Translations under genes and position numbers: made by a program
Shown: piece by piece, positions 1-64,000 of the stretch
How positions within the stretch are numbered: the stretch's first letter is position 1
How the letters are laid out: each line of letters opens with the position of its first letter
Source of the DNA: Hylemonella sp.
GTDB taxonomy: Bacteria; Pseudomonadota; Gammaproteobacteria; Burkholderiales; Burkholderiaceae_C
Direction of reading: 5' to 3'
NCBI GenBank assembly: GCA_036846225.1
Contig: DAIUCJ010000005.1
Location: 24,745-88,744 of the forward strand
Length of the DNA: 64,000 bases
Notes under the pieces: generated by a model
What the model was told of the DNA's origin: nothing
The model's input: the letters and a program-made list of their open reading frames with translations, nothing else
Databases searched by the model: none

Positions 1-909
1 ACCCCGCCGCAGCGCATCGTCCCTTATGTCGAAGACCGTCGCAACATACTCATCGTGCGGCCGCACCACCGCCTGGGCGTGCTGAAGGCCGAGACCCTGA
101 CCACCTTACAGTACGCGCTCAAGCGCGGTATCGAGGCGTTCTATCAGCTCGAAGAGAGCGAGCTCATGGCCGAGCCGCTGCCCACGCGCGACAACCGCCA
201 GTCCATTTTGCTGTTCGAAGCTGCAGAAGGCGGAGCTGGTGTGCTCACGCGGCTGGCCACCGAGCCCGACGCGCTGGCAGCCGTGGCCGCCAAGGCGCTG
301 GAGGTGATGCACTTCAAGGCGCCGCCGGCGGGTCAGGCCTGGCAGCGAGACAGCCTGGTTGAGGAGCTGGACTACAACGGCGAGCCGTACTGCGAGGCTG
401 GCTGCTACCGCTGCCTGCTGTCGTACTACAACCAGCCCGACCACACACTTATTGACCGCAAGGACAAGGCAGCAGGCGGCTTGTTGCTGGATATTCTTTG
501 CCGCTTGACCCAGGCCCGTACCTATCAGGGGACTCAGGGACGAGCTCCGCAAGAGCATGACGCGCAACTGGCCCGCACTGCAGGCAGTACGCTGGAACGA
601 GCCTGGCTCGACCATGTCGCCGAGCATGGCTACCGCAAGCCTGACCGCGGCCAGCACACCATTGCTGGCGCCAATGGTGATTCCGTAGCCTGCGCAGACT
701 TCTTCTACGACGACTTGAACCTGGCCGTCTTCGTCGATGGCCCGAACCACGAGACCGAGGCCCAGCGCGCGCGTGATGCCGCGATCGACCGCAAGCTGGA
801 CGAGCTGGGCTACCTTGTGGTCCGCTTCCCGAAGGAAACCGGGAGCTGGGAAGCCATCTTCAAGAACAACGCCGATCTCTTCGGGCCCGGCAAACCATCC
901 GCACCATGA
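1..909 (+). CDS. drmB: DUF1998 (MrfA-type Zn-binding) domain protein, DrmB-like, 3' fragment, with a C-terminal DUF559/Vsr-like PD-(D/E)xK endonuclease domain
   Basis: The frame is open from base 1 (TPPQRIVPYVEDRRNILIV...), so the 5' end lies outside the window. The Cys cluster CEAGCYRCLLSYYNQPDH (about 391-444) matches the DUF1998 signature. The tail (about 586-909), ADFFYDD..LAVFVDGPNHE..RD..IDRKL..LGYLVVRF, fits the DUF559/Vsr endonuclease pattern. The stop overlaps the next start (ATGA at 906-909). Confidence 0.6.
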   Translation, partial: TPPQRIVPYVEDRRNILIVRPHHRLGVLKAETLTTLQYALKRGIEAFYQLEESELMAEPLPTRDNRQSILLFEAAEGGAGVLTRLATEPDALAAVAAKALEVMHFKAPPAGQAWQRDSLVEELDYNGEPYCEAGCYRCLLSYYNQPDHTLIDRKDKAAGGLLLDILCRLTQARTYQGTQGRAPQEHDAQLARTAGSTLERAWLDHVAEHGYRKPDRGQHTIAGANGDSVACADFFYDDLNLAVFVDGPNHETEAQRARDAAIDRKLDELGYLVVRFPKETGSWEAIFKNNADLFGPGKPSAP

Positions 910-3773
910 ACGCACCTTTGCTCGAGTTCCTCCCCGGAAGCCTTGTTTCGGCCCGCGGGCGTGAATGGATCGTCCTGCCCGAGTCCGACCAGCAGACTTT
1001 GCGCCTGCGCCCCCTTGGGGGTGGCGAGCGCGACGAAACGCTTGTCTACCTGCCGCTCGAGCGCCAGCCCGTTCAACCTGCGACTTTCCCCTGGCCAACC
1101 ATCGACCAAGCGCGCAACCACTCGGCCAGCCAGATGCTGCTCGATGCCTTGCAGCTCAAGCTGCGCAGCGGCGCGGGGCCATTTCGCAGCTTCGGCAACA
1201 TCGCCGTGGAGCCCCGCGCCTACCAGCTCGTGCCGCTGCTGATGGCCCTGAAGCTCCCAACGGTGCGCCTGCTGATTGCCGACGACGTGGGCATCGGCAA
1301 GACCATCGAAGGCGCCCTGATTGCGCGCGAGCTGCTCGACCGTGGTGAAATTCAGCGTTTTACCGTGCTGTGCCCGCCGCACCTGTGCGAGCAGTGGCAG
1401 CATGAGCTGGCCAGCCGCTTCCATATCCCGGCGGTCGTCGTCCGCTCCAACACCGCCGACCGGCTCGAGCGCGAGCTTCCGCCCGGGGCCTCGCTGTTTG
1501 ACGCCCATCCCTTCACCGTGGTGAGCCTGGACTACATCAAGTCCGAGCGCCGCCGCGAGGCCTTCCAGCGCTTCTGCCCGGAGTTCGTCATCGTCGATGA
1601 GGCGCACACCTGCACCCAGGCCGGTCAAGGCCGGCAGCAGCGCTACCAACTGCTCAAAGGCCTGGCCGCCCAGCCAGACCGGCATCTGGTGCTGCTGACC
1701 GCCACCCCGCATAGCGGCGATGAGGAGGCCTTTTTCAACCTGCTTGGCCTGCTGCGGTCTGAATTCACCCAACTCAAAGATCTGCCACCGGGCCAGCGCA
1801 GTGAGCTGCGCGAGGCCTTGTCGCGCCACTTCGTGCAGCGCCGCCGCCCCGACATTGCCGAATGGCAGGACACCTCGATGTTCCCGGAACGCAAGTCGGC
1901 GGAAATCACCTACCGGCTGACCGGCGCCTGGGGGCAGCTGTTCAACAACGTGCTGGCCTATGCCCGCGAGCTGGTGGAGCGCTCCGAGGGCCAAGGCCTG
2001 CGCGAACAGCGCATGAACTGGTGGGCGGCCCTTGCGCTGCTGCGCTGCATCTCGTCGTCCCCGGCGGCCGCCGTCAACGCCCTGCGCACCCGCCTGCTCG
2101 GCGTTCATGGCCAGGCCCAGGCAGCCGATACCGTATCGCTCGAAGAATTCGAAGCCCAGGCCGCCGACCGGGTGCTGGACGGCACCGAAGACGCCCTGTC
2201 CACCGACGACATGGAACCCGGCGCCCAAACCGAAGACAGCCTGCGTCTGCAAGAGCTGATGGCCAGCGCCCAAGCCCTGGCCGGCCAGCAGAACGACCCC
2301 AAGCTTGCCAGGCTGCAGGAGCATCTGGCCGTCCTGCTCAAGGACGGATTCCAGCCGGTCGTGTTCTGCCGCTACATCGCCACCGCACACTATCTGGCGG
2401 CCGCGCTGCAAGAGACCTTCAAGTCGGCAACGGTCAAGGCCGTGACCGGCGAGCTCACTCCCGACGAGCGCGAAGCCGCCGTTGAATCGTTGGGCGAGAG
2501 CGACACACGCATCCTGGTTGCCACCGACTGCCTGTCTGAAGGCATCAACCTGCAGAGCCTGTTTACGGCGGTGGTCCACTACGACCTGAGCTGGAACCCC
2601 ACCCGCCATGAGCAAAGGGAAGGGCGGGTGGATCGCTTCGGCCAGAAAGCCCGCGAGGTCCGCAGCACCATGCTCTACGGCGAGGACAATCCCGTGGACG
2701 GCGCCGTTCTGCAGGTCATCCTGCGCAAGGCCGAGAGCATCCGCAAGGAGCTGGGCGTGCTCGTGCCCATGCCCGACGACGAGGGCAAGCTCACCCAGGC
2801 CCTGATGAACGCGGTGCTGCTGCGCAAGGGAGCGCCGCTCAATGCGCAGTCGCAGCTCGACCTGTTCGGCGAGCCGGCCAAGGCCATAGACCTGGCCTGG
2901 CAAAGCGCGAAAGAGAAGGCCAAGCAGAACCGCAGCATCTTTGCTCAGCGCCGCTTGAAGCCCGAAGACGTGCTGCCCGAGTGGCGCAAGACGGCCGCCG
3001 TCCTGGGCGGTGAAGCCGACGTGGAGCGCTTCGTCCGCCGCGCAGCCGCCCAACTTGGCGCGCCGCTGCAAGCGGTGAATTCGGGGGCAGGGCAGCACTT
3101 CAAGCTGTTGACCGAGCACCTGCCTGCTGCGGTCCGGGAACGCCTCGCCGTCGAAGGCATTTCCGGCACGCTGCGCATCGACTTCCACCAGCCTGCCGCG
3201 CAGGGCGCCACCTTCATCCACCGCACGCACCCGCTGGTGGCTGTGCTGGCCGACACCTTGCTGGAGCAGGCGCTAGATGCCACAGTGGCCAGCGACGACG
3301 CAGCCGCCGTGGCCCGCGCCGGTGCCGCCTTCGTCGGCGCCGTCAGCCTCAAGACCACGGTGCTGCTGCTGCGCATACGCCATCAGCTCACGGTAACCCA
3401 CGGCAAGTCCACCCGCCTGCTGATGTGCGAAGAGGCGGTGGCCGTGGCTGCCGCAGGCTCTGACGCCTTTGCCGAACTCACTCCTGAGCGGACTCGCCAG
3501 CTGCTCGGCGCCGAGGCTACCCGCAACATGCCCGCCCCGCTGCGCGACCGCCAGCTCCAGGCCGCGCTCGATGCCCTGCCCGGCTGGCAGCCCCAGCTCG
3601 AAGCCATCGCCAAAGCCCGCGCCCAAGCCTTGCTGGCCGACCACCGCCGCGTGCGCGAAGCAGCCGAGGGCCGCGGCAGCTACCAGGTAACCGCCAGCCT
3701 GCCGGTGGACGTGATGGGTCTGTATGTGCTGCTGCCCGACACGGGCGCTGCCAACAACGCCGTGGGAGCCTGA
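906..3773 (+). CDS. drmD: SNF2-family (SF2) helicase, DrmD-like
   Basis: 955-aa ORF with SNF2 motifs: DDVGIGKT (I), VIVDEAHTC (II), LLLTATPHSG (III), VATDCLSEGINLQ (V) and HEQREGRVDRFGQ (VI). It sits between a DUF1998 gene and a large adenine methyltransferase. Confidence 0.75.
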   Translation: MNAPLLEFLPGSLVSARGREWIVLPESDQQTLRLRPLGGGERDETLVYLPLERQPVQPATFPWPTIDQARNHSASQMLLDALQLKLRSGAGPFRSFGNIAVEPRAYQLVPLLMALKLPTVRLLIADDVGIGKTIEGALIARELLDRGEIQRFTVLCPPHLCEQWQHELASRFHIPAVVVRSNTADRLERELPPGASLFDAHPFTVVSLDYIKSERRREAFQRFCPEFVIVDEAHTCTQAGQGRQQRYQLLKGLAAQPDRHLVLLTATPHSGDEEAFFNLLGLLRSEFTQLKDLPPGQRSELREALSRHFVQRRRPDIAEWQDTSMFPERKSAEITYRLTGAWGQLFNNVLAYARELVERSEGQGLREQRMNWWAALALLRCISSSPAAAVNALRTRLLGVHGQAQAADTVSLEEFEAQAADRVLDGTEDALSTDDMEPGAQTEDSLRLQELMASAQALAGQQNDPKLARLQEHLAVLLKDGFQPVVFCRYIATAHYLAAALQETFKSATVKAVTGELTPDEREAAVESLGESDTRILVATDCLSEGINLQSLFTAVVHYDLSWNPTRHEQREGRVDRFGQKAREVRSTMLYGEDNPVDGAVLQVILRKAESIRKELGVLVPMPDDEGKLTQALMNAVLLRKGAPLNAQSQLDLFGEPAKAIDLAWQSAKEKAKQNRSIFAQRRLKPEDVLPEWRKTAAVLGGEADVERFVRRAAAQLGAPLQAVNSGAGQHFKLLTEHLPAAVRERLAVEGISGTLRIDFHQPAAQGATFIHRTHPLVAVLADTLLEQALDATVASDDAAAVARAGAAFVGAVSLKTTVLLLRIRHQLTVTHGKSTRLLMCEEAVAVAAAGSDAFAELTPERTRQLLGAEATRNMPAPLRDRQLQAALDALPGWQPQLEAIAKARAQALLADHRRVREAAEGRGSYQVTASLPVDVMGLYVLLPDTGAANNAVGA

Positions 3774-3777
3774 CGCC

Positions 3778-6700
3778 ATGGCCAAACGACTCACCCACCA
3801 GCTGGCCTACCGCGCCATCGCAATCGTTGGCGGGCTCATCCCCGCTGAAGAGCTCACCCGCCTGACCCTGCTGGCCGACCCCAAAGCCACCGAGCAGACC
3901 GAAAGCCACTACGGCATCCCCAAAGGCCTGAAGCTGCGCGACGAAATCGCCCGCGACTTCAAGATTGCCCTCAACCTCTGGCAAGACTTCCAGGCCCTGC
4001 GCCAGCGGCGGGACGTATCCGCCCACGAAGTCACCGTGCGCGAGTGGCTGCTGCCGCTGCTGCGCGACGTGCTGCACTTTCACGACGCTGCCCGCTGCCC
4101 CGCCATCGAGAAAGCGGGCCACCAGTACGCCGTGGGCCATGCCGGCAACGGTGGCCGCGTGCCGCTGGTGTTCGCGGGCTTTGACGAACCGCTGGACGCC
4201 GCCGCCGAGCGCTTTGGCGAGACCAACCCCGACACCGGTCGCACCCGCCGCCGCAGCCCCTTCATGCTGGCGCAGGAGGCGCTCAACGCCAGCGACGCAT
4301 CGCTCTGGGCCATCGTGAGCAACGGCTTGCAGCTTCGCATCCTGCGCGACAACCCGAGCCTCACGCGCCCCGCCTACATCGAGGTGGACCTGGAAGCGCT
4401 CTTCAACGAAGAGCTGCTGGCCGACTTCAGCGCCTTCTGGCTGCTGGCCCACGCCAGCCGCTTTGGCGCAGCCGATTCGCCGCCCAGCGACTGCCCCTGG
4501 GAGCGCTGGCGCTCGGCTGGCCAGCAGGCCGGCATCGCGGTGCGAGGGCAACTGCGCTACCAGGTGGCCGAGGCGCTGCGGGCGCTGGGCACCGGCTTCC
4601 TCAGCAACCCCGCCAATGGCGCCCTTCGCGCCGCTTTGCAAGATCCGGCCAGCGGCTACGACCGGCAGGCCTTCTTCGAAGAGCTGCTACGGCTGGTGTA
4701 CCGCCTCATCTTCCTGGCCACTGTGGAAGACCGCCGTGACCGCGGCACGGGCGAGCGCCTGGTCTTCACGCCGGACGCCGCCGACGATGCCAAGGCCCGG
4801 TATCTCGCCGGCTACTCCATGACCTGGCTGCGCGAGCGGGCCGTGCGCCGCAGCCAGCACGACCGCCATGCCGACCTCTGGCAGGCGCTCGTCATCACCT
4901 TCGGCGCCCTGGCCCGCGGCGAGCCCGCATTGGGCCTGCCGGCGCTCGGCGGCCTGTTCGACGCCGACCAGTGCCCGCGCCTGGACGCCGCACACATCGA
5001 AAACCGCCACCTGCTGGCAGCCGTGTTCCAGCTCGGCTGGTTCCGCGCTGAAGGGGGGCTCTCGCGCGTGAACTACCGCGACATGGGCCCCGAAGAGCTG
5101 GGCAGCGTCTATGAAAGCCTGCTGGAGCTCGTGCCCGACCTGCAGGGCCTTGCCTCGCCCGTCACGGCGCGCTTGGCGTTTGTCGGCGACGAACAGACCG
5201 AAGCCAGCACCAAGGGCAACACGCGCAAGCTCACCGGCAGCTACTACACCCCGGACAGCCTGGTGCAGGAGCTCATCAAGAGCGCGCTGGAGCCCGTCAT
5301 CGCACAGACGGTCAAGGCAAATCCAGAACGTCCCGTCGAGGCGCTGCTGTCGCTCACCATCTGCGACCCCGCCTGCGGCAGCGGCCACTTCCTGCTGGCT
5401 GCCGCGCGCCGCCTGGCCGACGAGGTGGCGCTGCACCGCGCCGCTGCCGAGCGCGAGGGTGGCGCCCCCACGCCCGCCGACTACCGCCACGCCCTGCGCG
5501 ACGTGGCCAGCCGCTGCATCTACGGGGTGGACAAAAACCCCATGGCCATCCAGCTCGCCAAGACCGCGCTGTGGCTGGAGGCCTACTCGCCTGACCGGCC
5601 GCTCTCTTTCCTCGACCACCACCTGCGCGTGGGCGATGCGCTGCTGGGCGTGCTCGACCCCAAGGTGCTTGCGCACGGCATCCCGGATGAGGCCTACACC
5701 GCCCTCTCGGGCGACGACAAGGCCGTGGCCAGCGCGCTGAAAAGGCAGAACAAGGCCGACCTCGCGAGCTGGCGTCAGATGGCCGGTGGCGACCTGCTCA
5801 CCCAGGCGGGCCTGGCCGCGCAGGCGGTCAGCGTGGAGCAGCTCGCCGACGACACCCCCGAGCACCTGGCCGCCAAGCGCCGGGCCTGGGCGCAGGCCGA
5901 GGCCGAGACGCGGCGCAGCACTTTCGCCCGCCTGGCCGACCTGTACGTGGCCGCCTTCCTCGCGCCCAAGGCAGGCGGCACGCAGGACACCGTGCCGCTG
6001 TCGGGCTACCTGTGGCGCGTGCTCAGCGGCCAGGCGCCGAAGGCTGCCGTGGAAGACACCGCCCAGGCCCTGTGCCGCCAGCACAGCGTCTTCCACTGGT
6101 GGCTGGCCTTCCCGCAGGTGGCCGCGCGCGGTGGCTTCGACGTGATGCTCGGCAACCCGCCGTGGGAGCGCATCAAACTGCAGGAGGAAGAGTTCTTCGC
6201 CACCCGCAGCCCGCTGGTGGCCCAGGCCCGCAACAAAGCCGAGCGCGCCCAGCGCATCCAGTGGCTGCGCGAAGGGGTGCTGCTGCACCGCGTCAACCCC
6301 GATCTTGAGCGCGCTGAAGGGCTTACACCGCCCAACCGGGCTGAGATGGCGCTGTACGCCAGCTTCATTGCCGCGCGACGAGGGGCGGAGGCCGCCAGTC
6401 TGTATGCCCACGACGGTCGGCGCTACCCGCTCACCGGCGTGGGCGACGTCAACACCTACGCCCTCTTTGCCGAGACCTTCCTGCAAGCCACCGCCCCCAC
6501 CGGGCGCGCGGGCTTCATCGTGCCCACCGGCATCGCCACCGACGACTCCACCAAAGCCTACTTCGGCCACATCGCCAGCAGCGCCCGGCTGGTGAGTCTC
6601 TTCGACTTCGAGAACAGCGAGGCGGTCTTCCCTGCCGTCCACCGCAGCTACAAGTTCTCGCTGCTCACGCTCGGCGCCGCGCCGCAGGCCGAGTTTGTGT

Positions 6701-8277
6701 GCTTTGCCACGCAGGTGGCGCAGCTGGCCGACCCGCGCCGCCGCTTCACCCTCGCGCCCGAGGACTTCGCCCTCATCAACCCCAACACCCGCACCTGCCC
6801 GGTCTTTCGCAGTGAGCGGGACGCCGAGCTCACGAAGAAGCTCTACCGCGCCGCCCCGGTGCTCATCCGCGAGGCCGTGGTCGATGCCGAGGGCCGGGTG
6901 CTCGCGCCCGAGGTCAATCCGTGGGGCATTCGCTTTCAGGCGATGCTCCACATGTCCAACGACAGCGGCCTGTTTCACGACGCCCCTGCCGCGCCGGGTC
7001 AGTCCCGGCGGCTGCCGTTGTACGAGGCCAAGATGATTCACCAGTTCGACCACCGCTGGGCGACCTATGTGGATGCGCAGGACAAGCCGGGCGGCGTGGA
7101 CACGGCCGACGTGAGCGCGGCGCAAAAGGCCGACCCCGCCTACACCGTGCGCCCGCGCTACTGGGTGGACGAGCGCGAGGTGCTCGCGCGCATCGCCCGC
7201 GTGCCTGCCCGCGTGGCGCGTGCGTGGCTCACCCTGCACGCCGCGCGCGGGTCGGGCGATGCCGCTGCGCAGGACAGTGCGCAGGCCGAGCTGCTGCTGG
7301 CCCTGGCCCAGTGGGTGGCCGGCGACTTGTTCCACGCCGCCGCCGGCCCCGCCCCCAGCCCGGCGGGCTGGAGCCCACAACAGGCCCAGCGCCACGTGGC
7401 CGCGGTGGAGCAGGGGCTCAAGGCCCGCTTTGCGCGGCTGCATGTCGCCCTGCGCGCCGAGGGCCTGACCACGCGCAAAGCCTTGGCCGACTTCCCCAAG
7501 TGGGCGCAGCAGAACGGTGACGTGCGCCTGGCCGACGAGGAGCTCGCCGCGCTGGCCCAGGCGCTGCAAGCCCCCGCCAGGCTGGATGCGCTGCAGACGC
7601 TGCTGGACGACTGGATGGACCGTAAAAGCCCGCGGTGGATGCTGGTGATGCGCGGTGTCGCCCGTGCAACTGACGAACGAACTTTTATCAACGCGGTAGT
7701 TGAACGCTCCGCACTCGGTAACAGTGCGCCACTCTTTCAATTGCCGGCGACCACTGCCGCGCCACTGGCTGCAAGCCTTTTAGGCTCACTCAACAGTCTC
7801 GTCGCGGACTTCGCAGCGAAATCCAAGGTTGGCGGCATCAACATGAACTTCTTTCTCGTAAAGCAGTTCCCAGTCCTCCCCCCCTCCCGCTACACCCCCG
7901 CCGACCTCGCCTTCATCGTCCCGCGCGTGCTGGAGCTCACCTACACCGCGCACGACCTGCGGGCTTGGGGCGAGGACCTCGCCGCCTACGACCCCCGCCC
8001 CGTAGCCGACCAAGGCCGCCCTTTCGCTTGGGACCCCGAGCGCCGCGCGCAGCTTCGCGCCGAGCTCGATGCCTGCTACGCGCGCCTGTACGGCCTTACC
8101 CGCGACGAGCTGCTCTACATCCTCGACCCCGCGGATGTGATGGGCGAGGACTACCCCAGCGAAACCTTCCGCGTACTCAAGGAGAGCGAGATTCGCGCCT
8201 ACGGCGAGTACCGGACGCGGCGACTGGTGCTGCAGGCTTGGGATGAACTGCATCCGCTGGGACCGAGGGCCTCATGA
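3778..8277 (+). CDS. drmMI: Large Eco57I-type (gamma-class) N6-adenine DNA methyltransferase, DrmMI/PglX-like, 1499 aa
   Basis: SAM motif I ICDPACGSGHFLLAAARRL (about 5359-5415) and catalytic motif IV GNPPWERIK (NPPW at 6154-6165). The downstream LYEAKMIHQFDHRW block is typical of this family. ATG at 3778 lies 4 nt after the drmD stop; the alternative upstream ATG at 3724 would overlap drmD. Confidence 0.8.
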   Translation: MAKRLTHQLAYRAIAIVGGLIPAEELTRLTLLADPKATEQTESHYGIPKGLKLRDEIARDFKIALNLWQDFQALRQRRDVSAHEVTVREWLLPLLRDVLHFHDAARCPAIEKAGHQYAVGHAGNGGRVPLVFAGFDEPLDAAAERFGETNPDTGRTRRRSPFMLAQEALNASDASLWAIVSNGLQLRILRDNPSLTRPAYIEVDLEALFNEELLADFSAFWLLAHASRFGAADSPPSDCPWERWRSAGQQAGIAVRGQLRYQVAEALRALGTGFLSNPANGALRAALQDPASGYDRQAFFEELLRLVYRLIFLATVEDRRDRGTGERLVFTPDAADDAKARYLAGYSMTWLRERAVRRSQHDRHADLWQALVITFGALARGEPALGLPALGGLFDADQCPRLDAAHIENRHLLAAVFQLGWFRAEGGLSRVNYRDMGPEELGSVYESLLELVPDLQGLASPVTARLAFVGDEQTEASTKGNTRKLTGSYYTPDSLVQELIKSALEPVIAQTVKANPERPVEALLSLTICDPACGSGHFLLAAARRLADEVALHRAAAEREGGAPTPADYRHALRDVASRCIYGVDKNPMAIQLAKTALWLEAYSPDRPLSFLDHHLRVGDALLGVLDPKVLAHGIPDEAYTALSGDDKAVASALKRQNKADLASWRQMAGGDLLTQAGLAAQAVSVEQLADDTPEHLAAKRRAWAQAEAETRRSTFARLADLYVAAFLAPKAGGTQDTVPLSGYLWRVLSGQAPKAAVEDTAQALCRQHSVFHWWLAFPQVAARGGFDVMLGNPPWERIKLQEEEFFATRSPLVAQARNKAERAQRIQWLREGVLLHRVNPDLERAEGLTPPNRAEMALYASFIAARRGAEAASLYAHDGRRYPLTGVGDVNTYALFAETFLQATAPTGRAGFIVPTGIATDDSTKAYFGHIASSARLVSLFDFENSEAVFPAVHRSYKFSLLTLGAAPQAEFVCFATQVAQLADPRRRFTLAPEDFALINPNTRTCPVFRSERDAELTKKLYRAAPVLIREAVVDAEGRVLAPEVNPWGIRFQAMLHMSNDSGLFHDAPAAPGQSRRLPLYEAKMIHQFDHRWATYVDAQDKPGGVDTADVSAAQKADPAYTVRPRYWVDEREVLARIARVPARVARAWLTLHAARGSGDAAAQDSAQAELLLALAQWVAGDLFHAAAGPAPSPAGWSPQQAQRHVAAVEQGLKARFARLHVALRAEGLTTRKALADFPKWAQQNGDVRLADEELAALAQALQAPARLDALQTLLDDWMDRKSPRWMLVMRGVARATDERTFINAVVERSALGNSAPLFQLPATTAAPLAASLLGSLNSLVADFAAKSKVGGINMNFFLVKQFPVLPPSRYTPADLAFIVPRVLELTYTAHDLRAWGEDLAAYDPRPVADQGRPFAWDPERRAQLRAELDACYARLYGLTRDELLYILDPADVMGEDYPSETFRVLKESEIRAYGEYRTRRLVLQAWDELHPLGPRAS

Positions 8278-9137
8278 CCGCTTCGGTCGCTGATGACGCC
8301 ACCAAGGTGAAGTTGGGCACGACTGGTGCGCCGCCAACCTATCTGAGCCATCTGAAGCCAGTCGATGAACTGTCGCTCGCCACCGGCGAGAGGTGCCAGG
8401 TCTGGGAGCTTGCAGTACCTAAGGACGATGCTTGCCTCAGCGAATGGGCCTGCAGGTTCCGGCAGTGTTACTGCCCGGATAGTCAGCTCGACCTACTTCG
8501 CGAAGGCACCGGAAAGACCCGAGCAGAGTACCTGCTTGAGCTCGTGTTTCCGGACCAAAGCAAAGCACCCGGGCCCGGGGTTCGCTCGGGCGACTTTGCA
8601 GAGCTGCTGATAGCTGACTTCGTCGAGTTTCTGCTCGGCTACTGGGTGCCCCGCGGGAAGTACGCGGAAAAGGGAAGCCGCAACGAGTCCGTCAAGGGGG
8701 TCGATATCGTCGGCTTTAAGTGTCCGAACGCCGAGCAACCGAACCCGAGCGATGAGCTGCTGACCTTCGAAGTGAAGGCACAGCTGCGGGGAGGCAAATA
8801 CGACGAGCGTCTCCAAGTAGCGGTCGATGACTCCGCAAAGGACTACCTGCGTGCTGGGGAGACGCTCGCTGCGATGAAGCGCAGGCTTCTGAACATGGGG
8901 GACAGCAGTGCCGCAAAGGTCGTGCAGCGCTTTCAGAATGCAGCCGACCGGCCGTACCTCCTCCTATCCGGCGCTGCAGCCGTCCTGTCGGACGACGCGT
9001 TCGATGCGGCGGGGCTTTCCAAGACTTCTACCGCGAAGCACAACAATGCGCGGGGCTTGCGACTCGTGGTTGTCAAGGGGGAGGGTCTGATGGACCTTGC
9101 CCACGCGCTTTATCAGAGAGCTGCCGATGAGGCCTGA
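8274..9137 (+). CDS. hamA: HamA-like (DUF1837-type) putative PD-(D/E)xK effector of a Hachiman-like system
   Basis: 287-aa ORF with a nuclease-like D..ExK pattern (KGVDIVGF ... LLTFEVKAQL). It sits immediately upstream of, and overlaps, a ~1045-aa DExH helicase, which is the Hachiman/AbpAB architecture. The start overlaps the methylase stop (ATGA at 8274-8277). GC is visibly lower than in its neighbours. Confidence 0.55.
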   Translation: MTASVADDATKVKLGTTGAPPTYLSHLKPVDELSLATGERCQVWELAVPKDDACLSEWACRFRQCYCPDSQLDLLREGTGKTRAEYLLELVFPDQSKAPGPGVRSGDFAELLIADFVEFLLGYWVPRGKYAEKGSRNESVKGVDIVGFKCPNAEQPNPSDELLTFEVKAQLRGGKYDERLQVAVDDSAKDYLRAGETLAAMKRRLLNMGDSSAAKVVQRFQNAADRPYLLLSGAAAVLSDDAFDAAGLSKTSTAKHNNARGLRLVVVKGEGLMDLAHALYQRAADEA

Positions 9138-12100
9138 AGCGAACAGTCGGCGCTACCTAGGCATCACGCGCTCGAAGGGCAAGATGTACGAACTGGGGCT
9201 ACCTGAGGAGTCCCACATCGCCGTCCCCCAGGATGTTGAGCCCGAGGCGCTGTTCCCCTTGTCCATCGGCACGTTGATGGATGCCGCCGTCGGCTTGAAC
9301 GATGCCGCGGAGGACCCACCGGGCATCTCAGACGAACTGCGCGCGGAGCTGGGGTTTGCAGCCAGCTTCTTCGACGCCTACTTGGGGTCGCGCTTCAATG
9401 ACGGCGTTTCGCACGAAGTCAGTCTGTTCGCATCTGCGAGCTACTTCCTCGGCCAACGGCCAGGGAGCAGCTTGGTTCTCGCTCGGCGCCTCACTCTGGA
9501 AGGTTTGAACACCATCGAGCAGGCCGTTATCTGGGCCCTTCGTTCTGAGTGGCATAAGACGCCGGACCTGTCAGCTCATCCGAGTGGAAGCTTGGTTCCA
9601 GGGCTAGTTCAGGAGCTCAAAGCACACTTCGTGGACGGGGCCAGCACCGACGCCGTCATGGCACGGCTATCCCAGCTGCGCACCTGGGCCTACGCAAACG
9701 GAACCGCCAGAGAAGTGGTTCTGGCAGAGGTTACGGCGGCGGTGGTGAAGATGCGGTTGGCCAGCTCGTCATGGAAGTTGCTCCCTGCCTTCAGCGGGTT
9801 GACAAGCGACGCCTGGGCTAACGCCATCCGCCGGCCCGGGTTTCCGAAGGAGCTTTGGCCGTCACAACGGCTCCTCGGTAAGGCGGGCATCTTCGCTGGC
9901 CGCTCGGGCGTCGTGCAGATGCCGACCAGCGCAGGCAAGACGCGCTCGGTGGAAGTCATCCTTCGAAGCGCCTTCCTCGCGGACCGGACTAGGGTCGCGG
10001 TCCTTGTAGCGCCGTTCCGGGCCTTGTGCCATGAGATTGCGACTTCATTCCGTCAGTCCTTCCGGAACGAGGACGTCAGGGTCAACGAGCTATCGGACGC
10101 CCTACAACTCGACTTCACCGACCAGCTTGCCGAACTGTTCGGCGCTGCGCCACCGAGCACACGCTATCTTCTCGTGTTGACGCCGGAGAAGCTGCTTTAC
10201 GTTCTGCGGCAAGCGCCCGAGTTTGCCACGCATCTAGGTCTTGTGGTCTACGACGAGGGTCACCAGTTCGACTCGGGCAAGCGTGGCATCACGTATGAGC
10301 TGCTGCTGGCGGAAATCAAGAGCCAAGTTGCCGCCACCGTACAGACGGTTCTCATCTCGGCTGTCATCAAGAACGCGACGGCTGTCGGCTCATGGCTCAT
10401 TGGCGCAGACCCGAACGTTGTCGATGGAACGGGGCTTCTGTCGACAGCACGTTCGGTTGCCTTTGCCACCTGGAGCGAGGCTCTGGGCCAACTTTGGTTC
10501 TTCGAGTCAGGCGACTATCAGAAGCGAGACTACTTCGTCCCTCGCAGCATTGAAGCTCAAGCCCTTGAGCTCCGCGGCAAAGAGTCCAAACCTCGTGCCT
10601 TCCCCGAACGAGGGGAAGGTGCCTGGAAAGATGTGTCTCTTTACCTTGGTATCCGTTTGGCTCCCAACGGCGCTGTCGCCATCTTCTGCGGACGGAAGGA
10701 CACCGCATCTGGCCTTGCGGCGCGCGCTGTCGACGTGTACGCGCGAGGGTTCTCTCTGACGCCGCCATCCCAAGCCTCGAATCCGGATGAGGTACAGCGG
10801 CTCGTTCACTTGGCTTCCCAGCACTTCGGAGCCGATTCGGTGCTGGCTAAGGCTGCCGCACTGGGCGTGTTTGTCCACCACGGGACGACGCCGCAGGGGA
10901 TACGTCTTTCGATCGAGCATGCGATGCAGCAGGAGCTCATCAAGCTCGTTATCTGCACATCAACCCTAGCTCAAGGCGTCAACCTGCCGATTCGCTACTT
11001 GGTGGTGTCTGGAGTGAACCAAGGCGCCGACCGAATCAAGACGCGTGACTTCCAAAACCTCATCGGCAGAGCGGGGCGCGCAGGCATGCACACGGAGGGT
11101 CTAGTCATTTTCGCGGACCCCCGAGTCATGGACAAGAGACGGCAGGAGCGATGGCGACTTGATGCTGCCATTGAACTGCTGACGCCGGAGAAGGCCGAGG
11201 ACACATCCAGTTCGCTCTTGATGCTCGTATCCCCGCTCCGCACTGCTGATGAGCGAGGGGAGCTGCCGGTCGCCCAGGCCGTTGTGACGCTGGCCTACTT
11301 CCTGCGGGGCGACGCGCTGCGTGAGTGGGCGAAGGGTGTCCTGCAGGCGACCCCGATGCCAGGGGAGAGTGAACGGACGCTGGTGCGCCAGATTTCCAAG
11401 CGGCAGGCCTTACTGGTCGCGCTGGAGAGCTATCTGATGGCAAATCGTGGCACCGATACCTCAGACGAGTTTCTGACGAGAGCACGGAGCCTCGCGGAGT
11501 CCACGCTCGCCTTCGCTTTGGCCAATGAGGCACAGAAGCAGGATTTGCTTCAGCTTTTCGAACTGACCGCGAGGCATGTTGAAGCGATAGCCCCCGCTCA
11601 ATCGCAACAGGCGAAGTTTTCAAAGACGTTGCTAGGGGCAGTGGATGCAGCCGCTGTTGAGCAATGGGTGCTGCAAAACGAGGTAACAGTTGCTGGACTT
11701 ACTGAACCTCGTGATTGGCTCGTCGCCCTTTGGCCGCTGCTGGTTGCCGTTGCCGACAGCAAGCTTTTGCCGGCTATGGAGCCAGACGGTCTCGCTCTCG
11801 AGCTCGCCAAGCGCTGGATGGACGGGGCGACCTACGGTGAACTCATCGCATATGTGAGTGCCAGTGGCGGCACTAAGGCCAAGGGCGAGGATGGCAGACA
11901 GCGCCTCTCAGATGCAGACGTGTTGGGATTCCTGGAGGGCGACCTGGGATTTGACTGCCCATTGGTCATCTCGGCCGTCGGTGAGTTCGTGGCGGAGCTC
12001 CCCACGGTCGACGGTGCGTGCCGTGACAGGTTGAACGCTTTCCAGAAGTGCCTCAAGTACGGTCTACCCGATGCGCTGAGCATCTCAATCTACGAGGTCG

Positions 12101-12264
12101 GTTTCGCCGACCGCTGCATCGCGCAAGAGCTGACTGCTGAGCTGCGGGCGGCAGGCTATGAAGGGGCCCACGTCGACGGGGCCTTGGCAAATCACCGAGA
12201 CGTCTTCGTCGCCGTCTTGACCCGATATCCAAGCTACTTCGAAACAGTCCTAGACGGGCTCTGA
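9127..12264 (+). CDS. hamB: HamB-like DExH-box (Ski2-like SF2) helicase
   Basis: Motifs VVQMPTSAGKT (I), LVVYDEGHQF (II, DEGH), LISAV (III), ICTSTLAQGVNLP (V) and LIGRAGRAGM (VI). ATG at 9127 overlaps the hamA stop by 11 nt; an alternative TTG lies at 9097. Confidence 0.6.
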   Translation: MRPEANSRRYLGITRSKGKMYELGLPEESHIAVPQDVEPEALFPLSIGTLMDAAVGLNDAAEDPPGISDELRAELGFAASFFDAYLGSRFNDGVSHEVSLFASASYFLGQRPGSSLVLARRLTLEGLNTIEQAVIWALRSEWHKTPDLSAHPSGSLVPGLVQELKAHFVDGASTDAVMARLSQLRTWAYANGTAREVVLAEVTAAVVKMRLASSSWKLLPAFSGLTSDAWANAIRRPGFPKELWPSQRLLGKAGIFAGRSGVVQMPTSAGKTRSVEVILRSAFLADRTRVAVLVAPFRALCHEIATSFRQSFRNEDVRVNELSDALQLDFTDQLAELFGAAPPSTRYLLVLTPEKLLYVLRQAPEFATHLGLVVYDEGHQFDSGKRGITYELLLAEIKSQVAATVQTVLISAVIKNATAVGSWLIGADPNVVDGTGLLSTARSVAFATWSEALGQLWFFESGDYQKRDYFVPRSIEAQALELRGKESKPRAFPERGEGAWKDVSLYLGIRLAPNGAVAIFCGRKDTASGLAARAVDVYARGFSLTPPSQASNPDEVQRLVHLASQHFGADSVLAKAAALGVFVHHGTTPQGIRLSIEHAMQQELIKLVICTSTLAQGVNLPIRYLVVSGVNQGADRIKTRDFQNLIGRAGRAGMHTEGLVIFADPRVMDKRRQERWRLDAAIELLTPEKAEDTSSSLLMLVSPLRTADERGELPVAQAVVTLAYFLRGDALREWAKGVLQATPMPGESERTLVRQISKRQALLVALESYLMANRGTDTSDEFLTRARSLAESTLAFALANEAQKQDLLQLFELTARHVEAIAPAQSQQAKFSKTLLGAVDAAAVEQWVLQNEVTVAGLTEPRDWLVALWPLLVAVADSKLLPAMEPDGLALELAKRWMDGATYGELIAYVSASGGTKAKGEDGRQRLSDADVLGFLEGDLGFDCPLVISAVGEFVAELPTVDGACRDRLNAFQKCLKYGLPDALSISIYEVGFADRCIAQELTAELRAAGYEGAHVDGALANHRDVFVAVLTRYPSYFETVLDGL

Positions 12265-12284
12265 CAAGTACACGGTTGATTGAT

Positions 12285-14045
12285 ATGAGCGAAACCCTTT
12301 TCAAAGAAGTCCGCTACACCCTGGGCGGACTCATCAACGGCATCAGCATGGGCCAGATTGGCCTGCCCGACATTCAGCGCCCCTTCGTATGGAGCAACGC
12401 CAAGGTCCGCGACCTGTTCGACTCGATGTACCGCGGCTACCCGGTGGGCTTCTTCCTGTTCTGGGAGACCGGGGCCGACGGCGTGGAGACCAAGGTCATC
12501 GGCGATACCAACAAGCAGAAAACGCCTTCTTTGCTCATCGTTGATGGGCAGCAGCGGCTGACCTCGCTCTACGCGGTCATCCGGCGCGAGGCCGTGCTGC
12601 GCGAGAACTTCGAGCGGGAGCGCATCCGCATCGCGTTCCGGCCACAGAACGGTACCTTCGCGGTACCCGATGCCACGACCGAGCGCGACCCGGAGTACAT
12701 CCTCGACATTTCCGAGGTCTTCAATCGCCCCACGCACAAGACGATTGCCGAGTACCTGAAGCGGCTGTCTTCGGCGAGGGAAGTGTCGGATGCGGAAGAA
12801 GAGAAGGTTGCCGAGGCCATCGGCCGCCTGGCAGGGCTGACGAACTTCCCCTTCATCGCGCTGGAGCTGTCGCAGCAGTGCACCGAGGAGCAGGTGGCCG
12901 ACGTCTTCGTGCGCATCAACAGCGAAGGCAAGAAACTCAACCAGTCGGACTTCATCCTGACCCTCATGTCGGTGTTCTGGGACGAGGGCCGCACCGAGCT
13001 GGAGGCCTTCTGCCGCGCTGCCCGGCAGCCCGGGCCCGCGGGGCAGGCCAGCCCGTTCAACGCCATCTTCCAGCCCGACCCGGACCACCTGCTGCGTGTC
13101 GACGTCGGCGTCGCTTTCCGCCGCGCGCGGCTGGAGCACGTGTACTCGCTGCTGCGAGGCAAGGATCTTTCCACCAGCGAGTCCAGCCCCGAGAAGCGGG
13201 CCAGCCAGTTCGGCAAGCTGCGCGATGCCCAGTCACGGGTGCTCAATCTGACGTACTGGGCTGACTTCCTGAACGTGGTGCGCGCCGCGGGCTACCGCAG
13301 CGCCAAGCACATCAGTTCGGTCAACGCGCTGGTCTTCGCCTACCAGCTGTACCTGCTGGGGCGCACCGAGTACGGCGTGGAGGGTTTCAAGCTCAAGAAC
13401 GCCATCGCGCGCTGGCTGTTCATGTCGTTGCTGACGGGGCGCTACACCACTTCGCCGGAATCACGGATGGAGCAGGACCTCGCCGAGCTGCGGGACATGA
13501 CCTCGGCCGAGCAGTTCCTGGCGCGGTTGGCGACGGTGGAGTCGGCCACGCTGACGGACGACTACTGGACCAAAACCTTGCCGCTGGAGCTGGCCACGTC
13601 CGCAGGACGCAGCCCAGCGCTGTTCGGCTTCTATGCGGCGCAGACGCTGCTGGATGCCCGCGCGCTGTTCTCGTCCATGAAGGTGGTGGACCTGCTGGAC
13701 CCGCCGGCCCAGGGGCAGAAGAAGCCGCTCGAGCGGCATCACCTGTTCCCGCGGCAGTACCTGAAGGGCAAGGGCGTGGAGAGCGTCCGGGATATCAACC
13801 AGATTGCCAACTACGCGCTGGTCGAGTGGGACGACAACATCGCCATTTCGGACGCTGCGCCCAGCCAGTATTGGCCCAAGTACGCGGAGCGCTTCGACCC
13901 CGAGACCTTGGCGGCCATGATGCGCTGGCACGCCTTGCCGCAGGACTGGTGGACGCTGAGCTACGAGGACTTTCTGGTGGCGCGGCGGCCGCTGATTGCC
14001 GATGTGATTCGCCAGGGCTATGTGAAGCTATCCGGAGGTGGGTGA
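12285..14045 (+). CDS. DUF262/DUF1524 protein, GmrSD/BrxU-like type IV (modification-dependent) restriction enzyme family
   Basis: The N-terminus has DUF262 signatures DIQRPFVW and IVDGQQRLTSLY. The C-terminus has a His-Me/DUF1524-like block ERHHLFPRQYL ... NQIANYALVEWDDNIAISD. ATG at 12285 (TTG alternative at 12276) lies about 20 nt after the hamB stop. Confidence 0.75.
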   Translation: MSETLFKEVRYTLGGLINGISMGQIGLPDIQRPFVWSNAKVRDLFDSMYRGYPVGFFLFWETGADGVETKVIGDTNKQKTPSLLIVDGQQRLTSLYAVIRREAVLRENFERERIRIAFRPQNGTFAVPDATTERDPEYILDISEVFNRPTHKTIAEYLKRLSSAREVSDAEEEKVAEAIGRLAGLTNFPFIALELSQQCTEEQVADVFVRINSEGKKLNQSDFILTLMSVFWDEGRTELEAFCRAARQPGPAGQASPFNAIFQPDPDHLLRVDVGVAFRRARLEHVYSLLRGKDLSTSESSPEKRASQFGKLRDAQSRVLNLTYWADFLNVVRAAGYRSAKHISSVNALVFAYQLYLLGRTEYGVEGFKLKNAIARWLFMSLLTGRYTTSPESRMEQDLAELRDMTSAEQFLARLATVESATLTDDYWTKTLPLELATSAGRSPALFGFYAAQTLLDARALFSSMKVVDLLDPPAQGQKKPLERHHLFPRQYLKGKGVESVRDINQIANYALVEWDDNIAISDAAPSQYWPKYAERFDPETLAAMMRWHALPQDWWTLSYEDFLVARRPLIADVIRQGYVKLSGGG

Positions 14046-14761
14046 TGACCCCGCTGGACCGCTTGCGCTTGGAGAAGGCCGCCGCCGACTGCGGCTTCGA
14101 GATGACGGCGGTCCCGCACCCCGACGGGCTGGAGCTTCGTTCTGCACGGTTCCCGGAGACGGTGCTGGTGCGTGTGGCGGGGGAGAAGAGCTTTGAGGTC
14201 AGCGCTTCGGACCCGGTCATCCTGAACCAGTCGGCTGGCAGCGGCCCCTTGAAAGTTGAGGGGTACGGCGAGCTCTACGCCTTGCTGCGCAAGACGGCGG
14301 CCCATGCCCGTACCAAGCCCAACCGGGTGGCGGACGAGTTCAAGAAGAAGACGGCGGCGATGCCAAAGACGACCGAGGCCGAGCGGCTGGTCGTCCAGCG
14401 GGTAGGGCAAGGGCTGTTCCGCGCTGCGCTGTTGGACTACTGGCAGGGGAAGTGCTGCGTCACCGGTCTGGACGTGCCGGAGCTGCTGCGAGCCTCGCAC
14501 ATCCGTCCCTGGGCCCAGTGCGAGACCGACGAGCAGCGGCTGGACGTGTTCAACGGACTGCTTCTGGCGCCGCACCTGGACGCGCTGTTCGACGCCGGGT
14601 TAATGACTATCGATGCCGCGGGAGTGGTGCAGCTGTCGGCCAAGCTGACCGCCGAGCGGCGCACTGCACTCGGTCTCCACGGCGAACTCAAAGTCGCCGC
14701 CTTGCGCGCCGAGCACCACGCCTACCTCGACTTCCACCGGCTGAACGTCTGGGACGGCTGA
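14045..14761 (+). CDS. HNH endonuclease (HNH_2 type) with a ~120-aa uncharacterised N-terminal domain
   Basis: The C-terminal half, QRVGQGLFRAALLDYWQGKCCVTG..LLRASHIRPW....NGLLLAPHLDALFDAGLMTID, matches the HNH_2 pattern. The start ATG overlaps the stop of the DUF262 gene (TGATG at 14043-14047). The longer ORF-track start at 13826 lies inside the upstream gene. Confidence 0.75.
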   Translation: MTPLDRLRLEKAAADCGFEMTAVPHPDGLELRSARFPETVLVRVAGEKSFEVSASDPVILNQSAGSGPLKVEGYGELYALLRKTAAHARTKPNRVADEFKKKTAAMPKTTEAERLVVQRVGQGLFRAALLDYWQGKCCVTGLDVPELLRASHIRPWAQCETDEQRLDVFNGLLLAPHLDALFDAGLMTIDAAGVVQLSAKLTAERRTALGLHGELKVAALRAEHHAYLDFHRLNVWDG

Positions 14762-14791
14762 GGACGCTGCAAGGCGCCAGTCTGATGGGGT

Positions 14792-14820
14792 TTGACAGCC
14801 AGCCAGATAATATGCATACT
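14792..14820 (+). promoter_or_regulatory. Candidate sigma70-type promoter (TTGACA-N17-CATACT) in the AT-rich island/core junction
   Basis: TTGACA at 14792-14797, a 17-nt spacer, then CATACT at 14815-14820. This is the only AT-rich stretch in the area (gataatatgcatacttattaaat), upstream of the monooxygenase gene. The -10 match is weak. Confidence 0.25.
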
Positions 14821-14883
14821 TATTAAATGCGAAGGGCCTCGCCGGCACACCGCACACCACCCACATCAGAGCAGGAGCAAGCC

Positions 14884-16809
14884 ATGCAGTTTTATCTGAA
14901 CGGCGTCCGCGGACGCGATCCCTATGTGGCCGAGCCTTCGGCTTATGCGCAGGCCCATCCCCATAGCGATGCGGTGCCGCCGGAGCTGGATGTGCTGATC
15001 GTCGGCAGCGGGCCCGCTGGCCTGACGCTGGCGGCGCAGCTGGCGGTTTTTCCGGACATCCGCACGGCCCTGATCGAGCAAAAGAGCGAGCCGCTGCATT
15101 TGGGGCAGGCCGACGGCATTGCCTGCCGCACGATGGAGATGTTCCAGGCCTTCGGCTTTGCCGACAAGGTGCAGAAGGAAGCCTGCTGGATCAATGAGGT
15201 CACGTTCTGGAAGCCGGACGAGCGCAACCCGGCGCACATCGTGCGTCACGGCCGGGTGCAGGACACGGAGGACGGGCTGTCGGAGTTTCCGCACGTGGTG
15301 CTGAACCAGGCCCGGGTGCATGACTTTTATCTGGAATTCATGCGCAATGCGCCGACGCGGCTGCAGCCGCACTATGCGCGCAAGCTGCTGGAGGTGCGGG
15401 TGGATCCGGCCGGGGGGGACTATCCGGTGACGGCGCGCATCGAGCGCACCGACGCGGCCCATGCGGGGCAGATCGAGACGGTGCGCGCCCGCTATGTGGT
15501 GGGCTGCGACGGCGCCCGCAGCGCGGTGCGCAAGTCCATCGGGCGCGAGCTGGTGGGGGATGCGGCCAACCAGGCCTGGGGGGTGATGGACGTGCTGGCG
15601 GTCACGGATTTTCCCGACATCCGCCACAAGGTGGCCGTGCAGTCGGCCAATGGGGGCAACCTGCTGGTGATTCCGCGCGAAGGCGGCTATCTGGTGCGGC
15701 TGTACGTGGAGCTGGACAAGCTGGGCGAAGACGAGCGGGTGGCCCAGCGCAGGATCACGCTGGAGCAGCTCATCGCTGCGGCCCAGCGCATCCTGCACCC
15801 TTACACGCTGGACGTGAAAGAGGTGGCCTGGTGGTCGGTGTATGAGATTGGCCACCGCATCTGCGACAAGTACGACGACGTGCCCGAGGCCGAGATGCCC
15901 GAGCGGCTGCCGCGCGTCTTCATCGCCGGCGATGCCTGCCACACCCACAGCCCCAAGGCGGGCCAGGGCATGAACTTTTCGATGCAGGATACTTTCAACC
16001 TGGGCTGGAAGCTGGCGGCCGTGCTGCGCGGGCGCTGCGTGCCGCAGCTGCTGCACACCTACTCAGCCGAGCGCCAGCACATGGGGCAGGCGCTGATCAC
16101 GTTCGACCGCGAATGGGCGCGCATGATCAGCGATAAGCCGGCCGACGGCGGCAGCGGCGGCGTCGATCCCAAGGAGTTCCAGAAGTACTTCCAGCAGCAT
16201 CTGCACTTCACCGCCGGCATGGGCACGGTCTATCGGCCCTCGATGATCTGCGGCGACGCCCGCTACCAGGAGTTGGCCCGGGGTTTCGAAGTGGGGCGGC
16301 GTTTCCACTCGGCGCCGGTGGTGCGGCTGACCGATGCCAAGCCCATGCAGCTGGGGCACGTGCACGAAGCCGATGGCCGCTGGCGGCTCTATGCCTTTGC
16401 CGGCGCGCAGGATCTGCAGCGCCCGGATGCCGGTCTGCTCGGGCTGTGCCGCTTTCTGCAGGAAGCGGCGGACTCACCGGTGCGCCGCTACACCCGCACC
16501 GACGAGGACATCGATGCGGTGTTCGATCTGCGCGCCATCTTCCAGCAGCCGCACAGCCAGGTCGCCATCGAGCAGCTGCCGCCCATACTGCTGCCGCAAA
16601 AGGGCCGCTACGGCCTGCGCGACTACGAAAAGCTCTACACAGCCGATCACAAGCACGGGCCGGACATTTTCGATCTGCGCGGCATCGACCGCGCCCGCGG
16701 GGCGCTGGTGGTGGTGCGGCCGGACCAGTATGTGGCCCATGTGCTGCCGCTTGAGGCGCACGCCGAGCTCGCGGCGTTCTTCGCCGGCTTCATGCGGCCG
16801 GCTTGCTGA
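14884..16809 (+). CDS. FAD-dependent aromatic-ring monooxygenase (phenol 2-monooxygenase-like, PheA/TfdB family)
   Basis: FAD dinucleotide fold VLIVGSGPAGLTLAAQLA, a second FAD motif VFIAGDACHTHSPKAGQGMN, and the long C-terminal domain typical of two-domain phenol hydroxylases. ATG at 14884 gives MQFYLNG; the ORF-track start at 14827 adds an unlikely leader. Confidence 0.75.
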   Translation: MQFYLNGVRGRDPYVAEPSAYAQAHPHSDAVPPELDVLIVGSGPAGLTLAAQLAVFPDIRTALIEQKSEPLHLGQADGIACRTMEMFQAFGFADKVQKEACWINEVTFWKPDERNPAHIVRHGRVQDTEDGLSEFPHVVLNQARVHDFYLEFMRNAPTRLQPHYARKLLEVRVDPAGGDYPVTARIERTDAAHAGQIETVRARYVVGCDGARSAVRKSIGRELVGDAANQAWGVMDVLAVTDFPDIRHKVAVQSANGGNLLVIPREGGYLVRLYVELDKLGEDERVAQRRITLEQLIAAAQRILHPYTLDVKEVAWWSVYEIGHRICDKYDDVPEAEMPERLPRVFIAGDACHTHSPKAGQGMNFSMQDTFNLGWKLAAVLRGRCVPQLLHTYSAERQHMGQALITFDREWARMISDKPADGGSGGVDPKEFQKYFQQHLHFTAGMGTVYRPSMICGDARYQELARGFEVGRRFHSAPVVRLTDAKPMQLGHVHEADGRWRLYAFAGAQDLQRPDAGLLGLCRFLQEAADSPVRRYTRTDEDIDAVFDLRAIFQQPHSQVAIEQLPPILLPQKGRYGLRDYEKLYTADHKHGPDIFDLRGIDRARGALVVVRPDQYVAHVLPLEAHAELAAFFAGFMRPAC

Positions 16810-16906
16810 CGCAGGAACGGCCGAGAAGGCGAGCCGGCCCAGTGGCCGTGTGGCTGGCCCTGCCGCGCGCACCGCGCGCCGCAGGGTTTGCTGCGATGCG
16901 GCGCGA

Positions 16907-19012
16907 CTATTTGGCCCAGCCGTCCTTCAGGCCGGTGATGCGGTTGAACACCAGCCGGCCAGGGCGGTGGTCCACCCGGTCGGCGACGAAGTAGCCGTGC
17001 CGCTCGAACTGGAATTTCTCGTCGGCGTCGGCCTGCGCCAGTGAGGGCTCGACCCAGGCCTGCACGGTCTGCAGGCTGTGCGGGTTGAGGCTGGCCAGAA
17101 AGTCCTTGCCGCCGGCGTCGGGCTGCGGGTCTGTGAAGAGCCGGTCATACAGGCGCACTTCGGCGGCCACGCCGTCGCTGGCGCCCACCCAGGTGATGAC
17201 GCCCTTGACCTTGATGCGGTCGGCTCCGGGCGTGCCGCTCTTGGTGTCGGGGATCAGCTCGGCGTGCACTTCGGTGATGCGCCCGCTGGCGTCCTTCAGG
17301 GCCCCCTTGCACTCGATGACGTAGCCGTATTTGAGCCGGACCTTGTTGCCGGGAAAGAGGCGGAAGAAGCCTTTGGGCGGGGTGTCCTCGTAGTCGCTGC
17401 GCTCGATCCACACCTCGCGGCCCAGCTGCATGGTGCGCTGGCCCCATTCGGGGCGGTGCGGATGCACCGGGGCCGTGCAGGCTTCGGTATGGCCGGCGCC
17501 CATCAGGGCGTCCCAGTTGGTCAGCACCAGCTTGACCGGATCGAGCACAGCCATCGCACGCGCGGCCTTGGGGTCGAGGTCGTCGCGCAGCGCCGCTTCC
17601 AGCGCGCCGTAGTCGATCCAGGCGTAGTCCTTGGTCACGCCGATGCGTTCGGCAAAGAGCTGGATGCTCTCGGGTGTGTAGCCGCGGCGGCGCAGCCCGA
17701 CGATGGTGGGCATGCGCGGGTCGTCCCAGCCGCTGACATGTCTTTCGCTGACCAGCTGCGCCAGCTTGCGCTTGCTGGTGATCACGTAGGTGAGGTTCAG
17801 GCGCGCGAACTCATGCTGGTGCGGCAGCAGGAAGATGTTGGGGTGGTGCTGGTCCAGCGCGCGCGCCAGCAGCGGGGTGAACTGGGCCGTTTCGCTGCGC
17901 AGCAGGGCGAAGAAGGCCGGCAGATCGTGCAGCACGGCGTCGCGGTCGTGCTCCCATTTGGCAAAGAGCGCGCGCATGCGCCCCTCGGCTTCGCTGGCAT
18001 AGAGCTGGTCGGCGTGGTTGAAGCAGTGCAGCGCGAATTCCTTCTGCGCTTCCAGGCCCTGGGCCTCGATCGTGTCGATCAGGCGCCGGGCCTGCTCGAA
18101 CTGCGGCGCGCGCAGGATCGGCACGATGCGCGCCAGCACCCAGTCGTAAAAAGGCCGCTGGTCCTCGAACTCCAGCGTGCAGATGCTGTGCGTGATGTTT
18201 TCCAGCGCGTCCTCGATCGGGTGGGCGTAGGTGTACATCGGGTAGATGCACCAGGCCCTGCCGGTGTTGTGGTGCTCGGCGTGCTTGATGCGGTAGAGGG
18301 CCGGGTCGCGCAGGTTGATGTTGGGACTGGCCATGCTGATCTTGGCGCGCAGCACGGCCGCGCCGTCGGGCAGCCGGCCGGCGCGCATCTCGCGAAAGCG
18401 CGCCAGGTTCTCCGCCGGGGTGCGGTTGCGGTAGGGGCTGTCCTTGCCTGGCGTGGTGAAGTCGCCGCGGTTGGCCCGCATTTCCTCCGGCGTCTGCTCG
18501 TCCACATAGGCGTGGCCGGTCTCGATCAGGTACTCGGCCGCGCGGTACATGAAGTCGAAATAGTCGCTGGCGTAATAGAGGTGGCTGTCGCCGTGCGCGT
18601 CCCAGGAAAAGCCCAACCACTTGACGGCGTCCAGGATGGAGTCCACGTACTCCTGCTCCTCCTTCTCCGGGTTGGTGTCGTCAAAGCGCATGTGGCAGAC
18701 GCCGCCATAGTCGCGCGCCAGCCCGAAGTTCAGGCAGATGCTCTTGGCGTGGCCCACGTGCAGATAGCCGTTGGGCTCGGGCGGGAAGCGGGTGCGGATC
18801 CTGGCCGGGTCGGCGACGGCGCCGGGGGCCTGGGCATGTTCGGTGGCGGTGCCGGGCTTGTGGCCCCAGATGCGGCCGCGGTAGGTGCCGGCGGCCAGGT
18901 CGTGCTCGATGATCTGGCGCAGAAAGTTGCTGCTGCGGGCCGCTTCCTTGCGGCTGTCGGGCGCTGCGGAAGCGCCGGCTGGTGCAGAGGCGGAATGCGT
19001 GGGCGTGCTCAT
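16907..19012 (-). CDS. glnS: Glutamine--tRNA ligase (GlnRS) with a ~100-aa internal insertion
   Basis: HIGH region FPPEPNGYLHVGHAK, THSICTLEF, the KMSKS-type loop VITSKRKL, and WDDPRMPTIVGLRRRGYTP. It aligns by eye with E. coli GlnRS except for extra segments. Confidence 0.9.
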   Translation of the reverse strand: MSTPTHSASAPAGASAAPDSRKEAARSSNFLRQIIEHDLAAGTYRGRIWGHKPGTATEHAQAPGAVADPARIRTRFPPEPNGYLHVGHAKSICLNFGLARDYGGVCHMRFDDTNPEKEEQEYVDSILDAVKWLGFSWDAHGDSHLYYASDYFDFMYRAAEYLIETGHAYVDEQTPEEMRANRGDFTTPGKDSPYRNRTPAENLARFREMRAGRLPDGAAVLRAKISMASPNINLRDPALYRIKHAEHHNTGRAWCIYPMYTYAHPIEDALENITHSICTLEFEDQRPFYDWVLARIVPILRAPQFEQARRLIDTIEAQGLEAQKEFALHCFNHADQLYASEAEGRMRALFAKWEHDRDAVLHDLPAFFALLRSETAQFTPLLARALDQHHPNIFLLPHQHEFARLNLTYVITSKRKLAQLVSERHVSGWDDPRMPTIVGLRRRGYTPESIQLFAERIGVTKDYAWIDYGALEAALRDDLDPKAARAMAVLDPVKLVLTNWDALMGAGHTEACTAPVHPHRPEWGQRTMQLGREVWIERSDYEDTPPKGFFRLFPGNKVRLKYGYVIECKGALKDASGRITEVHAELIPDTKSGTPGADRIKVKGVITWVGASDGVAAEVRLYDRLFTDPQPDAGGKDFLASLNPHSLQTVQAWVEPSLAQADADEKFQFERHGYFVADRVDHRPGRLVFNRITGLKDGWAK

Positions 19013-19263
19013 GGACCGATTTTAGACGTCGGTCCCGCAGGGACAGGCCGGGTTTCATCCGGCCCGCGCCGGCAGCCTGGCATGGCGGCGGAAGCCGGAT
19101 CGGCCCGCTCCGTGTTCGCCGCCCGGGCTTACCCAGCCGCCGGGCTTACCTTTTGTAACCTGCTGCCGCGCCGCGCTGTCGGTTGCTTCGGGCGCTGCCG
19201 CGTTGCAGGAGCAGGGCTGCAGGGGTGCCATGCGGGCACCGGCCCTGTTATAGGAGCAAGGTC

Positions 19264-19641
19264 ATGAAGAATTCGCGCCGTTTCCTCTCCGCTGCCGCGC
19301 GGCTGTCGGCAGCCGGCCTGCTGGGGGCAGCCACGCTGGCGCATGCGGACGGCGGGCGCTACGACAGCGCCGAGGTGTACTGGTCCATCGCCATGGCGCA
19401 GCCGGGGCTGCGGGTGGCCGTGACGAACGCCCCGATGGCACCGGTCTGGGTGGGGTATGGCCCTGTCCATTACCACATCCACAGGCCGGCGCCGGTGATC
19501 GTGCCGCCGCCGCAGGTGGTGGTGCTGCCGCCCCCGCCTCCGCCGGGCTGGCATCATGGGCATGGCCATCACAAGCATCGGCACGGGTATCCTGCCGTGG
19601 GCTATGGCCCCGGCCCGTGGCATCCGCACCCGGGCCGCTGA
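19264..19641 (+). CDS. Small secreted Pro/His-rich protein (possible periplasmic metal-binding protein)
   Basis: 125 aa. Signal-peptide-like N-terminus MKNSRRFLSAAARLSAAGLLGAATLAHA, a proline run LPPPPPPGW and a His cluster HHGHGHHKHRHG. A ggag sits upstream of the ATG at 19264. Confidence 0.5.
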   Translation: MKNSRRFLSAAARLSAAGLLGAATLAHADGGRYDSAEVYWSIAMAQPGLRVAVTNAPMAPVWVGYGPVHYHIHRPAPVIVPPPQVVVLPPPPPPGWHHGHGHHKHRHGYPAVGYGPGPWHPHPGR

Positions 19642-19727
19642 GCGGCTGCAGGGCCCGGCCCGGGCCTTTACACGGGCATTACATGGCGCTCACGGGGCGC
19701 CATTTTTTCGTTCCTACAATCCCCCGC

Positions 19728-21317
19728 ATGAAGAAAAACGTCCTGATCGGGGCGGCCGCAGCCGCCGTGGCGCTGGCTGTCGGCGCAGGGGCCTGGTGGT
19801 GGCTGCGCAGCGATGACGCGGCCGTGCAGTACCGCACCGGCAAGATCGAGCGGGGGAACCTGCAGGCGGCGGTGTCGGCCAGCGGGGCGGTGAGCCCGGT
19901 CACGCAGGTCACCGTGGGCACGCAGGTGTCGGGCCAGGTCAAGGAGATCTACGTCGATTTCAACTCCGAGGTCCGGGCCGGGCAGCTGATCGCGCTGATC
20001 GATCCGGAGCAGTTCGAATACCGCGTGCGCTCGGCCCAGGCCGACGTGGATGCGGCCCGGGCCGTGGTGCTGACCGCTCAGGCCAATGTGGTGGCCGCGC
20101 GCGCGCAGCTGTCGCGGGCGCAGACCGATCTGGCCGAGGCGCGGCGCACCCACGAGCGCAACCTGATGCTGGTGAGCAAGCAGTTCATCGCGCAGAGCGA
20201 GGCCGACAAGTCCCAGGCGCTGGTCAACACCAGCCTGGAGGCCGTCAAGGCCGCCGAGGCCCAGCTGGGCGTGGCCGAGGCCCAGGTGCGCAGCGCCGAG
20301 GCCAACGTCAAGCAGCGCGAAGCCGCGCTGGCGCAGGCCCGGGTGGACCTGGCGCGCACGCGCATCACCTCGCCGGTGGGCGGCATCGTGATCAAACGCT
20401 CGATCGAGAAGGGCCAGACCGTGGCGGCCAGCCTGCAGGCGCCGGAGCTGTTCGTGATCGCGCAGAACCTGCGCGACATGCAGGTCGAAGCCAGTATCGA
20501 CGAGGCCGACGTTGGCCGCATTCGCGCCGGGCAGAAGGCCACCTTCACGGTCGATGCCTTTCCGGGCCAGACGTTCGAGGGGCAGATCGCGCAGGTGCGC
20601 AAGGCCGCGGTCAACGTGTCCAACGTCGTGACCTATGTGGCGGTGGTGACCTTCTCCAACCCCGACGGGCGGCTGCTGCCGGGCATGACGGCCAATGTGC
20701 GCGTGGTCACCGATACGCGGGAGAACGTGCTCAAGGTGCCCAACGCCGCGCTGCGCGTGCGCTTGGCCGGCGTGGAGCCGGCGGCCGCCCCTGCGTCGGC
20801 GGCTTCGGCGCCACCGGCCGCGCCGGCTGCCGGCGGGGCCCAGTCGGAACTGCGCAACCGCCTGGTGCGCGAGCTGCAGCTCGACGCCGCCCAGACCGAG
20901 AAGGTGGACGCCATTTTTGCTGCGGCGCGGCCGCGCTTCATGCAGCTGCGCGAGCTGCCCGAGGCCGAGCGCGCCCGCGCGCGCGAACGCATCACCGCCG
21001 ACGTGCGCGCGCGCATCGCCGAGGTGCTCAACGACGAGCAGAAGAAGCGCTACGCCGCGCTGCAGGCCGAGCTGGCCGGGCGCAGCATCACCCGCGGGCG
21101 CATCTACCTGCTCGATGCCCAGGGCCGGCCCAAGGCCCTGAGCGTGCGGCTGGGCATCACCGACGGCACGCACACCGAGCTCGTCATCGCCCCGGGCAGC
21201 CCCGAGGCGGCCGAGCTGCAGGAAGGCACGGTGGTGGTCACCGGCGTCAGCAGTGCATCCACCTCGCCGGCCGGCGCGCGCAGCAGCACGGCCGTGGGGC
21301 CGCGCCTGATGTTCTGA
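19728..21317 (+). CDS. macA: Efflux periplasmic adaptor (HlyD/MacA family) with an extra Ala/Pro linker and helical insertion
   Basis: N-terminal TM segment, then YRTGKIERGNLQAAVSASGAVSPV..VGTQVSGQV..IYVDFNS.V..GQ.IA.ID, a coiled-coil region and a beta-barrel/MP region. It is followed by MacB-type ABC genes. Confidence 0.8.
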   Translation: MKKNVLIGAAAAAVALAVGAGAWWWLRSDDAAVQYRTGKIERGNLQAAVSASGAVSPVTQVTVGTQVSGQVKEIYVDFNSEVRAGQLIALIDPEQFEYRVRSAQADVDAARAVVLTAQANVVAARAQLSRAQTDLAEARRTHERNLMLVSKQFIAQSEADKSQALVNTSLEAVKAAEAQLGVAEAQVRSAEANVKQREAALAQARVDLARTRITSPVGGIVIKRSIEKGQTVAASLQAPELFVIAQNLRDMQVEASIDEADVGRIRAGQKATFTVDAFPGQTFEGQIAQVRKAAVNVSNVVTYVAVVTFSNPDGRLLPGMTANVRVVTDTRENVLKVPNAALRVRLAGVEPAAAPASAASAPPAAPAAGGAQSELRNRLVRELQLDAAQTEKVDAIFAAARPRFMQLRELPEAERARARERITADVRARIAEVLNDEQKKRYAALQAELAGRSITRGRIYLLDAQGRPKALSVRLGITDGTHTELVIAPGSPEAAELQEGTVVVTGVSSASTSPAGARSSTAVGPRLMF

Positions 21318-21330
21318 AAGGCCGGCGACG

Positions 21331-22094
21331 GTGGCCCTGATCGAAGCGCGCGAGCTGGTCAAGACCTACACCATGGGGCACACCACGGTGCAGGCGCTGC
21401 GCGGCGTGTCGCTGGACGTGGAAGAAGGCGAGTTCGTCGCCATCATGGGGGCATCGGGCTCCGGCAAATCGACGCTGATGAACATCCTGGGCTGCCTGGA
21501 CAGCCCGAGCGGCGGCACCTACCACCTGGCCGGGGAGGCGGTGGAGCGCATGAGCGCGGACGAGCTGGCCTCGGTGCGCAACCGGCGCATCGGCTTCGTG
21601 TTCCAGCAGTTCAACCTGCTGCCGCGCACCAGCGCGCTGGAGAACGTGGAGCTGCCGCTGGTCTATGCCGGCGTGCGCTCGGCCGAGCGGCGCGCCCGCG
21701 CGCAGGCGGCGCTGCAGGCCGTGGGGCTGGGCGAGCGGGCGCTGCACACGCCCAGCGAGCTCTCGGGCGGGCAGCAGCAGCGCGTGGCCATTGCGCGCGC
21801 GCTGGTCAACCATCCGCAGCTGATCCTGGCCGACGAGCCCACGGGCGCGCTGGATACGCAGACCAGCGAGGACATCATGCGCATCCTGGCCGGGCTCAAC
21901 GCCCAGGGCATGACGGTGGTGCTGGTCACACACGAGGCCGACATCGCGGCCTGGGCGCGGCGCAAGCTGGTGTTTCGCGACGGGCGCATCATCGAGGACC
22001 TGCGCCAGCCGGGACGCCTGGTTGGCCCCGGCATCGCCCCTGCAGCGTCCGCTGCGGATGCGGCGCAGCCCGCACAGGCCGTGGAGCCGCAGCC

Positions 22095-22098
<4 letters not shown>
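21331..22098 (+). CDS. ABC transporter ATP-binding protein (MacB/LolD family)
   Basis: Walker A GASGSGKST, Q-loop FQQFNLL, signature LSGGQQQRVAIARAL and Walker B ILADEPTGALD. GTG start at 21331. Confidence 0.9.
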
Positions 22099-23324
<1,226 letters not shown>

Positions 23325-23367
23325 ATGGACGTGGCGGCGATAATCCGCCCTTTCGTGCGGAGTCTGC

Positions 23368-24201
23368 GTGGATACTGCGTTGCTGATCAAGGCCGCCCTG
23401 ATGGGCATCGTCGAGGGCCTGACCGAATTCCTGCCCATTTCCAGCACCGGCCACCTGATCCTGGCCGGTACGCTGCTGGGCTTTCATGACGAGAAGGCCA
23501 AGGTCTTCGACATCGCGATCCAGACCGGCGCCATCCTGGCGGTGATCTGGGTGTACTGGCACAGGCTGCGTGCCACCGCGGTGGCCTTGCCGACGAGCCG
23601 GCAGGCGCAGCGGTTTGCCGTCAACGTCCTGATTGCCTTTGTGCCGGCCGTGCTGCTGGGGCTGCTGCTGGGCAAGGCGATCAAGGCGCATCTGTTCACC
23701 GCCGAAGTGGTGGCCACGGCCTTCATCGTGGGGGGCTTGATCATTCTGTGGGCCGAGCGGCGGCAGGCGGATCCGCAGACGGCGCCGCGCATACACGACG
23801 TGGACCAGATGGGCTGGCGCGATGCGCTCAAGGTCGGGCTGGTGCAGTGTCTGGCGATGATTCCGGGCACCAGCCGCAGCGGCGCCACCATCATCGGCGG
23901 CATGCTGCTGGGCCTGTCGCGCCGGGCGGCGACTGACTTTTCCTTTTACCTGGCCATTCCCACGCTGATCGGCGCCGGCGCTTACAGCCTGTACAAGGAG
24001 CGCGCGCTGCTGTCGCTGGCCGATCTGCCGCTTTTTGCCGTGGGGCTGCTGTTCTCGTTCGTGAGCGCCTGGCTGTGCGTGCGCTGGCTGCTGCGCTTCA
24101 TCGCCACGCACAGCTTCAACGGCTTTGCCTGGTACCGCATCGCCTTCGGGCTGGTGGTGCTGGGCACGGGCTACAGCGGGCTGGTGAACTGGTCGGCCTG
24201 A
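23368..24201 (+). CDS. uppP: Undecaprenyl-diphosphate phosphatase
   Basis: BacA/UppP signatures [16 protein letters not shown] and [10 protein letters not shown]; polytopic membrane protein of 277 aa. GTG start. Confidence 0.9.
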
Positions 24202-24251
24202 ATGGACAACCCGCTCGGCCCTGTGCGACTGCCGTTTCGAGGCTGAGCGGA

Positions 24252-24280
24252 GCCGGCCCGGTTCAGGCCGGGTGTTTCTG
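24252..24280 (+). terminator. Possible intrinsic terminator after uppP
   Basis: Stem ccggcc (24253-24258) / ggccgg (24266-24271) with a 7-nt loop, followed by gtgtttctg. It overlaps the 3' end of the convergent hydrolase gene. Confidence 0.3.
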
Positions 24281-25102
24281 CAGCCAGACGTGGTGCAGGT
24301 TGCGCAGCGCCGCCTCGATGGCCGCAGCCGTGGCGATGGGCTGCTCCATCGGGAAGAGGTGGGAGCCGTCCAGCATCATGATGCGGCCTTTGGTGACCTT
24401 CTCGGTCAGGGCCATGCCGACCTGCTTCATCTCTACCGAGTGCCGCCCGCCGATGAAGGCCGCCGGGCATTTGAGCGGGTGGCGCTTGAGCAGCCGCTCC
24501 AGATTGTCCGGCAGGGTGTTGTAGATGGCGGTCTCGATCTCGGGGCGAAAGCGCAGCACGCGCTTGCCGTCTTCCTCTAGCGTGCCGTGCTCCACATAGT
24601 CGCGCAGCACCTGCGGGTCCCAGTGGGCGAAGGCTTTTTTGTGGCGGAAGTGCGCGATGGCCGTCTCCACGTCGGGCCAGCTGCTGCGCCGCGCCTTGCT
24701 GATGGCGCCGGGCGAGATGGCGCCGATGATCTGGGTGCGCTTGGCCAGCCCCACGCTGGTGGCGCGCCAGCCGCCCAGGATGGGCGAGTCGATCAGCAGC
24801 ACGCCGCAGGCCAGATCGGGCCGGCGCGCAGCCGCCATCAGGCTCAGGAAGCCGCCAAGCGAATGGCCGACCAGAAAGGCCGGCTCTGCTGCGGCTCCGA
24901 GCTGTGCTGAGGCGAAGTCGATCAGCTGCTGCGCCAGGTGCGGCCAGTTGTTGGTGACCGGGTAGCGCGGGTCGTGGCCGTACTGCTCCACCGCCTCGAC
25001 GCGCAGGCCGCGGCGGCGCAGCTCGGCGAACAGCACCCGGTAGGTGCCGGCGGGAAAGCTGTTGGCGTGGGAAAAGATGATCGGGGGCAGCGGGGTGCTC
25101 AT
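24263..25102 (-). CDS. Alpha/beta-fold hydrolase
   Basis: Nucleophile elbow GHSLGG, 279 aa. The start overlaps the mutS stop on the minus strand (ATGA). Confidence 0.75.
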
Positions 25103-27699
25103 GGGGTCTTGACCAGCTTTTTCAGGGCGTACAGCGCGTCCAGCGCGTCGCGCGGGCTCAGGGCGTCGGGGTCGATTTCGGCCAGCCGGGCCTCCACCGC
25201 GCTGGGCAGGGGCGGCTCGGCTGCCGCAGGGGCGGCGAACAGGTCCACCTGGGCCTGGGTCTGGCTGGCCGAGGCTTCGAGCGCGGCCAGCACGTGGCGG
25301 GCGTGGTGCAGCACCGCCGCCGGCATGCCGGCCAGGCGCGCGACCTGGATGCCGTAGCTGCGGCTGGCCGGCCCGGGCTGGATTTCGTGCAGAAAGACGA
25401 TGTCGTGCCCCGACTCGGCGGCGCTGACGTGCACATTGACCGCGTGGTGGTGGCGGGCGGGGAACTCGGTCAGCTCGAAGTAGTGCGTGGCAAACAGCGT
25501 GAAGGCCTGGGTTTTGTCGTGCAGCTGGGTGGCGATGGCGCTGGCCAGCGCCAGCCCGTCGAAGGTGGAGGTGCCGCGGCCGATTTCGTCCATCAGCACC
25601 AGCGAGTGCGGCGTGGCCGTGTGCAGGATCTGCGCGGCCTCGGTCATCTCCAGCATGAAGGTGGACTGGGCGTTGGCCAGGTCGTCGGCGGCGCCGATGC
25701 GGGTGTGGATGGCGTCGATCGGCCCGAGCCGGCAGCTTGCGGCCGGCACGTAGCTGCCCATCGAGGCCAGCAGCACGATCAGCGCGACCTGGCGCATGTA
25801 GGTCGATTTACCGCCCATATTGGGGCCGGTGATGATCTGCATGCGCGTCTTGACGTTCAGGCGCGTGTCGTTGGCGATGAAGGGCCCGGCGTTCGTTTCG
25901 GCCAGCCGTGCCTGCACCACCGGGTGCCGTCCGGCGCTGATGTCGATGCAGGGCTCGGCGCAGAAGGTGGGGGCGCACCATTGCAGCGTGAGCGAGCGCT
26001 CGGTGAGCGCGCACAGCGCATCCAGCGCCGCCAGCGCGCGGGCGTTGCGCGCCAGCGCCGGCGTGTGGGCGTCCAGCTGCTCCAGCAGCTGCTCGTACAG
26101 CCATTTCTCGCGCGCCAGCGCCCGCTCCTGGGCCGACAGGGCCTTGTCCTCGAAGGCCTTGAGCTCGGGGGTGATGAAGCGCTCGGCGTTTTTCAGCGTC
26201 TGGCGGCGGCGGTAGTCCTCGGGCACGCGGTCCAGGTTGCTGCTGGTGACTTCGATGTAGAAGCCGTGCACCTTGTTGTACTGCACGCGCAGGTTGGCGA
26301 TGCCGGTGCGCGCGCGCTCGCGGGTTTCCAGCTCCAGCAGGAAGCCGTCGCAGTTGTTCTGGATGGCGCGCAGCTCGTCCAGCTCGGCGTCATACCCGTC
26401 GTTGATCACGCCGCCGTCGCGCACCAGCGCCGCCGGCTCCGGCAGCAGCGCGCGCGCCAGCAGCGCGGCGCAGTCCGGCGGCGGCAGCAGGTCCGTGGCG
26501 ATCTGGGTCAAAAGGCCGTCTTGCCGAGGAATGACGGGAACAATGCGCTCTATTTTTTGTAGCGTCTGGGTCAGCGCGACCAGCTCGCGCGGGCGCGCCT
26601 GGCGCAGCGCGATGCGCGCGGTGATGCGCTCGACGTCGCTGCAGCCCTTGAGCTGCTCGCGCAGCGTCTGCCAGGGTCCCTCGCGCAGCGCGCCTATGGC
26701 CTGCAGCCGCGCCTGCGCGATCGCGCGGTCACGTGGCGGCTCCAGCAGCCAGGTCTTGAGCAGGCGGCTGCCCATGCCGGTCATGCAGGTGTCCAGCAGC
26801 GAAAAGAGCGTCGGGCTGTCTTCGCCGCGCAGGGTCTGCACCAGCTCCAGGTTGCGCCGCGTCGTCTGCGGCAGGGCGATGAGCTGGTCGTTGCGCTGCA
26901 CCCGCAGCTGGCGCACATGGCCGAGCGCGCGGCCCTGGGTGTGCTCGGCGTAGGCCAGCAGGGCCGCTGCGGCCGCATGGGCCTGGGGCAGCGCGTCGGC
27001 CCCCCAGGCCGCCAGGCTGGCGGCCTGCAGCAGCTTGAGCAGTTGGCTGTGGCCCAGCGCGCTGTCGAACTGCCATTCGGGGCGCGGCGTCAGCGCCACG
27101 CCGCTGGCCTGGCGCAGTGCCTGCAGGCGCTGCTCGAAGGCCGGGCTGCTGCCGGCGCTGTAGAGCAGCTCGCCCGGCGCGATGCGCGCCACCCATTCGG
27201 GTAGCTCCTCCGGCGCGCACTGCGCCAGCTGGATTTCGCCCTGGGTCAGCGCCAGCCAGGCCAGCCCCAGCGCATGGCGCGGCCCTTGGTGCACGGCCAG
27301 CAGCACCGATTCGGATTTGTCATGCAGCAGCGCGGCGTCGGTCAGCGTGCCGGGGGTGACCACGCGCACCACCTTGCGCTCCACCGGGCCCTTGGCTGCG
27401 CCGACTTCGCCGACCTGCTCGCAGATGGCCACCGACTCGCCCAGCTTGATGAGCCGCGCCAGATAGGTTTCGACCGAATGGAACGGCACGCCGGCCATCA
27501 CGATGGGCCGGCCGGCCGACTGGCCACGGGTGGTCAGCGTCAGGTCCAGCAGGCGGGCGGCTTTTTCGGCGTCGTCGTAAAACAGCTCGTAGAAATCCCC
27601 CATGCGGTAGAACAGCAGGGTGTGCGGATACCCGGCTTTGAGCGCCAGGTACTGCTGCATCATCGGGGTGTGTTGGGCGTAATCGGCCGGCAGTGACAT
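25099..27699 (-). CDS. mutS: DNA mismatch repair protein MutS
   Basis: N-terminus [29 protein letters not shown], Walker [16 protein letters not shown], and [17 protein letters not shown]. Start chosen at the ATG at 27699 (MSLPADY...). The ORF-track extension to 28077 is Arg/Ala-rich and unlikely to be coding. Confidence 0.92.
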
Positions 27700-27938
27700 C
27701 CGCGCGAGTCTAAGGCAACGTAGGGGCAGCCCGTGCGGCTCGCGGCGGGGGAAATCCGGCAGGCCGTGGCCGTTTGTTCGGCCCCCGGGCTGCGGCATGT
27801 GGACTTTTGAACGTTTGCGCACAGTGCGGGCTTGACAGGCGCGAGGGGCCGATGGGGAGTCGGCTAATATCGCCGCACCCGACAGCAGGGCGCGGCCGTG
27901 CGGCACATGCACTGCCGGCGCCACCGGTCGGCTCCGAC

Positions 27939-30902
27939 ATGAGCCACGAGCAGGACACCATCGAACAGCTGCGCGCCCGTCTGCACGAGGCCGAGCAGCG
28001 CCTGCGCGAGCGCGAGCAGGACTGGGTGCGGCTGCAGCAGCAGCGCCACCATGGCGAGCAGCTCTTTGCCGCCGCATTCGCCGCCGGCCCGGTGGCCATG
28101 GTGCTGTCGCGGCTGGACGATGGCCTGATCCTGGACGTCAACCGCGAGTACCTGAGCCTGACCGGGCTCGCGCGCGAGGAGGTCATCGGCCGCACCGCGC
28201 TGCAGCTGGGCCACTGGCCGGATGTGGCCACCCGCGAGCGGGCGATCGCGCAGCTGCGCGCAAGCGGGCGGCTGCGCGACTTCGAGCTGGTGATCCATTT
28301 CCCCGCCCGCGGCAAGCGCCTGGTGCGGCTGGACGGCGCGCTGATCGACGTCGGCGGCGTGCAGCACGGGCTGCTGTACCTGAAAGACATCACCAGCGAG
28401 CGCATGGCCGAGGAGGCCCTGCGCATGGGCGAGACGGCGCTCAGGCAGCTCAACGCGCAGCTGCGCCAGCAGCTGGGCCTGCACGAGCTGACCGAGCGGC
28501 TGGCCCAGGTGGGGCACTGGATGGCCAGCGCCGACGGGCAGACCATCAGCTGGTCCAAGGGGCTGCGCGCCATTGCCGGCGTGCCCGACAGCCCGGCCGA
28601 GCGCACCAGCGCCGAGGCGCGCAGGGTCATCCACCCGGACGATCTGCCGCTGTTCGTCGAGCAGCGGCAGCGCATGGACGGGGTGCCGTTCGAATACCGG
28701 GCCATCCGCGCCGACGGCAGCGTGCGCTGGCTGCGCACCAGCCTGCACCGGCTGCAAGGCGAGGACGGCCGCGCCGTGGACTTTGGCATCGTGCAGGACG
28801 TCACGACCGAGCACGAAATCACCCGGGCGCTGCGCCAGCAGCTGGCCTTCATCGAGAACATCACGAGCCACATCCCGGACGTGCTGTTCCAGTACGAGCT
28901 GCGGCCTGACGGCAGCGGCTGGTTTCCCTTCATCAGCGCCAGCGTGGCGCAGCAGTTCGGCGTCACGCCCGAGCAGGCGCGCGAGGATGCGCGCCGGGTT
29001 TTTGCATTGATCCACCCCCAGGACCGGCGGGCTGTGTTCGAGGCCATGCGCGCAGCCTACCGAGATGGCGGACAGTGGCGGCAGGAGTTCCGCATCAGCC
29101 GTTCCGACGGAACGGTGCGCTGGTTGCTGGGCAATGCGGTCACCCGGGTGGCGGAGGACGGCCGGCTGGTGGCCTATGGTTCGACCAGCGACATCACCGA
29201 GCGTCGCCAGGCCGAGGCGCGGCTGCGCGAGAGCGAGGCGCGCTTTCGCAGCCTGACCGATCTGTCGTCGGACTGGTACTGGGAGACCGACGCGCAGTTC
29301 CGTTTCACCGACTTTGCGGGTTATCGCGCGGGCAAGTCCATCATCACCCGCGACGAGAGCATAGGCAAGACGCGCTGGGAGCTGGGCGCGCTGAACCTGA
29401 CCGAGGAGGACTGGGCGGCCCACCGCCGGGTGCTGGAATCGCACCAGCCTTTCCGCGACCTGGAACTGCAGCGCCTGGATGCCGAAGGCAAGGTCTATTG
29501 GGTGTCGGTCAGCGGCCTGCCGGTGTTCGATGAGGAAGGGACTTTCCGCGGCTACCGCGGCATCGGGCGCGACATCACCGCGCGCAAGCTGGCTGAGGAC
29601 GAGACCCAGCGGCTGGCTTTCTATGACACGCTCACCGGCTTGCCCAACCGCCGGCTGCTGATGGACCGGCTGGGCCATGCCCAGGTCACCAGCGCGCGCA
29701 GCCGCCGCCACGGCGCGCTGCTGTTCATCGATCTGGACAACTTCAAGGATCTGAACGACACCCTGGGCCACGACGTGGGCGACCTGCTGCTGGAGCAGGT
29801 GGCGCTGCGGCTGGTTTCATGCCTGCGCGAAGGCGATACCGCGGCGCGCTTCGGCGGCGACGAGTTCGTCGTGATGCTGGAGGATTTGAGCGAGCAGGAA
29901 GACGAGGCCGCGCGCCAGGCCGAGGTGGTGGCCGGGAAAATCCTGGCGCGGCTCAACGCCCCCTACGAGCTGCTCGGGCGCGAGCACAGCAGCTCGCCCA
30001 GCATCGGCATCACGCTGTTTGGCGGCACCGGCGCCAGCGTCGAGGAGCTGCTCAAGCGCGCCGACGTGGCCATGTACCAGGCCAAGGCCGCCGGGCGCAA
30101 CACGCTGCGCTTTTTCGACCCACAGATGCAGGCGGCGGTTCTGGCGCGCGCCGCGCTGGACGCCGACCTGCGCCAGGGGCTGCAGCGCAGCGAGCTGATG
30201 CTGCACTACCAGCCGGTGGTCGATGGCTACAACCGCATCGTCGGCTACGAAGCCCTGCTGCGCTGGCGGCATCCGCGGCGCGGCCTGGTGCCGCCAGGCG
30301 AATTCATCCCGATCGCCGAGCAAAGCGGCCTGATCCTGGCCGTTGGCCAGTGGGTGCTGCGCACGGCCTGCCTGCAACTGGTGGAGTGGGCCCGGCAGCC
30401 GGCTACCGAGCGGCTGAGCATCGCGGTCAACGTCAGCGCGCGGCAGTTCCGTCAAAGCGATTTCGTCGAGCAGGTCGGCGCCGTACTCGACGAAACCGGA
30501 GCCGACGCTTCTCGCCTGAAGCTGGAGCTCACCGAGAGCCTGCTCATCAGCGACGTGGAAGACGCCATCCGCAAGATGGGGGCGCTGCGCGCGCGCGGCG
30601 TGCGCTTCGCGCTGGACGATTTCGGCACCGGCTATTCCTCGCTGGCCTACCTGAAGCGCCTGCCGCTGGACCAGATCAAGATCGACCAGAGCTTCGTGCG
30701 CGACATCCTGAGCGACCCCAACGACGCGGCCATCGTGCGCACCATTCTGGCGCTGGCGCATGCCATGGATCTGCAGGCCGTGGCCGAGGGCGTGGAAACC
30801 GAGGGACAGCGCCAGTTCCTGCTGGACAACGGCTGCACGGTGTTCCAGGGCTATCTGTTCGGCCGCCCCGGGCCGCTGGGGCAGACGGTGCTGCCTGGCT
30901 GA
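27939..30902 (+). CDS. Multidomain c-di-GMP signalling protein (coiled coil, several PAS domains, GGDEF, EAL)
   Basis: Repeated PAS-like blocks, the diguanylate cyclase motif RFGGDEFVV, and EAL-domain motifs [17 protein letters not shown] and KIDQSFV. The start is uncertain (ATG at 27939; alternatives at 27852 and 27774). Confidence 0.85.
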
Positions 30903-31008
30903 AGCCGGCCGGGGTGGCCGGGCCGGCTGCGCCGGTTGGAGGGCCTGCCGGCAACCCGGTGGCTCGCGTCCGAAGCCAAGCCGCTGGCCTGTGCGGCGCG
31001 GACCAGGT

Positions 31009-31914
31009 TTATTCGAAAGCGCCCAGGTCGCGTTCGTCGGCAGGGTCTGCAGACGGCCGCCGCAGCTGCTCGGCGTTCTGGCGGGCCTGGGCCTTCTCGC
31101 CGGCGGCGGCAAACTTGCTGTACTTGCGCAGGATGGGCACCAGCTGGCCGTAGATGCGCGGATTGCCGGCCAGGCATTCTTTCTGTTCCAGGAAATCGGG
31201 CTCGCCGGTGAAGTTGCCGATCAGGCCGCCGGCTTCGGTCACCAGCAGCGAGCCGGCGGCGATGTCCCAGGGCTGCAGGCCGGTTTCGAAAAAGCCGTCG
31301 GTATAGCCCGCGGCCACATAGGCCAGGTCCAGCGCCGCGGCCCCGGGGCGGCGCAGGCCGGCGGTGCGCTGCATGATCTCGCCCATCATCGCCAGATAGG
31401 CCTGGAAGTTGTCGCCCTTGCGGAAGGGAAAGCCGGTGGAGATCAGGCTTTGCGCGAGCTGGGTGCGCTTGCTCACGCGGATGCGCCGGTCGTTGAGGAA
31501 GGCGCCGCGCCCGCGGGTGGCGGTGAAGAGGTCGTTGCGGGTGGGGTCATAGACCACGGCCTGTTCGATCTTGCCGCGCACCGACAGCGCGATGCTCACG
31601 CAATAGACCGGAAAGCCGTGGATGAAGTTGGTCGTGCCGTCCAGCGGATCGATGATCCAGAGGTACTCCGAATTCTTGGCGCCGCGGCTGCGGCCGGACT
31701 CCTCGCCCAGCACCGCGTGGCCGGGGTAGGCGCCGAGCAGGATGTCGATGATGGCCGCTTCGCTGGCATGGTCCACCTCGGTGACGAAGTCGTTGACCTG
31801 CTTTTGCGACACGCGCACCGACTCGATGTCCAGCGCGGCGCGGTTGATGATGGCGCCGGCGGCGCGGGCGGCCTTGATGGCCACGTTGAGCATGGGATGC
31901 AGGGTGGACGACAT
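31009..31914 (-). CDS. suhB: Inositol monophosphatase family protein (SuhB)
   Basis: Motifs [21 protein letters not shown] and [12 protein letters not shown]. Divergent from trmJ, as in many proteobacteria. Confidence 0.88.
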
Positions 31915-32060
31915 GGGTTGTGGCTGGCTGGTGGGGCCGCGGTACGCGGCCAACGGCAGACGCAAGAACGGGGCGGCCCATGCGGGCATGGAACCGGCCG
32001 CCCGGCGATGCGGGCAGCGACGACAATAGGGGGCCGATTTTACCCGTCCGTCCCCGTCGC

Positions 32061-32831
32061 ATGCAGACCGCCGCTTCCGTGCCCCTGTGGCGCACCCGTT
32101 TCGTGCTGATCCAGCCCAGCCATGCCGGCAACGTGGGGGCGGTGGCGCGGGCCATGAAGGTCATGGGTTTTGACGATCTGGTGCTGGTGGCGCCGCGCTG
32201 GAGCGACGTGCTGCAGCGGACCGAGGCCATCGAGCGCGCCAGCGGCGCCACCGACGTGCTGGCGCGCGCGCGCGTCGTGGCCACACTGGAGGAGGCGCTG
32301 CAGGACATGACCCATCTGTGCGCCACGGCGATGACGCCGCGCGATTTCGGGCCGCCCACGCGCGCGCCGCGCGAGCATCTGGCCGAGCTGGCCGCCACGG
32401 GCCACGCCGGCGGCCAGGCGCAAGGCGTGGCGTTTCTGTTCGGCCCGGAGCGCTACGGCATGCGCAACGAGGACGTGTACCGCTGCCATGTCTGCCTGCG
32501 CATCCCGGCCAATCCGGCCTACGGTTCGCTCAATCTGGCCGCTGCCGTGCAGCTCATGGCCTACGAGTGGCGGCTGGCCCTAGGCGGCTTTGCGGTGCCG
32601 CCGGCCGCGGCCGAGCCGGCGCGGGCCGATGGGGCCCAGGTGGCCGGGCTGCTGGCGCATTGGGAGCAGGCGCTGGCCGCCATCGGCTACCTGGATCCGG
32701 CCGCGCCCAAAAAGCTGATGCCGCGCCTCAACGCCCTGTTCAACCGCGCGCAGCTCACGCACGAGGAAGTCCATATCCTCAGAGGTGTCGCCCGGGCCAT
32801 GCTGCAGACGGCTGCCAAGGCCAGGGACTAA
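32061..32831 (+). CDS. trmJ: tRNA (cytidine/uridine-2'-O)-methyltransferase TrmJ (SpoU family)
   Basis: [35 protein letters not shown], and [19 protein letters not shown]. It aligns by eye with E. coli TrmJ. Confidence 0.85.
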
Positions 32832-32841
32832 ACTGCGTGCC

Positions 32842-33615
32842 ATGTTTCATCGACTGCGTTCCGACATCCAGTGCATCCTCGAGCGCGATCCGGCCGCGCG
32901 CAGCGCCTGGGAAGTGCTGACCTGCTACCCGGGCCTGCATGCGCTGATCCTGCACCGCCGGGCCCACTGGTGCTGGAACCACGGGCTCAAGTGGCTGGGG
33001 CGCTTCATCTCGCACATCGCGCGCTGGCTCACCGGCATCGAAATTCACCCGGGCGCGAAGATCGGGCAGGGCGTGTTCATCGACCACGGCATGGGCGTGG
33101 TCATCGGCGAAACCGCCGAGGTGGGCGACGGCTGCACCATCTATCACGGCGTCACGCTGGGCGGCACCTCGCTCTACAAGGGCACCAAGCGGCACCCGAC
33201 GCTGGGGCGCAACGTGATCGTGGGCGCCGGCGCCAAGGTGCTGGGCGGCTTCACCGTCGGCGACGGGGCTAAGATCGGCTCCAACGCGGTGGTCGTCAAG
33301 CCGGTGCCGGCCGGCGCCACGGCCGTGGGCAACCCGGCGCGCATCATCGAGGCCGAAGGCGACCTGCGGCGCGAGCAAGCCGCCTCGCGCATGGGCTTTT
33401 CGGCTTACGGCGTGACGCAGAGCGACGACCCGCTGTCGCAGGCGCTGCGCGGGCTCATCGACAACGCCGCCGCGCAGGAGCACCAGATCGCGCTGCTGTG
33501 GCAGGCCATCGAAAAGCTCTCGGCCGGCTCGCCGCCGGCCGAATGCGTGCCGGGCGAGGCGGCCCGCGAAGAGCACTTCGAGAAAGAGCGCCTGCAGCAG
33601 CTCATCGGCAAATGA
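32842..33615 (+). CDS. cysE: Serine O-acetyltransferase
   Basis: [18 protein letters not shown]....R.AH, followed by hexapeptide repeats [44 protein letters not shown]. Confidence 0.9.
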
Positions 33616-33634
33616 GCCGCGGCGGGCCGCCGCC

Positions 33635-34231
33635 TCAAGCTTGGCGCGGCGGGCGCTGGGCCGACTTGGGCCGGAAAGCCTTGCAGACCGCGTCGTGGGT
33701 TTCCAGATAGGGGCCGCCGATCAGGTCGATGCAGTAGGGCACGGCGGCAAAGATGCCGGGCACCACCGGCTGGCCCTGGGCGTCCTTGAGCCCTTCCAGC
33801 GTTTCCTGGATGGACTTGGGCTGGCCCGGCAGGTTGATGATCAGGCTGCGGTCGCGGATCACCGCCACCTGGCGCGAGAGGATGGCCGTCGGCACGAACT
33901 TCAGGCTGATCTGGCGCATCTGCTCGCCAAAGCCCGGCATCTCCTTGTGCGCCACGGCCAGCGTGGCTTCGGGCGTGACGTCGCGCGGCGCCGGGCCCGT
34001 GCCGCCGGTGGTCAGCACCAGCGCACAGCCGGCATCGACCAGCTCGATCAGCGTGGCGCTGATGCGGTCCTGCTCGTCCGGAATCAGCCGCGCCTCGAAC
34101 GTGATGGGGTTTTTCAGGGCGCGCGTGAGCCAGTCCTGCAGCGCCGGCAGGCCCTTGTCCTCATAGACGCCGCTGGAGGCGCGGTCGCTGACGGAGACGA
34201 TGCCGATCTTGACGGGGTCGAATTCACTCAT
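33635..34231 (-). CDS. mog: Molybdopterin adenylyltransferase (Mog/MoaB family)
   Basis: IGIVSVSDRAS.G.YEDK.. and VLTTGGTGPAPRDVTPEAT; 198 aa. Confidence 0.85.
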   Translation of the reverse strand: MSEFDPVKIGIVSVSDRASSGVYEDKGLPALQDWLTRALKNPITFEARLIPDEQDRISATLIELVDAGCALVLTTGGTGPAPRDVTPEATLAVAHKEMPGFGEQMRQISLKFVPTAILSRQVAVIRDRSLIINLPGQPKSIQETLEGLKDAQGQPVVPGIFAAVPYCIDLIGGPYLETHDAVCKAFRPKSAQRPPRQA

Positions 34232-34862
34232 GGGACGGTGCTTCCTCGGTGGAGGTCAGTTGCTCTCGAATGAGCTGGAACAGCTCGCGGTAGGCGCGGC
34301 CCTGGCGCGGCGCCAGCCCCTGGGAGACGGCGGCGCGGTCCGGCGGCGGGGCGTCCTTGCGTGCCTGGCGCACCAGCGCGCGCAGTTGCTGCGTATCGGT
34401 GGCCGGGTGCGCGGCGATCCATTGCGCGACGGCCGCGTCGCTGGCCAGCAGCCGCTCGCGCCACTGTTCGGCCGCGTGCAGCAGGGCCGTCTCGCGTGCC
34501 GAGGGCTGGCGCTGCTGCTGCAGCGCGGCGCGCGCGGCTTCCTGCGTGGCCGCATCGAGCTGGCGCATCAGCTTGCCGACGTACTGACCCTGGCGGCGCC
34601 GGCCCTCGAAATCGGTGATGCGGCGCAGTTCCTGCAGCGCCTCCAGCAGCCTGTCGGGCAACTGCAGGCGCTCCAGCAGGTCGGCGCGCAGCGTCAGCAG
34701 CGCTTCGCCCAGCTTCTGCAGCTCGGCGCTTTCACGCTTGAGGTCGGTCTTGCTGACGGCCGCATCGCCCTTGCGCTCGCGCTGCAGTTCCAGATCCAGC
34801 TCGCTGCCGGCGGCGACGAACTGGCCTTTGACGTAATAGCCTTTGCGGGGTTTGCGCGACAT
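34224..34862 (-). CDS. yjgA: Ribosome-associated protein YjgA (DUF615)
   Basis: SKTDLKRESAELQKLGEAL and ITDFEGRRRQGQYVGKLMR are characteristic of YjgA. ATG at 34862 gives MSRKPRKGYY. Confidence 0.75.
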   Translation of the reverse strand: MSRKPRKGYYVKGQFVAAGSELDLELQRERKGDAAVSKTDLKRESAELQKLGEALLTLRADLLERLQLPDRLLEALQELRRITDFEGRRRQGQYVGKLMRQLDAATQEAARAALQQQRQPSARETALLHAAEQWRERLLASDAAVAQWIAAHPATDTQQLRALVRQARKDAPPPDRAAVSQGLAPRQGRAYRELFQLIREQLTSTEEAPSHE

Positions 34863-34921
34863 GGGGGATTGCGGAGCCAGGCAGGGAGGGGCCGATGGGG
34901 ACAAGTATCATAGCGGCCGCC

Positions 34922-36301
34922 ATGAACCACACCGCTACCCACGCCGCCAGCGGCTTTGCCTACCGCCGCGAAGATTTCGAAGACCTCGTCGATGCGGCGC
35001 TGGCGTATGCGAAAAAGCTCGGCGCCAGCGACGCCGGCGCCGAGGCGTCCGAGGGCTGTGGCCTAAGCGTGTCGGTGCGCCGCGGGGAGCTGGAGAACGT
35101 CGAGCGCAACCGCGACAAGTCGCTGGGCGTGACCGTCTATCTGGGCCAGCGCCGCGGCAATGCCAGCACCTCCGACTTTTCCCGTGCCGCCATCGAGCGC
35201 ACCGTGCAGGCGGCCTATGACATCGCCCGCTTCACCGCCGAAGACCCCGCGGCCGGCCTGCCCGATGCAGAGGACGTGGTGCGCCACGACGAGGCCGACC
35301 GCGACCTCGATCTCTTTCACCCTTGGGACCTGACGGGCGAGCAGGCCGCCGAGATCGCCCGCGCCACCGAGGCCGCGGCCTTCGGGGTCGATCCCCGCAT
35401 CGCCAACAGCGAGGGGGCTGCGGTGTCGGCGCAGCAGTCGCATTTCTTCAGCGCCCACACCCATGGCTTTCGCGGAGGCTATGCCAGCTCGCGGCATTCG
35501 ATCTCGGTCTCGCCGATCGCCCAGCAGGGCGATGACATGCAGCGCGACTACTGGTACAGCTCGCACCGGCATCCGGAGGACCTGGCGCTGCCCGAGGCGA
35601 TAGGCCGCTATGCGGCCGAGCGGGCCCTCAGCCGCCTGGGCGGGCGCAAGATCGCCACCACCGAATGCCCGGTGCTGTTCGAGTCCCCGCTGGCTGCCGG
35701 CCTGCTGGGCGCGCTGGTGCAGGCCTTGAGCGGGGGCGCGCTCTACCGCAAGAGCTCCTTCCTGCTGGACTCGCTGGGCCGGCAGGTGCTGCCCGCGCAC
35801 ATCGACCTGATCGAAGACCCCTTCCTGCTGCGGGGCAAGGGCAGCTCGCCGTTCGACGAGGAGGGCGTGCGCGTGCGCCGCCGCGCCGTCATCGAAGCCG
35901 GCTGCGTGCAGGGCTATTTCCTGAGCAGCTACTCGGCGCGCAAGCTGGGCATGAAGACCACCGGCAATGCCGGCGGCTCGCACAACCTGATCCTCACCTC
36001 GCGCCTGACCCGCCCCGAAGACGATCTGGACGCGATGCTGCGCAGGCTGCACCGCGGCCTGTTCGTCACCGAGCTGATGGGGCAGGGCGTGAACTACGTC
36101 ACCGGCGACTACTCGCGCGGCGCCAGCGGCTACTGGGTGGAAAACGGCCGCATCGCCTACCCGGTGCACGAGATCACGATCGCCGGCAACATGAAGGACA
36201 TGCTGCGCGGCATCGTGGCCGTGGGAGCCGACGCCTACAACTACGGCGCCAAGACCGTGGGCTCGATCCTCATCGAGCGCATGAAGGTGGCCGGCAGCTG
36301 A
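34922..36301 (+). CDS. pmbA: Metalloprotease PmbA (TldE)
   Basis: PmbA/TldD-family sequence throughout, including the C-terminal GDYSRGASGYWVENG.I..PV.EITIAGN. The start is ATG at 34922 or 34895. Confidence 0.85.
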   Translation: MNHTATHAASGFAYRREDFEDLVDAALAYAKKLGASDAGAEASEGCGLSVSVRRGELENVERNRDKSLGVTVYLGQRRGNASTSDFSRAAIERTVQAAYDIARFTAEDPAAGLPDAEDVVRHDEADRDLDLFHPWDLTGEQAAEIARATEAAAFGVDPRIANSEGAAVSAQQSHFFSAHTHGFRGGYASSRHSISVSPIAQQGDDMQRDYWYSSHRHPEDLALPEAIGRYAAERALSRLGGRKIATTECPVLFESPLAAGLLGALVQALSGGALYRKSSFLLDSLGRQVLPAHIDLIEDPFLLRGKGSSPFDEEGVRVRRRAVIEAGCVQGYFLSSYSARKLGMKTTGNAGGSHNLILTSRLTRPEDDLDAMLRRLHRGLFVTELMGQGVNYVTGDYSRGASGYWVENGRIAYPVHEITIAGNMKDMLRGIVAVGADAYNYGAKTVGSILIERMKVAGS

Positions 36302-36337
36302 GTGGCCGCCGTTCGCGCTGCGGGGGCAGCCGCCGGG

Positions 36338-36784
36338 TCAGCTGTCCAAGGCGGCTTTCACGGCGGCCGATACCTGGGCCATTTCGGCCTTGCCGGCCAG
36401 GCGGACCTTGGCCGCGCCCATGACCTTGCCCATGTCGCCGGGGCCCTTGGCGCCCAGCTCGGCGACGAGGGCGCGCACCTCGGCGGCGATTTCCTCGGCC
36501 GTCAGGCGCTGCGGCAGATAGGCCTGCAGCACCTCGATTTCGGCGTTTTCCTTGTCGGCCAGATCCTGCCGGCCGGCCTGCTGGTAGGCAGCCACGGAGT
36601 CGCGCCGCTGCTTGATGAGCTTGTCGATCACGCCGATGGCGCCCGCATCGTCCAGCGTGATGCGCTCGTCCACCTCCTTTTGCTTGATCGCGGCCAGCAG
36701 CAGGCGGATGGTGCCCAGGCGCGCGCTGTCCTTGGCGCGCATGGCGGCCTTCATGTCGTCATTGATGCGGTCTTTCAGGCTCAT
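36338..36784 (-). CDS. GatB/YqeY domain-containing protein
   Basis: MSLKDRINDDMKAAMRAKD..RLGTIRLLLAAIKQKEVD is the typical YqeY N-terminus; 148 aa; adjacent to rpsU. Confidence 0.85.
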   Translation of the reverse strand: MSLKDRINDDMKAAMRAKDSARLGTIRLLLAAIKQKEVDERITLDDAGAIGVIDKLIKQRRDSVAAYQQAGRQDLADKENAEIEVLQAYLPQRLTAEEIAAEVRALVAELGAKGPGDMGKVMGAAKVRLAGKAEMAQVSAAVKAALDS

Positions 36785-36879
36785 GGCGGTTGGCTTTCGG
36801 TGGGGCGGAAAAACGAAACCCGTGCCAGGCGTCCCGGGCACGGGTTCGGTGGGGTGTCCGGTCGCAGACCCCGGCGCTG

Positions 36880-37092
36880 TCAGTACAGCTTCTTGGGCAG
36901 CTGCATCGCGCGGATGCGCTTGTAGTTGCGCTTGATGGCGGCGGCGCGCTTGCGCTTGCGCTCGGCGGTGGGCTTTTCGTAGAACTCGCGCGCACGCAGG
37001 TCCGTCAGCAGGCCCAGTTTCTCGATGGTGCGCTTGAAACGGCGCAGGGCCACGTCAAACGGCTCGTTCTCTTTTACGCGGATAGTCGTCAT
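36880..37092 (-). CDS. rpsU: 30S ribosomal protein S21
   Basis: 70 aa: [52 protein letters not shown]. Confidence 0.95.
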
Positions 37093-37312
37093 TACGTAAT
37101 GATTTCCGAGTTGGGTGCCCAGAGGGTGGTCGGGAAGATCGGGCCCGGCCGCCGTGTGCACGATGATCCCCGCCCTGTAACTAGTATGGCCGGCGGGGTT
37201 ATGCCAGCAAAGCCCGCAATTATAGCGGGATGGCCGCGGCCGGCAACCGTGCATGGCCCACCGGTCTTTTGCCGCGTGGAGGCGGTCCCGGTGGGGCGGC
37301 GCCTTGGTGTCG

Positions 37313-38530
37313 TCATGGCGCGGCCGGGGCCACGGCCATCCCCATGGCGTGGCCGCTGGACCAGGCCCACTGGAAGTTGTAGCCGCCCAGCCAGCCCGTC
37401 ACATCCACGACTTCGCCGATGAAGTACAGGCCGGGCTGCCGGCGTGCCTCCATGGTCTGGCTGGACAGTTCGCGCGTGTCCACCCCGCCGGCGGTGACTT
37501 CGGCCTTGGCATAGCCCTCGGTGCCGCTGGGCGTCAGTTCCCAGCGCTGCAGCCGCAGGGCCAGCGCGGCCAGGGCCTTGTCGGCCGCTTCGTTGACCGG
37601 GCGCTGCCAGACCGGGTCCTGCTGCACCCAGGCCTCGGCCAGGCGGGCCGGCAGCAGCGTGGCCAGTTCGTTGACGATCAGCCGGCGCGAGCGGCGCTTG
37701 GCCTGGGCGAGCCAGGCGGCGGCATCCTGGCCGGGCAGCAGGTCGATGCGCAGCGGCGCTTGCGGCATCCAGTAGCTGGAGATCTGCAGCACCGCCGGGC
37801 CTGAGAGGCCGCGGTGGGTGAACAGCAGATCTTCCAGGAAGGCCATGCGCGCCTTGCCGCTGCCGGTCTCGACCTGCACCGGCAGCGCCAGTCCGGCCAG
37901 GCCGGCGTAAGGCGCCCAGGTCGTGCCGTCGAAGGTCAGCGGCACCAGGGCCGGGCGCGCAGGGACGACGCGCAGGCCGAACTGGCTGGCGATGCGGTAG
38001 CCGAAATCCGTGGCGCCGATCTTGGGGATGGACAGGCCGCCGGTGGCGATGACCAGCGCGCGGGCGCGCACGCCGCCACGGTCGGTGTCCAGCTCGTAGC
38101 CGGCCGCGCCGTGCCGCACGGCATGCACCGCGCAGGGCTGCCAGCGCGTGACGCCGCCGGCGGCGCACTCGCGCAGCAGCAGCTGGATGATGTCGTCGGC
38201 GGAGCGGTCGCAAAACAGCTGGCCTTTGTGCTTCTCGTGGAAAGGGATGCCATCGCGCTGCAGCAGCGCGATGAAATCCGCCGGCGTGTAGCGGCTCAGC
38301 GCCGAGCGGCAGAAGTGCGGGTTCTCGCTGATGAAGTGCCGGTGCGGCTGGCGCGGGTCCAGGTCGCGGTTGGTGAAATTGCAGCGCCCGCCGCCGGAGA
38401 TGCGGATCTTCTCGGCCACCCGGGCTGCGTGGTCGATGACCAGGACCCTGAGGCCGCGCTGCCCGGCCACGCCGGCGCCGAACAGGCCGGCCGCTCCCGC
38501 GCCGACCACCACCACGTCGAATTGCTGCAT
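37313..38530 (-). CDS. NAD(P)/FAD-dependent oxidoreductase, HI0933/YhiN family flavoprotein
   Basis: [24 protein letters not shown], and the C-terminal [22 protein letters not shown]. Start at the ATG at 38530 (MQQFD). Confidence 0.85.
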
Positions 38531-38587
38531 GGCGCGCAGTGTAGGCGCTGGCGCCGCGCGTCCCGACGGTCCTTGGCATAGAATGGC

Positions 38588-38682
38588 CGCTGCTCCGGGG
38601 TGTCGTCCGCGCGCGGATGGCTGAGACGGTGAAGCCGAACCCGTGAACTTGACTCGGATCATGCCGACGTAAGAAGAGCGGT
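38588..38682 (+). promoter_or_regulatory. TPP (thiamine pyrophosphate, THI-box) riboswitch
   Basis: The sequence ctccGGGGTGtcg..ggCTGAGAcggtgaagccgaACCCgtgaacTTGActCGGATCATGCCGACGTAAGAAGagc carries the conserved GGGGUG, CUGAGA and ACCC elements and the GAUxAUGCC..CGUA core. Relative to E. coli thiM, P5 shows compensatory pairing (UCGG/CCGA versus CUGG/CCAG), and so does P4 (CUU/AAG versus CCU/AGG). It lies 70 nt upstream of the first ORF of a six-gene operon. Confidence 0.85.
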
Positions 38683-38753
38683 TGCAGTGCGGGCCGGCCC
38701 ACGGCTCAAGCCGCACCTTTCGGAGCATGACGACGCATGAATGACGAAAGGCT

Positions 38754-39875
38754 GTGGTGGCAGAAGCTGCATTTCCCGCGCAAAGCGATACATCGGCGGA
38801 CGCATCGGCGCTGACGGCCGAGTTGCTGGACTTCATCGGGCGGCCCGGCGCCACCGATGAGGAGTTCAACGCGTTGGCGCTGCGTTTGTTTGCCCATCAG
38901 TTCCGGCACAACCCGGCCTTGCAGCGCTACTGCCAGCAGCGCGGGCGCACGCCCCGCACCGTGCGGCGCTGGCAGGACATTCCGGCCGTGCCGATCAGCG
39001 GCTTCAAGGACCTGACGCTGAGCTGCGTGCCGCCGGCGCAGTGCGAGCGCGTGTTCATGACCAGCGGCACGACGCGCGGCGATGTGCGCGGCCGCCACTA
39101 CCACCCGCATCTGCAGGTCTATGACCGCTCGATGGTGGTGAATTTCCGCCAGCGCTTCATGGCCGGCCGCGCGCGCATGCGCATCGGCGTGCTGTTCCCG
39201 GACGAGCAGACGCTGCCCCATTCCTCGCTGGCGCATTACCTGGCGCTGGCGCTGCGCGAATTCGGCACGCCCCACAGCCGCTATTTCCTCGGCCCCGAGG
39301 GGCTGCAGCTGGACGCGCTGTGCGAGGCGCTGCAGCAGGCCCAGTCCAGCGGCGAGCCGTTCGCCCTGCTGGGCGCGAGCTACGGTTTCGTGCATCTGCT
39401 CGACGCCCTGGCCGCACGCGGGCTGCGCTTTCGTCTGCCGGCAGGCAGCTGGCTGCTGGATACCGGCGGCTTCAAGGGCCAGTCGCGCGAGATGCAGCCG
39501 CAGGACTTTTACGAAGCGCTGGCGCAGACTTTTGGCGTGCCGCGCAGCGCCTGCATCAACATGTACGGCATGACCGAGCTCAGCACCCAGTTCTACGACG
39601 ACGGCAACGCCGTGTGCCCGTCGGTCAAGTCCGGCCCGCACTGGATCCGCAGCCGCGTGCTCGATCCGGTTAGCGGGCAGGAGGTGGCCGCGGGCGAGCG
39701 CGGCATTCTGGCGCACACCGACCTGGGCAATTTCAATTCCGTACTCACCATCCTGACCGAGGATGTGGGCGTGCAGGTCGAAGGCGGCTTTCTGCTGCTG
39801 GGACGTGCCCAAGGGGCGCAGGCGCGCGGCTGCTCGCTGGCGGTGGACGAGTTTCTGCAGGCCGCGCGCGCATGA
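38754..39875 (+). CDS. LuxE-like acyl-protein synthetase / adenylate-forming enzyme
   Basis: 373 aa. The pattern W.DIPAVPISGFKD...VFMTSGTTRG is typical of LuxE-family (PF04443-like) proteins. It is paired with a LuxC-like gene by an ATGA overlap. GTG start (38754 or 38757), preceded by gaaagg. Confidence 0.65.
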   Translation: MVAEAAFPAQSDTSADASALTAELLDFIGRPGATDEEFNALALRLFAHQFRHNPALQRYCQQRGRTPRTVRRWQDIPAVPISGFKDLTLSCVPPAQCERVFMTSGTTRGDVRGRHYHPHLQVYDRSMVVNFRQRFMAGRARMRIGVLFPDEQTLPHSSLAHYLALALREFGTPHSRYFLGPEGLQLDALCEALQQAQSSGEPFALLGASYGFVHLLDALAARGLRFRLPAGSWLLDTGGFKGQSREMQPQDFYEALAQTFGVPRSACINMYGMTELSTQFYDDGNAVCPSVKSGPHWIRSRVLDPVSGQEVAAGERGILAHTDLGNFNSVLTILTEDVGVQVEGGFLLLGRAQGAQARGCSLAVDEFLQAARA

Positions 39876-41323
39876 AGATCCAGGCCGCCCATGTGCCCGG
39901 CTTGCCAGCGCAAGCGCTGGACTGGCATACCCTGCCGTTCGGCACGGGCGCGCAGGCGGTGGACGTGCGGGTGCCGCGGCTGACGCCGGCGCAGCTGCAA
40001 GCCCTGGCCACGCAGGTGCGCGAGCGCGGCGGCGCCGTGCTGCGCGCCATGCCGCTGGCGCAGATCGTGGCCGCGATCGACCGCGCCGTCGCGCGATTGC
40101 TCAACCCGGCCGATCCTTGCCGCATGGAGCTGGATCTGCTGCTGCCGCGCATCACCGGCTTCGATGCCGAGATGGTGCGGCTGGGCCTGAACGCCAGCCT
40201 CAAAACCTTTCGCGCGCCGCAGCTGCAGCGCTTTCTGGCCGAGGATTTCCCCAATCCGGCCGTGCTCGACGCCTTTCAGCCCGCCCTCAAGGGCGGCATG
40301 GTCCGCGCCTACGGGCCGCGCCTGCTGGCCCAGGTCTGGGCCGGCAATGTGCCGGGCCTGCCGCTGTGGGGCCTGGTTTGCGCTCTGCTGGTCAAGGCGC
40401 CGGTCGTGGGCAAGGTGGCCAGCGCCGAGCCGCTGTTTGCCCCGGTGTTCGCCCGGCTGCTGGCCGAGGTCGAGCCGCGCCTGGCCGATGCGCTGGCCAT
40501 CGTGTGGTTCCCCGGCGGGGACACGGCCAGCGAGCGCGCGCTCTTGCAGCAGGCCGATGTGGTGCTGGCCTACGGCGGCAACGACACGCTGGCCGCGCTG
40601 CGCCAGCAGGTGCCGCCCATGGCCCGTTTCCTGCCCCATGGCCACAAGCTCAGCGCCGGCCTGGTCGGCGCCGGCGCGCTGGACGTGCAGCAGGCCCAGG
40701 CCACGGCCCGGCTGGCGGCGCTGGACGTGGTGCGTTACGAGCAGCAGGGTTGCTACTCGCCGCATACGTTTTACGTGGCCCGGGGCGGCCGCGTGTCGCC
40801 GCAGGAATTCGCCCAGGCGCTGGCCGGCGAGCTGGCCGCGCTGCAGCACAAGTTCGCGCGCCGCACGCTGACGCTGGAGGAAGCCGCCAGCGTGGCAGCC
40901 TGGCGGCAGGGGCAGGAGCTGCGCGGCCATGCCGAGGGGGGCGTGCAGCTGCTGGGCGCAGCCGGTGCCCCCTGGGCCGTGGCCTTTTCCGACGAAGCGG
41001 CCCCCCTGCAGCCCTGTGCGCTCAACCGCACGGTGCAGGTGCAGGCGGTCGATACGCTGGCCGATGCCGTACCCCTGCTGGCAGCCCAGCGCGGCCTGCT
41101 GCAGACGGTGGGCGTGGCCGCCGCTCCGCAGGAGCTGCATGCGCTGGCGCCGCTGCTGGGCGAGGCCGGGGTGACGCGCATCTGCGCGCTGGGCCGCATG
41201 ACCGCGCCCGAGGCCGGCTGGCACCACGATGGCCGCTACAGCCTGCTCGATCTGGTGCGCATCGTCGAGCTGGAGGCTTCGGCGGAAGCCGCGGCCGAAG
41301 CCTATGCGCCCTACCGGGATTGA
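39872..41323 (+). CDS. LuxC-like acyl-CoA/acyl-protein reductase (aldehyde-forming)
   Basis: 483 aa. It has the LuxC-family hallmarks WAGNVPGLPLWGLVCALLVKAPVVGKVAS, YGGNDT and EQQGCYSPH (candidate catalytic Cys). Confidence 0.65.
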   Translation: MKIQAAHVPGLPAQALDWHTLPFGTGAQAVDVRVPRLTPAQLQALATQVRERGGAVLRAMPLAQIVAAIDRAVARLLNPADPCRMELDLLLPRITGFDAEMVRLGLNASLKTFRAPQLQRFLAEDFPNPAVLDAFQPALKGGMVRAYGPRLLAQVWAGNVPGLPLWGLVCALLVKAPVVGKVASAEPLFAPVFARLLAEVEPRLADALAIVWFPGGDTASERALLQQADVVLAYGGNDTLAALRQQVPPMARFLPHGHKLSAGLVGAGALDVQQAQATARLAALDVVRYEQQGCYSPHTFYVARGGRVSPQEFAQALAGELAALQHKFARRTLTLEEAASVAAWRQGQELRGHAEGGVQLLGAAGAPWAVAFSDEAAPLQPCALNRTVQVQAVDTLADAVPLLAAQRGLLQTVGVAAAPQELHALAPLLGEAGVTRICALGRMTAPEAGWHHDGRYSLLDLVRIVELEASAEAAAEAYAPYRD

Positions 41324-41328
41324 GTCGG

Positions 41329-42162
41329 ATGGACGCAGCGCACGCCTCTGCCACTGTCGTTGCTGCCGCGCCGTCCGGGGCAGAGGCCGGTTCGGCCTCG
41401 AACGGGCAGCCGGTTCCGTTTCTGCAGATGCGGCAAGTCACTTACACCTACCCCGGCTGGCCGCCGGTGGTGCAGCAGGTGGACTGGGACATCGCGCCGG
41501 GCGAGTTCCATTGCCTGGTCGGGCGCAGCGGCTGCGGCAAGACCACGCTGCTCAAGCTGGCTGCAGGGCTGCTTGCGCCCCAGCAGGGTGAAGTGCGGGT
41601 GCAGGGGCGTTTGCTGCAGGGGCCGGGCCCGCAGACGGGCTTTGTGTTCCAGCAGCCCACGCTGCTGGAGTGGCTGACCGTGCGCGACAACGTGCTGCTG
41701 CCCCTGAGCCTGCACGGCCGGCCTGCGGCCGAGGCGGTGCGGCAGGCCGAAGCGCTGCTGCAGCAGCTGGGACTGGGCCGCCAGCTGGACCACTACCCGC
41801 GCCAGCTCTCGGGCGGGCAGCAAAGCCGGGTGGCGCTGGCGCGCGCGCTGCTGCCGCAGCCGCCCATCCTGCTGATGGACGAGCCGTTTGCCGCGCTCGA
41901 TGCCCTGACGCGGGAGGAGCTGCAGGACGAACTGCAGCGCCTGTGCCGCGCGCGCGGCACCTCGGTGTTTTTCGTCACGCACGACATCGGCGAGGCGGTC
42001 TATCTGGCCGACCGGGTCGCGGTGATGCGCGCTGGCCGCATCGGCCACGACATCCGCGTGCCGCTGCCGCGGCCGCGCACGCAGGCGTTGCGCTACGAAG
42101 CGCCCTTCAACGCCCTGTGCGCCGAGCTGCGGCGCGCGATGGACCCGCAGGAGGGGGCATGA
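41329..42162 (+). CDS. ABC transporter ATP-binding protein (NitT/TauT family; ThiZ-like)
   Basis: Walker A GRSGCGKTT, signature LSGGQQSRVALARAL, Walker B LLMDEPFAALD. Only the last 834 nt of ORF 39763..42162 are taken as coding. Confidence 0.85.
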   Translation: MDAAHASATVVAAAPSGAEAGSASNGQPVPFLQMRQVTYTYPGWPPVVQQVDWDIAPGEFHCLVGRSGCGKTTLLKLAAGLLAPQQGEVRVQGRLLQGPGPQTGFVFQQPTLLEWLTVRDNVLLPLSLHGRPAAEAVRQAEALLQQLGLGRQLDHYPRQLSGGQQSRVALARALLPQPPILLMDEPFAALDALTREELQDELQRLCRARGTSVFFVTHDIGEAVYLADRVAVMRAGRIGHDIRVPLPRPRTQALRYEAPFNALCAELRRAMDPQEGA

Positions 42163-42917
42163 AGCATCCCCGAGTGCTCGCGCTGCTGTTGCTGCTGCTG
42201 CTCATCGGCGCGTGGGAGTGGGCGGTGCCGGCCCTGGGCTTTTCGCCGCTGGTGCTGCCTGCGCCCAGCGCGGTGCTGGCCGCGCTGTGGCGGGCCCTGG
42301 CCAGCGGGTTTCTGTGGCCGCATCTGGGCCAGACGGTGCTGGAGCTGCTGCTGGGGCTCGTACTGGGGGTGGCGCTGGGTTTCGCCGGCGGCGTGCTGCT
42401 GGGCGAGTCCACCGCGCTGCGGCGCGTGCTCATGCCCTATGTCGTCACCAGCCAGGTGATCCCGAAGCTGGCGCTGCTGCCGCTGTTCATCGTCTGGTTC
42501 GGCTTCGGCACCGTGCCCACGGTGGTCATGACGGCGCTGATCTGCTTCTTTCCGCTGCTCGAAAACACGATGACGGCGATCGCGCACATCGATGCGGCAC
42601 GGCTGGATCTGTTCCGCATGCTGGGCGCCACGCGCTGGCGGACGCTGTGGCGGCTGAAGGTGCCTGCCGGACTGCCTGCCATCCTGGCCGGCCTGCGGGT
42701 GGCGGTGGTGCTGGCGCTGGTGGGCGCGGTGGTGGGCGAATTCATCGGCGCCAGCCAGGGGCTGGGCGCACTGATCATCGCCACCCAGGGCTCGATGGAC
42801 ACGCCGCTGATGTTCGCGGTGCTGCTGGTCATCACCGTGCTGGGCCTGCTGCTGTACGAAATCACGCTGTGGATGGAGCGCCGGCTCCTGCGCCCTTATT
42901 TCCCACCTTCCGATTGA
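42159..42917 (+). CDS. ABC transporter permease (NitT/TauT family; ThiX-like)
   Basis: 252 aa with six predicted TM segments and an EAA-like loop AAR.DLFRMLGATRW. The start overlaps the ATPase stop (ATGA). Confidence 0.85.
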   Translation: MKHPRVLALLLLLLLIGAWEWAVPALGFSPLVLPAPSAVLAALWRALASGFLWPHLGQTVLELLLGLVLGVALGFAGGVLLGESTALRRVLMPYVVTSQVIPKLALLPLFIVWFGFGTVPTVVMTALICFFPLLENTMTAIAHIDAARLDLFRMLGATRWRTLWRLKVPAGLPAILAGLRVAVVLALVGAVVGEFIGASQGLGALIIATQGSMDTPLMFAVLLVITVLGLLLYEITLWMERRLLRPYFPPSD

Positions 42918-42930
42918 CGAGGATCCGATC

Positions 42931-43923
42931 ATGAACAAACGACAGACGCTGCGCTGGCTGGCTGCCGGCGCCACCGCCTCCCTGCTGGCGCCCTGGGCCA
43001 CGGCCCAGGGCCGGCTGGACAGGATCACCATCGCCGGCTGGGGCAAGCCCATCAGCGAAATCACCAACCTGCTGGTCGAGGAAGACAAGGGCTTTTTCCG
43101 CGCCCGCGGCATCGAGCTGGTCTATCTGCCGGGCGCCGGCGGCGGCGATGCGATGCGCAACCTGCTCAGCGGCCAGGGCGATGTGGCCTTCACCGACCCG
43201 GGCTCGGTCTATGCCGCGCTGGACCGTGGCGAGAAGCTGCGCATCATCTACGACATCTATCCGCAGAACGTGTTCAACGTGGTGGCGCTGAAGTCCAGCG
43301 GCATCCGCACCCCGGCCGATCTCAAGGGCAAAAAGATCGGGGTGTACAGCCTGTCCAGCGGCACGCGCACGCACCTGGCACTGCTGCTGAGCCAGGCGGG
43401 ACTGAGCGAGCGCGATGTGACCATCGTGCCCACCGGTCTGCTGAACTTCGCGCCCCTGATGCAGGGGCAGGTGGACGCCACCGCCGCCACCGACACCGGC
43501 CTGGTGGTCGGGCGGATGAAGGGGCTGGGCGAGGTCCACGTGATGGAGGTGCGCGATTTCCTCAACCTCTCCAGCGACGTGTTCGTGGTGCGCGAGGAAA
43601 CCTACCAGACGCGCAAGGAAGTGCTGCGGCGTTTTCTGGCCGCCTACCGCGATAGCGCGCAGTGGATGATGGACCACCCGCAGGAGGCGGCCCGGCTGGC
43701 CGTGCGGCGCGCCATCGACGGCCAGAACGAGGCCGTGAACCTGGAAGTGATCAGGCTGCGCAACGCCTCCAGCGTGTCGCCGCTCACTCAAAAGCAGGGG
43801 TTGGGCGCCATCGATGTGGACATGCTGCAGAAAGGGGCCGATGCCTGGCGCCGCATCGGGCTGATCCAGCGCGAGCTGCGCATGAAGGACGTGGTCGCCA
43901 CCGACCTGCTGCCGGGGCGCTGA
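42931..43923 (+). CDS. ABC transporter substrate-binding protein, NMT1/THI5-like (ThiY-like)
   Basis: Signal peptide MNKRQTLRWLAAGATASLLAPWATA, and SsuA/NMT1-type periplasmic binding-fold sequence (ADLKGKKIGVYS.SSGT). Confidence 0.75.
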   Translation: MNKRQTLRWLAAGATASLLAPWATAQGRLDRITIAGWGKPISEITNLLVEEDKGFFRARGIELVYLPGAGGGDAMRNLLSGQGDVAFTDPGSVYAALDRGEKLRIIYDIYPQNVFNVVALKSSGIRTPADLKGKKIGVYSLSSGTRTHLALLLSQAGLSERDVTIVPTGLLNFAPLMQGQVDATAATDTGLVVGRMKGLGEVHVMEVRDFLNLSSDVFVVREETYQTRKEVLRRFLAAYRDSAQWMMDHPQEAARLAVRRAIDGQNEAVNLEVIRLRNASSVSPLTQKQGLGAIDVDMLQKGADAWRRIGLIQRELRMKDVVATDLLPGR

Positions 43924-43924
43924 G

Positions 43925-44692
43925 ATGCGCTTTCAGGGGCAGGTGATCCTGGTCAGCGGCGCCAGCCGCGGCATCGGCGCGGCGATTGCGCGCGCCTTCG
44001 CGGCCGAGGGCGGCTACGTCGTCGTCAACTACCTGCGCAACGAAGCCGCGGCGCAGCAGGTGGTGCAGGACTGCCGCGCCGCCGGGGGCGACGCCTGGGC
44101 GCTGCAGGCCGACGTCACCGACGCCGCGGCCGTGCAGGCCCTGGTGGCGCAGGTGCAGGCCGAACTCGGGCCCATCGACGTGCTGGTGCACAACGCTTTC
44201 GCCCCGTACCGCTTCGATCCGCAGCAGCGTCAGCGCTTCTGGGAAACCGGCTGGAGCGACTACCAGACGCAGTTCGACGGGGCCGTGCGCTCGGCCTACC
44301 ACCTGTGCCAGGCCGTGCTGCCGGGCATGCGCCAGCGCGCCGGCGGTCGCATCGTGTTCGTCGCCACCGATCTGGTCGAGCGCCCCGTCGTGCCTTATCA
44401 CGACTACGGCACGGCCAAGGCGGCGCTGGTGGGCTTCATGCGCCATCTGGCGGCCGAGCTGGGGCCGCTGGGCATACGCGTCAACGCGGTGGCGCCGGGC
44501 CTGGTCTATCCGACCGATGCCAGCCGCGCAACCAGGGAGGACGTGCAGGAAACGCTCGTCGCGCAGACGCCGCTTCGGCGCATCGCCCGCCCCGAGGACG
44601 TGGCCGGCCCGGTGCTGTTCCTGGCCTCGGACTGGAGCCGGTTCGTCACCGGCCAGCTGCTGCTGGTCGATGGCGGGCTGGTGATGAAATGA
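43925..44692 (+). CDS. Short-chain dehydrogenase/reductase (FabG-like SDR)
   Basis: Cofactor motif VSGASRGIGAAIA, NNAF-type motif HNAF, catalytic Y..YGTAK, and PG..YPTD. It starts 1 nt after the binding-protein stop. Confidence 0.85.
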   Translation: MRFQGQVILVSGASRGIGAAIARAFAAEGGYVVVNYLRNEAAAQQVVQDCRAAGGDAWALQADVTDAAAVQALVAQVQAELGPIDVLVHNAFAPYRFDPQQRQRFWETGWSDYQTQFDGAVRSAYHLCQAVLPGMRQRAGGRIVFVATDLVERPVVPYHDYGTAKAALVGFMRHLAAELGPLGIRVNAVAPGLVYPTDASRATREDVQETLVAQTPLRRIARPEDVAGPVLFLASDWSRFVTGQLLLVDGGLVMK

Positions 44693-44753
44693 CCGCTTAG
44701 CCGGTGGGGCAGGCCGTCTGGCCTACACTGCCTGCTGATCCCTTCTGTTGCCC

Positions 44754-45809
44754 ATGTCCGCTTCTGAATCCCTGATCCTCGGCATCGAGTCCTCCTGCGA
44801 CGAAACCGGCGTGGCGCTGGTGCAGGCCACGGCGCAGGGCGTGCCGCGACTGCTGGCCCACGCCCTGCACAGCCAGGTGGAGATGCACCAGGCCTATGGC
44901 GGCGTGGTGCCCGAGTTGGCCAGCCGCGACCACATCCGTCGCGTGCTGCCGCTGACCACACGGGTGCTGGCCGAGGCGGGCCGCTCGCTGCAGGACATCG
45001 ACGTCGTTGCCTACACCCGCGGGCCCGGGCTGGCTGGGGCGCTGCTGGTGGGCTCGGGCTTAGCCTGCGCGCTGGGCGCGGCGCTGGGCAGGCCGGTGCT
45101 GGGCGTGCACCATCTGGAAGGCCATCTGCTGTCGCCGTTTCTGAGCGCCGATCCGCCCGCTTTTCCCTTCGTCGCGCTGCTGGTCTCGGGTGGGCACACC
45201 CAGCTGATGCGGGTGGACGGGGTAGGGCGCTACGAGCTGCTGGGCGAGACCATCGACGACGCGGCGGGCGAGGCTTTCGACAAATCGGCCAAGCTGCTGG
45301 GGCTGGGCTACCCCGGCGGGCCGGCGCTGGCGCGCCTGGCCGAACAGGGCGATGCGCAGGCCTTCAAGCTGCCGAGGCCGCTGCTGCACAGCGGGGATCT
45401 GGACTTTTCCTTCGCCGGCCTCAAGACCGCGGTGCTGACGCAGGTCCAGCGCCTGGGCGATGCGCTGCCTGCGCGCAAGGCCGATCTGGCCGCGTCCACG
45501 CAGGCGGCCATCGTCGAGGTGCTGGTGAAAAAGTCGCTGGCCGCGCTGCAGCAGACGGGACTGCAACGCTTGGTCGTCGCCGGTGGGGTGGGGGCCAACC
45601 GGCTGCTGCGCGCGCAGCTCGATGCCGCCTGCGCCCGCCGCCGCGTGCGCGTGCATTACCCGGAATTGCATCTATGCACCGACAACGGCGCGATGATCGC
45701 GCTGGCGGCGGCCATGCGCCTGCAGGCCGGCCTGCAGCAGGCCAGCCGCGCCTACACCTTCGAAGTCCAGCCGCGCTGGCCGCTGGAAGCGATCGGGCAG
45801 GCGGCCTGA
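44754..45809 (+). CDS. tsaD: tRNA N6-adenosine threonylcarbamoyltransferase TsaD
   Basis: [31 protein letters not shown] and GGVGANR. ATG at 44754 (TTG alternative at 44748). Confidence 0.92.
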
Positions 45810-45916
45810 AGCGGCCTGCAAGGGCAGGCCCGCCGCACCCAAGCGGCATGCGCGGCACATGCCGGGACGTCAGCATCGGGGCGCGCTGGCGTGGCGGTTG
45901 ATCGAACGCGCCGGCT

Positions 45917-45936
45917 TGTTTAAACTGTGTTTAAAC
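45917..45936. promoter_or_regulatory. Tandem TGTTTAAAC repeat (two palindromic GTTTAAAC sites 11 bp apart), candidate TA operator
   Basis: TGTTTAAAC at 45917-45925 and again at 45928-45936, 13 nt upstream of the mazE-like start and its ggaggg RBS. Confidence 0.4.
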
Positions 45937-45948
45937 AACGGAGGGATC

Positions 45949-46200
45949 ATGGCCGAAGCCGTTCTGGACATCAAGCAGTGGGGCAACAACCTGGGGGTGC
46001 GGCTGCCCGCTGCGGTGGCGCGCGAGGCGCATCTGCACGTGAACCAGCGCGTGCGCGTGTCGGTGCAGGGGCATCAGGTGGTGATCACGCCGTTGACCGA
46101 CGCGCCATTGACGCTGGAGCAGCGTCTGGCGCGCTTCGATCCCGCACGTCATGGTGGCGAGGCCATGGCTGCGCCCCCCGCCGGGGCCGAGCGGTGGTGA
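45949..46200 (+). CDS. mazE: AbrB/MazE/SpoVT-family antitoxin
   Basis: 83 aa. IKQWGNNLGVRLPAAVAREAHL..NQRVRVSV.G..VVITP is a typical MazE/PemI/ChpS swapped-hairpin N-terminus. RBS ggaggg. Confidence 0.8.
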   Translation: MAEAVLDIKQWGNNLGVRLPAAVAREAHLHVNQRVRVSVQGHQVVITPLTDAPLTLEQRLARFDPARHGGEAMAAPPAGAERW

Positions 46201-46589
46201 CGCGCAGGGCGGCGGCGGTCCGCGTGGCTGCCTGGGCGCCTGACCGGCAGGACATCATCTGGATCGACTGCAATCCACAGGCCGGGCGGGAAATGCGGGA
46301 TGTGCACCCTTTTCTGGTGCTCTCGCCACGTCTGTTCAATGAAAAGACCTCGCTGGTCATCGGCCTGCCCATGACGACGGCGGCTTACAACGCCGACAAT
46401 CCCTTCGCGGTGGCCGTGGGCCAGGCGTCCGGACGCAAGGCTGGGCAGACCAGCTATGTGCTCTGCCATCAGCCCAAGTCTTTCGACTGGCGCCTGCGGG
46501 GAGGAAAGCCCCATCCGCTGGGGCGGCTGGGAGATGTGCCGTTTGCCGAGGTGTGCGAGCGGCTCAACCAGATCGTGCAACTGGCCTGA
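46197..46589 (+). CDS. mazF: PemK/MazF-family endoribonuclease toxin
   Basis: PDRQDIIWIDCNPQAGREMRDVHPFLVLSP..FN.KTSLVIGLPMTT and VLCHQPKSFDW fit the MazF/ChpB fold pattern. The GTG start overlaps the mazE stop. Confidence 0.8.
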   Translation: MTRRAAAVRVAAWAPDRQDIIWIDCNPQAGREMRDVHPFLVLSPRLFNEKTSLVIGLPMTTAAYNADNPFAVAVGQASGRKAGQTSYVLCHQPKSFDWRLRGGKPHPLGRLGDVPFAEVCERLNQIVQLA

Positions 46590-46600
46590 TTCCCGGCTAT

Positions 46601-46630
46601 GGCAAAGCAAAGGCCGCGCGGGCGCGGCCT
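46601..46630 (-). terminator. Intrinsic terminator for hsp20 (between convergent mazF and hsp20)
   Basis: GC stem aggccgcg (46611-46618) / cgcggcct (46623-46630). On the minus strand it is followed by TTTGCTTTGCC. Confidence 0.5.
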
Positions 46631-46651
46631 CGGTGCCAGCTTGCGGCGGCC

Positions 46652-47002
46652 TTAGTTGATGGCCAGCTTGATGGCCTTGCTCTCGGGCTGCACTTTGGCC
46701 AGCCTGAGCGTGAGCACGCCGTTTTCCAGCTTGGCTTCGCTGCGGGCCACGTCGATGTCTTGCGGCAGCTCGTAGGCGGCCTTGTACACGCGCGGGGCGC
46801 CGGCGACGGTTTCGATGCGCACGATATTGCCTTCGATGCCCACCGACAGCTGCTCGCGCGAGACGCCGGGCACGTCGAAGGTCAGCTCATAGGCGTCGTT
46901 TTCCGCGCGGGTATCGGCCGCCGCGGGCTCGTGGAAGAAACGGTCGAAGGCACGCAGCGCGGGCTCGAAGGTGGCGCGGCGGATCACGGGGACGAACAGC
47001 AT
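46652..47002 (-). CDS. Hsp20/alpha-crystallin family small heat-shock protein
   Basis: 116 aa: YELTFDVPGVSREQLSVGIEGNIVRIE ... A.LENGVLTLRL.K. Confidence 0.85.
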   Translation of the reverse strand: MLFVPVIRRATFEPALRAFDRFFHEPAAADTRAENDAYELTFDVPGVSREQLSVGIEGNIVRIETVAGAPRVYKAAYELPQDIDVARSEAKLENGVLTLRLAKVQPESKAIKLAIN

Positions 47003-47238
47003 GGATGCACTCCTTATTCACTCGGTTCGATCGGATGGCCGCATCGCAGGGATGGACACGGCCGTTTGCCGCATAACTGGGTATGGCAGGGCCCATTTCA
47101 AGAGCCGTCGCGCTGGGGTGCGGTCTGGGGCTGAGGCGGTGCCGGGCTGCCGCGATGCGGGCGGGCGCGCCGGCAGCGGGTGTGCGGCGGTGCACAATGC
47201 GCAATACGTTCCCTGTTTCCTTCCGCTTCTCCATACCC

Positions 47239-48438
47239 ATGCGCCAGATCGTCCGCGAGCTCGAAGAATCCCGTATCCGCGAAGTCGCCAATGCCGGGTT
47301 GGGACGGGACGATGTGCTGGCGTTCTGGTTCGGCGAGGGGGACGAGGTGACGCCCGAGGTGGTGCGGCAGGCGGCGATCGCGTCCTTGCAGCGTGGCGAA
47401 ACGTTCTACAGCCACAACCTGGGCCTGCCCGAGCTGCGCGCGGCCCTGGCCGAACACCTGTCCCGCCTGCATGGTCCGGTTGGGGCGGACCGCATCGCCA
47501 TCACGTCCGGCGGGGTGAATGCGCTGATGGTCGCGCAGCAGGCGCTGCTGGAGCCGGGCGACGAGGTGGTCATCGTCACGCCGGTCTGGCCCAACCTGAC
47601 GGCGCAGCCGCGCATCCTGGGCGCGCGGCTGACGGCGGTGCCGCTGCGTGCCCGCCATGGGGCGTGGACGCTGGATCTGCAGGCCCTGCTGGATGCGGTC
47701 ACGCCGGCCACCCGACTGCTGGTGCTCAATGCGCCGTCCAACCCCACGGGCTGGACGCTGACCCGCGATGAGCAGCGGGCCATTCTGGCGCATTGCCGGC
47801 GCACCGGCACCTGGATCCTGGCCGACGAGGTCTATGCCCAGCTCTACTACGAAGAGGCAGAGGGCGGCCAAGGGCGCGCCGGCCGCTGTGCGCCGAGTTT
47901 TCTCGACATCGCCGACCCCGGGGACCGGCTGATGGTGGTGGGCAGCTTTTCCAAAGCCTTCCTGATGACCGGCTGGCGCCTGGGCTGGCTGGTGGTGCCT
48001 GCCGCGGCCACGCACGATGTGGGCAAGCTGATCGAGTTCAACACGTCCTGCGCCAGCGTGTTCGTGCAGCGTGCCGCGGTGGCGGCGCTGGCGCATGCCG
48101 CCGAAATCGTGCCGCCGCTAGTGACGCACCTGAAAACCTGCCGTGACACGCTGGTGCCGCTGCTGCAGGCCGTCCCCGGGGTGGAGCTGGCCACGCCGCC
48201 GGCCGGCATGTATGCGTTTTTCCGGCTGCCCGGGCACCCGGACGGGGTGGAGACGGCCAAGCGTCTGGTGCGCGAGGCCGGGCTGGGCCTGGCGCCGGGC
48301 GAGGCTTTCGGCCCCGAATCCGCCGGCTGGCTGCGCTGGTGCTTTGCCTCGCGCCAGACCGACCGGCTGCGTCTGGGGGTCGAGCGTCTGCGCGGCTGGC
48401 TGGCCGGGCAGAGCCCGGCTATGCGGGCTGGGCTATAA
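47239..48438 (+). CDS. Pyridoxal-phosphate-dependent aminotransferase (class I/II)
   Basis: 399 aa. Y....G.PELR, NAPSNPTGW, and the PLP-lysine region VVGSFSKAFLMTGWRLGW. Confidence 0.85.
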   Translation: MRQIVRELEESRIREVANAGLGRDDVLAFWFGEGDEVTPEVVRQAAIASLQRGETFYSHNLGLPELRAALAEHLSRLHGPVGADRIAITSGGVNALMVAQQALLEPGDEVVIVTPVWPNLTAQPRILGARLTAVPLRARHGAWTLDLQALLDAVTPATRLLVLNAPSNPTGWTLTRDEQRAILAHCRRTGTWILADEVYAQLYYEEAEGGQGRAGRCAPSFLDIADPGDRLMVVGSFSKAFLMTGWRLGWLVVPAAATHDVGKLIEFNTSCASVFVQRAAVAALAHAAEIVPPLVTHLKTCRDTLVPLLQAVPGVELATPPAGMYAFFRLPGHPDGVETAKRLVREAGLGLAPGEAFGPESAGWLRWCFASRQTDRLRLGVERLRGWLAGQSPAMRAGL

Positions 48439-48559
48439 TTCAGGGGCTTTGCATAGTGCAAAGGCGCACGCCGGTCGCCCTTCCAGCTTCCGGCGCAAGT
48501 CGTAACCCGGGATCGGGCCCCTCAAGCGGGGCAGATCCCCATCCTGAGGAAAATCCATC

Positions 48560-48826
48560 ATGATCTCGTCCGCCGCCAAGGCCGAAGTCGTCAAGGCCAA
48601 CGCGCGCAGCGCCAACGACACGGGCAGCCCCGAAGTCCAGATCGCGCTGCTGACCGCTCGCATCAACGAGCTGACGCCCCATTTCAAACAGCACGTCAAG
48701 GACCACCACGGTCGTCGCGGCCTGCTGCGCCTGGTCAGCCGCCGGCGCAAGCTGCTGGACTACCTGAAGTCCAAGGACGCCGATCGCTACACCGCGTTGA
48801 TCAACAAGCTGGGTCTGCGCAAGTAA
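48560..48826 (+). CDS. rpsO: 30S ribosomal protein S15
   Basis: 88 aa: [51 protein letters not shown]. Confidence 0.95.
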
Positions 48827-48847
48827 GCGGTACATACAGATGAACGA

Positions 48848-48885
48848 AGGCGCCTGAGATCAGCACGCTGGCTCAGGCGCTTTTC
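48848..48885 (+). terminator. Intrinsic terminator/attenuator after rpsO
   Basis: Stem aggcgcctgag (48848-48858) / ctcaggcgctt (48872-48882), running into ttttc. Confidence 0.65.
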
Positions 48886-48920
48886 ACTTCGGAGACGGCC
48901 CCAACAGAGCGAAGCTGTGT

Positions 48921-48964
48921 CATTCCAGAGGAAATCGGTGCGGTTTCCGTCGTTCTCTGGAATG
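48921..48964 (+). promoter_or_regulatory. Long hairpin in the pnp 5' leader (candidate RNase III/autoregulation stem)
   Basis: Perfect 10-bp inverted repeat cattccagag (48921-48930) / ctctggaatg (48955-48964) with internal partial pairing, 77 nt upstream of the pnp ATG. Confidence 0.45.
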
Positions 48965-49040
48965 GCATCGTGTTCTGTGCGGCGACCTCCGGCCCCCGAA
49001 GAGGCGGCTCAGTCCTCTTCGCAACGCACAGGAGCAAACG

Positions 49041-51170
49041 ATGAGCATGTTCAACAAAGTCACCAAAACCTTCCAGTGGGGCCAGCACACGGTCACGATG
49101 GAAACCGGCGAGATCGCCCGCCAGGCCACCGGCGCCGTGCTGGTCAACATGGACGACACCGTGGTGCTGGCCACCGTGGTGGCTTCCAAGTCCGCCAAGC
49201 CGGGGCAGGATTTCTTCCCGCTGACGGTGGACTATCTCGAGAAAAGCTATGCCGCCGGCAAGATTCCGGGCAGTTTTTTCAAGCGCGAGGGGCGTCCCAG
49301 CGAATATGAGACGCTGACTTCGCGCCTGATCGACCGGCCTATCCGTCCGCTGTTTCCGGATGGCTTCTTCAACGAAGTGCAGGTGGTCGTGCACACCTTG
49401 TCGCTCAATCCGGAAGTCGATGCCGACATTCCGGCCATGATCGCCACCAGCGCGGCGCTGGCCATCTCCGGCATTCCGTTCAACGGCCCGATCGGCGCGG
49501 CGCGCGTGGGCTACATCAACGGTGAATACGTGCTCAACCCGGGGCCGACGCAGCGCGCCAACAGCCAGCTGGATCTGGTGGTGGCCGGCACCGAGGCGGC
49601 CGTGCTGATGGTGGAGTCGGAGGCGCAGCAACTGTCCGAGGAGGTGATGCTGGGCGCCGTGGTCTTTGGCCACGAGCAGGGCAACATCGCCATCAACGCC
49701 ATCCATGAGCTGGTGCGCGAGGCCGGCAAGCCGGCCTGGGATTGGCAGCCTGCGCCCAAGGACGAGGCGCTGATCGCCAAGGTCACCGCGCTGGGCGAGG
49801 AGAAGCTGCGCGCGGCCTACCAGATCCGCAACAAGCAGGCCCGCACCCAGGCCTGCCGCGAGGCCTATGCCGCCGTCAAGGCCGGTCTGGCCGAACAGGG
49901 CGTGGAGTTCGACGAAGTCAAGGTCGAAGGCCTGCTGTTCGAGATCGAGTCGCGCATCGTGCGCGGCCAGATCCTGGCCGGTGAGCCGCGGATCGACGGG
50001 CGTGACACGCGCACCGTGCGTCCGATCGAAATCCGCACCGGCGTGCTGCCGCGCACCCACGGCTCGGCGCTGTTCACCCGTGGCGAAACCCAGGCGCTGG
50101 TCATCACCACGCTGGGCACCGAGCAGGACGCGCAGCGCATCGATGCGCTGGCTGGCGAGTACAGCGAGCGCTTCATGCTGCACTACAACATGCCGCCCTT
50201 TGCCACTGGCGAGACCGGTCGCGTCGGCAGCCCCAAGCGCCGCGAGATCGGCCACGGCCGCTTGGCCAAGCGCGCGCTGGTGGCCGTGCTGCCCAGCAAG
50301 GAAGAGTTTCCTTACACGATGCGGGTGGTTTCCGAGATCACCGAATCCAACGGCTCCTCGTCGATGGCCTCGGTCTGCGGCGGCTGCCTGTCGCTGATGG
50401 ATGCGGGCGTGCCGCTGAAGGCCCATGTGGCCGGCATCGCGATGGGTCTGATCAAGGAAGGCAACCGCTTCGCGGTGCTGACCGACATCCTGGGTGACGA
50501 AGATCACCTGGGCGACATGGACTTCAAGGTGGCCGGCACCACCAACGGCATCACCGCGCTGCAGATGGACATCAAGATCCAGGGCATCACCAAGGAAATC
50601 ATGCAGGTGGCGCTGGCCCAGGCCAAGGAAGCGCGCATGCACATCCTGAGCAAGATGCAGGAGGCGGTGAGCGAGGCCAAGACCGAGGTGTCGCAGTTCG
50701 CGCCGCGCCTGTACACGATGAAGATCAACCCGGAGAAGATCCGCGACGTCATCGGCAAGGGCGGCGCCGTCATCCGCGCCCTGACTGAGGAGACCGGCAC
50801 CCAGATCGACATCGCCGAGGACGGCACGATCACCATCGCCTCGACCGACGCGGCCCGCGCCGAAGAGGCCAAAAAGCGCATCGAGGCCATCACGGCCGAG
50901 GTCGAGGTGGGCAAGGTGTACGAAGGGCCGGTCACCAAGATCCTGGACTTCGGCGCCCTGGTCAACGTGCTGCCGGGCAAGGACGGCCTGCTGCACATCA
51001 GCCAGATCGCCCACGAGCGCGTCGAGAAAGTGACCGACTATCTCTCCGAAGGCCAGATCGTCAAGGTCAAGGTGCTGGAGACCGACGACAAGGGGCGGAT
51101 CAAGCTGTCGATGAAGGCGTTGCTGGACAGGCCCGAGGCGGCCGCCCGTTCCGAGGGCGAGGGGGCCTGA
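49041..51170 (+). CDS. pnp: Polyribonucleotide nucleotidyltransferase (PNPase)
   Basis: 709 aa. Two RNase PH-like domains, a KH domain and an S1 domain ([33 protein letters not shown]). Confidence 0.95.
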
Positions 51171-51237
51171 GCGGGGCTTTCCGTCCAGCGCCGTGCCGCC
51201 TGCGCGCAGGTGGCGCGGCGCTCAACCGAGGCAGAGC

Positions 51238-52251
51238 ATGAAAGCGATAGAAATCACGACTTACGGCGCGCCCGACGTGCTGCGTCTGGGTGAGCGTCCT
51301 GACCCCGTGCCCGCTGCCGGCGAACTGCTGATCCGCGTGGCCGCCAGCGGGGTCAACCGGCCGGATGTGTTTCAGCGCCAGGGCAACTACCCGGTGCCGC
51401 CCGGCGCTTCGGACATTCCGGGCCTGGAGGTGGCTGGCGAGATCGTCGGCGGCGATGCGCAGGAGCTGGCGGCCGCCGGCTTCAAGCTCGGTGACAGGGT
51501 GTGCGCGCTGGTGGCTGGCGGCGGCTATGCCGAGCTGTGCACGGCCCCGATTGCCCAGTGCCTGCCCTATCCTCGGGGTCTGAGCGATGTCGAAGCCGCT
51601 TCGCTGCCCGAGACCTTCTTCACCGTGTGGAGCAATGTGTTCGACCGCTGCCATCTGCAGCCGGGCGAGACCCTGCTGGTGCAAGGCGGCTCCAGCGGCA
51701 TCGGCGTGACCGCCATCCAGCTGGCCAAGGCCTGGGGGGCGACGGTCATCGTGACCGCCGGCAGCGACGACAAGTGCGCGGCCTGCCTGAAGCTCGGTGC
51801 CGACCATGCGATCAACTACAAGACGCAGGACTTCAAGGAAGAGGTCAAGCGCATCACCAACGGCCGCGGTGTCGATGTGATCCTGGACATGGTGGCCGGC
51901 GACTATGTGGCGCGCGAGGTCGAGAGCCTGGCCGAAGACGGCCGCATCGTCATCATCGCCGTGCAGGGGGGCACCAAGAGCAGCTTCAACGCCGGACTGG
52001 TGCTGCGCAAGCGGCTGACCATCACCGGCTCGACGCTGCGGCCGCGCCCGGTGGCTTTCAAGGCGGCCATCGCCAAGGCCTGCCGCGAGCACGTCTGGCC
52101 GCTGATCGAGGCCGGCAAGATCAAGCCGGTGATCCACAGCACTTTCAAGGCCGTCGATCCGTCCGAGCCCACGGGCAGCGGGGCGGCCAAGGCCCACGCG
52201 CTGATGGAGTCCAACCAGCACATCGGCAAGATCGTGCTGACCTGGAGCTGA
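51238..52251 (+). CDS. qor: NAD(P)H:quinone oxidoreductase (zeta-crystallin/MDR family)
   Basis: [30 protein letters not shown] and the nucleotide motif [17 protein letters not shown]. Confidence 0.8.
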
Positions 52252-52256
52252 AAGCC

Positions 52257-53000
52257 ATGGCCCGCAAGCTGATCGCCGGCAACTGGAAGATGAATGGCAG
52301 CCTGGCTGCCAACCAGACGCTGCTCAAGGGCATCCTGTCCGGGCTGCATAACCCGGGCTGTGACATTGCCGTCTGCGTGCCGGCTCCCTATCTGGCCCAG
52401 TGCCAGGCCCTGCTGGCCACCAGCGCCGTGGAGTTGGGGGCGCAGGATGTGTCCGCGCACGAGGCCGGCGCCTACACCGGCGAGGTGTCGGCGACCATGC
52501 TGAAGGATTTCGGTGTGCGCTACTGCCTGGTCGGGCATTCGGAGCGCCGCCAGTACCACGGAGAAACCGACGCCACGGTGGCGGCCAAAGCCCAGCGCGC
52601 GCTGGCGCACGGCATCACTCCCGTCGTCTGTGTCGGAGAGACCCTGGCCGAGCGCGAGGCGGGCAAAACCGAGGAAGTGGTCAAGCGCCAGCTGGCCGCG
52701 GTCATCCATCTGGTCGGGCACTGCGTCAGCGAAATCGTCGTGGCCTACGAGCCCGTGTGGGCCATCGGCACCGGCAAGACGGCCACGCCGGAGCAGGCGC
52801 AGGCCGTGCACGCGGTGCTGCGGGCCCAGATCAAGGCCGCCACGCCGCAGGCCGCCCGCGTCAAGCTGCTCTATGGCGGCAGCATGAACCCGGCCAATGC
52901 GGCCGCGCTGCTGGCCCAGCCCGACATCGATGGCGGGCTCATCGGCGGGGCCTCGCTCAAGGCGGCCGATTTTCTGCACATCATCGCCGCCGCGGCCTGA
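52257..53000 (+). CDS. tpiA: Triosephosphate isomerase
   Basis: [29 protein letters not shown] and GGLIGGASL. Only the last 744 nt of ORF 51501..53000 are taken as coding. Confidence 0.93.
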
Positions 53001-53038
53001 GGGGGCTGCGGCGCATCGTTAGCCATTCAGGAGTCATC

Positions 53039-53434
53039 ATGAGTTTCGTCGTTTCCATTCTTCTGACGGTGCAGTTGCTGTCGGCCGTGGCCATGATCGG
53101 GCTGGTGCTGATCCAGCACGGCAAGGGCGCCGACATGGGCGCCGCATTCGGCAGCGGGGCTTCGGGCAGCCTGTTCGGTGCCAGCGGCGGCGCCAACTTC
53201 CTCTCGCGCACCACGGCGGTCCTGGCCACGGTGTTCTTTGCCTGCACGTTGCTGCTGGCCTATTTCGGCAACGCCAAGCCGGCTGCTTCGGGCAGCGTGC
53301 TGGAAGCGCCGGCCGCGGTCACGCCCGCCGTGCCCGATAGCGCGCAGCAGATTCCGGGCGGCAACACGGCGCCGGCTGCCGTGCCCGCGCCCTCGGCCCC
53401 TGCTGCCGGGGCCGCCCAGATTCCGACCAAGTGA
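53039..53434 (+). CDS. secG: Preprotein translocase subunit SecG
   Basis: LLSAVAMIGLVLIQHGKGADMGAAFGSGASGSLFGASGGANFLSRTT, with an Ala/Pro-rich tail. RBS aggag. Confidence 0.9.
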   Translation: MSFVVSILLTVQLLSAVAMIGLVLIQHGKGADMGAAFGSGASGSLFGASGGANFLSRTTAVLATVFFACTLLLAYFGNAKPAASGSVLEAPAAVTPAVPDSAQQIPGGNTAPAAVPAPSAPAAGAAQIPTK

Positions 53435-53475
53435 TGGGGATGCCGTGATGATCACGGCATCAGCAAACTGAATCG

Positions 53476-53501
53476 CTCCGCAGAGGGAGGCGGGGTCTTT
53501 T
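53476..53501 (+). terminator. Candidate intrinsic terminator after secG
   Basis: Stem ctccgc (53476-53481) / gcgggg (53490-53495, one G-U pair), an 8-nt loop, then tctttt. Confidence 0.4.
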
Positions 53502-53567
53502 CAGAGTAGAATCTGCGGCTGTTTGCTGTGCGTCGCTTGATGCGGCGCGCGGCAGATGAAGAGACAA

Positions 53568-53652
53568 GCCGTCGTGGTGGAATTGGTAGACACGCTATCT
53601 TGAGGGGGTAGTGGCGCAAGCTGTGCGAGTTCGAGTCTCGCCGACGGCACCA
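53568..53652 (+). tRNA. tRNA-Leu (anticodon GAG), with long variable arm and encoded CCA
   Basis: GCCGTCGTGGTGGAATTGGTAGACACGCTATCTTGAGGGGGTAGTGGCGCAAGCTGTGCGAGTTCGAGTCTCGCCGACGGCACCA. The acceptor stem GCCGTCG/CGACGGC pairs, the anticodon stem CTATC/GGTAG flanks the loop TTGAGGG, and a T-arm GAGTTCGAGTCTC is present. Confidence 0.9.
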
Positions 53653-53707
53653 GACAACTGACCGCCCGGGTATGGCCCGGGTGGCCCAACGGCGATCAGC
53701 AATCAAG

Positions 53708-54067
53708 ATGAGCCTCGATCAGTACCTGCCCGTTCTCCTCTTCATCTTGGTCGGCATCGCCGTCGGAATACTCCCCCAGGTGATTGGCTACGTTCTCGGT
53801 CCCAATCGCCCCGATCCCGCGAAAAACTCCCCCTACGAGTGTGGCTTCGAAGCCTTCGAAGACGCGCGCATGAAGTTCGATGTGCGCTACTACCTCGTGG
53901 CCATCCTGTTCATCCTGTTCGATCTAGAAATCGCCTTTCTGTTTCCCTGGGCCGTAGCGCTCAAGGAAGTCGGTGCGGTGGGCTTCTGGGCAGCCATGGT
54001 GTTCATCGCCATCCTGGTCGTGGGTTTCATCTACGAGTGGAAAAAGGGCGCGCTGGACTGGGAATGA
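53708..54067 (+). CDS. nuoA: NADH-quinone oxidoreductase subunit A
   Basis: [43 protein letters not shown]. Confidence 0.93.
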
Positions 54068-54119
54068 GCGCCTGCGCTGCGGGCTTGAGCGGTGAGGACG
54101 GATTGCGAGGACGACAGCC

Positions 54120-54599
54120 ATGATCGAAGGCGTATTCAAGGAAGGCTTCATCACCACCAGCTACGACACCGTCGTCAACTGGGCCAAGACCGGTTCGCTG
54201 TGGCCGATGACGTTCGGACTGGCCTGCTGCGCGGTGGAAATGATGCATGCCGCCACCGCCCGCTACGACCTGGCGCGGTTCGGGGCTGAGGTGTTTCGCG
54301 CCAGTCCGCGCCAGTCCGACCTGATGATCGTGGCTGGCACGCTGTGCAACAAGATGGCCCCGGCGCTGCGCAAGGTCTATGACCAGATGAGCGAGCCGCG
54401 TTACGTGATTTCCATGGGCTCGTGCGCCAACGGCGGCGGCTACTACCACTACAGCTACTCCGTCGTGCGCGGCTGCGACCGCATCGTGCCGGTCGATGTG
54501 TACGTGCCGGGCTGCCCGCCCACGGCCGAGGCGCTGATCTACGGGATCATCCAGCTGCAGCAGAAGATCCGGCGCACCCAGACCATCGCCCGCGTCTGA
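54120..54599 (+). CDS. nuoB: NADH-quinone oxidoreductase subunit B
   Basis: [27 protein letters not shown] and VPGCPP (N2 cluster ligands). Confidence 0.95.
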
Positions 54600-54611
54600 A
54601 GGATACCTCCG

Positions 54612-55220
54612 ATGGCCGTCATACCCGTCTCCCCCGAAGCTCTGAAAGACACCGTCGCCGCCGCTTTGGGTGGCAAGGCGCGGCGCATCGAGGTGCGCCT
54701 GGGCGAGGTCACCGTCGAGGTGGCCGCCAGCGACTACCACGAGGCGGCGCGGCTGCTGCGCGATGCACCCGGCTGCCGGTTCGAGCAGCTGATCGATCTG
54801 TGCGGTGTCGATTACTCCACCTACGGCGATGGGGCCTGGGAGAGGGAGCGCTTTGCCGTCGTCGTGCACCTGCTGTCGGTCAGCCTGAACCAGCGCCTGC
54901 GGCTGCGCGTCTTCGCGCCCGATGACCAGTTTCCGGTGCTGCCCACGGTAACCGACATCTGGAGTTCGGCCAACTGGTACGAGCGCGAGGCTTTCGATCT
55001 CTTCGGCATCGTCTTCGAAGGACACGAGGACCTGCGCCGCATCCTGACCGACTATGGCTTCATCGGGCATCCGTTCCGCAAGGATTTTCCGCTGTCGGGC
55101 CACGTCGAAATGCGCTACGACGCCGAGTTGAGGCGCGTGGTCTATCAGCCGGTGACCATCGAGCCGCGCGAGATCACGCCGCGCGTCATCCGCGAAGACG
55201 GCTACGGCGGCTTGAACTGA
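54612..55220 (+). CDS. nuoC: NADH-quinone oxidoreductase subunit C
   Basis: [25 protein letters not shown]. Confidence 0.93.
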
Positions 55221-55234
55221 GGCAGGTTTGCAAC

Positions 55235-56488
55235 ATGGCTGAGATCAAGAACTACACGCTGAACTTCGGGCCGCAGCATCCGGCCGCACACGGCGTGCTG
55301 CGGCTGGTGCTGGAACTCGACGGCGAAGTGGTGCAGCGTGCCGATCCCCACATCGGTCTGCTGCATCGCGCCACCGAGAAGCTGGCCGAGCACAAGACCT
55401 ACATCCAGTCGCTGCCCTACATGGACCGGCTGGACTACGTGTCGATGATGTGCAACGAGCAGGCCTACTGCCTGGCCATCGAGAAGATGCTGGGCATCGA
55501 GGTGCCGTTGCGCGCCAAGTACATCCGCACGATGTTTGCCGAGATCACCCGGCTGCTCAACCATCTGATGTGGCTGGGCTCGCATGGCAACGACTGCGGC
55601 AGCTCCACCATCCTGATCTACTGCTTCCGCGAGCGCGAGGACCTGTTCGATATGTACGAGGCGGTCTCGGGCGCGCGCATGCACGCGGCCTATTTCCGGC
55701 CGGGCGGCGTCTATCGCGACCTGCCGGACACGATGCCGCAGCACAAGCCGAGCAAGGTGCGCAGCGCCAAGTCGCTGCAGGCCATCAACGCCAACCGCCA
55801 GGGTTCGCTGCTGGATTTCATCGACGACTTCACCCAGCGCTTTCCCAAGTACGTCGATGAATACGAAACGCTGCTGACCGACAACCGCATCTGGAAGCAG
55901 CGTACCGTGGGCATCGGCGTCGTCTCGCCCGAGCGCGCGCTCAATCTGGGCATGACCGGTCCGATGCTGCGCGGCTCCGGCATCGCCTGGGACCTGCGCA
56001 AGGCGCAGCCTTACGACGCCTACGACCGGGTCGAGTTCGACATCCCGGTGGGCAAGACCGGCGACAGCTACGACCGCTACCTGGTGCGCGTGCAGGAGAT
56101 GCGCGAGTCCAACCGCATCATCAAGCAGTGCGTGGACTGGCTGCGCGCCAATCCGGGGCCGGTGATCACCGACAACCACAAGGTGGCGCCGCCCAGCCGC
56201 GAGGCCATGAAGTCCAACATGGAAGAGCTGATCCACCACTTCAAGCTCTTTACCGAAGGCTTCCGCGTGCCCGAAGGCGAGGCCTATGCGGCGGTGGAGC
56301 ACCCCAAAGGCGAATTCGGCATTTACATCGTCAGCGATGGAGCCAACAAGCCCTACCGGCTGAAGATCCGCGCGCCGGGGTTTGCGCACCTGTCCACGCT
56401 GGATGAGCTGGCCCGCGGCCACATGCTGGCCGACGCGGTGGCCATTATCGGCACGCTCGATATCGTGTTCGGAGAAATAGACCGATGA
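55235..56488 (+). CDS. nuoD: NADH-quinone oxidoreductase subunit D
   Basis: [22 protein letters not shown] and the [10 protein letters not shown]-terminus. Confidence 0.95.
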
Positions 56489-56973
56489 TCTCGGAAGCCA
56501 TGAAGGCCCGCTTCGCCCGGGAAGTGGCCAAGTATCCGGCCGACCAGAAGCAGTCGGCCGTGATGGCCTGTCTGGCCATCGTGCAGCAGGAGCTGGGCTA
56601 CGTCAGCACCGACAGCGAGGCCGCCGTCGCCGAGTACCTCGGCATGCCGCCGATGGCCGTGCACGAGGTCACGACCTTCTACAACATGTACAACCAGCGG
56701 CCGGTGGGTAAGTTCAAGCTCAACGTCTGCACCAATCTGCCCTGCCAGCTGCGCGACGGCCAGAAAGCCCTGCAGCATCTGGCGCAGAAGCTGGGCATTG
56801 CGGTCGGGGACACCACGCCCGATGGGCTGTTCACGCTGCAGCAGAGCGAGTGCCTGGGGGCCTGCGCCGATGCGCCGGTGATGCTGGTCAACGACCGCAC
56901 CATGTGCAGCTTCATGAGCAACGACAAACTCGACCGCCTGATCGACGGTCTGCGCGCGCAAGGGGGGCAGTGA
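56485..56973 (+). CDS. nuoE: NADH-quinone oxidoreductase subunit E
   Basis: 2Fe-2S ligand pattern VCTNLPC ... [10 protein letters not shown]. Confidence 0.93.
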
Positions 56974-58325
56974 TGTCGGTCGAGCAATTCCTGGCGCAGT
57001 TCGCCGCCACCGGCGAACAGAGCTGTTTTCATGGCCGCCACATCCAGCCCCAGATCTATGCCGGGCTGGATGGCCGCAACTGGCGGCTGAAGGATTACGA
57101 AGCCCGTGGCGGCTACCAGGCCCTGCGCAAGATCCTGGGCAAGGACGGCGGCGAGGGCATGAGCCCGGATCAGGTAATTGCCACCGTCAAGGAGTCGGCC
57201 CTGCGCGGCCGCGGCGGAGCCGGCTTTCCCACGGGCCTGAAGTGGAGCTTCATGCCGCGCCAGTTTCCGGGGCAGAAGTACCTGGTGTGCAACTCCGACG
57301 AGGGCGAGCCGGGCACCTGCAAGGACCGCGACATCCTGATGTACAACCCGCACATCGTGATCGAGGGCATGGCCATCGCTGCCTATGCGATGGGCATCAC
57401 GGTGGGCTACAACTACATCCACGGCGAAATCTTCCAGGTCTATGAGCGCTTCGAAGAGGCGCTGGAAGAAGCCCGCCAGGCCGGCTATCTGGGCCCCAAC
57501 ATCCTGGGCAGCGGCTTCAGTTTCCAGCTGCACGCCCACCACGGGTTTGGCGCCTACATCTGCGGCGAAGAGACCGCGCTGCTGGAATCGCTGGAAGGCA
57601 AGAAGGGCCAGCCGCGCTTCAAGCCGCCGTTTCCAGCCAGTTTCGGCTTGTATGGCAAGCCCACGACGATCAACAACACCGAGACCTTTGCCGCAGTGCC
57701 CTGGATCATCCGCTACGGTGGCCAGGCTTATCTGGAAGTCGGCAAGCCCAACAACGGCGGCACCAAGATCTTCTCGGTCAGTGGCGACGTGGAGCGCCCG
57801 GGCAATTACGAGATTCCGATGGGCACCCCTTTTGCCAGGCTGCTGGAGCTGGCCGGCGGCGTGCGTGGCGGCCGCCGGCTCAAGGCGGTGATTCCCGGTG
57901 GCTCCTCGGCGCCGGTGCTGCCGGCGCACATCATGATGGAGTGCACGATGGACTACGACTCCATCGCCAAGGCTGGCTCCATGCTGGGTTCGGGCGCCGT
58001 CATCGTGATGGACGAGACCCGCTGCATGGTCAAGTCGCTGCAGCGCCTGAGCTATTTCTACATGCACGAATCCTGCGGCCAGTGCACGCCCTGCCGCGAG
58101 GGCACGGGCTGGCTGTCGCGCGTGGTCGATCGCATCGAGCATGGCCAGGGGCGACCGGAGGATCTGGATCTGCTGGACAACGTGGCCGAAAACATCCAGG
58201 GCCGCACGATCTGTGCGCTGGGGGACGCGGCGGCCATGCCGGTGCGCGCGATGATCAAGCACTTCCGCCCCGAATTCGAGTACCACGTGGCCCACAAGAC
58301 CTGCATGGTCCCGGCCTATGTCTGA
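56973..58325 (+). CDS. nuoF: NADH-quinone oxidoreductase subunit F
   Basis: [23 protein letters not shown] and [12 protein letters not shown]. The ATG overlaps the nuoE stop. Confidence 0.95.
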
Positions 58326-58347
58326 GCCCCTATCCCGAGTACACGAC

Positions 58348-60456
58348 ATGGTTGAAATCGAACTCGACGGCCAGAAGGTGGAGGTGGCGGAAGGCAGCAT
58401 GGTCATGCATGCGGCTGAGAAAGCCAAGATCTACATTCCCCACTTCTGCTACCACAAAAAGCTCAGCATCGCGGCCAACTGCCGCATGTGCCTGGTCGAT
58501 GTGGAAAAGGCGCCCAAGCCCATGCCGGCCTGCGCCACGCCGGTCACGCAGGGCATGATCGTGCGCACCAAGTCCGACAAGGCCATCAAGGCCCAGAAGT
58601 CGGTCATGGAATTCCTGCTGATCAACCACCCGCTGGACTGTCCGATCTGCGACCAGGGCGGCGAATGCCAGCTGCAGGATCTGGCGGTGGGCTACGGCGG
58701 CGGCAGCTCGCGTTACCAGGAAGAAAAGCGCGTCGTTGCGCCCAAGGACGTGGGGCCGCTGATCTCGATGGAGGAGATGAGCCGCTGCATCCACTGCACC
58801 CGCTGCGTGCGTTTCGGCCAGGAGATCGCCGGCGTCATGGAGCTGGGCATGAGCCATCGCGGCGAACATTCCGAAATCGAGACCTTCGTGGGGCACACGG
58901 TCGATTCGGAGCTGTCGGGCAACATGATCGACATCTGCCCGGTCGGCGCGCTGACCAGCAAGCCCTTTCGCTACAAGGCCCGCACCTGGGAGCTGTCGCG
59001 GCGCAAGTCGGTCTCGCCGCACGACTCCACGGGCGCCAACCTGATCGTGCAGGTCAAGAACGACCGGGTGCTGCGCGTCGTGCCGCTGGAAAACGAGGCG
59101 GTCAACGAATGCTGGATCGCCGACCGCGACCGTTACTCCTACGAGGCGCTCAACGGGGCGGACCGTCTGACGCGTCCCATGCTCAAGCAGGGCGACCAGT
59201 GGCAGGAAGTGGACTGGCAGACCGCGCTCGAATACGTGGCCAACGGCCTGAAGCAGATCAAGGACCAGCATGGTGCTGCCGCCATCGGCGCGCTGGTGAG
59301 TCCGCACAGCACGCTGGAAGAACTGCATCTGGCGACCGCGCTGGTGCGCGGCCTGGGTTCGGACAACATCGACCACCGTCTGCGCCATGCCGAGTTCCCT
59401 CGCTACGAGGGCGTGCGCTGGCTCGGCCTGCCGATTGCTGCCCTGAGCCAGCTGCAGCGCGTGCTGGTCGTGGGCTCAAACCTGCGCAAAGACCATCCGC
59501 TGTTTGCGCAGCGCATCCGTCAGGCCGTGCGCCATGGTGCGCAGGTCAGCGCTATCACCTCGCAGAAGTTGCTGAAATCGGCCGATGCCTGGGCCATGCC
59601 GCTGGCCCACGCGCAGGTCCTGCCTGCTGCCCAATGGGCGCAGGCCCTGGCCGACGTGGCTGCCGCCATCGCGGTCGAGCGGGGCGTGGCCGCGCCGGCC
59701 GCCGGAACGGCGACCGCCGCCGCGCAGGCCATCGCCCAATCGCTGCTGGCTGGCGAGCGCAAGGCCCTGCTGCTGGGCAATGCCGCCGCGCATGCGGCCA
59801 ATGCCTCGACTCTGCTGGCGCTGGCCAACTGGATCGCGGCCCAGACCGGCGCCAGCGTCGGCTACCTGACCGAAGCCGCCAACACCGTGGGCGCGCAGTG
59901 GGTGGGCGCCCAGCCGCAGGGCAGCGGGCTGAACGCCGCCCAGATGCTGGCCGGCGGGCTCAAGGCCGCCGTGCTGCTGAACGTGGAGCCCGAGCACGAC
60001 AGCGCTGCCGCCCAGGCGGCAGCCACGGCGCTGGGCCAGGCCGAGATGGTCGTCACGCTCAGCCCCTTCAAGACCAATCTGGGGTTCAGCGACGTGCTGC
60101 TGCCGATCGCGCCTTTCACGGAGACGTCCGGCACCTTCGTCAACGCCGAGGGGCGGGTGCAGAGCTTCCATGCCGTGGTCAAGCCGCTGGGCGAGACGCG
60201 ACCGGCCTGGAAGGTGCTGCGCGTGCTGGGCAGTCTGCTGGGACTGCCGGGCTTTGATTTCAACACCTCGCAGGAGGTGCTGGCGGCCGCCACCGCCAGG
60301 CCGGTCAACCTGTGCAACGCCACGCAGGCGCGCATCGATCTGGCCGCGCCGGCCGGCGAGCCGGTGGTGGCTGCCATCTACCAACTCGACGGCCTGGTCC
60401 GTCGCGCGCCGTCGCTGCAGCAGACGGCCGATGCCCGTGAGGGAGTGTCCGCATGA
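58348..60456 (+). CDS. nuoG: NADH-quinone oxidoreductase subunit G
   Basis: N-terminal 2Fe-2S and 4Fe-4S motifs ([44 protein letters not shown]). Confidence 0.93.
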
Positions 60457-61535
60457 TCGACGCGCTGTACAACTGGGGCTACAACCTGGTGGCGGCCGGC
60501 TGGTGGGCGTCCATGGCCTGGCCGGTGTTCTGGAACCTGATCAAGATCGTCGCGGTGCTGGCGCCGCTGATGCTGGCCGTGGCCTACCTCACGCTGTGGG
60601 AGCGCCGGCTGCTGGGCTTCATGCAGGTGCGTCTCGGGCCCAACCGCGTCGGCCCCTATGGCCTGCTGCAGCCCATTGCCGACGCCTTCAAGTTGCTGAC
60701 CAAGGAAATCATCCAGCCCACGGCCGCCAACAAGGGGCTGTTCGTGCTGGGGCCGGTGCTGGCCATCACGCCGGCGCTGGCGGCCTGGGTGGCCATCCCG
60801 TTCGGACCGGATGTGGCGCTGACCAACGTCAACGTCGGTTTGCTGCTGATCATGGCCATCACGTCCATCGAGGTCTATGGGGTGATCATCGCCGGCTGGG
60901 CGTCCAACTCCAAATACGCTTTCCTGGGCGCGCTGCGCGCCTCGGCGCAGATGGTGAGCTACGAGATCGCCATGGGCTTTTGCTTCCTGGTGGTGCTGAT
61001 GGTCTCGGGCAGCATGAACCTGACCGACATCGTGCTGCAGCAGGACCAGGGCTACTTCGCTAGCAAGGACCTGAATTTCCTGTCCTGGAACTGGCTGCCG
61101 CTGCTGCCCATCTTTCTGGTCTATCTGATCTCCGGGGTGGCCGAGACCAACCGCCATCCCTTCGACGTGGTCGAGGGCGAGGCCGAGATCGTGGCCGGTC
61201 ACATGGTCGAGTACTCCGGCATGGGCTTTGCCATCTTCTTCCTGGCCGAATACGCCAGCATGTGGCTGGTGTCCATCCTGGCGGTGATCATGTTCCTGGG
61301 CGGCTGGCTGCCGCCGATCGACAGCGCGCTGTTCAATGCCATTCCGGGCTGGATCTGGCTGGGCCTGAAGACCTTCGTCGTGGTGTCGATGTTCATCTGG
61401 ATCCGCGCCACTTTTCCGCGCTTCCGCTATGACCAGATCATGCGCCTGGGCTGGAAGATCTTCATCCCGGTCACCCTGGTGTGGCTGCTCGTCGTCGGCA
61501 TCTGGATGCAGACGCCGTGGAACATCTGGAACTGA
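60453..61535 (+). CDS. nuoH: NADH-quinone oxidoreductase subunit H
   Basis: [22 protein letters not shown] and [20 protein letters not shown]. Confidence 0.95.
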
Positions 61536-61546
61536 GAGGGCGGATC

Positions 61547-62050
61547 ATGGCTGCAGCCTCCACTTTCTCCATCAAGGACTTTCTCAAGAGCTTCATGCTG
61601 GTGGAGCTCTTCAAGGGCATGGCGCTGACCGGACGCTACGCGCTGGCGCGCAAGGTCACTCTGCAATACCCGGAAGAAAAGACGCCGCTGAGCCCGCGCT
61701 TTCGCGGTCTGCACGCGCAGCGCCGCTATGAAAACGGCGAGGAGCGCTGCATCGCCTGCAAGCTGTGCGAAGCCGTCTGCCCGGCGATGGCCATCACCAT
61801 CGAATCGGAGCAGCGCGCCGACGGCACCCGGCGCACCACGCGCTATGACATCGACCTGACCAAGTGCATCTTCTGCGGCTTCTGCGAGGAGGCCTGCCCG
61901 GTGGACGCCATCGTCGAGACGCACATCCTCGAATACCACGGCGAAAAACGCGGCGATCTGTACTTCACCAAGGAGATGCTGCTGGCCGTGGGCGATCGCT
62001 ATGAGAAAGAAATTGCCGCAGCCAAGGCGGCCGACGCCAAGTACCGCTGA
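61547..62050 (+). CDS. nuoI: NADH-quinone oxidoreductase subunit I
   Basis: Two 4Fe-4S ferredoxin motifs, [12 protein letters not shown] and [12 protein letters not shown]. Confidence 0.95.
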
Positions 62051-62077
62051 GGCGTCACGAACGAGCGAAACACGACC

Positions 62078-62719
62078 ATGGACGTCAAAACCGGCTTCTT
62101 TTTTCTGTTCTCGGCGGTGCTGCTGTTTGCGGCGCTGCGGGTGATCACCGCCCGCAATCCGGTGCATGCCGTGCTCTACCTGATGCTGTCGTTTTCGCAG
62201 GCGGCGGCCATCTGGCTGCTGCTCAAGGCCGAATTCCTGGCCATCGCGCTGGTGCTGGTCTATCTGGGCGCGGTGATGGTGCTCTTTCTCTTTGTCGTCA
62301 TGATGCTGGACATCAAGATCGACCAGCTGCGCCGCGGCTTCTGGCGGCATCTGCCGCTGGCCGCCACGCTGGGGGCCGTCGTGGTGCTGGAGATGGCGGC
62401 GGTGCTGCTGACCGGCTTTCGCGTCACCGAGGAGCCGGCCATGGTACAGGCCATCGGCCAGGCCGTGGAGTCCGACAATGCCAAGGACCTGGGCATTCTG
62501 CTCTACACCGAATACGTCTATCCGATCCAGATCGCGGCCATCATCCTGCTGGTGGCCATGGTGGCGGCCATCGCGCTGACCCTGCGCCGGCGCAAGGACA
62601 GCAAGTTCGTCGATCCGTCCGAGCAGGTGCGCGTGCGCGCGGCCGACCGGCTGCAGATCGTCAGGATGGAGCCGGTCCGTGGCCCTGCCGCAGCCGCCTC
62701 TGAGGAGCACAAGTCATGA
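62078..62719 (+). CDS. nuoJ: NADH-quinone oxidoreductase subunit J
   Basis: Hydrophobic 213-aa protein, [13 protein letters not shown] and [16 protein letters not shown], in the expected position in the nuo operon. Confidence 0.9.
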
Positions 62720-63024
62720 CGCTGACGCTGGGACACTACCTGACGCTGGGGGCGGCGCTGTTTGCGATTGCCGTCGTGGGCATTTTCCTCAACCGCAAGA
62801 ACCTCATCGTGCTGCTGATGGCCATCGAGCTGATGCTGCTGGCCGTCAACCTGAATTTCGTGGCCTTCTCGCATTATCTGGGCGACATGCACGGCCAGGT
62901 GTTCGTGTTCTTCATCCTGACCGTGGCGGCCGCCGAATCGGCCATCGGTCTGGCCATTCTGGTGCTGCTGTTCCGCAACAAGTCCAGCATCAATGTGGAT
63001 GAACTCAACGATCTGAAGGGCTGA
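62716..63024 (+). CDS. nuoK: NADH-quinone oxidoreductase subunit K
   Basis: 102 aa: [19 protein letters not shown] and [17 protein letters not shown]. Confidence 0.93.
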
Positions 63025-63052
63025 TGGCCCGCCCTCCTCAAGGTACTGGAAG

Positions 63053-64000
63053 ATGAGTCAAACCCTCAACGCATCCACGCTGCTGGCCGTGCCGCTGGCG
63101 CCGCTCATCGGCGCGGCCCTGGCCGGCATCTTCGGCACCCGGCTGGGCGGCAACTGGCTGGGGCGGCGCTGGTGCCATGCGCTGACCATCCTGGGCGTGC
63201 TGGTGGCTTTCATCCTGTCGCTGGTCGTGCTCAAGGACGTGATAGGCGGCGCACGCTTCAATGCCACGATCTACGAGTGGATGGTGGTCGGCGGGCTGAA
63301 GATGGAAGTCGGCTTCATGGTCGATGGCCTGACCGCGATGATGATGTGCGTGGTGACCTTCGTTTCGCTGATGGTGCACATCTACACCATCGGCTACATG
63401 GAAGACGACGAGGGCTACAACCGCTTCTTCGCCTACATCTCGCTGTTTACCTTCTCGATGCTCATGCTGGTCATGAGCAACAATCTGCTGCAGCTCTTCT
63501 TCGGCTGGGAGGCGGTGGGCCTGGTGTCGTATCTGCTGATCGGTTTCTGGTACCACAAGCCGACGGCCGTCTTTGCCAACATGAAGGCTTTCCTGGTGAA
63601 TCGGGTTGGCGATTTCGGCTTCATCCTGGGCATCGGCCTGATCGCCGCCTATGCCGGCACGCTGAACTACACCGAGGTGTTCGCCAAGGCCGGCGAGCTG
63701 GGGCGGCTGGCGTTTCCCGGCACCGAGTGGATGCTGGTCACCGTGATCTGCATCTGCCTGTTCATCGGCGCAATGGGCAAGAGCGCGCAGTTTCCGCTGC
63801 ATGTGTGGCTGCCGGATTCGATGGAAGGCCCGACGCCGATTTCCGCGCTGATCCATGCCGCCACCATGGTCACGGCCGGCATCTTCATGGTGGCGCGCAT
63901 GTCGCCGCTGTACGAGCTGTCGGATACGGCGCTGAACTTCGTCATGGTCATCGGCGCGATCACGGCGCTGTTCATGGGTTTCCTGGGCATCATCCAGAAC
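63053..64000 (+). CDS. nuoL: NADH-quinone oxidoreductase subunit L, 5' fragment (runs off the window end)
   Basis: My own translation from the ATG at 63053: MSQTLNASTLLAVPLAPLIGAAL...LLQLFFGWEAVGLVSYLLIGFWY...FLVNRVGDFGF...AQFPLHVWLPDSMEGPTPISALIHAATMVTAG. There is no stop before base 64000, so it is absent from the ORF track. Confidence 0.9.
   Translation, partial: MSQTLNASTLLAVPLAPLIGAALAGIFGTRLGGNWLGRRWCHALTILGVLVAFILSLVVLKDVIGGARFNATIYEWMVVGGLKMEVGFMVDGLTAMMMCVVTFVSLMVHIYTIGYMEDDEGYNRFFAYISLFTFSMLMLVMSNNLLQLFFGWEAVGLVSYLLIGFWYHKPTAVFANMKAFLVNRVGDFGFILGIGLIAAYAGTLNYTEVFAKAGELGRLAFPGTEWMLVTVICICLFIGAMGKSAQFPLHVWLPDSMEGPTPISALIHAATMVTAGIFMVARMSPLYELSDTALNFVMVIGAITALFMGFLGIIQN

What the first reader, a model, noticed from the sequence alone, without database searches (positions are those of the whole stretch)
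1..14761. Seven defence genes packed as one same-strand array with four overlapping start/stop junctions
All seven ORFs from base 1 to 14761 are on the + strand, with almost no intergenic DNA. The junctions are ATGA at 906-909 and at 8274-8277, an 11-nt overlap at 9127-9137, TGATG at 14043-14047, a 4-nt gap at 3774-3777, and about 20 nt at 12265-12284. By motif they fall into at least three different defence families: DISARM-like, Hachiman-like and type IV restriction. Such systems are usually separate transcription units. Here the Hachiman-like hamA start sits inside the stop codon of the DISARM-like methylase, so the systems may be co-translated and co-regulated. Some genes now assigned to different systems might in fact work together as a composite system.
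Basis: partly seen in the sequence, partly recalled or inferred. Interest (0 to 1): 0.7.

Follow-up and report, generated by a model that had tools for sequence, protein, structure and literature searches.

The report
Defence genes nested inside ARMADA operon
Bases 1-14761 encode one DISARM-related anti-phage operon (ARMADA type I) that carries two self-sufficient defence modules, Hachiman and a GmrSD/BrxU-like enzyme, nested between its methylase gene and its last gene; this kind of nesting is already published, so it is not a new hybrid system.

Summary

The interpretation needs changing in three ways.
1. The "DISARM-like" genes match ARMADA type I (Bell et al. 2025): a YprA/DruE-like helicase with DUF1998 and a C-terminal Vsr/DUF559 nuclease (cut by the window start), then an SNF2 helicase, then a PglX/Eco57I-like methylase.
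2. The last gene (HNH_2, 14045-14761) goes with ARMADA, not with GmrSD. Among 80 related loci it lies downstream of the methylase in 55 of the 62 that can be assessed. The distance ranges from about 11 nt to 9 kb. Its identity tracks the helicase's (Spearman 0.94).
3. The methylase-to-HNH gap is a cargo bay. In other genomes it holds GmrSD, DRT1, Mokosh, HEC-01, HEC-03, HEC-07, PDC-S39, Dsr1 or dGTPase, or it is empty. Hachiman fills it in only a few loci. HamAB relatives also occur away from ARMADA, and hamAB has a foreign codon composition.

This is "defence-system embedding" as described by Payne et al. 2024. Co-transcription is likely but inferred. Obligate joint function is not supported. 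The conserved HNH "bookend" is not mentioned in the ARMADA preprint's text or held supplements, nor in the main text of Payne 2024.

The parts
1..909 (+). 3' end (last 302 codons) of the ARMADA type I YprA/DruE-like helicase-nuclease gene. The full gene encodes 1784 aa and starts upstream of the window.
   Evidence: Frame 1 is open from base 1. Pfam MZB/DUF1998 6e-10 and DUF559 (Vsr-like) 7e-5. The full gene on the identical contig L001 584-5938 has DEAD + Helicase_C + MZB + DUF559. The best PADLOC hits are DruE at 8e-92, against DrmA at 3e-13.
906..3773 (+). SNF2-family helicase (ArmA/BrxHII/DrmD-like), 955 aa. Its start overlaps the helicase stop (ATGA).
   Evidence: Pfam SNF2-rel_dom and Helicase_C. 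PADLOC DrmD 5e-90 and BrxHII 1e-57; a PADLOC 'DpdE' sub-model scores 7e-215. NCBIfam DISARM_DrmD scores 347 bits, below its 610-bit cut-off. It is conserved next to the helicase in 78 of 80 loci.
3778..8277 (+). N6-adenine DNA methyltransferase (ArmB/PglX/DrmMI-like, Eco57I family), 1499 aa. This is the short variant, which lacks the roughly 160-aa C-terminal extension and the following 'C2' ATPase-like gene seen in many relatives.
   Evidence: Pfam Eco57I 9e-18, N6_Mtase and MmeI_Mtase. PADLOC DrmMI 9e-70. There are 7732 homologues with E<=1e-20 among the 8000 candidates scored; the named ones in the top 120 are mostly Burkholderiales.
8274..9137 (+). hamA (Hachiman type I nuclease subunit, DUF1837), 287 aa. 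Embedded cargo.
   Evidence: PADLOC HamA1 2e-100. Pfam HamA scores only 2e-3. GC3 is 0.72, against 0.84-0.89 for the neighbouring genes. Relatives are found both inside ARMADA slots and free-standing.
9127..12264 (+). hamB (Hachiman Ski2-like helicase), 1045 aa. Embedded cargo. It overlaps hamA by 11 nt.
   Evidence: PADLOC HamB1 E=0, 1227 bits, full length. PDB 8vx9_B HamB 8e-45. GC3 is 0.71.
12285..14045 (+). GmrSD/BrxU-like type IV restriction enzyme (DUF262 N-terminal domain plus a C-terminal HNH-like motif), 586 aa. Embedded cargo, and the commonest occupant of this slot.
   Evidence: Pfam GmrSD_N 1e-32. PADLOC HEC-05 2e-38. BrxU 7p9k matches the N-terminal part only. The motifs RDLFDS, DGQQR and HHLFP..N were read in the translation. 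It is present in 18 of 55 bracketed loci.
14045..14761 (+). HNH_2 endonuclease, 238 aa. It is the conserved terminal gene ('bookend') of the ARMADA type I operon. Its start overlaps the gmrSD stop (TGATG).
   Evidence: Pfam HNH_2 6e-15. The nuclease domain resembles VcaM4I, 6yex, 4e-20. It lies downstream of the methylase in 55 of 62 assessable loci at a variable distance. Its identity tracks the helicase's, Spearman 0.94, n=50. The genes after it are unrelated between loci.
14762..14826 (.). Right boundary of the array: an AT-rich spacer with a promoter-like site (14792-14820) for the next, unrelated gene (phenol hydroxylase-like flavoprotein, 14827-16809).
   Evidence: Promoter scan TTGACA-17-CATACT. 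Pfam FAD_binding_3 and Phe_hydrox_dim.

Best explanation
Window 1-14761 is the distal three-quarters of one long operon. The host system is an ARMADA type I (DISARM-related) defence system.

Gene order of the host system:
- A small RHH regulator-like gene and the 5' part of the helicase gene lie just upstream of the window.
- Then come the YprA/DruE-like helicase with DUF1998 and a C-terminal Vsr-type nuclease, an SNF2 helicase, a PglX/Eco57I-like N6-adenine methylase and, as the last gene, an HNH_2 endonuclease.

The stretch between the methylase gene and the HNH gene is a hypervariable cargo bay. In this genome it holds two autonomous modules. One is a type I Hachiman pair (hamA, hamB), acquired relatively recently to judge by its codon composition. 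The other is a GmrSD/BrxU-like type IV restriction enzyme, a long-term and frequent resident of the bay.

Likely mechanism (inferred):
- All genes are transcribed from the promoter upstream of the helicase and are translationally coupled at the overlaps. Cargo expression would then be tied to the host system.
- The terminal HNH gene is made only if transcription reads through the cargo. This would select for co-oriented, terminator-free, tightly joined cargo.

Functionally the three modules would give layered but separable protection:
- ARMADA acts directly and non-abortively in the tested type II systems. Whether its methylase marks self DNA and the system restricts unmodified DNA is only a hypothesis in the literature.
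- GmrSD would attack hypermodified DNA, if it behaves like characterised GmrSD enzymes.
- Hachiman degrades DNA when genome integrity is lost.

Shown: the domain identities, the gene order, the junctions, the variability of the bay, the independent occurrence of the modules, and the co-inheritance of HNH with ARMADA. Inferred: the single transcript, the coupling, the division of labour, and any synergy.
For: Identity of the host system:
- Helicase with DEAD + Helicase_C + MZB/DUF1998 + DUF559. It is closest to DruE, not DrmA.
- An SNF2 helicase with DrmD/BrxHII similarity and an Eco57I/PglX-like methylase follow in the order YprA, SNF2, methylase. This is the order and domain set given for ARMADA type I by Bell et al..

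HNH as a core gene:
- Found in 55 of 80 loci. Only 7 loci with at least 9 kb of downstream sequence lack it.
- It is present down to 34-44% identity in Geobacter, Verrucomicrobia, Acidithiobacillus and Desulforudis.
- It directly abuts the methylase in L008 (19 nt) and L031 (11 nt).
- Identity correlation with the helicase is 0.94, the same as SNF2 against the helicase.
- Downstream genes differ between loci.

Cargo bay:
- Contents include GmrSD, DRT1, Mokosh, PDC-S39, HEC-01, HEC-03, HEC-07, Dsr1, dGTPase, an SF1 helicase-DUF559 protein and Hachiman.
- An identical HNH protein sits behind different cargo in L125 and in L126-128.

Independence of Hachiman:
- HamAB relatives at 54-70% identity have 10-kb flanks without any ARMADA gene (L090, L103, L104, L106, L108, L116, L119, L122). 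L102 has none in 10 kb upstream and lies next to a type I R-M system. L111 lies beside an HmaA-like SNF2 helicase (27% identity to the window SNF2).
- hamAB GC3 is 0.71-0.72, against 0.84-0.89 for the other genes.

Operon structure: no + strand terminator-like site within 909-14761 and no internal promoter-like site.

Published precedent for embedding, co-orientation and stand-alone activity of HEC-05/BrxU.
Against: - No transcript data exist. Promoters inside coding sequence cannot be excluded in a 65-70% G+C genome, where the sigma-70 scan is nearly blind (1 hit found against 1.0 expected).
- The ARMADA assignment rests on domain content, order and PADLOC best hits. It does not rest on a phylogeny with the published reference sequences, and the BrxA-like and Zn-barrel inserts of the helicase were not examined.
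- Bell et al. do not mention an HNH gene in ARMADA type I. 'HNH is a core component' is therefore my inference from synteny and co-variation, and 7 loci lack it.
- The HamAB + GmrSD + HNH order recurs over substantial divergence (HamB down to about 65% identity). This is also what a selected functional combination would look like.
Confidence: 0.78

Rival explanations
1. A true composite system. Hachiman and/or GmrSD have become functionally dependent on, or regulated by, ARMADA proteins. For example, the ARMADA helicase-nuclease could generate the damaged-DNA signal that triggers HamAB, or the HNH protein could serve as an effector for GmrSD. The seven genes would then act as one machine.
For: - The junctions are tight and partly overlapping, including methylase/hamA and gmrSD/hnh.
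- The same order recurs in several assemblies and in both methylase variants: L016, L082-084, L091-093, L097 and L130-131.
- GmrSD lies directly before HNH in most of the loci that have it. GmrSD and HNH identities correlate at 0.89, and HamA and GmrSD at 0.92 with n=8.
- Synergy between co-located ARMADA II and Druantia III has been shown experimentally.
Against: - HNH occurs without GmrSD in more than 30 loci and without Hachiman in more than 50.
- The bay is empty in at least 8 loci.
- The GmrSD here has its own DGQQR NTPase and HHLFP nuclease motifs.
- HEC-05/BrxU, to which this GmrSD is only distantly related, defends alone.
- HamAB relatives occur without ARMADA.
- HamA identity does not track ARMADA SNF2 identity (rho 0.46, not significant, n=10).
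- hamAB has a foreign GC3.
- Correlations among co-inherited neighbours are expected from linkage alone.
Confidence: 0.12
2. An ordinary defence island. Three unrelated systems merely sit side by side, each with its own promoter inside the upstream coding sequence. The HNH gene is a fourth independent type IV-like enzyme rather than part of ARMADA.
For: - HNH_2 nucleases related to VcaM4I and TagI are stand-alone modification-dependent enzymes.
- The ARMADA papers list no HNH gene.
- Internal promoters cannot be excluded.
- Seven loci with enough sequence lack HNH.
Against: - A free-riding neighbour would not stay at the 3' end of the array across phyla while everything between it and the methylase, and everything after it, changes.
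- Nor would it co-vary with the helicase as tightly as the SNF2 gene does (0.94).
- The 238-aa protein has only a roughly 100-aa N-terminal domain with no recognisable modified-base reader fold.
- Gaps of 0-20 nt leave no intergenic space for regulatory regions.
Confidence: 0.1

Closest known systems
ARMADA type I (disARM-related Antiviral Defense Array; Bell et al., bioRxiv 10.1101/2025.09.15.676423)
   Same: The gene order is the same: YprA-like helicase first, then a BrxHII-like SNF2 helicase, then a PglX-like methylase. The YprA protein carries DUF1998 and a C-terminal Vsr-type (DUF559) nuclease and is closest to Druantia DruE. The system is abundant in Pseudomonadota.
   Different: Here, and in 55 related loci, a conserved HNH_2 gene closes the operon after a variable cargo bay. 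In part of the clade a small RHH gene precedes the helicase (16 loci) and a roughly 660-aa P-loop/coiled-coil gene follows a longer methylase. None of these genes is mentioned in the preprint's text or held supplements. Only type II ARMADA has been tested experimentally.
Defence-system embedding (Payne, Hughes, Fineran, Jackson, bioRxiv 10.1101/2024.01.29.577857)
   Same: Known and candidate defence genes are nested between the core genes of a multi-gene, methylase-containing system, in the same orientation. BrxU/GmrSD-like proteins are frequent cargo. The very HEC and PDC families defined in that work (HEC-01, -03, -05, -07, PDC-S37, PDC-S39) fill this slot in related loci.
   Different: That study scored the hosts as Hma, BREX, DISARM or type I R-M; ARMADA had not yet been named. 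Hachiman is not mentioned in its main text. The bracket formed by a conserved terminal HNH gene is not described there.
DISARM class 1 (drmD, drmMI, drmA, drmB, drmC)
   Same: There is an SNF2 helicase similar to DrmD, an N6-adenine methylase similar to DrmMI, and a helicase with a DUF1998 module.
   Different: The helicase and DUF1998 are fused in one DruE-like protein. There is no PLD (DrmC) gene. The nucleases are Vsr-type and HNH instead. The DrmD and DrmA NCBIfam models are not reached (347 against 610 bits; 20 against 950 bits).
BREX with embedded BrxU on plasmid pEFER (Picton et al. 2021, as cited)
   Same: A GmrSD-family type IV enzyme is nested in a methylation-based defence operon. 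That gives complementary cover against unmodified and modified phage DNA.
   Different: The host system is different (ARMADA, not BREX). The GmrSD here is only distantly related to BrxU (N-terminal match only, 1.5e-10). A second cargo, Hachiman, shares the slot.
Hachiman type I (HamA/HamB; structure 8vx9)
   Same: The match to the PADLOC HamB1 profile is full length, and the match to HamA1 covers residues 21-286 (profile positions 5-270 of 271). The helicase core resembles the solved HamB. The gene order is hamA then hamB.
   Different: The pair sits inside another system's operon, with its start in the methylase stop codon. HamA is very divergent from the solved HamA (E=0.03).

Membership tests
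ARMADA type I | YprA-family DExH helicase with an OB-CON-DUF1998 (MZB) module in one polypeptide | tested here: met
   DEAD 1e-26, Helicase_C 7e-10 and MZB 6e-9 in the 1784-aa protein on L001. MZB 6e-10 in the window fragment.
ARMADA type I | C-terminal Vsr-type (PD-(D/E)xK) nuclease domain on the YprA protein | tested here: met
   Pfam DUF559 at 6.7e-5 (23.2 bits, cut-off 20.6) at residues 232-278 of the window fragment. Catalytic residues were not checked.
ARMADA type I | YprA homologue closer to Druantia DruE than to DISARM DrmA | tested here: met
   PADLOC DruE models score 8e-92 to 4e-57, against DrmA at 3e-13. No phylogeny with reference sequences was made.
ARMADA type I | BrxHII-like SNF2 helicase and PglX-like methylase following the YprA gene in that order | tested here: met
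   The order is seen on L001 and in the window. SNF2 hits BrxHII at 1e-57 and DrmD at 5e-90. The methylase hits Eco57I, MmeI_Mtase, DrmMI and, weakly, PglX.
ARMADA type I | BrxA-like helical insert after RecA1 and a Zn-binding beta-barrel in RecA2 of the YprA protein | not tested
   Only faint zinc-ribbon hits at residues 1325-1360. No structure was predicted for the helicase.
ARMADA type I | Anti-phage activity that requires all the core genes | not testable with these tools
   Shown only for type II systems in E. coli.
DISARM class 1 | Separate DrmA (helicase) and DrmB (DUF1998) proteins | tested here: not met
   They form a single fused protein. NCBIfam DISARM DrmA scores 20 bits against a cut-off of 950.
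DISARM class 1 | DrmC, a PLD-family nuclease | tested here: not met
   No PLD domain is found in any of the seven proteins or in the full helicase.
DISARM class 1 | DrmD SNF2 helicase and DrmMI adenine methylase | tested here: inconclusive
   PADLOC DrmD 5e-90 and DrmMI 9e-70. However, NCBIfam DISARM_DrmD scores 347 bits, below its 610-bit cut-off.
Hachiman type I | HamA (DUF1837) immediately followed by the HamB Ski2-like helicase | tested here: met
   PADLOC HamA1 2e-100. HamB1 E=0 over positions 1-1043 of the profile's 1037. PDB HamB 8e-45. The two genes overlap by 11 nt. Pfam HamA scores only 2e-3, below its threshold.
GmrSD / BrxU type IV restriction | N-terminal DUF262 NTPase domain with a DGQQR motif | tested here: met
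   GmrSD_N 1e-32. DGQQR at residues 87-91 and RDLFDS at 42-47 in the translation.
GmrSD / BrxU type IV restriction | C-terminal DUF1524 HNH-type nuclease domain in the same polypeptide | tested here: inconclusive
   There is no Pfam DUF1524 hit, even at E<=1. A matching motif, ERHHLFP...N...N, lies near the C-terminus. The PADLOC HEC-05 model matches in three stretches.
Hma (HmaA helicase, HmaB m5C methylase, HmaC DUF499 ATPase) | A cytosine-5 methylase and a DUF499 ATPase | tested here: not met
   The methylase is of the N6-adenine Eco57I type. There is no ATPase gene in the window. The C2 protein of relatives hits no Hma model.
Embedded defence cargo (Payne et al. 2024) | Genes lying between the core genes of a host system, co-oriented, that also occur outside that host | tested here: met
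   hamAB and gmrSD lie between the methylase and HNH genes. The slot is variable. HamAB relatives occur outside ARMADA.

The most novel reading that the evidence does not exclude
ARMADA type I operons may have a purpose-built internal cargo bay. A conserved terminal HNH effector gene would be kept at the end of the transcript, so that anything inserted between methylase and HNH must be co-oriented and read through. The resident cargo (here Hachiman plus GmrSD) would then cooperate measurably with ARMADA. For example, ARMADA's helicase-nuclease processing of phage DNA could supply the DNA-end signal that fires Hachiman. The HNH protein would be a previously unrecognised fourth essential ARMADA I component.
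Probability: 0.2. Interest if true: 0.65.

Novelty: new member of a known kind. Interest (0 to 1): 0.4.

Why it matters
- **For annotation.** Automated tools will split this array into 'DISARM-like', 'Dpd-like', 'Hachiman' and 'type IV' pieces. A PADLOC DpdE sub-model scores 714 bits on the SNF2 helicase. Recognising one ARMADA type I operon with nested cargo avoids inventing a hybrid system, and it assigns the HNH gene to the right partner.
- **For biology.** The locus family is a compact natural experiment. The same host operon carries at least a dozen different defence cargoes in one slot, sometimes behind an identical HNH gene. That makes it a good place to test three things: whether embedding gives co-regulation or synergy; whether the HNH nuclease is the missing effector of type I ARMADA; and whether unannotated cargo genes are new defence genes.
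- **Limits.** None of this overturns current views. It extends two recent preprints.

Tried and rejected
- **Site-specific cargo exchange.** I looked for a conserved recombination or attachment motif at the two edges of the cargo bay, by aligning about 60 methylase/C2 stops and HNH starts by eye. I found none. The recurrent 'ATGA' at the HNH start simply reflects its conserved N-terminus (MT/MN). Exchange by homologous recombination in the flanking conserved genes is more likely.
- **Hma as the host.** This was prompted by the HEC hits. I rejected it because Hma needs an m5C methylase and a DUF499 ATPase.
- **Dpd as the host.** This was prompted by the 7e-215 DpdE sub-model hit. I rejected it for three reasons. 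The curated NCBIfam DpdE scores only 197 bits against a cut-off of 500. The helicase hits DpdJ weakly. No dpdA-C-like genes are seen.
- **The N-terminal domain of the HNH protein.** The AlphaFold model is confident for residues 1-100. A Foldseek search of the PDB returned only weak whole-chain matches to VcaM4I and TagI and no fold for the N-terminal domain.
- **RNA elements.** An Rfam scan of the window found nothing.
- **tRNA linkage.** The identical contig L001 starts with what looks like a tRNA 3' end and a terminator. However, 15 other loci show no tRNA within the roughly 1.8 kb of upstream sequence available.
- **Promoter and terminator scans.** These are essentially uninformative at this G+C content.
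Full report
**Observation**

The seven + strand reading frames and all six junctions are as described:
- ATGA at 906-909 and at 8274-8277.
- A 4-nt gap at 3774-3777.
- An 11-nt hamA/hamB overlap at 9127-9137.
- A 20-nt gap at 12265-12284.
- TGATG at 14043-14047.

Two qualifications apply. First, the first frame is open from base 1. It is the last 302 codons of a 1784-aa gene, seen whole on a Logan contig (L001) that is identical to the window over 6454 bases. Second, several start codons are choices. Profile and homologue alignments support 3778, 9127, 12285 and 14045. The hamA start at 8274 is probable: it has a GAGGG Shine-Dalgarno sequence upstream and is shared by close relatives. It is not certain, because the HamA profile starts at residue 21 and in-frame GTG 8304 and TTG 8310 exist.

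Overlaps of this kind also occur in ordinary operons of the same window, at 22095, 39872 and 60453. They indicate operon organisation rather than anything unusual. No + strand terminator-like site lies within 909-14761. The only promoter-like site (14792-14820) serves the next gene, a phenol-hydroxylase-like flavoprotein.

**What the genes are**

| Window position | Gene product | Main evidence |
|---|---|---|
| 1-909 | 3' end of a helicase with MZB/DUF1998 and DUF559 | |
| 906-3773 | SNF2 helicase | PADLOC DrmD 5e-90, BrxHII 1e-57; |
| 3778-8277 | Eco57I-type N6-adenine methylase | PADLOC DrmMI 9e-70; |
| 8274-9137 | HamA | PADLOC HamA1 2e-100; |
| 9127-12264 | HamB | PADLOC HamB1 E=0; solved HamB 8vx9_B 8e-45; |
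| 12285-14045 | GmrSD-like protein | GmrSD_N 1e-32; PADLOC HEC-05; DGQQR and HHLFP motifs; |
| 14045-14761 | 238-aa HNH_2 nuclease | C-terminal half resembles VcaM4I, 6yex, 4e-20; |

The full helicase has DEAD, Helicase_C, MZB and DUF559 domains. It is far closer to Druantia DruE (8e-92) than to DISARM DrmA (3e-13).

**Comparative genomics from the methylase side**

A scan of one genome per species returned 80 loci with 10-kb flanks. tblastn with the window proteins gave the following:
- The order helicase, SNF2, methylase is conserved throughout, at 43-93% identity.
- The HNH gene lies downstream of the methylase in 55 loci.
- Only 7 loci with at least 9 kb of downstream sequence lack it. The remaining 18 are truncated.
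- The methylase-to-HNH distance ranges from 11-19 nt (L031, L008) to about 9 kb.
- HNH identity tracks helicase identity with Spearman 0.94 (n=50). This equals the value for SNF2 against helicase.
- The genes after HNH are unrelated between loci.

I therefore assign the HNH gene to the host system, not to GmrSD.

**What fills the gap**

I clustered the ORFs between the methylase and HNH genes and annotated representatives.

| Cargo | Loci (of 55 bracketed) |
|---|---|
| GmrSD | 18 |
| HEC-03 (ABC ATPase plus RNA ligase) | 9 |
| DRT1 | 6 |
| Mokosh type I | 4 |
| PDC-S39 | 4 |
| SF1 helicase-DUF559 protein | 3 |
| Hachiman | 2 (plus the window) |
| HEC-01 | 1 |
| HEC-07 | 1 |
| Dsr1 | 1 |
| dGTPase | 1 |
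| Empty | at least 8 |

- About half of the loci have a longer methylase followed by a roughly 660-aa P-loop/coiled-coil protein ('C2'), ahead of the cargo.
- An identical HNH protein (P0281) sits behind Mokosh + GmrSD in one genome and behind C2 + DRT1 + GmrSD in three others. Cargo has therefore been exchanged recently.
- Other junctions are also used, but less often. Helicase-to-SNF2 carries an insert in 13 of 71 loci (an IrrE-like protein). SNF2-to-methylase carries one in 12 of 78 (AAA_14/DUF4143 and similar ATPases).
- Junctions between the methylase and the first cargo gene are tight or overlapping for other cargoes too, for example HEC-03 in L076-078.

**Comparative genomics from the Hachiman side**

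A metagenome scan with HamA returned 43 loci.
- Relatives at 57-86% identity lie in the ARMADA bay in about 16 loci. They follow either the short methylase or C2, and are often followed by GmrSD and HNH.
- Relatives at 54-70% identity with 10-kb flanks (L090, L103, L104, L106, L108, L116, L119, L122) have no ARMADA gene nearby. L102 has none in its 10 kb upstream.
- Some of the free-standing ones sit next to a type I R-M system (L102), an HmaA-like helicase (L111) or PDC candidates.
- HamA identity does not track the ARMADA SNF2 identity (rho 0.46, not significant).
- hamAB has GC3 of 0.71-0.72, against 0.84-0.89 for all the neighbouring genes.

Hachiman is thus a mobile, self-contained cargo. 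However, the combination HamAB + GmrSD + HNH is recurrent, not unique to one strain.

**Comparison with what is known**
- Bell et al. (bioRxiv 10.1101/2025.09.15.676423) define ARMADA type I as a YprA-like helicase first, then a BrxHII-like helicase, then a PglX-like methylase. The YprA protein carries a C-terminal Vsr-type nuclease and is closest to Druantia. The host system here meets every feature I could test.
- DISARM class 1 is not met. The helicase is a DrmA/B fusion, there is no PLD DrmC gene, and the curated DrmD and DrmA cut-offs are not reached.
- Hma is not met.
- Payne et al. [quoted passage not shown] Embedded genes are co-oriented in 96.7% of cases, BrxU/GmrSD-like proteins are frequent cargo, and the authors suggest possible co-regulation or back-up roles. 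The HEC and PDC families they defined are the ones I find in this bay.
- Neither paper's text mentions Hachiman or an HNH terminal gene in this context.

**Mechanism**

Most likely the array is one transcript starting upstream of the helicase. A 61-aa RHH gene sits 18 nt before the helicase gene and is conserved in 16 loci. Translation would be coupled at the overlaps.

The three modules would give layered protection:
- ARMADA acts directly and non-abortively in the type II systems tested. The mBio authors hypothesise that it recognises unmodified phage DNA.
- GmrSD would act against hypermodified DNA, if it behaves like characterised GmrSD enzymes.
- Hachiman acts as a genome-integrity sensor. 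This rests on my own knowledge of Tuck et al. 2024, which appears in the reference list seen.

Keeping HNH at the 3' end would select for co-oriented, terminator-free cargo. That point is my inference. Obligate cooperation is not supported, and synergy remains possible.

**Verdict**

The array is a new instance of two recently described things: ARMADA type I and defence-system embedding. One possibly unreported detail is the conserved HNH bookend and the cargo bay it delimits.

Noticed in passing
L001 1-583 (identical contig, immediately upstream of the window): The contig begins with what looks like the 3' end of a tRNA gene (read by eye; not confirmed with ARAGORN), followed by a strong terminator (43-63). 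A 61-aa ribbon-helix-helix-like ORF (380-565) ends 18 nt before the helicase start. tblastn finds this small ORF directly upstream of the helicase in 16 other loci, so it is a likely regulator of the operon.
   Followed up: partly
L010 14989-16977 and 28 other loci (C2 cluster); absent from the window: A roughly 660-aa protein with a Walker A motif and long coiled coils follows the methylase whenever the methylase is the long (about 1650-aa) variant. Its only hit is a weak PADLOC match to LmuB (6e-8), and it has no Pfam family. It may be an optional fifth ARMADA type I component. The window has the short methylase and no C2.
   Followed up: partly
L003 21054-21191, L030 21081-21425, L087 14032-14187, L095 13990-14145: N-terminal remnants of the GmrSD gene (residues 1-52 or 1-115) lie just upstream of HNH in loci whose bay now holds DRT1 or Hachiman. 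This suggests decay of a formerly resident GmrSD.
   Followed up: no
L125 vs L126-L128 (10001-10780 and upstream): The same HNH protein sequence (P0281), preceded in each case by a 587-aa GmrSD gene, follows Mokosh in one genome and C2 + DRT1 in three others. Integrase, AlpA, HipA and Fic genes lie downstream, so the arrays sit on integrative elements and cargo was swapped recently.
   Followed up: partly
L016 6280-7143; L014 8545-9996; L022 8446-9969; L057 7233-9930: Other ARMADA junctions also carry inserts. An IrrE/M78-peptidase-like gene lies between the helicase and SNF2 genes. AAA_14/DUF4143 or ATPase_2/DUF234 ATPases, or a PDDEXK_4 nuclease, lie between the SNF2 and methylase genes.
   Followed up: partly
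window 906-3773: The PADLOC sub-model PDLC02853, labelled DpdE, matches this SNF2 helicase over its full length (714 bits). The curated NCBIfam DpdE model gives only 197 bits (cut-off 500). Automated calls of 'Dpd' on ARMADA loci are a likely artefact.
   Followed up: partly
window 8274-12264: hamA and hamB have GC3 of 0.71-0.72, against 0.84-0.89 for every other gene from 906 to 16809. The overall G+C dips to 0.60-0.63 here.
   Followed up: yes
window 14762-16809: An AT-rich 65-nt spacer with a near-consensus promoter (TTGACA-17-CATACT) precedes a 660-aa FAD-dependent phenol-hydroxylase-like gene. This marks the return to housekeeping or catabolic genes.
   Followed up: partly
window 53568-63021: tRNA-Leu(GAG) lies at 53568-53652. 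It is followed by the start of a nuo (NADH dehydrogenase I) operon, with subunits A, B, C, D, F, G, H and K recognised. The lower G+C here (0.62-0.65) belongs to core genes, not to an island.
   Followed up: partly
window 14045-14344 (HNH residues 1-100): The N-terminal domain of the HNH protein is predicted with high confidence (pLDDT about 90; a helix, a small beta-sheet, then helices). It matches no solved structure or Pfam family, so its role is unknown. It could bind DNA or dock onto ARMADA proteins.
   Followed up: partly

Follow-up and report, generated by a model that had tools for sequence, protein, structure and literature searches.

The window, that is, the whole stretch of 64,000 nucleotides that was analysed, carries a TPP riboswitch aptamer (THI-box) followed on its 3' side by six genes of the + strand, confirmed by Pfam and NCBIfam. 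They occur in the order LuxE-like, LuxC-like, ABC ATPase, permease, substrate-binding protein (SBP) and short-chain reductase (SDR), and are flanked by tsaD and a gene for an HI0933-like flavoprotein. Their junctions are tight: two pairs of genes overlap by ATGA, at 39872 and at 42159, and the three other junctions are gaps of 5, 13 and 1 nt. A sequence scan found no internal promoter-like or terminator-like sites in the operon, of which the SDR is the last gene.

The first gene (38757-39875, alternative start 38754, + strand) encodes a LuxE-like adenylating acyl-protein synthetase (carboxylate activation; PF04443, 71 bits) that matches 7XC6_E LuxE with E=2e-19. Among 75 orthologs, at least 97% keep its motifs TSGTT, DTGG.K and NMYGMTELS, as well as Cys360 in a C-terminal GCS. 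Cys360 lies 13 residues from the C-terminal end and its correspondence with LuxE is positional only, since the HMMER alignment ends before the tail. The second gene (39872-41323, + strand) encodes a LuxC-like acyl-thioester reductase, an aldehyde-forming family (PF05893, 286 bits), whose profile matches 7XC6_A with E=8e-28 and whose QQGCYSP motif aligns with the LuxC active-site DQQACFS. Cys294, the sole conserved cysteine of this protein among 81 sequences, aligns with the DQQAC cysteine of 7XC6_A. The ATGA overlap of the two genes raises the possibility that they are translationally coupled.

The three following genes, all on the + strand, encode a transporter. The ATP-binding subunit (41329-42162; PF00005, 116 bits) is of the NitT/TauT type, with nitrate, sulfonate and taurine ATPases as best NCBIfam matches, and the permease (42159-42917; PF00528, 105 bits) resembles SaoP, TauC and SsuC. 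The NMT1/THI5-like periplasmic SBP (42931-43923; PF09084, 166 bits) starts with a signal peptide, MNKRQTLRWLAAGATASLLAPWATAQG, judged by eye without a prediction tool. Against the PDB, its profile matches 3QSL (2e-16), THI5 (1e-9), the FAMP-binding ThiY (3IX1, 1e-7), TauA (4e-4) and SsuA (3e-3). ThiY ranks only eighth among these PDB matches (E=1.2e-7), and the closest solved relatives, 3QSL and 4NMY, bear generic depositor names only. Finally, the SDR (43925-44692, + strand) scores 297.1 bits on NF006393, above the cutoff of 292 bits, and the next family reaches 196.8 bits.

The riboswitch leader

The aptamer (38586-38692, + strand) matches RF00059 over model positions 1-105 of 105 with 53.5 bits (E=1.2e-9). 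This is 0.8 bits short of the Rfam gathering score of 54.3 bits, which is why the default whole-window Rfam scan was empty. Of the conserved TPP riboswitch core (CUGAGA, ACCC, ACCUGA and CGUAGGGA), all motifs are found, in the form CUGAGA, ACCC, ACUUGA and CGUAAGAA, and the helices are supported by covariation. The two consensus deviations, ACCUGA to ACUUGA and UAGGGA to UAAGAA, together amount to a compensatory change from C-G to U-A in P4. Double-sided compensatory changes were observed in eight of the 12 predicted aptamer pairs (26 sequences), and our own covariance model gives the window aptamer 88.2 bits. At the same position, orthologous aptamers exceed the gathering score in nine of the 15 loci tested (54.4-71.7 bits), and those of Pantoea and L. 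plantarum do so as well. The full-length RF00059 match, the covariation and the ortholog scores support a genuine TPP aptamer; TPP binding and repression are inferred.

Directly 5' of the aptamer, a putative -10 promoter box, TAGAAT (38579-38584, + strand), can be read from the sequence. A simple sigma-70 scan did not call it, but alignment places TAACAT, TAAGAT or TATAAT boxes at the same position in orthologous leaders. On the 3' side of the aptamer, the MFE fold and leader comparison point to a switching element, CCUUUCGGAGCA (38716-38727, + strand), whose 5' half, CCUUUCG, is an anti-Shine-Dalgarno (anti-SD) sequence and whose 3' half, CGGAGCA, complements UGCUCCG (38591-38597), the 5' strand of P1. 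The MFE fold pairs this element with the SD and start region (38745-38759, + strand), which is defined by the predicted fold and by alignment and comprises the SD CGAAAGG (38745-38751) and the start codons GTG 38754 and GTG 38757. A downstream complement of at least 6 nt to the P1 5' strand is present in 53 of 72 leaders, and most of the betaproteobacterial leaders share a C(C/U)UUCGGAGC(A) element. In the inferred switch, CGGAGCA would pair with the P1 5' strand at low TPP, leaving the ribosome-binding site free, while TPP binding would allow P1 to form and the anti-SD CCUUUCG to sequester the SD and start codon. Sequestration of the SD and start codons of the first gene in the aptamer-folded state is a model prediction. 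Alignment with five orthologs (L001, L004, L006, L011 and L012) indicates that GTG 38757, rather than GTG 38754, is likely the conserved start of the luxE-like gene. The aptamer occupies a leader position 5' of thiamin-related genes, with a predicted expression platform.

A sequence-only reading of the locus had claimed a THI-box 70 nt upstream of six tightly linked genes. The THI-box held in the RF00059 check in spite of its score just under threshold and the genes and junctions held exactly, whereas the distance has to be corrected, as only 61-64 nt separate the end of the aptamer from the start codon.

Conservation and thiamin context of the cassette

Of the 75 copies whose upstream sequence is available (the window and 74 related loci), 73 have one THI-box on the operon strand; it was undetected in L041 and L050, where the cassette is present. 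The colinear six-gene cassette is kept in 68 of 72 untruncated loci. Far beyond the Burkholderiales, the riboswitch-LuxE-LuxC-SDR core extends to Alpha-, Beta- and Gammaproteobacteria and to Firmicutes, small Lactobacillus plasmids included. The trio of enzymes was found in Pantoea, Priestia, L. plantarum and L. brevis, the riboswitch having been scanned in the first three only and not in L. brevis. The transporter is swappable, being a ThiY/THI5-like ABC system, an NCS2 nucleobase permease or absent; the Lactobacillus plasmids carry the NCS2 permease in place of the ABC system under the same riboswitch. Since the trio keeps its riboswitch even where the ABC system is missing or substituted, the enzymes and not the transporter form the core. 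A coincidental fusion of two operons, which would have refuted the initial reading, is ruled out by the riboswitch-luxE-luxC linkage in 73 of 75 copies: the association is not fortuitous.

The thiamin context of the window itself rests on the ThiY-like transporter alone, and orthologous loci add thiD, thiO, thiS, thiG and thiE. In some lineages, the cassette resides inside thiD...thiOSGE operons. The gene thiD adjoins it in 13 loci overall and is found in nine of them between the riboswitch and luxE, as the first regulated gene; several of these nine also have thiO, thiS, thiG and thiE downstream of the SDR. Several carriers already encode de novo thiazole synthesis beside the cassette. All of the 80 loci lack thiM within 7 kb, and neither a thiamin kinase nor a pyrophosphokinase is present among the recurrent flanking gene clusters. 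In L086, an OarX-type SDR is directly followed by thiM, and the closest non-orthologous OarX (Bacteroidota, 52% identity) adjoins thiD.

OarX and a proposed salvage of oxidised thiamin

The SDR of the window belongs to the OarX family (NF006393/PRK08642 clade), which is distinct from FabG. OarX is a TPP-riboswitch-linked SDR whose function has been unknown since 2002 (Rodionov et al. 2002; PMC11223231). The window protein shares with this family the specific residues F97, W110, P154 and H159 and the PVVPYHDY loop. A full-length comparison gives 45% identity to a Rhodococcus SDR whose gene is preceded by a TPP riboswitch (69.8 bits) and followed by fmnO. The window protein represents a peripheral clade, with 297 bits on NF006393 versus 435 bits for the riboswitch-linked Rhodococcus OarX. 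Like other OarX systems, it is under a TPP riboswitch and has related loci adjoining thiD and thiOSGE; the known neighbours of OarX elsewhere include thiM, thiOSGF and tenI (PMC11223231). In contrast to the actinobacterial arrangement, fmnO is absent and the constant partners are the LuxE-like/LuxC-like pair, usually with an importer.

An independent study of 2024 proposed activated carboxylate derivatives of thiamin moieties as the compounds that OarX reduces (Oliveira-Filho, Rodionov and Hanson 2024, PMC11223231). The genetics of C. glutamicum gave no support for this proposal, and the authors considered that the substrate is perhaps a derivative outside the five compounds tested; detoxification roles were also raised (PMC11223231). 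The sequence-only reading had placed LuxE, LuxC and the SDR outside any known thiamin pathway and had suggested the import of a carboxylate followed by its stepwise reduction to an alcohol. The first statement must be corrected for the SDR, given its OarX membership; of the second, the reduction of carboxylate derivatives of thiamin moieties had already been published for OarX, together with the negative C. glutamicum result. The suggestion is supported by every computational test put forward with it, while the biochemistry remains inferred. The LuxE/LuxC and importer partners of OarX go unreported in PMC11223231, which covers 87 genomes: the terms 'Lux', 'acyl-protein' and 'ABC' do not occur in its text.

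We favour, with moderate confidence, the view that the operon is a TPP-repressed salvage system for an oxidised (carboxylate) breakdown product of thiamin, in the first place 4-amino-2-methylpyrimidine-5-carboxylic acid (PCA, or 4-amino-2-methylpyrimidine-5-carboxylate). PCA, 4-methylthiazole-5-acetic acid (MTA) and thiamin acetic acid are known and prevalent thiamin oxidation products (PMC11223231). The acid would be imported by the ABC system with its ThiY/THI5-related periplasmic binding protein, adenylated with ATP by the LuxE-like enzyme and carried as a thioester on the C-terminal Cys360. The acyl group would then pass to Cys294 of the LuxC-like partner for NADPH reduction to the aldehyde, which the OarX-type SDR would reduce to the alcohol HMP, joining the normal route from ThiD to ThiE. 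This acid-aldehyde-alcohol logic is consistent with the conserved catalytic residues and the thiD/thiOSGE embedding. Reaction direction and order, substrate identity and biochemical function are all inferred, and no step has experimental evidence.

Four observations favour a pyrimidine over a thiazole: the SBP ranks THI5 and ThiY above sulfonate binders, an NCS2 nucleobase permease replaces the ABC system in Lactobacillus plasmids, thiD is a frequent neighbour while thiM is never nearby, and the closest non-orthologous OarX adjoins thiD. As counterpoints, linkage of OarX to thiazole genes in other phyla is no less frequent than linkage to pyrimidine genes, the thiD adjacency might merely stem from the cassette having inserted into a thiD-thiOSGE operon, and the SBP is only distantly related to ThiY and not orthologous to it. 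Besides, C. glutamicum carries oarX and cannot use PCA, yet its oarX-fmnO operon as described has neither LuxE/LuxC nor a dedicated importer (PMC11223231). The aptamer score of the window, 0.8 bits short of the gathering score, and the cassettes of L041 and L050, in which the riboswitch was undetected, also count against the favoured view. The operon gives the orphan gene oarX a testable role and supplies candidate enzymes for a proposed pathway.

Rival readings and known systems

The best-surviving rival, although unlikely, keeps the same machinery and regulation but takes MTA as substrate, which would be converted through the acetaldehyde to hydroxyethylthiazole (HET) and then phosphorylated by ThiM. 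In its favour, OarX genes elsewhere cluster with thiM, thiOSGF and tenI (PMC11223231), thiM directly follows an OarX-type SDR in L086, and several loci carry thiO, thiS, thiG and thiE on the 3' side of the SDR. Against it, HET would be left without a co-localised kinase, as none of the 80 loci has thiM within 7 kb; the SBP falls in the THI5/ThiY pyrimidine clade, the Lactobacillus versions use a nucleobase-family permease, and de novo thiazole synthesis is already encoded beside the cassette in several carriers.

Less convincing still is a reading in which the operon restores to a usable form either intact oxidised thiamin (thiamin acetic acid) or some carboxylate of a thiamin moiety that is further modified or still unknown. 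The OarX substrate may indeed lie outside the five compounds tested (PMC11223231), and the riboswitch and gene context show a thiamin connection only, not which moiety is involved. However, the recurrent flanking clusters lack a thiamin kinase or pyrophosphokinase, and NMT1/THI5-type binding proteins and NCS2 permeases are known for small ligands. For ligands the size of thiamin, TbpA/ThiB, ThiT or YkoEDC systems are the norm.

It is very improbable that the ABC system is an ordinary ThiXYZ-type HMP/FAMP importer with three protective or accessory enzymes that, for instance, remove a reactive pyrimidine or thiazole aldehyde. The ThiXYZ-like architecture under a TPP riboswitch and the detoxification roles raised for OarX (PMC11223231) speak for it, but the trio and the riboswitch persist when the ABC system is missing or replaced, and aldehyde detoxification has no use for an ATP-consuming acid-activating enzyme. 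Finally, a lipid aldehyde/alcohol pathway made of a fatty acid/acyl-CoA reductase and a 3-oxoacyl-ACP reductase, to which the THI-box would be irrelevant, agrees with the PGAP names ('long-chain fatty acid--CoA ligase', 'acyl-CoA reductase' with GO: bioluminescence, '3-oxoacyl-ACP reductase') and with the Pfam families LuxE and LuxC, but is strongly disfavoured by LuxE and LuxC equivalog scores of about a tenth of the cutoffs, the lack of luxA, luxB or luxD nearby (luxD without a dedicated search), a riboswitch linkage kept across four bacterial classes and several gene arrangements, and the embedding of the cassette in thiamin operons and its coupling to importers of small polar molecules.

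Salvage of a pyrimidine carboxylate, our preferred reading, could also be one instance of a bolder scheme, offered as a possibility only. OarX might act across lineages as the reductase of a single thiamin-derived aldehyde, with lineage-specific aldehyde-generating front ends under the same TPP riboswitch. The simplest candidate for the aldehyde is 4-amino-5-formyl-2-methylpyrimidine, whose reduction would yield HMP. In the window, the front end would be a carboxylate reductase of LuxE/LuxC type with the pyrimidine carboxylate as its substrate; in Actinobacteria, it would be FmnO. FmnO is placed in the NtaA/DmoA family, whose enzymes cleave C-N or C-S bonds and release aldehydes; therefore, it could act on aminomethylpyrimidine, on the methylene bridge of thiamin or on the pyrimidine methanesulfonate arising from sulfite cleavage of thiamin. 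If true, this would explain the failure of C. glutamicum on the five tested compounds, and the repair routes for oxidised B1 would form a modular family that moves horizontally and whose components, LuxC, LuxE and a luciferase-like monooxygenase, are homologous to the lux system in its entirety.

Among known systems, the LuxC-LuxE pair of bioluminescence, whose thioester relay has been described (PMC12041015; structure 7XC6), is built from the same two families. The window pair is likewise encoded by adjacent overlapping genes and keeps the acyl-accepting LuxC cysteine and a conserved cysteine near the LuxE C-terminus; therefore, the same relay of ATP adenylation, thioester transfer and NADPH reduction to an aldehyde is expected. 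The homology is only distant, and the scores fall far short of the lux equivalog cutoffs (NF052244 LuxE, 68.7 bits versus a cutoff of 550; NF052251 LuxC, 73.9 versus 750). Probes for the luciferase family PF00296 had no match in the window, and no luxAB or luxD linkage was seen at the operon flanks, luxD without a dedicated search. The window pair also differs in its regulation by TPP and in its association with an importer of small molecules and an alcohol-forming reductase, and its substrate is presumably a heteroaromatic acid instead of myristate.

With ThiXYZ, which acts with YlmB and TenA in formylaminopyrimidine salvage (Jenkins et al. 2007; ThiY structure 3IX1), the operon shares a riboswitch-controlled ABC importer with an NMT1/THI5-fold SBP and, by inference, the return of a degraded pyrimidine to HMP and ThiD. 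The initial claim of a ThiXYZ-like importer thus held in part: the architecture fits (NitT/TauT-type ATPase and permease, NMT1/THI5-fold SBP, TPP riboswitch), whereas the SBP is too distant from ThiY (E=1e-7) to be its ortholog. Moreover, the ThiXYZ route is hydrolytic (deformylase and TenA) and acts on aminomethyl derivatives, while the window route would start from a carboxylate and proceed by reduction. The same net chemistry is performed by the multidomain (A-PCP-R) carboxylic acid reductases (CAR), which use ATP and NADPH to convert acids, including aromatic ones, into aldehydes. CAR does so within a single polypeptide carrying a phosphopantetheine arm, whereas the window operon would divide the task between two proteins that pass the acyl group from one cysteine thiol to another.

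The operon and its riboswitch leader

The six genes of the operon all lie on the forward strand and were assigned with Pfam and NCBIfam to a LuxE-like enzyme (38754/38757-39875), a LuxC-like enzyme (39872-41323), an ABC ATPase (41329-42162), an ABC permease (42159-42917), an NMT1/THI5-like binding protein (42931-43923) and an SDR (43925-44692). The sequence-only reading had described ATGA overlaps at 39872 and 42159 and gaps of 5, 13 and 1 nt, and these junctions held exactly; no promoter-like or terminator-like site was detected inside the operon. Its flanks, a divergent HI0933-like flavoprotein gene (37313-38530, minus strand) and tsaD (44748-45809), are unrelated. Elsewhere in the window, a defence-island-like stretch (906-14045) includes genes for a SNF2/DEAD helicase (906-3773), a 1517-aa Eco57I/MmeI-type methyltransferase protein (3724-8277) and a GmrSD-family (DUF262) nuclease (12276-14045).

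The same reading had placed a THI-box ahead of the operon, and this claim also held, with a reservation about its score. A permissive E-value scan of 38300-39000 returned a full-length match to the TPP riboswitch family RF00059 at 38586-38692 (+), with 53.5 bits (E=1.2e-9) against an Rfam gathering score of 54.3 bits; the whole-window Rfam scan at gathering thresholds gave no match at all. The invariant CUGAGA, ACCC and CGUA elements are all present. The aptamer deviates twice from the consensus (ACCUGA to ACUUGA and UAGGGA to UAAGAA), and the two deviating segments pair with each other. An alignment of 26 orthologous leaders contains this U-A version in Betaproteobacteria and the canonical C-G version in Alphaproteobacteria, with double-sided compensatory changes in 8 of the 12 predicted pairs.

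In the MFE fold of 38586-38775, P1 of the aptamer is closed and a downstream hairpin masks the Shine-Dalgarno (SD) sequence, CCUUUCG (38716-38722) being paired with CGAAAGG (38745-38751) and the GUGGUG start region. Adjoining the anti-SD, CGGAGCA (38721-38727) is complementary to the P1 5' strand, and a complement of at least 6 nt to that strand is found downstream in 53 of 72 leaders. Most betaproteobacterial leaders carry the composite C(C/U)UUCGGAGC(A), then CGAAGGA/CGAAAGG and the start codon; judging from sequence alone, an analogous CCCUUU/AAAGGG pair is probably used in alphaproteobacterial leaders. The leader is inferred to work as a typical translational OFF switch: in the absence of TPP, the P1 5' strand would capture the switching element and free the SD, and with TPP, P1 would close and the anti-SD would mask the SD. 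The capture step is supported by conserved complementarity and not by folding, as constrained folding alone was dominated by the anti-SD hairpin and did not recover the CGGAGCA-P1 pairing. GTG 38757 is the likely start codon of the LuxE-like gene, judging by alignment with close relatives. Two small ORFs between the aptamer and luxE, at 38727-38744 (ATG ACG ACG CAT GAA TGA) and 38737-38814 (about 25 codons, out of frame), are probably fortuitous.

Conservation of the linkage and exchange of the transporter

A chance fusion of two operons, which the sequence-only reading had listed as a refuting scenario, is excluded, because the linkage between riboswitch and cassette is conserved and was confirmed independently with the Rfam model. 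More than 2,100 homologs of the LuxC-like protein are found at E<=1e-20 in the public protein collection and are labelled, where named, 'acyl-CoA reductase' or 'hypothetical protein'. GTDB representative genomes hold at least 436 relatives, of which the best 80 loci were used for comparison; they come from Comamonadaceae, Alcaligenaceae and Thauera and from Alphaproteobacteria (Azospirillum, Roseomonas, Rhodospirillales, Asaia). By tblastn with the six window proteins, the cassette is colinear in 68 of the 72 untruncated loci; three closely related marine Rhodospirillaceae loci have only LuxE-LuxC-SDR, and the ATPase is missing from one locus. A covariance model built from 26 leaders has exactly one match in each of 72 loci and in the window, always on the operon strand and upstream of luxE. 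This model was trained on these same sequences; in the independent check with the Rfam model, 9 of 15 loci passed the RF00059 gathering score at the same coordinates.

Six of the eight loci without a covariance-model match are cut off upstream, and two (L041 and L050, from uncultured Alphaproteobacteria) genuinely lack the element, as no THI-box was detectable there even with filters off. The cassette is complete in L050 and cut at the contig end in L041, and the gene upstream resembles, by eye only, a protein-L-isoaspartate methyltransferase. In these two genomes the riboswitch may have been lost, or another control may stand in its place. In a Polaromonas locus (L049, 5158-5697), as in two relatives of it, the gene just ahead of the THI-box has the same orientation and encodes a Nudix hydrolase with a zinc ribbon at its N-terminus. 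Pre-emption of thiamin damage by a Nudix enzyme has been described (Goyer et al. 2013, in the reference list of PMC11223231), and the arrangement seen here could be mere synteny.

A search of plasmid records located the module on Azospirillum chromids, on Pantoea dispersa megaplasmids (riboswitch-LuxE-LuxC-SDR, without transporter), on a Priestia megaterium plasmid (full six-gene cassette) and on plasmids of two food-fermentation lactobacilli, Lactiplantibacillus plantarum (10 kb; L090, 1390-6321) and Levilactobacillus brevis (21 kb; L093, 3181-7878). Both Lactobacillales plasmids carry, instead of the ABC system, an NCS2 nucleobase:cation symporter (PF00860, 243 bits) that resembles pbuX and scores above the cutoff of NF037981 ('purine/pyrimidine permease'), followed by LuxE, LuxC and SDR. 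With Rfam, a TPP riboswitch was scored upstream of the module in Pantoea (71.7 bits) and Priestia (49 bits, E=9e-7), and ahead of the permease gene in L. plantarum (67.6 bits); the L. brevis record was not scanned. Since the transporter can be absent or swapped, the invariant unit consists of the riboswitch, the LuxE-like and LuxC-like genes and the SDR gene, and uptake would be supplied by whichever transporter is to hand. Recent horizontal spread of a putative B1-salvage trait is suggested by the module proteins, which are identical in the two lactobacilli (same WP accessions). Toxin-antitoxin, integrase and transposase genes are neighbours on these plasmids, one of which is mobilizable.

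In a transporter-less alphaproteobacterial variant (L023, L034 and L067), a 367-aa luciferase-like monooxygenase (PF00296; 4488-5591, minus strand, in L023) is encoded divergently from the riboswitch, and an EamA-family transporter gene is convergent downstream. The monooxygenase is only 24% identical to FmnO, the monooxygenase partner in oarX-fmnO operons, and is conserved only among these three close relatives, which therefore count as a single observation. This monooxygenase is a lead only.

Expected relay chemistry and candidate substrate

The LuxE-like and LuxC-like proteins match the Photobacterium LuxC-LuxE complex 7XC6 with E=2e-19 and E=8e-28, respectively. They score far under the NCBIfam equivalog cutoffs (68.7 versus 550 and 73.9 versus 750) and are therefore clear but distant homologs, not lux orthologs. 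In lux systems, LuxE adenylates the acid and holds it as a thioester on a cysteine near its C-terminus; the acyl group then passes to the active-site cysteine of LuxC and is reduced with NADPH to the aldehyde (PMC12041015). The TSGTT, DTGG.K and NMYGMTELS motifs of the LuxE-like protein and its C-terminal GCS cysteine (Cys360) are present in at least 97% of 75 orthologs. Cys294 of the LuxC-like protein (QQGCYSP) aligns with the LuxC active-site cysteine and is the sole conserved cysteine in 81 sequences. With the adenylation motifs and both cysteines conserved, the same thioester relay is expected by analogy, although with another acid.

Nearby genes connect the module to thiamin. Nine Ramlibacter-type loci have the THI-box some 950 nt ahead of luxE, with thiD (PF08543, 315 bits) as the gene in between; several of the nine also have thiO, thiS, thiG and thiE after the SDR gene on the same strand, so that the cassette is enclosed in a thiamin operon. 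Another four loci, Limnohabitans among them, have a convergent thiD just downstream of the SDR gene, followed in three by thiO and thiG, bringing the loci with an adjacent ThiD gene to 13. In three Variovorax loci (L059, L064 and L080, around 5640-5860), a short ORF between the THI-box and luxE retains N-terminal and C-terminal ThiD motifs (VLSVAGSDSGG..., ...GPLKHGHAPEAMRL). It is likely, on sequence evidence alone, to be a decayed thiD, which would imply an ancestral order riboswitch-thiD-luxE. Neither ThiM, ThiC, ThiH nor ThiF was found within 7 kb in any of the 80 loci, nor in the window.

Judged by comparative genomics, the substrate is inferred to be an oxidised fragment of thiamin that, in its alcohol form, is a normal precursor; the acid-to-aldehyde-to-alcohol chemistry, the riboswitch and the neighbouring genes agree on this. 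On balance we lean towards 4-amino-2-methylpyrimidine-5-carboxylic acid (PCA), which would be reduced to HMP and fed to ThiD. PCA is favoured because the binding-protein profile ranks THI5 (1e-9), 2X7P and ThiY (1e-7) over TauA and SsuA, because Lactobacillales have a nucleobase-family permease in place of the ABC system, because thiD often neighbours the module and thiM never does (7 kb), and because the closest non-orthologous OarX, the orphan SDR family discussed below, is linked to thiD. Conversion of the thiazole acid MTA to HET remains possible: in other phyla, thiM and thiazole genes are linked to OarX (PMC11223231; L086, a metagenomic contig), thiOSGE are adjacent in the same loci as thiD, and the binding protein is not a ThiY ortholog. 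Another thiamin-derived acid is unlikely to be the substrate, and a merely accessory or detoxifying role is more doubtful still. The annotated lipid function is the least likely of these readings.

That annotation probably reflects a systematic misnaming. In four RefSeq records (L089, L090, L091 and L093), the LuxC-like gene carries 'GO:0008218 bioluminescence' in the PGAP annotation, and its partners are named 'long-chain fatty acid--CoA ligase' or 'acyl-CoA synthetase' and '3-oxoacyl-ACP reductase'. If our reading is true, a widespread error would be corrected, namely the first and last of these partner names and 'acyl-CoA reductase' with its bioluminescence term.

The OarX family and comparison with known systems

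The SDR belongs to the OarX family, although strict orthology to the published set (PMC11223231) is not established. Its best NCBIfam model is NF006393 (297.1 bits, cutoff 292), about 100 bits above any FabG-type model. A search of 1.8 billion cluster representatives retrieved standalone relatives with 45-52% identity from Bacteroidota, Latescibacteria, Rhodococcus and a metagenomic contig of undetermined origin (L086). F97, W110, P154, H159 and a T-D/N-L...PVVPYHDY loop, unusual for SDRs, are common to the window SDR and, among others, the Rhodococcus, Bacteroidota and L086 relatives. The Bacteroidota gene (L083) is two genes from thiD, with no TPP match at E<=1e-3; the Latescibacteria context (L085) has no thiamin genes; and in L086 thiM follows directly, the OarX-thiM pair lying (1-7050) beside phage-like genes (LPD38 polyvalent-protein domain, YopX, many small ORFs). 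The fusion proteins among the closest SDR relatives, considered as possible ThiD-OarX fusions, are generic MaoC-KR and A-PCP-KR proteins and are therefore uninformative.

The flagging of OarX as thiamin-linked dates from 2002, and the family was reviewed in 87 genomes by Oliveira-Filho, Rodionov and Hanson in 2024 (PMC11223231). They argued that the compound it reduces should be derived from thiamin or a thiamin moiety and bear an activated carboxyl (or oxo) group, and noted that an acyl-CoA synthetase is occasionally a neighbour; their genetic study found no substrate. The Corynebacterium glutamicum operon consists of oarX-fmnO only, without the LuxE-like/LuxC-like pair or a dedicated importer (PMC11223231), and its negative result therefore does not bear on the window operon. 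The text of that paper does not mention Lux, acyl-protein synthetase, ABC transporters or Comamonadaceae. In the literature searched, no other paper treats OarX with thiamin and none links a TPP riboswitch to LuxE or LuxC; the 2013 RegPrecise riboswitch survey did not cover Comamonadaceae or Rhodospirillales. TPP-riboswitch operons for thiamin-precursor salvage as a kind, and the orphan family of the SDR, are thus already known. Three features appear to be undescribed: that OarX is constantly partnered by a carboxylate reductase of LuxE/LuxC type, that the transporter is modular, and that the module is spread over four bacterial classes, where it is carried by chromosomes, chromids and small plasmids.

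Thiamin synthesis is expensive and the vitamin is in short supply in soil and water; many microbes rely on precursors that they scavenge. Its carboxylate oxidation products (PCA, MTA and thiamin acetic acid) are known in bacteria and mammalian urine; to our knowledge, no organism or enzyme recycles them. In hundreds of genomes the module puts OarX right behind enzymes expected to turn an acid into an aldehyde with ATP and NADPH, together with an importer, under a TPP riboswitch. It thereby offers specific candidate enzymes for a hypothesised pathway that had no genes and opens to direct test a question that has stood for more than 20 years. If the reading is true, it would supply the missing activation step and transporter for OarX, and a new compound would join the exchangeable B1 currencies of microbial communities. 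Simple experiments would then be possible in carriers that should be tractable (Azospirillum brasilense, P. dispersa, P. megaterium, L. plantarum). A LuxC/LuxE pair is not known to have a non-bioluminescent role, and this operon would be the first.

The published oarX-fmnO arrangement is found here in Rhodococcus sp. OK302 (L081, 7917-10132). RF00059 (69.8 bits) lies immediately upstream of an OarX gene whose product reaches 435 bits against NF006393 and shares 45% full-length identity with the window SDR; the stop codon of this gene is overlapped by the gene for a 447-aa NtaA/DmoA-family FMN monooxygenase (TIGR03860, 548 bits). Membership of this family makes FmnO a bacterial-luciferase-fold enzyme, and enzymes of the FmnO family cleave C-N or C-S bonds, releasing aldehydes. 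Across phyla, OarX is thus found together with homologs of LuxC/LuxE or of LuxA/B.
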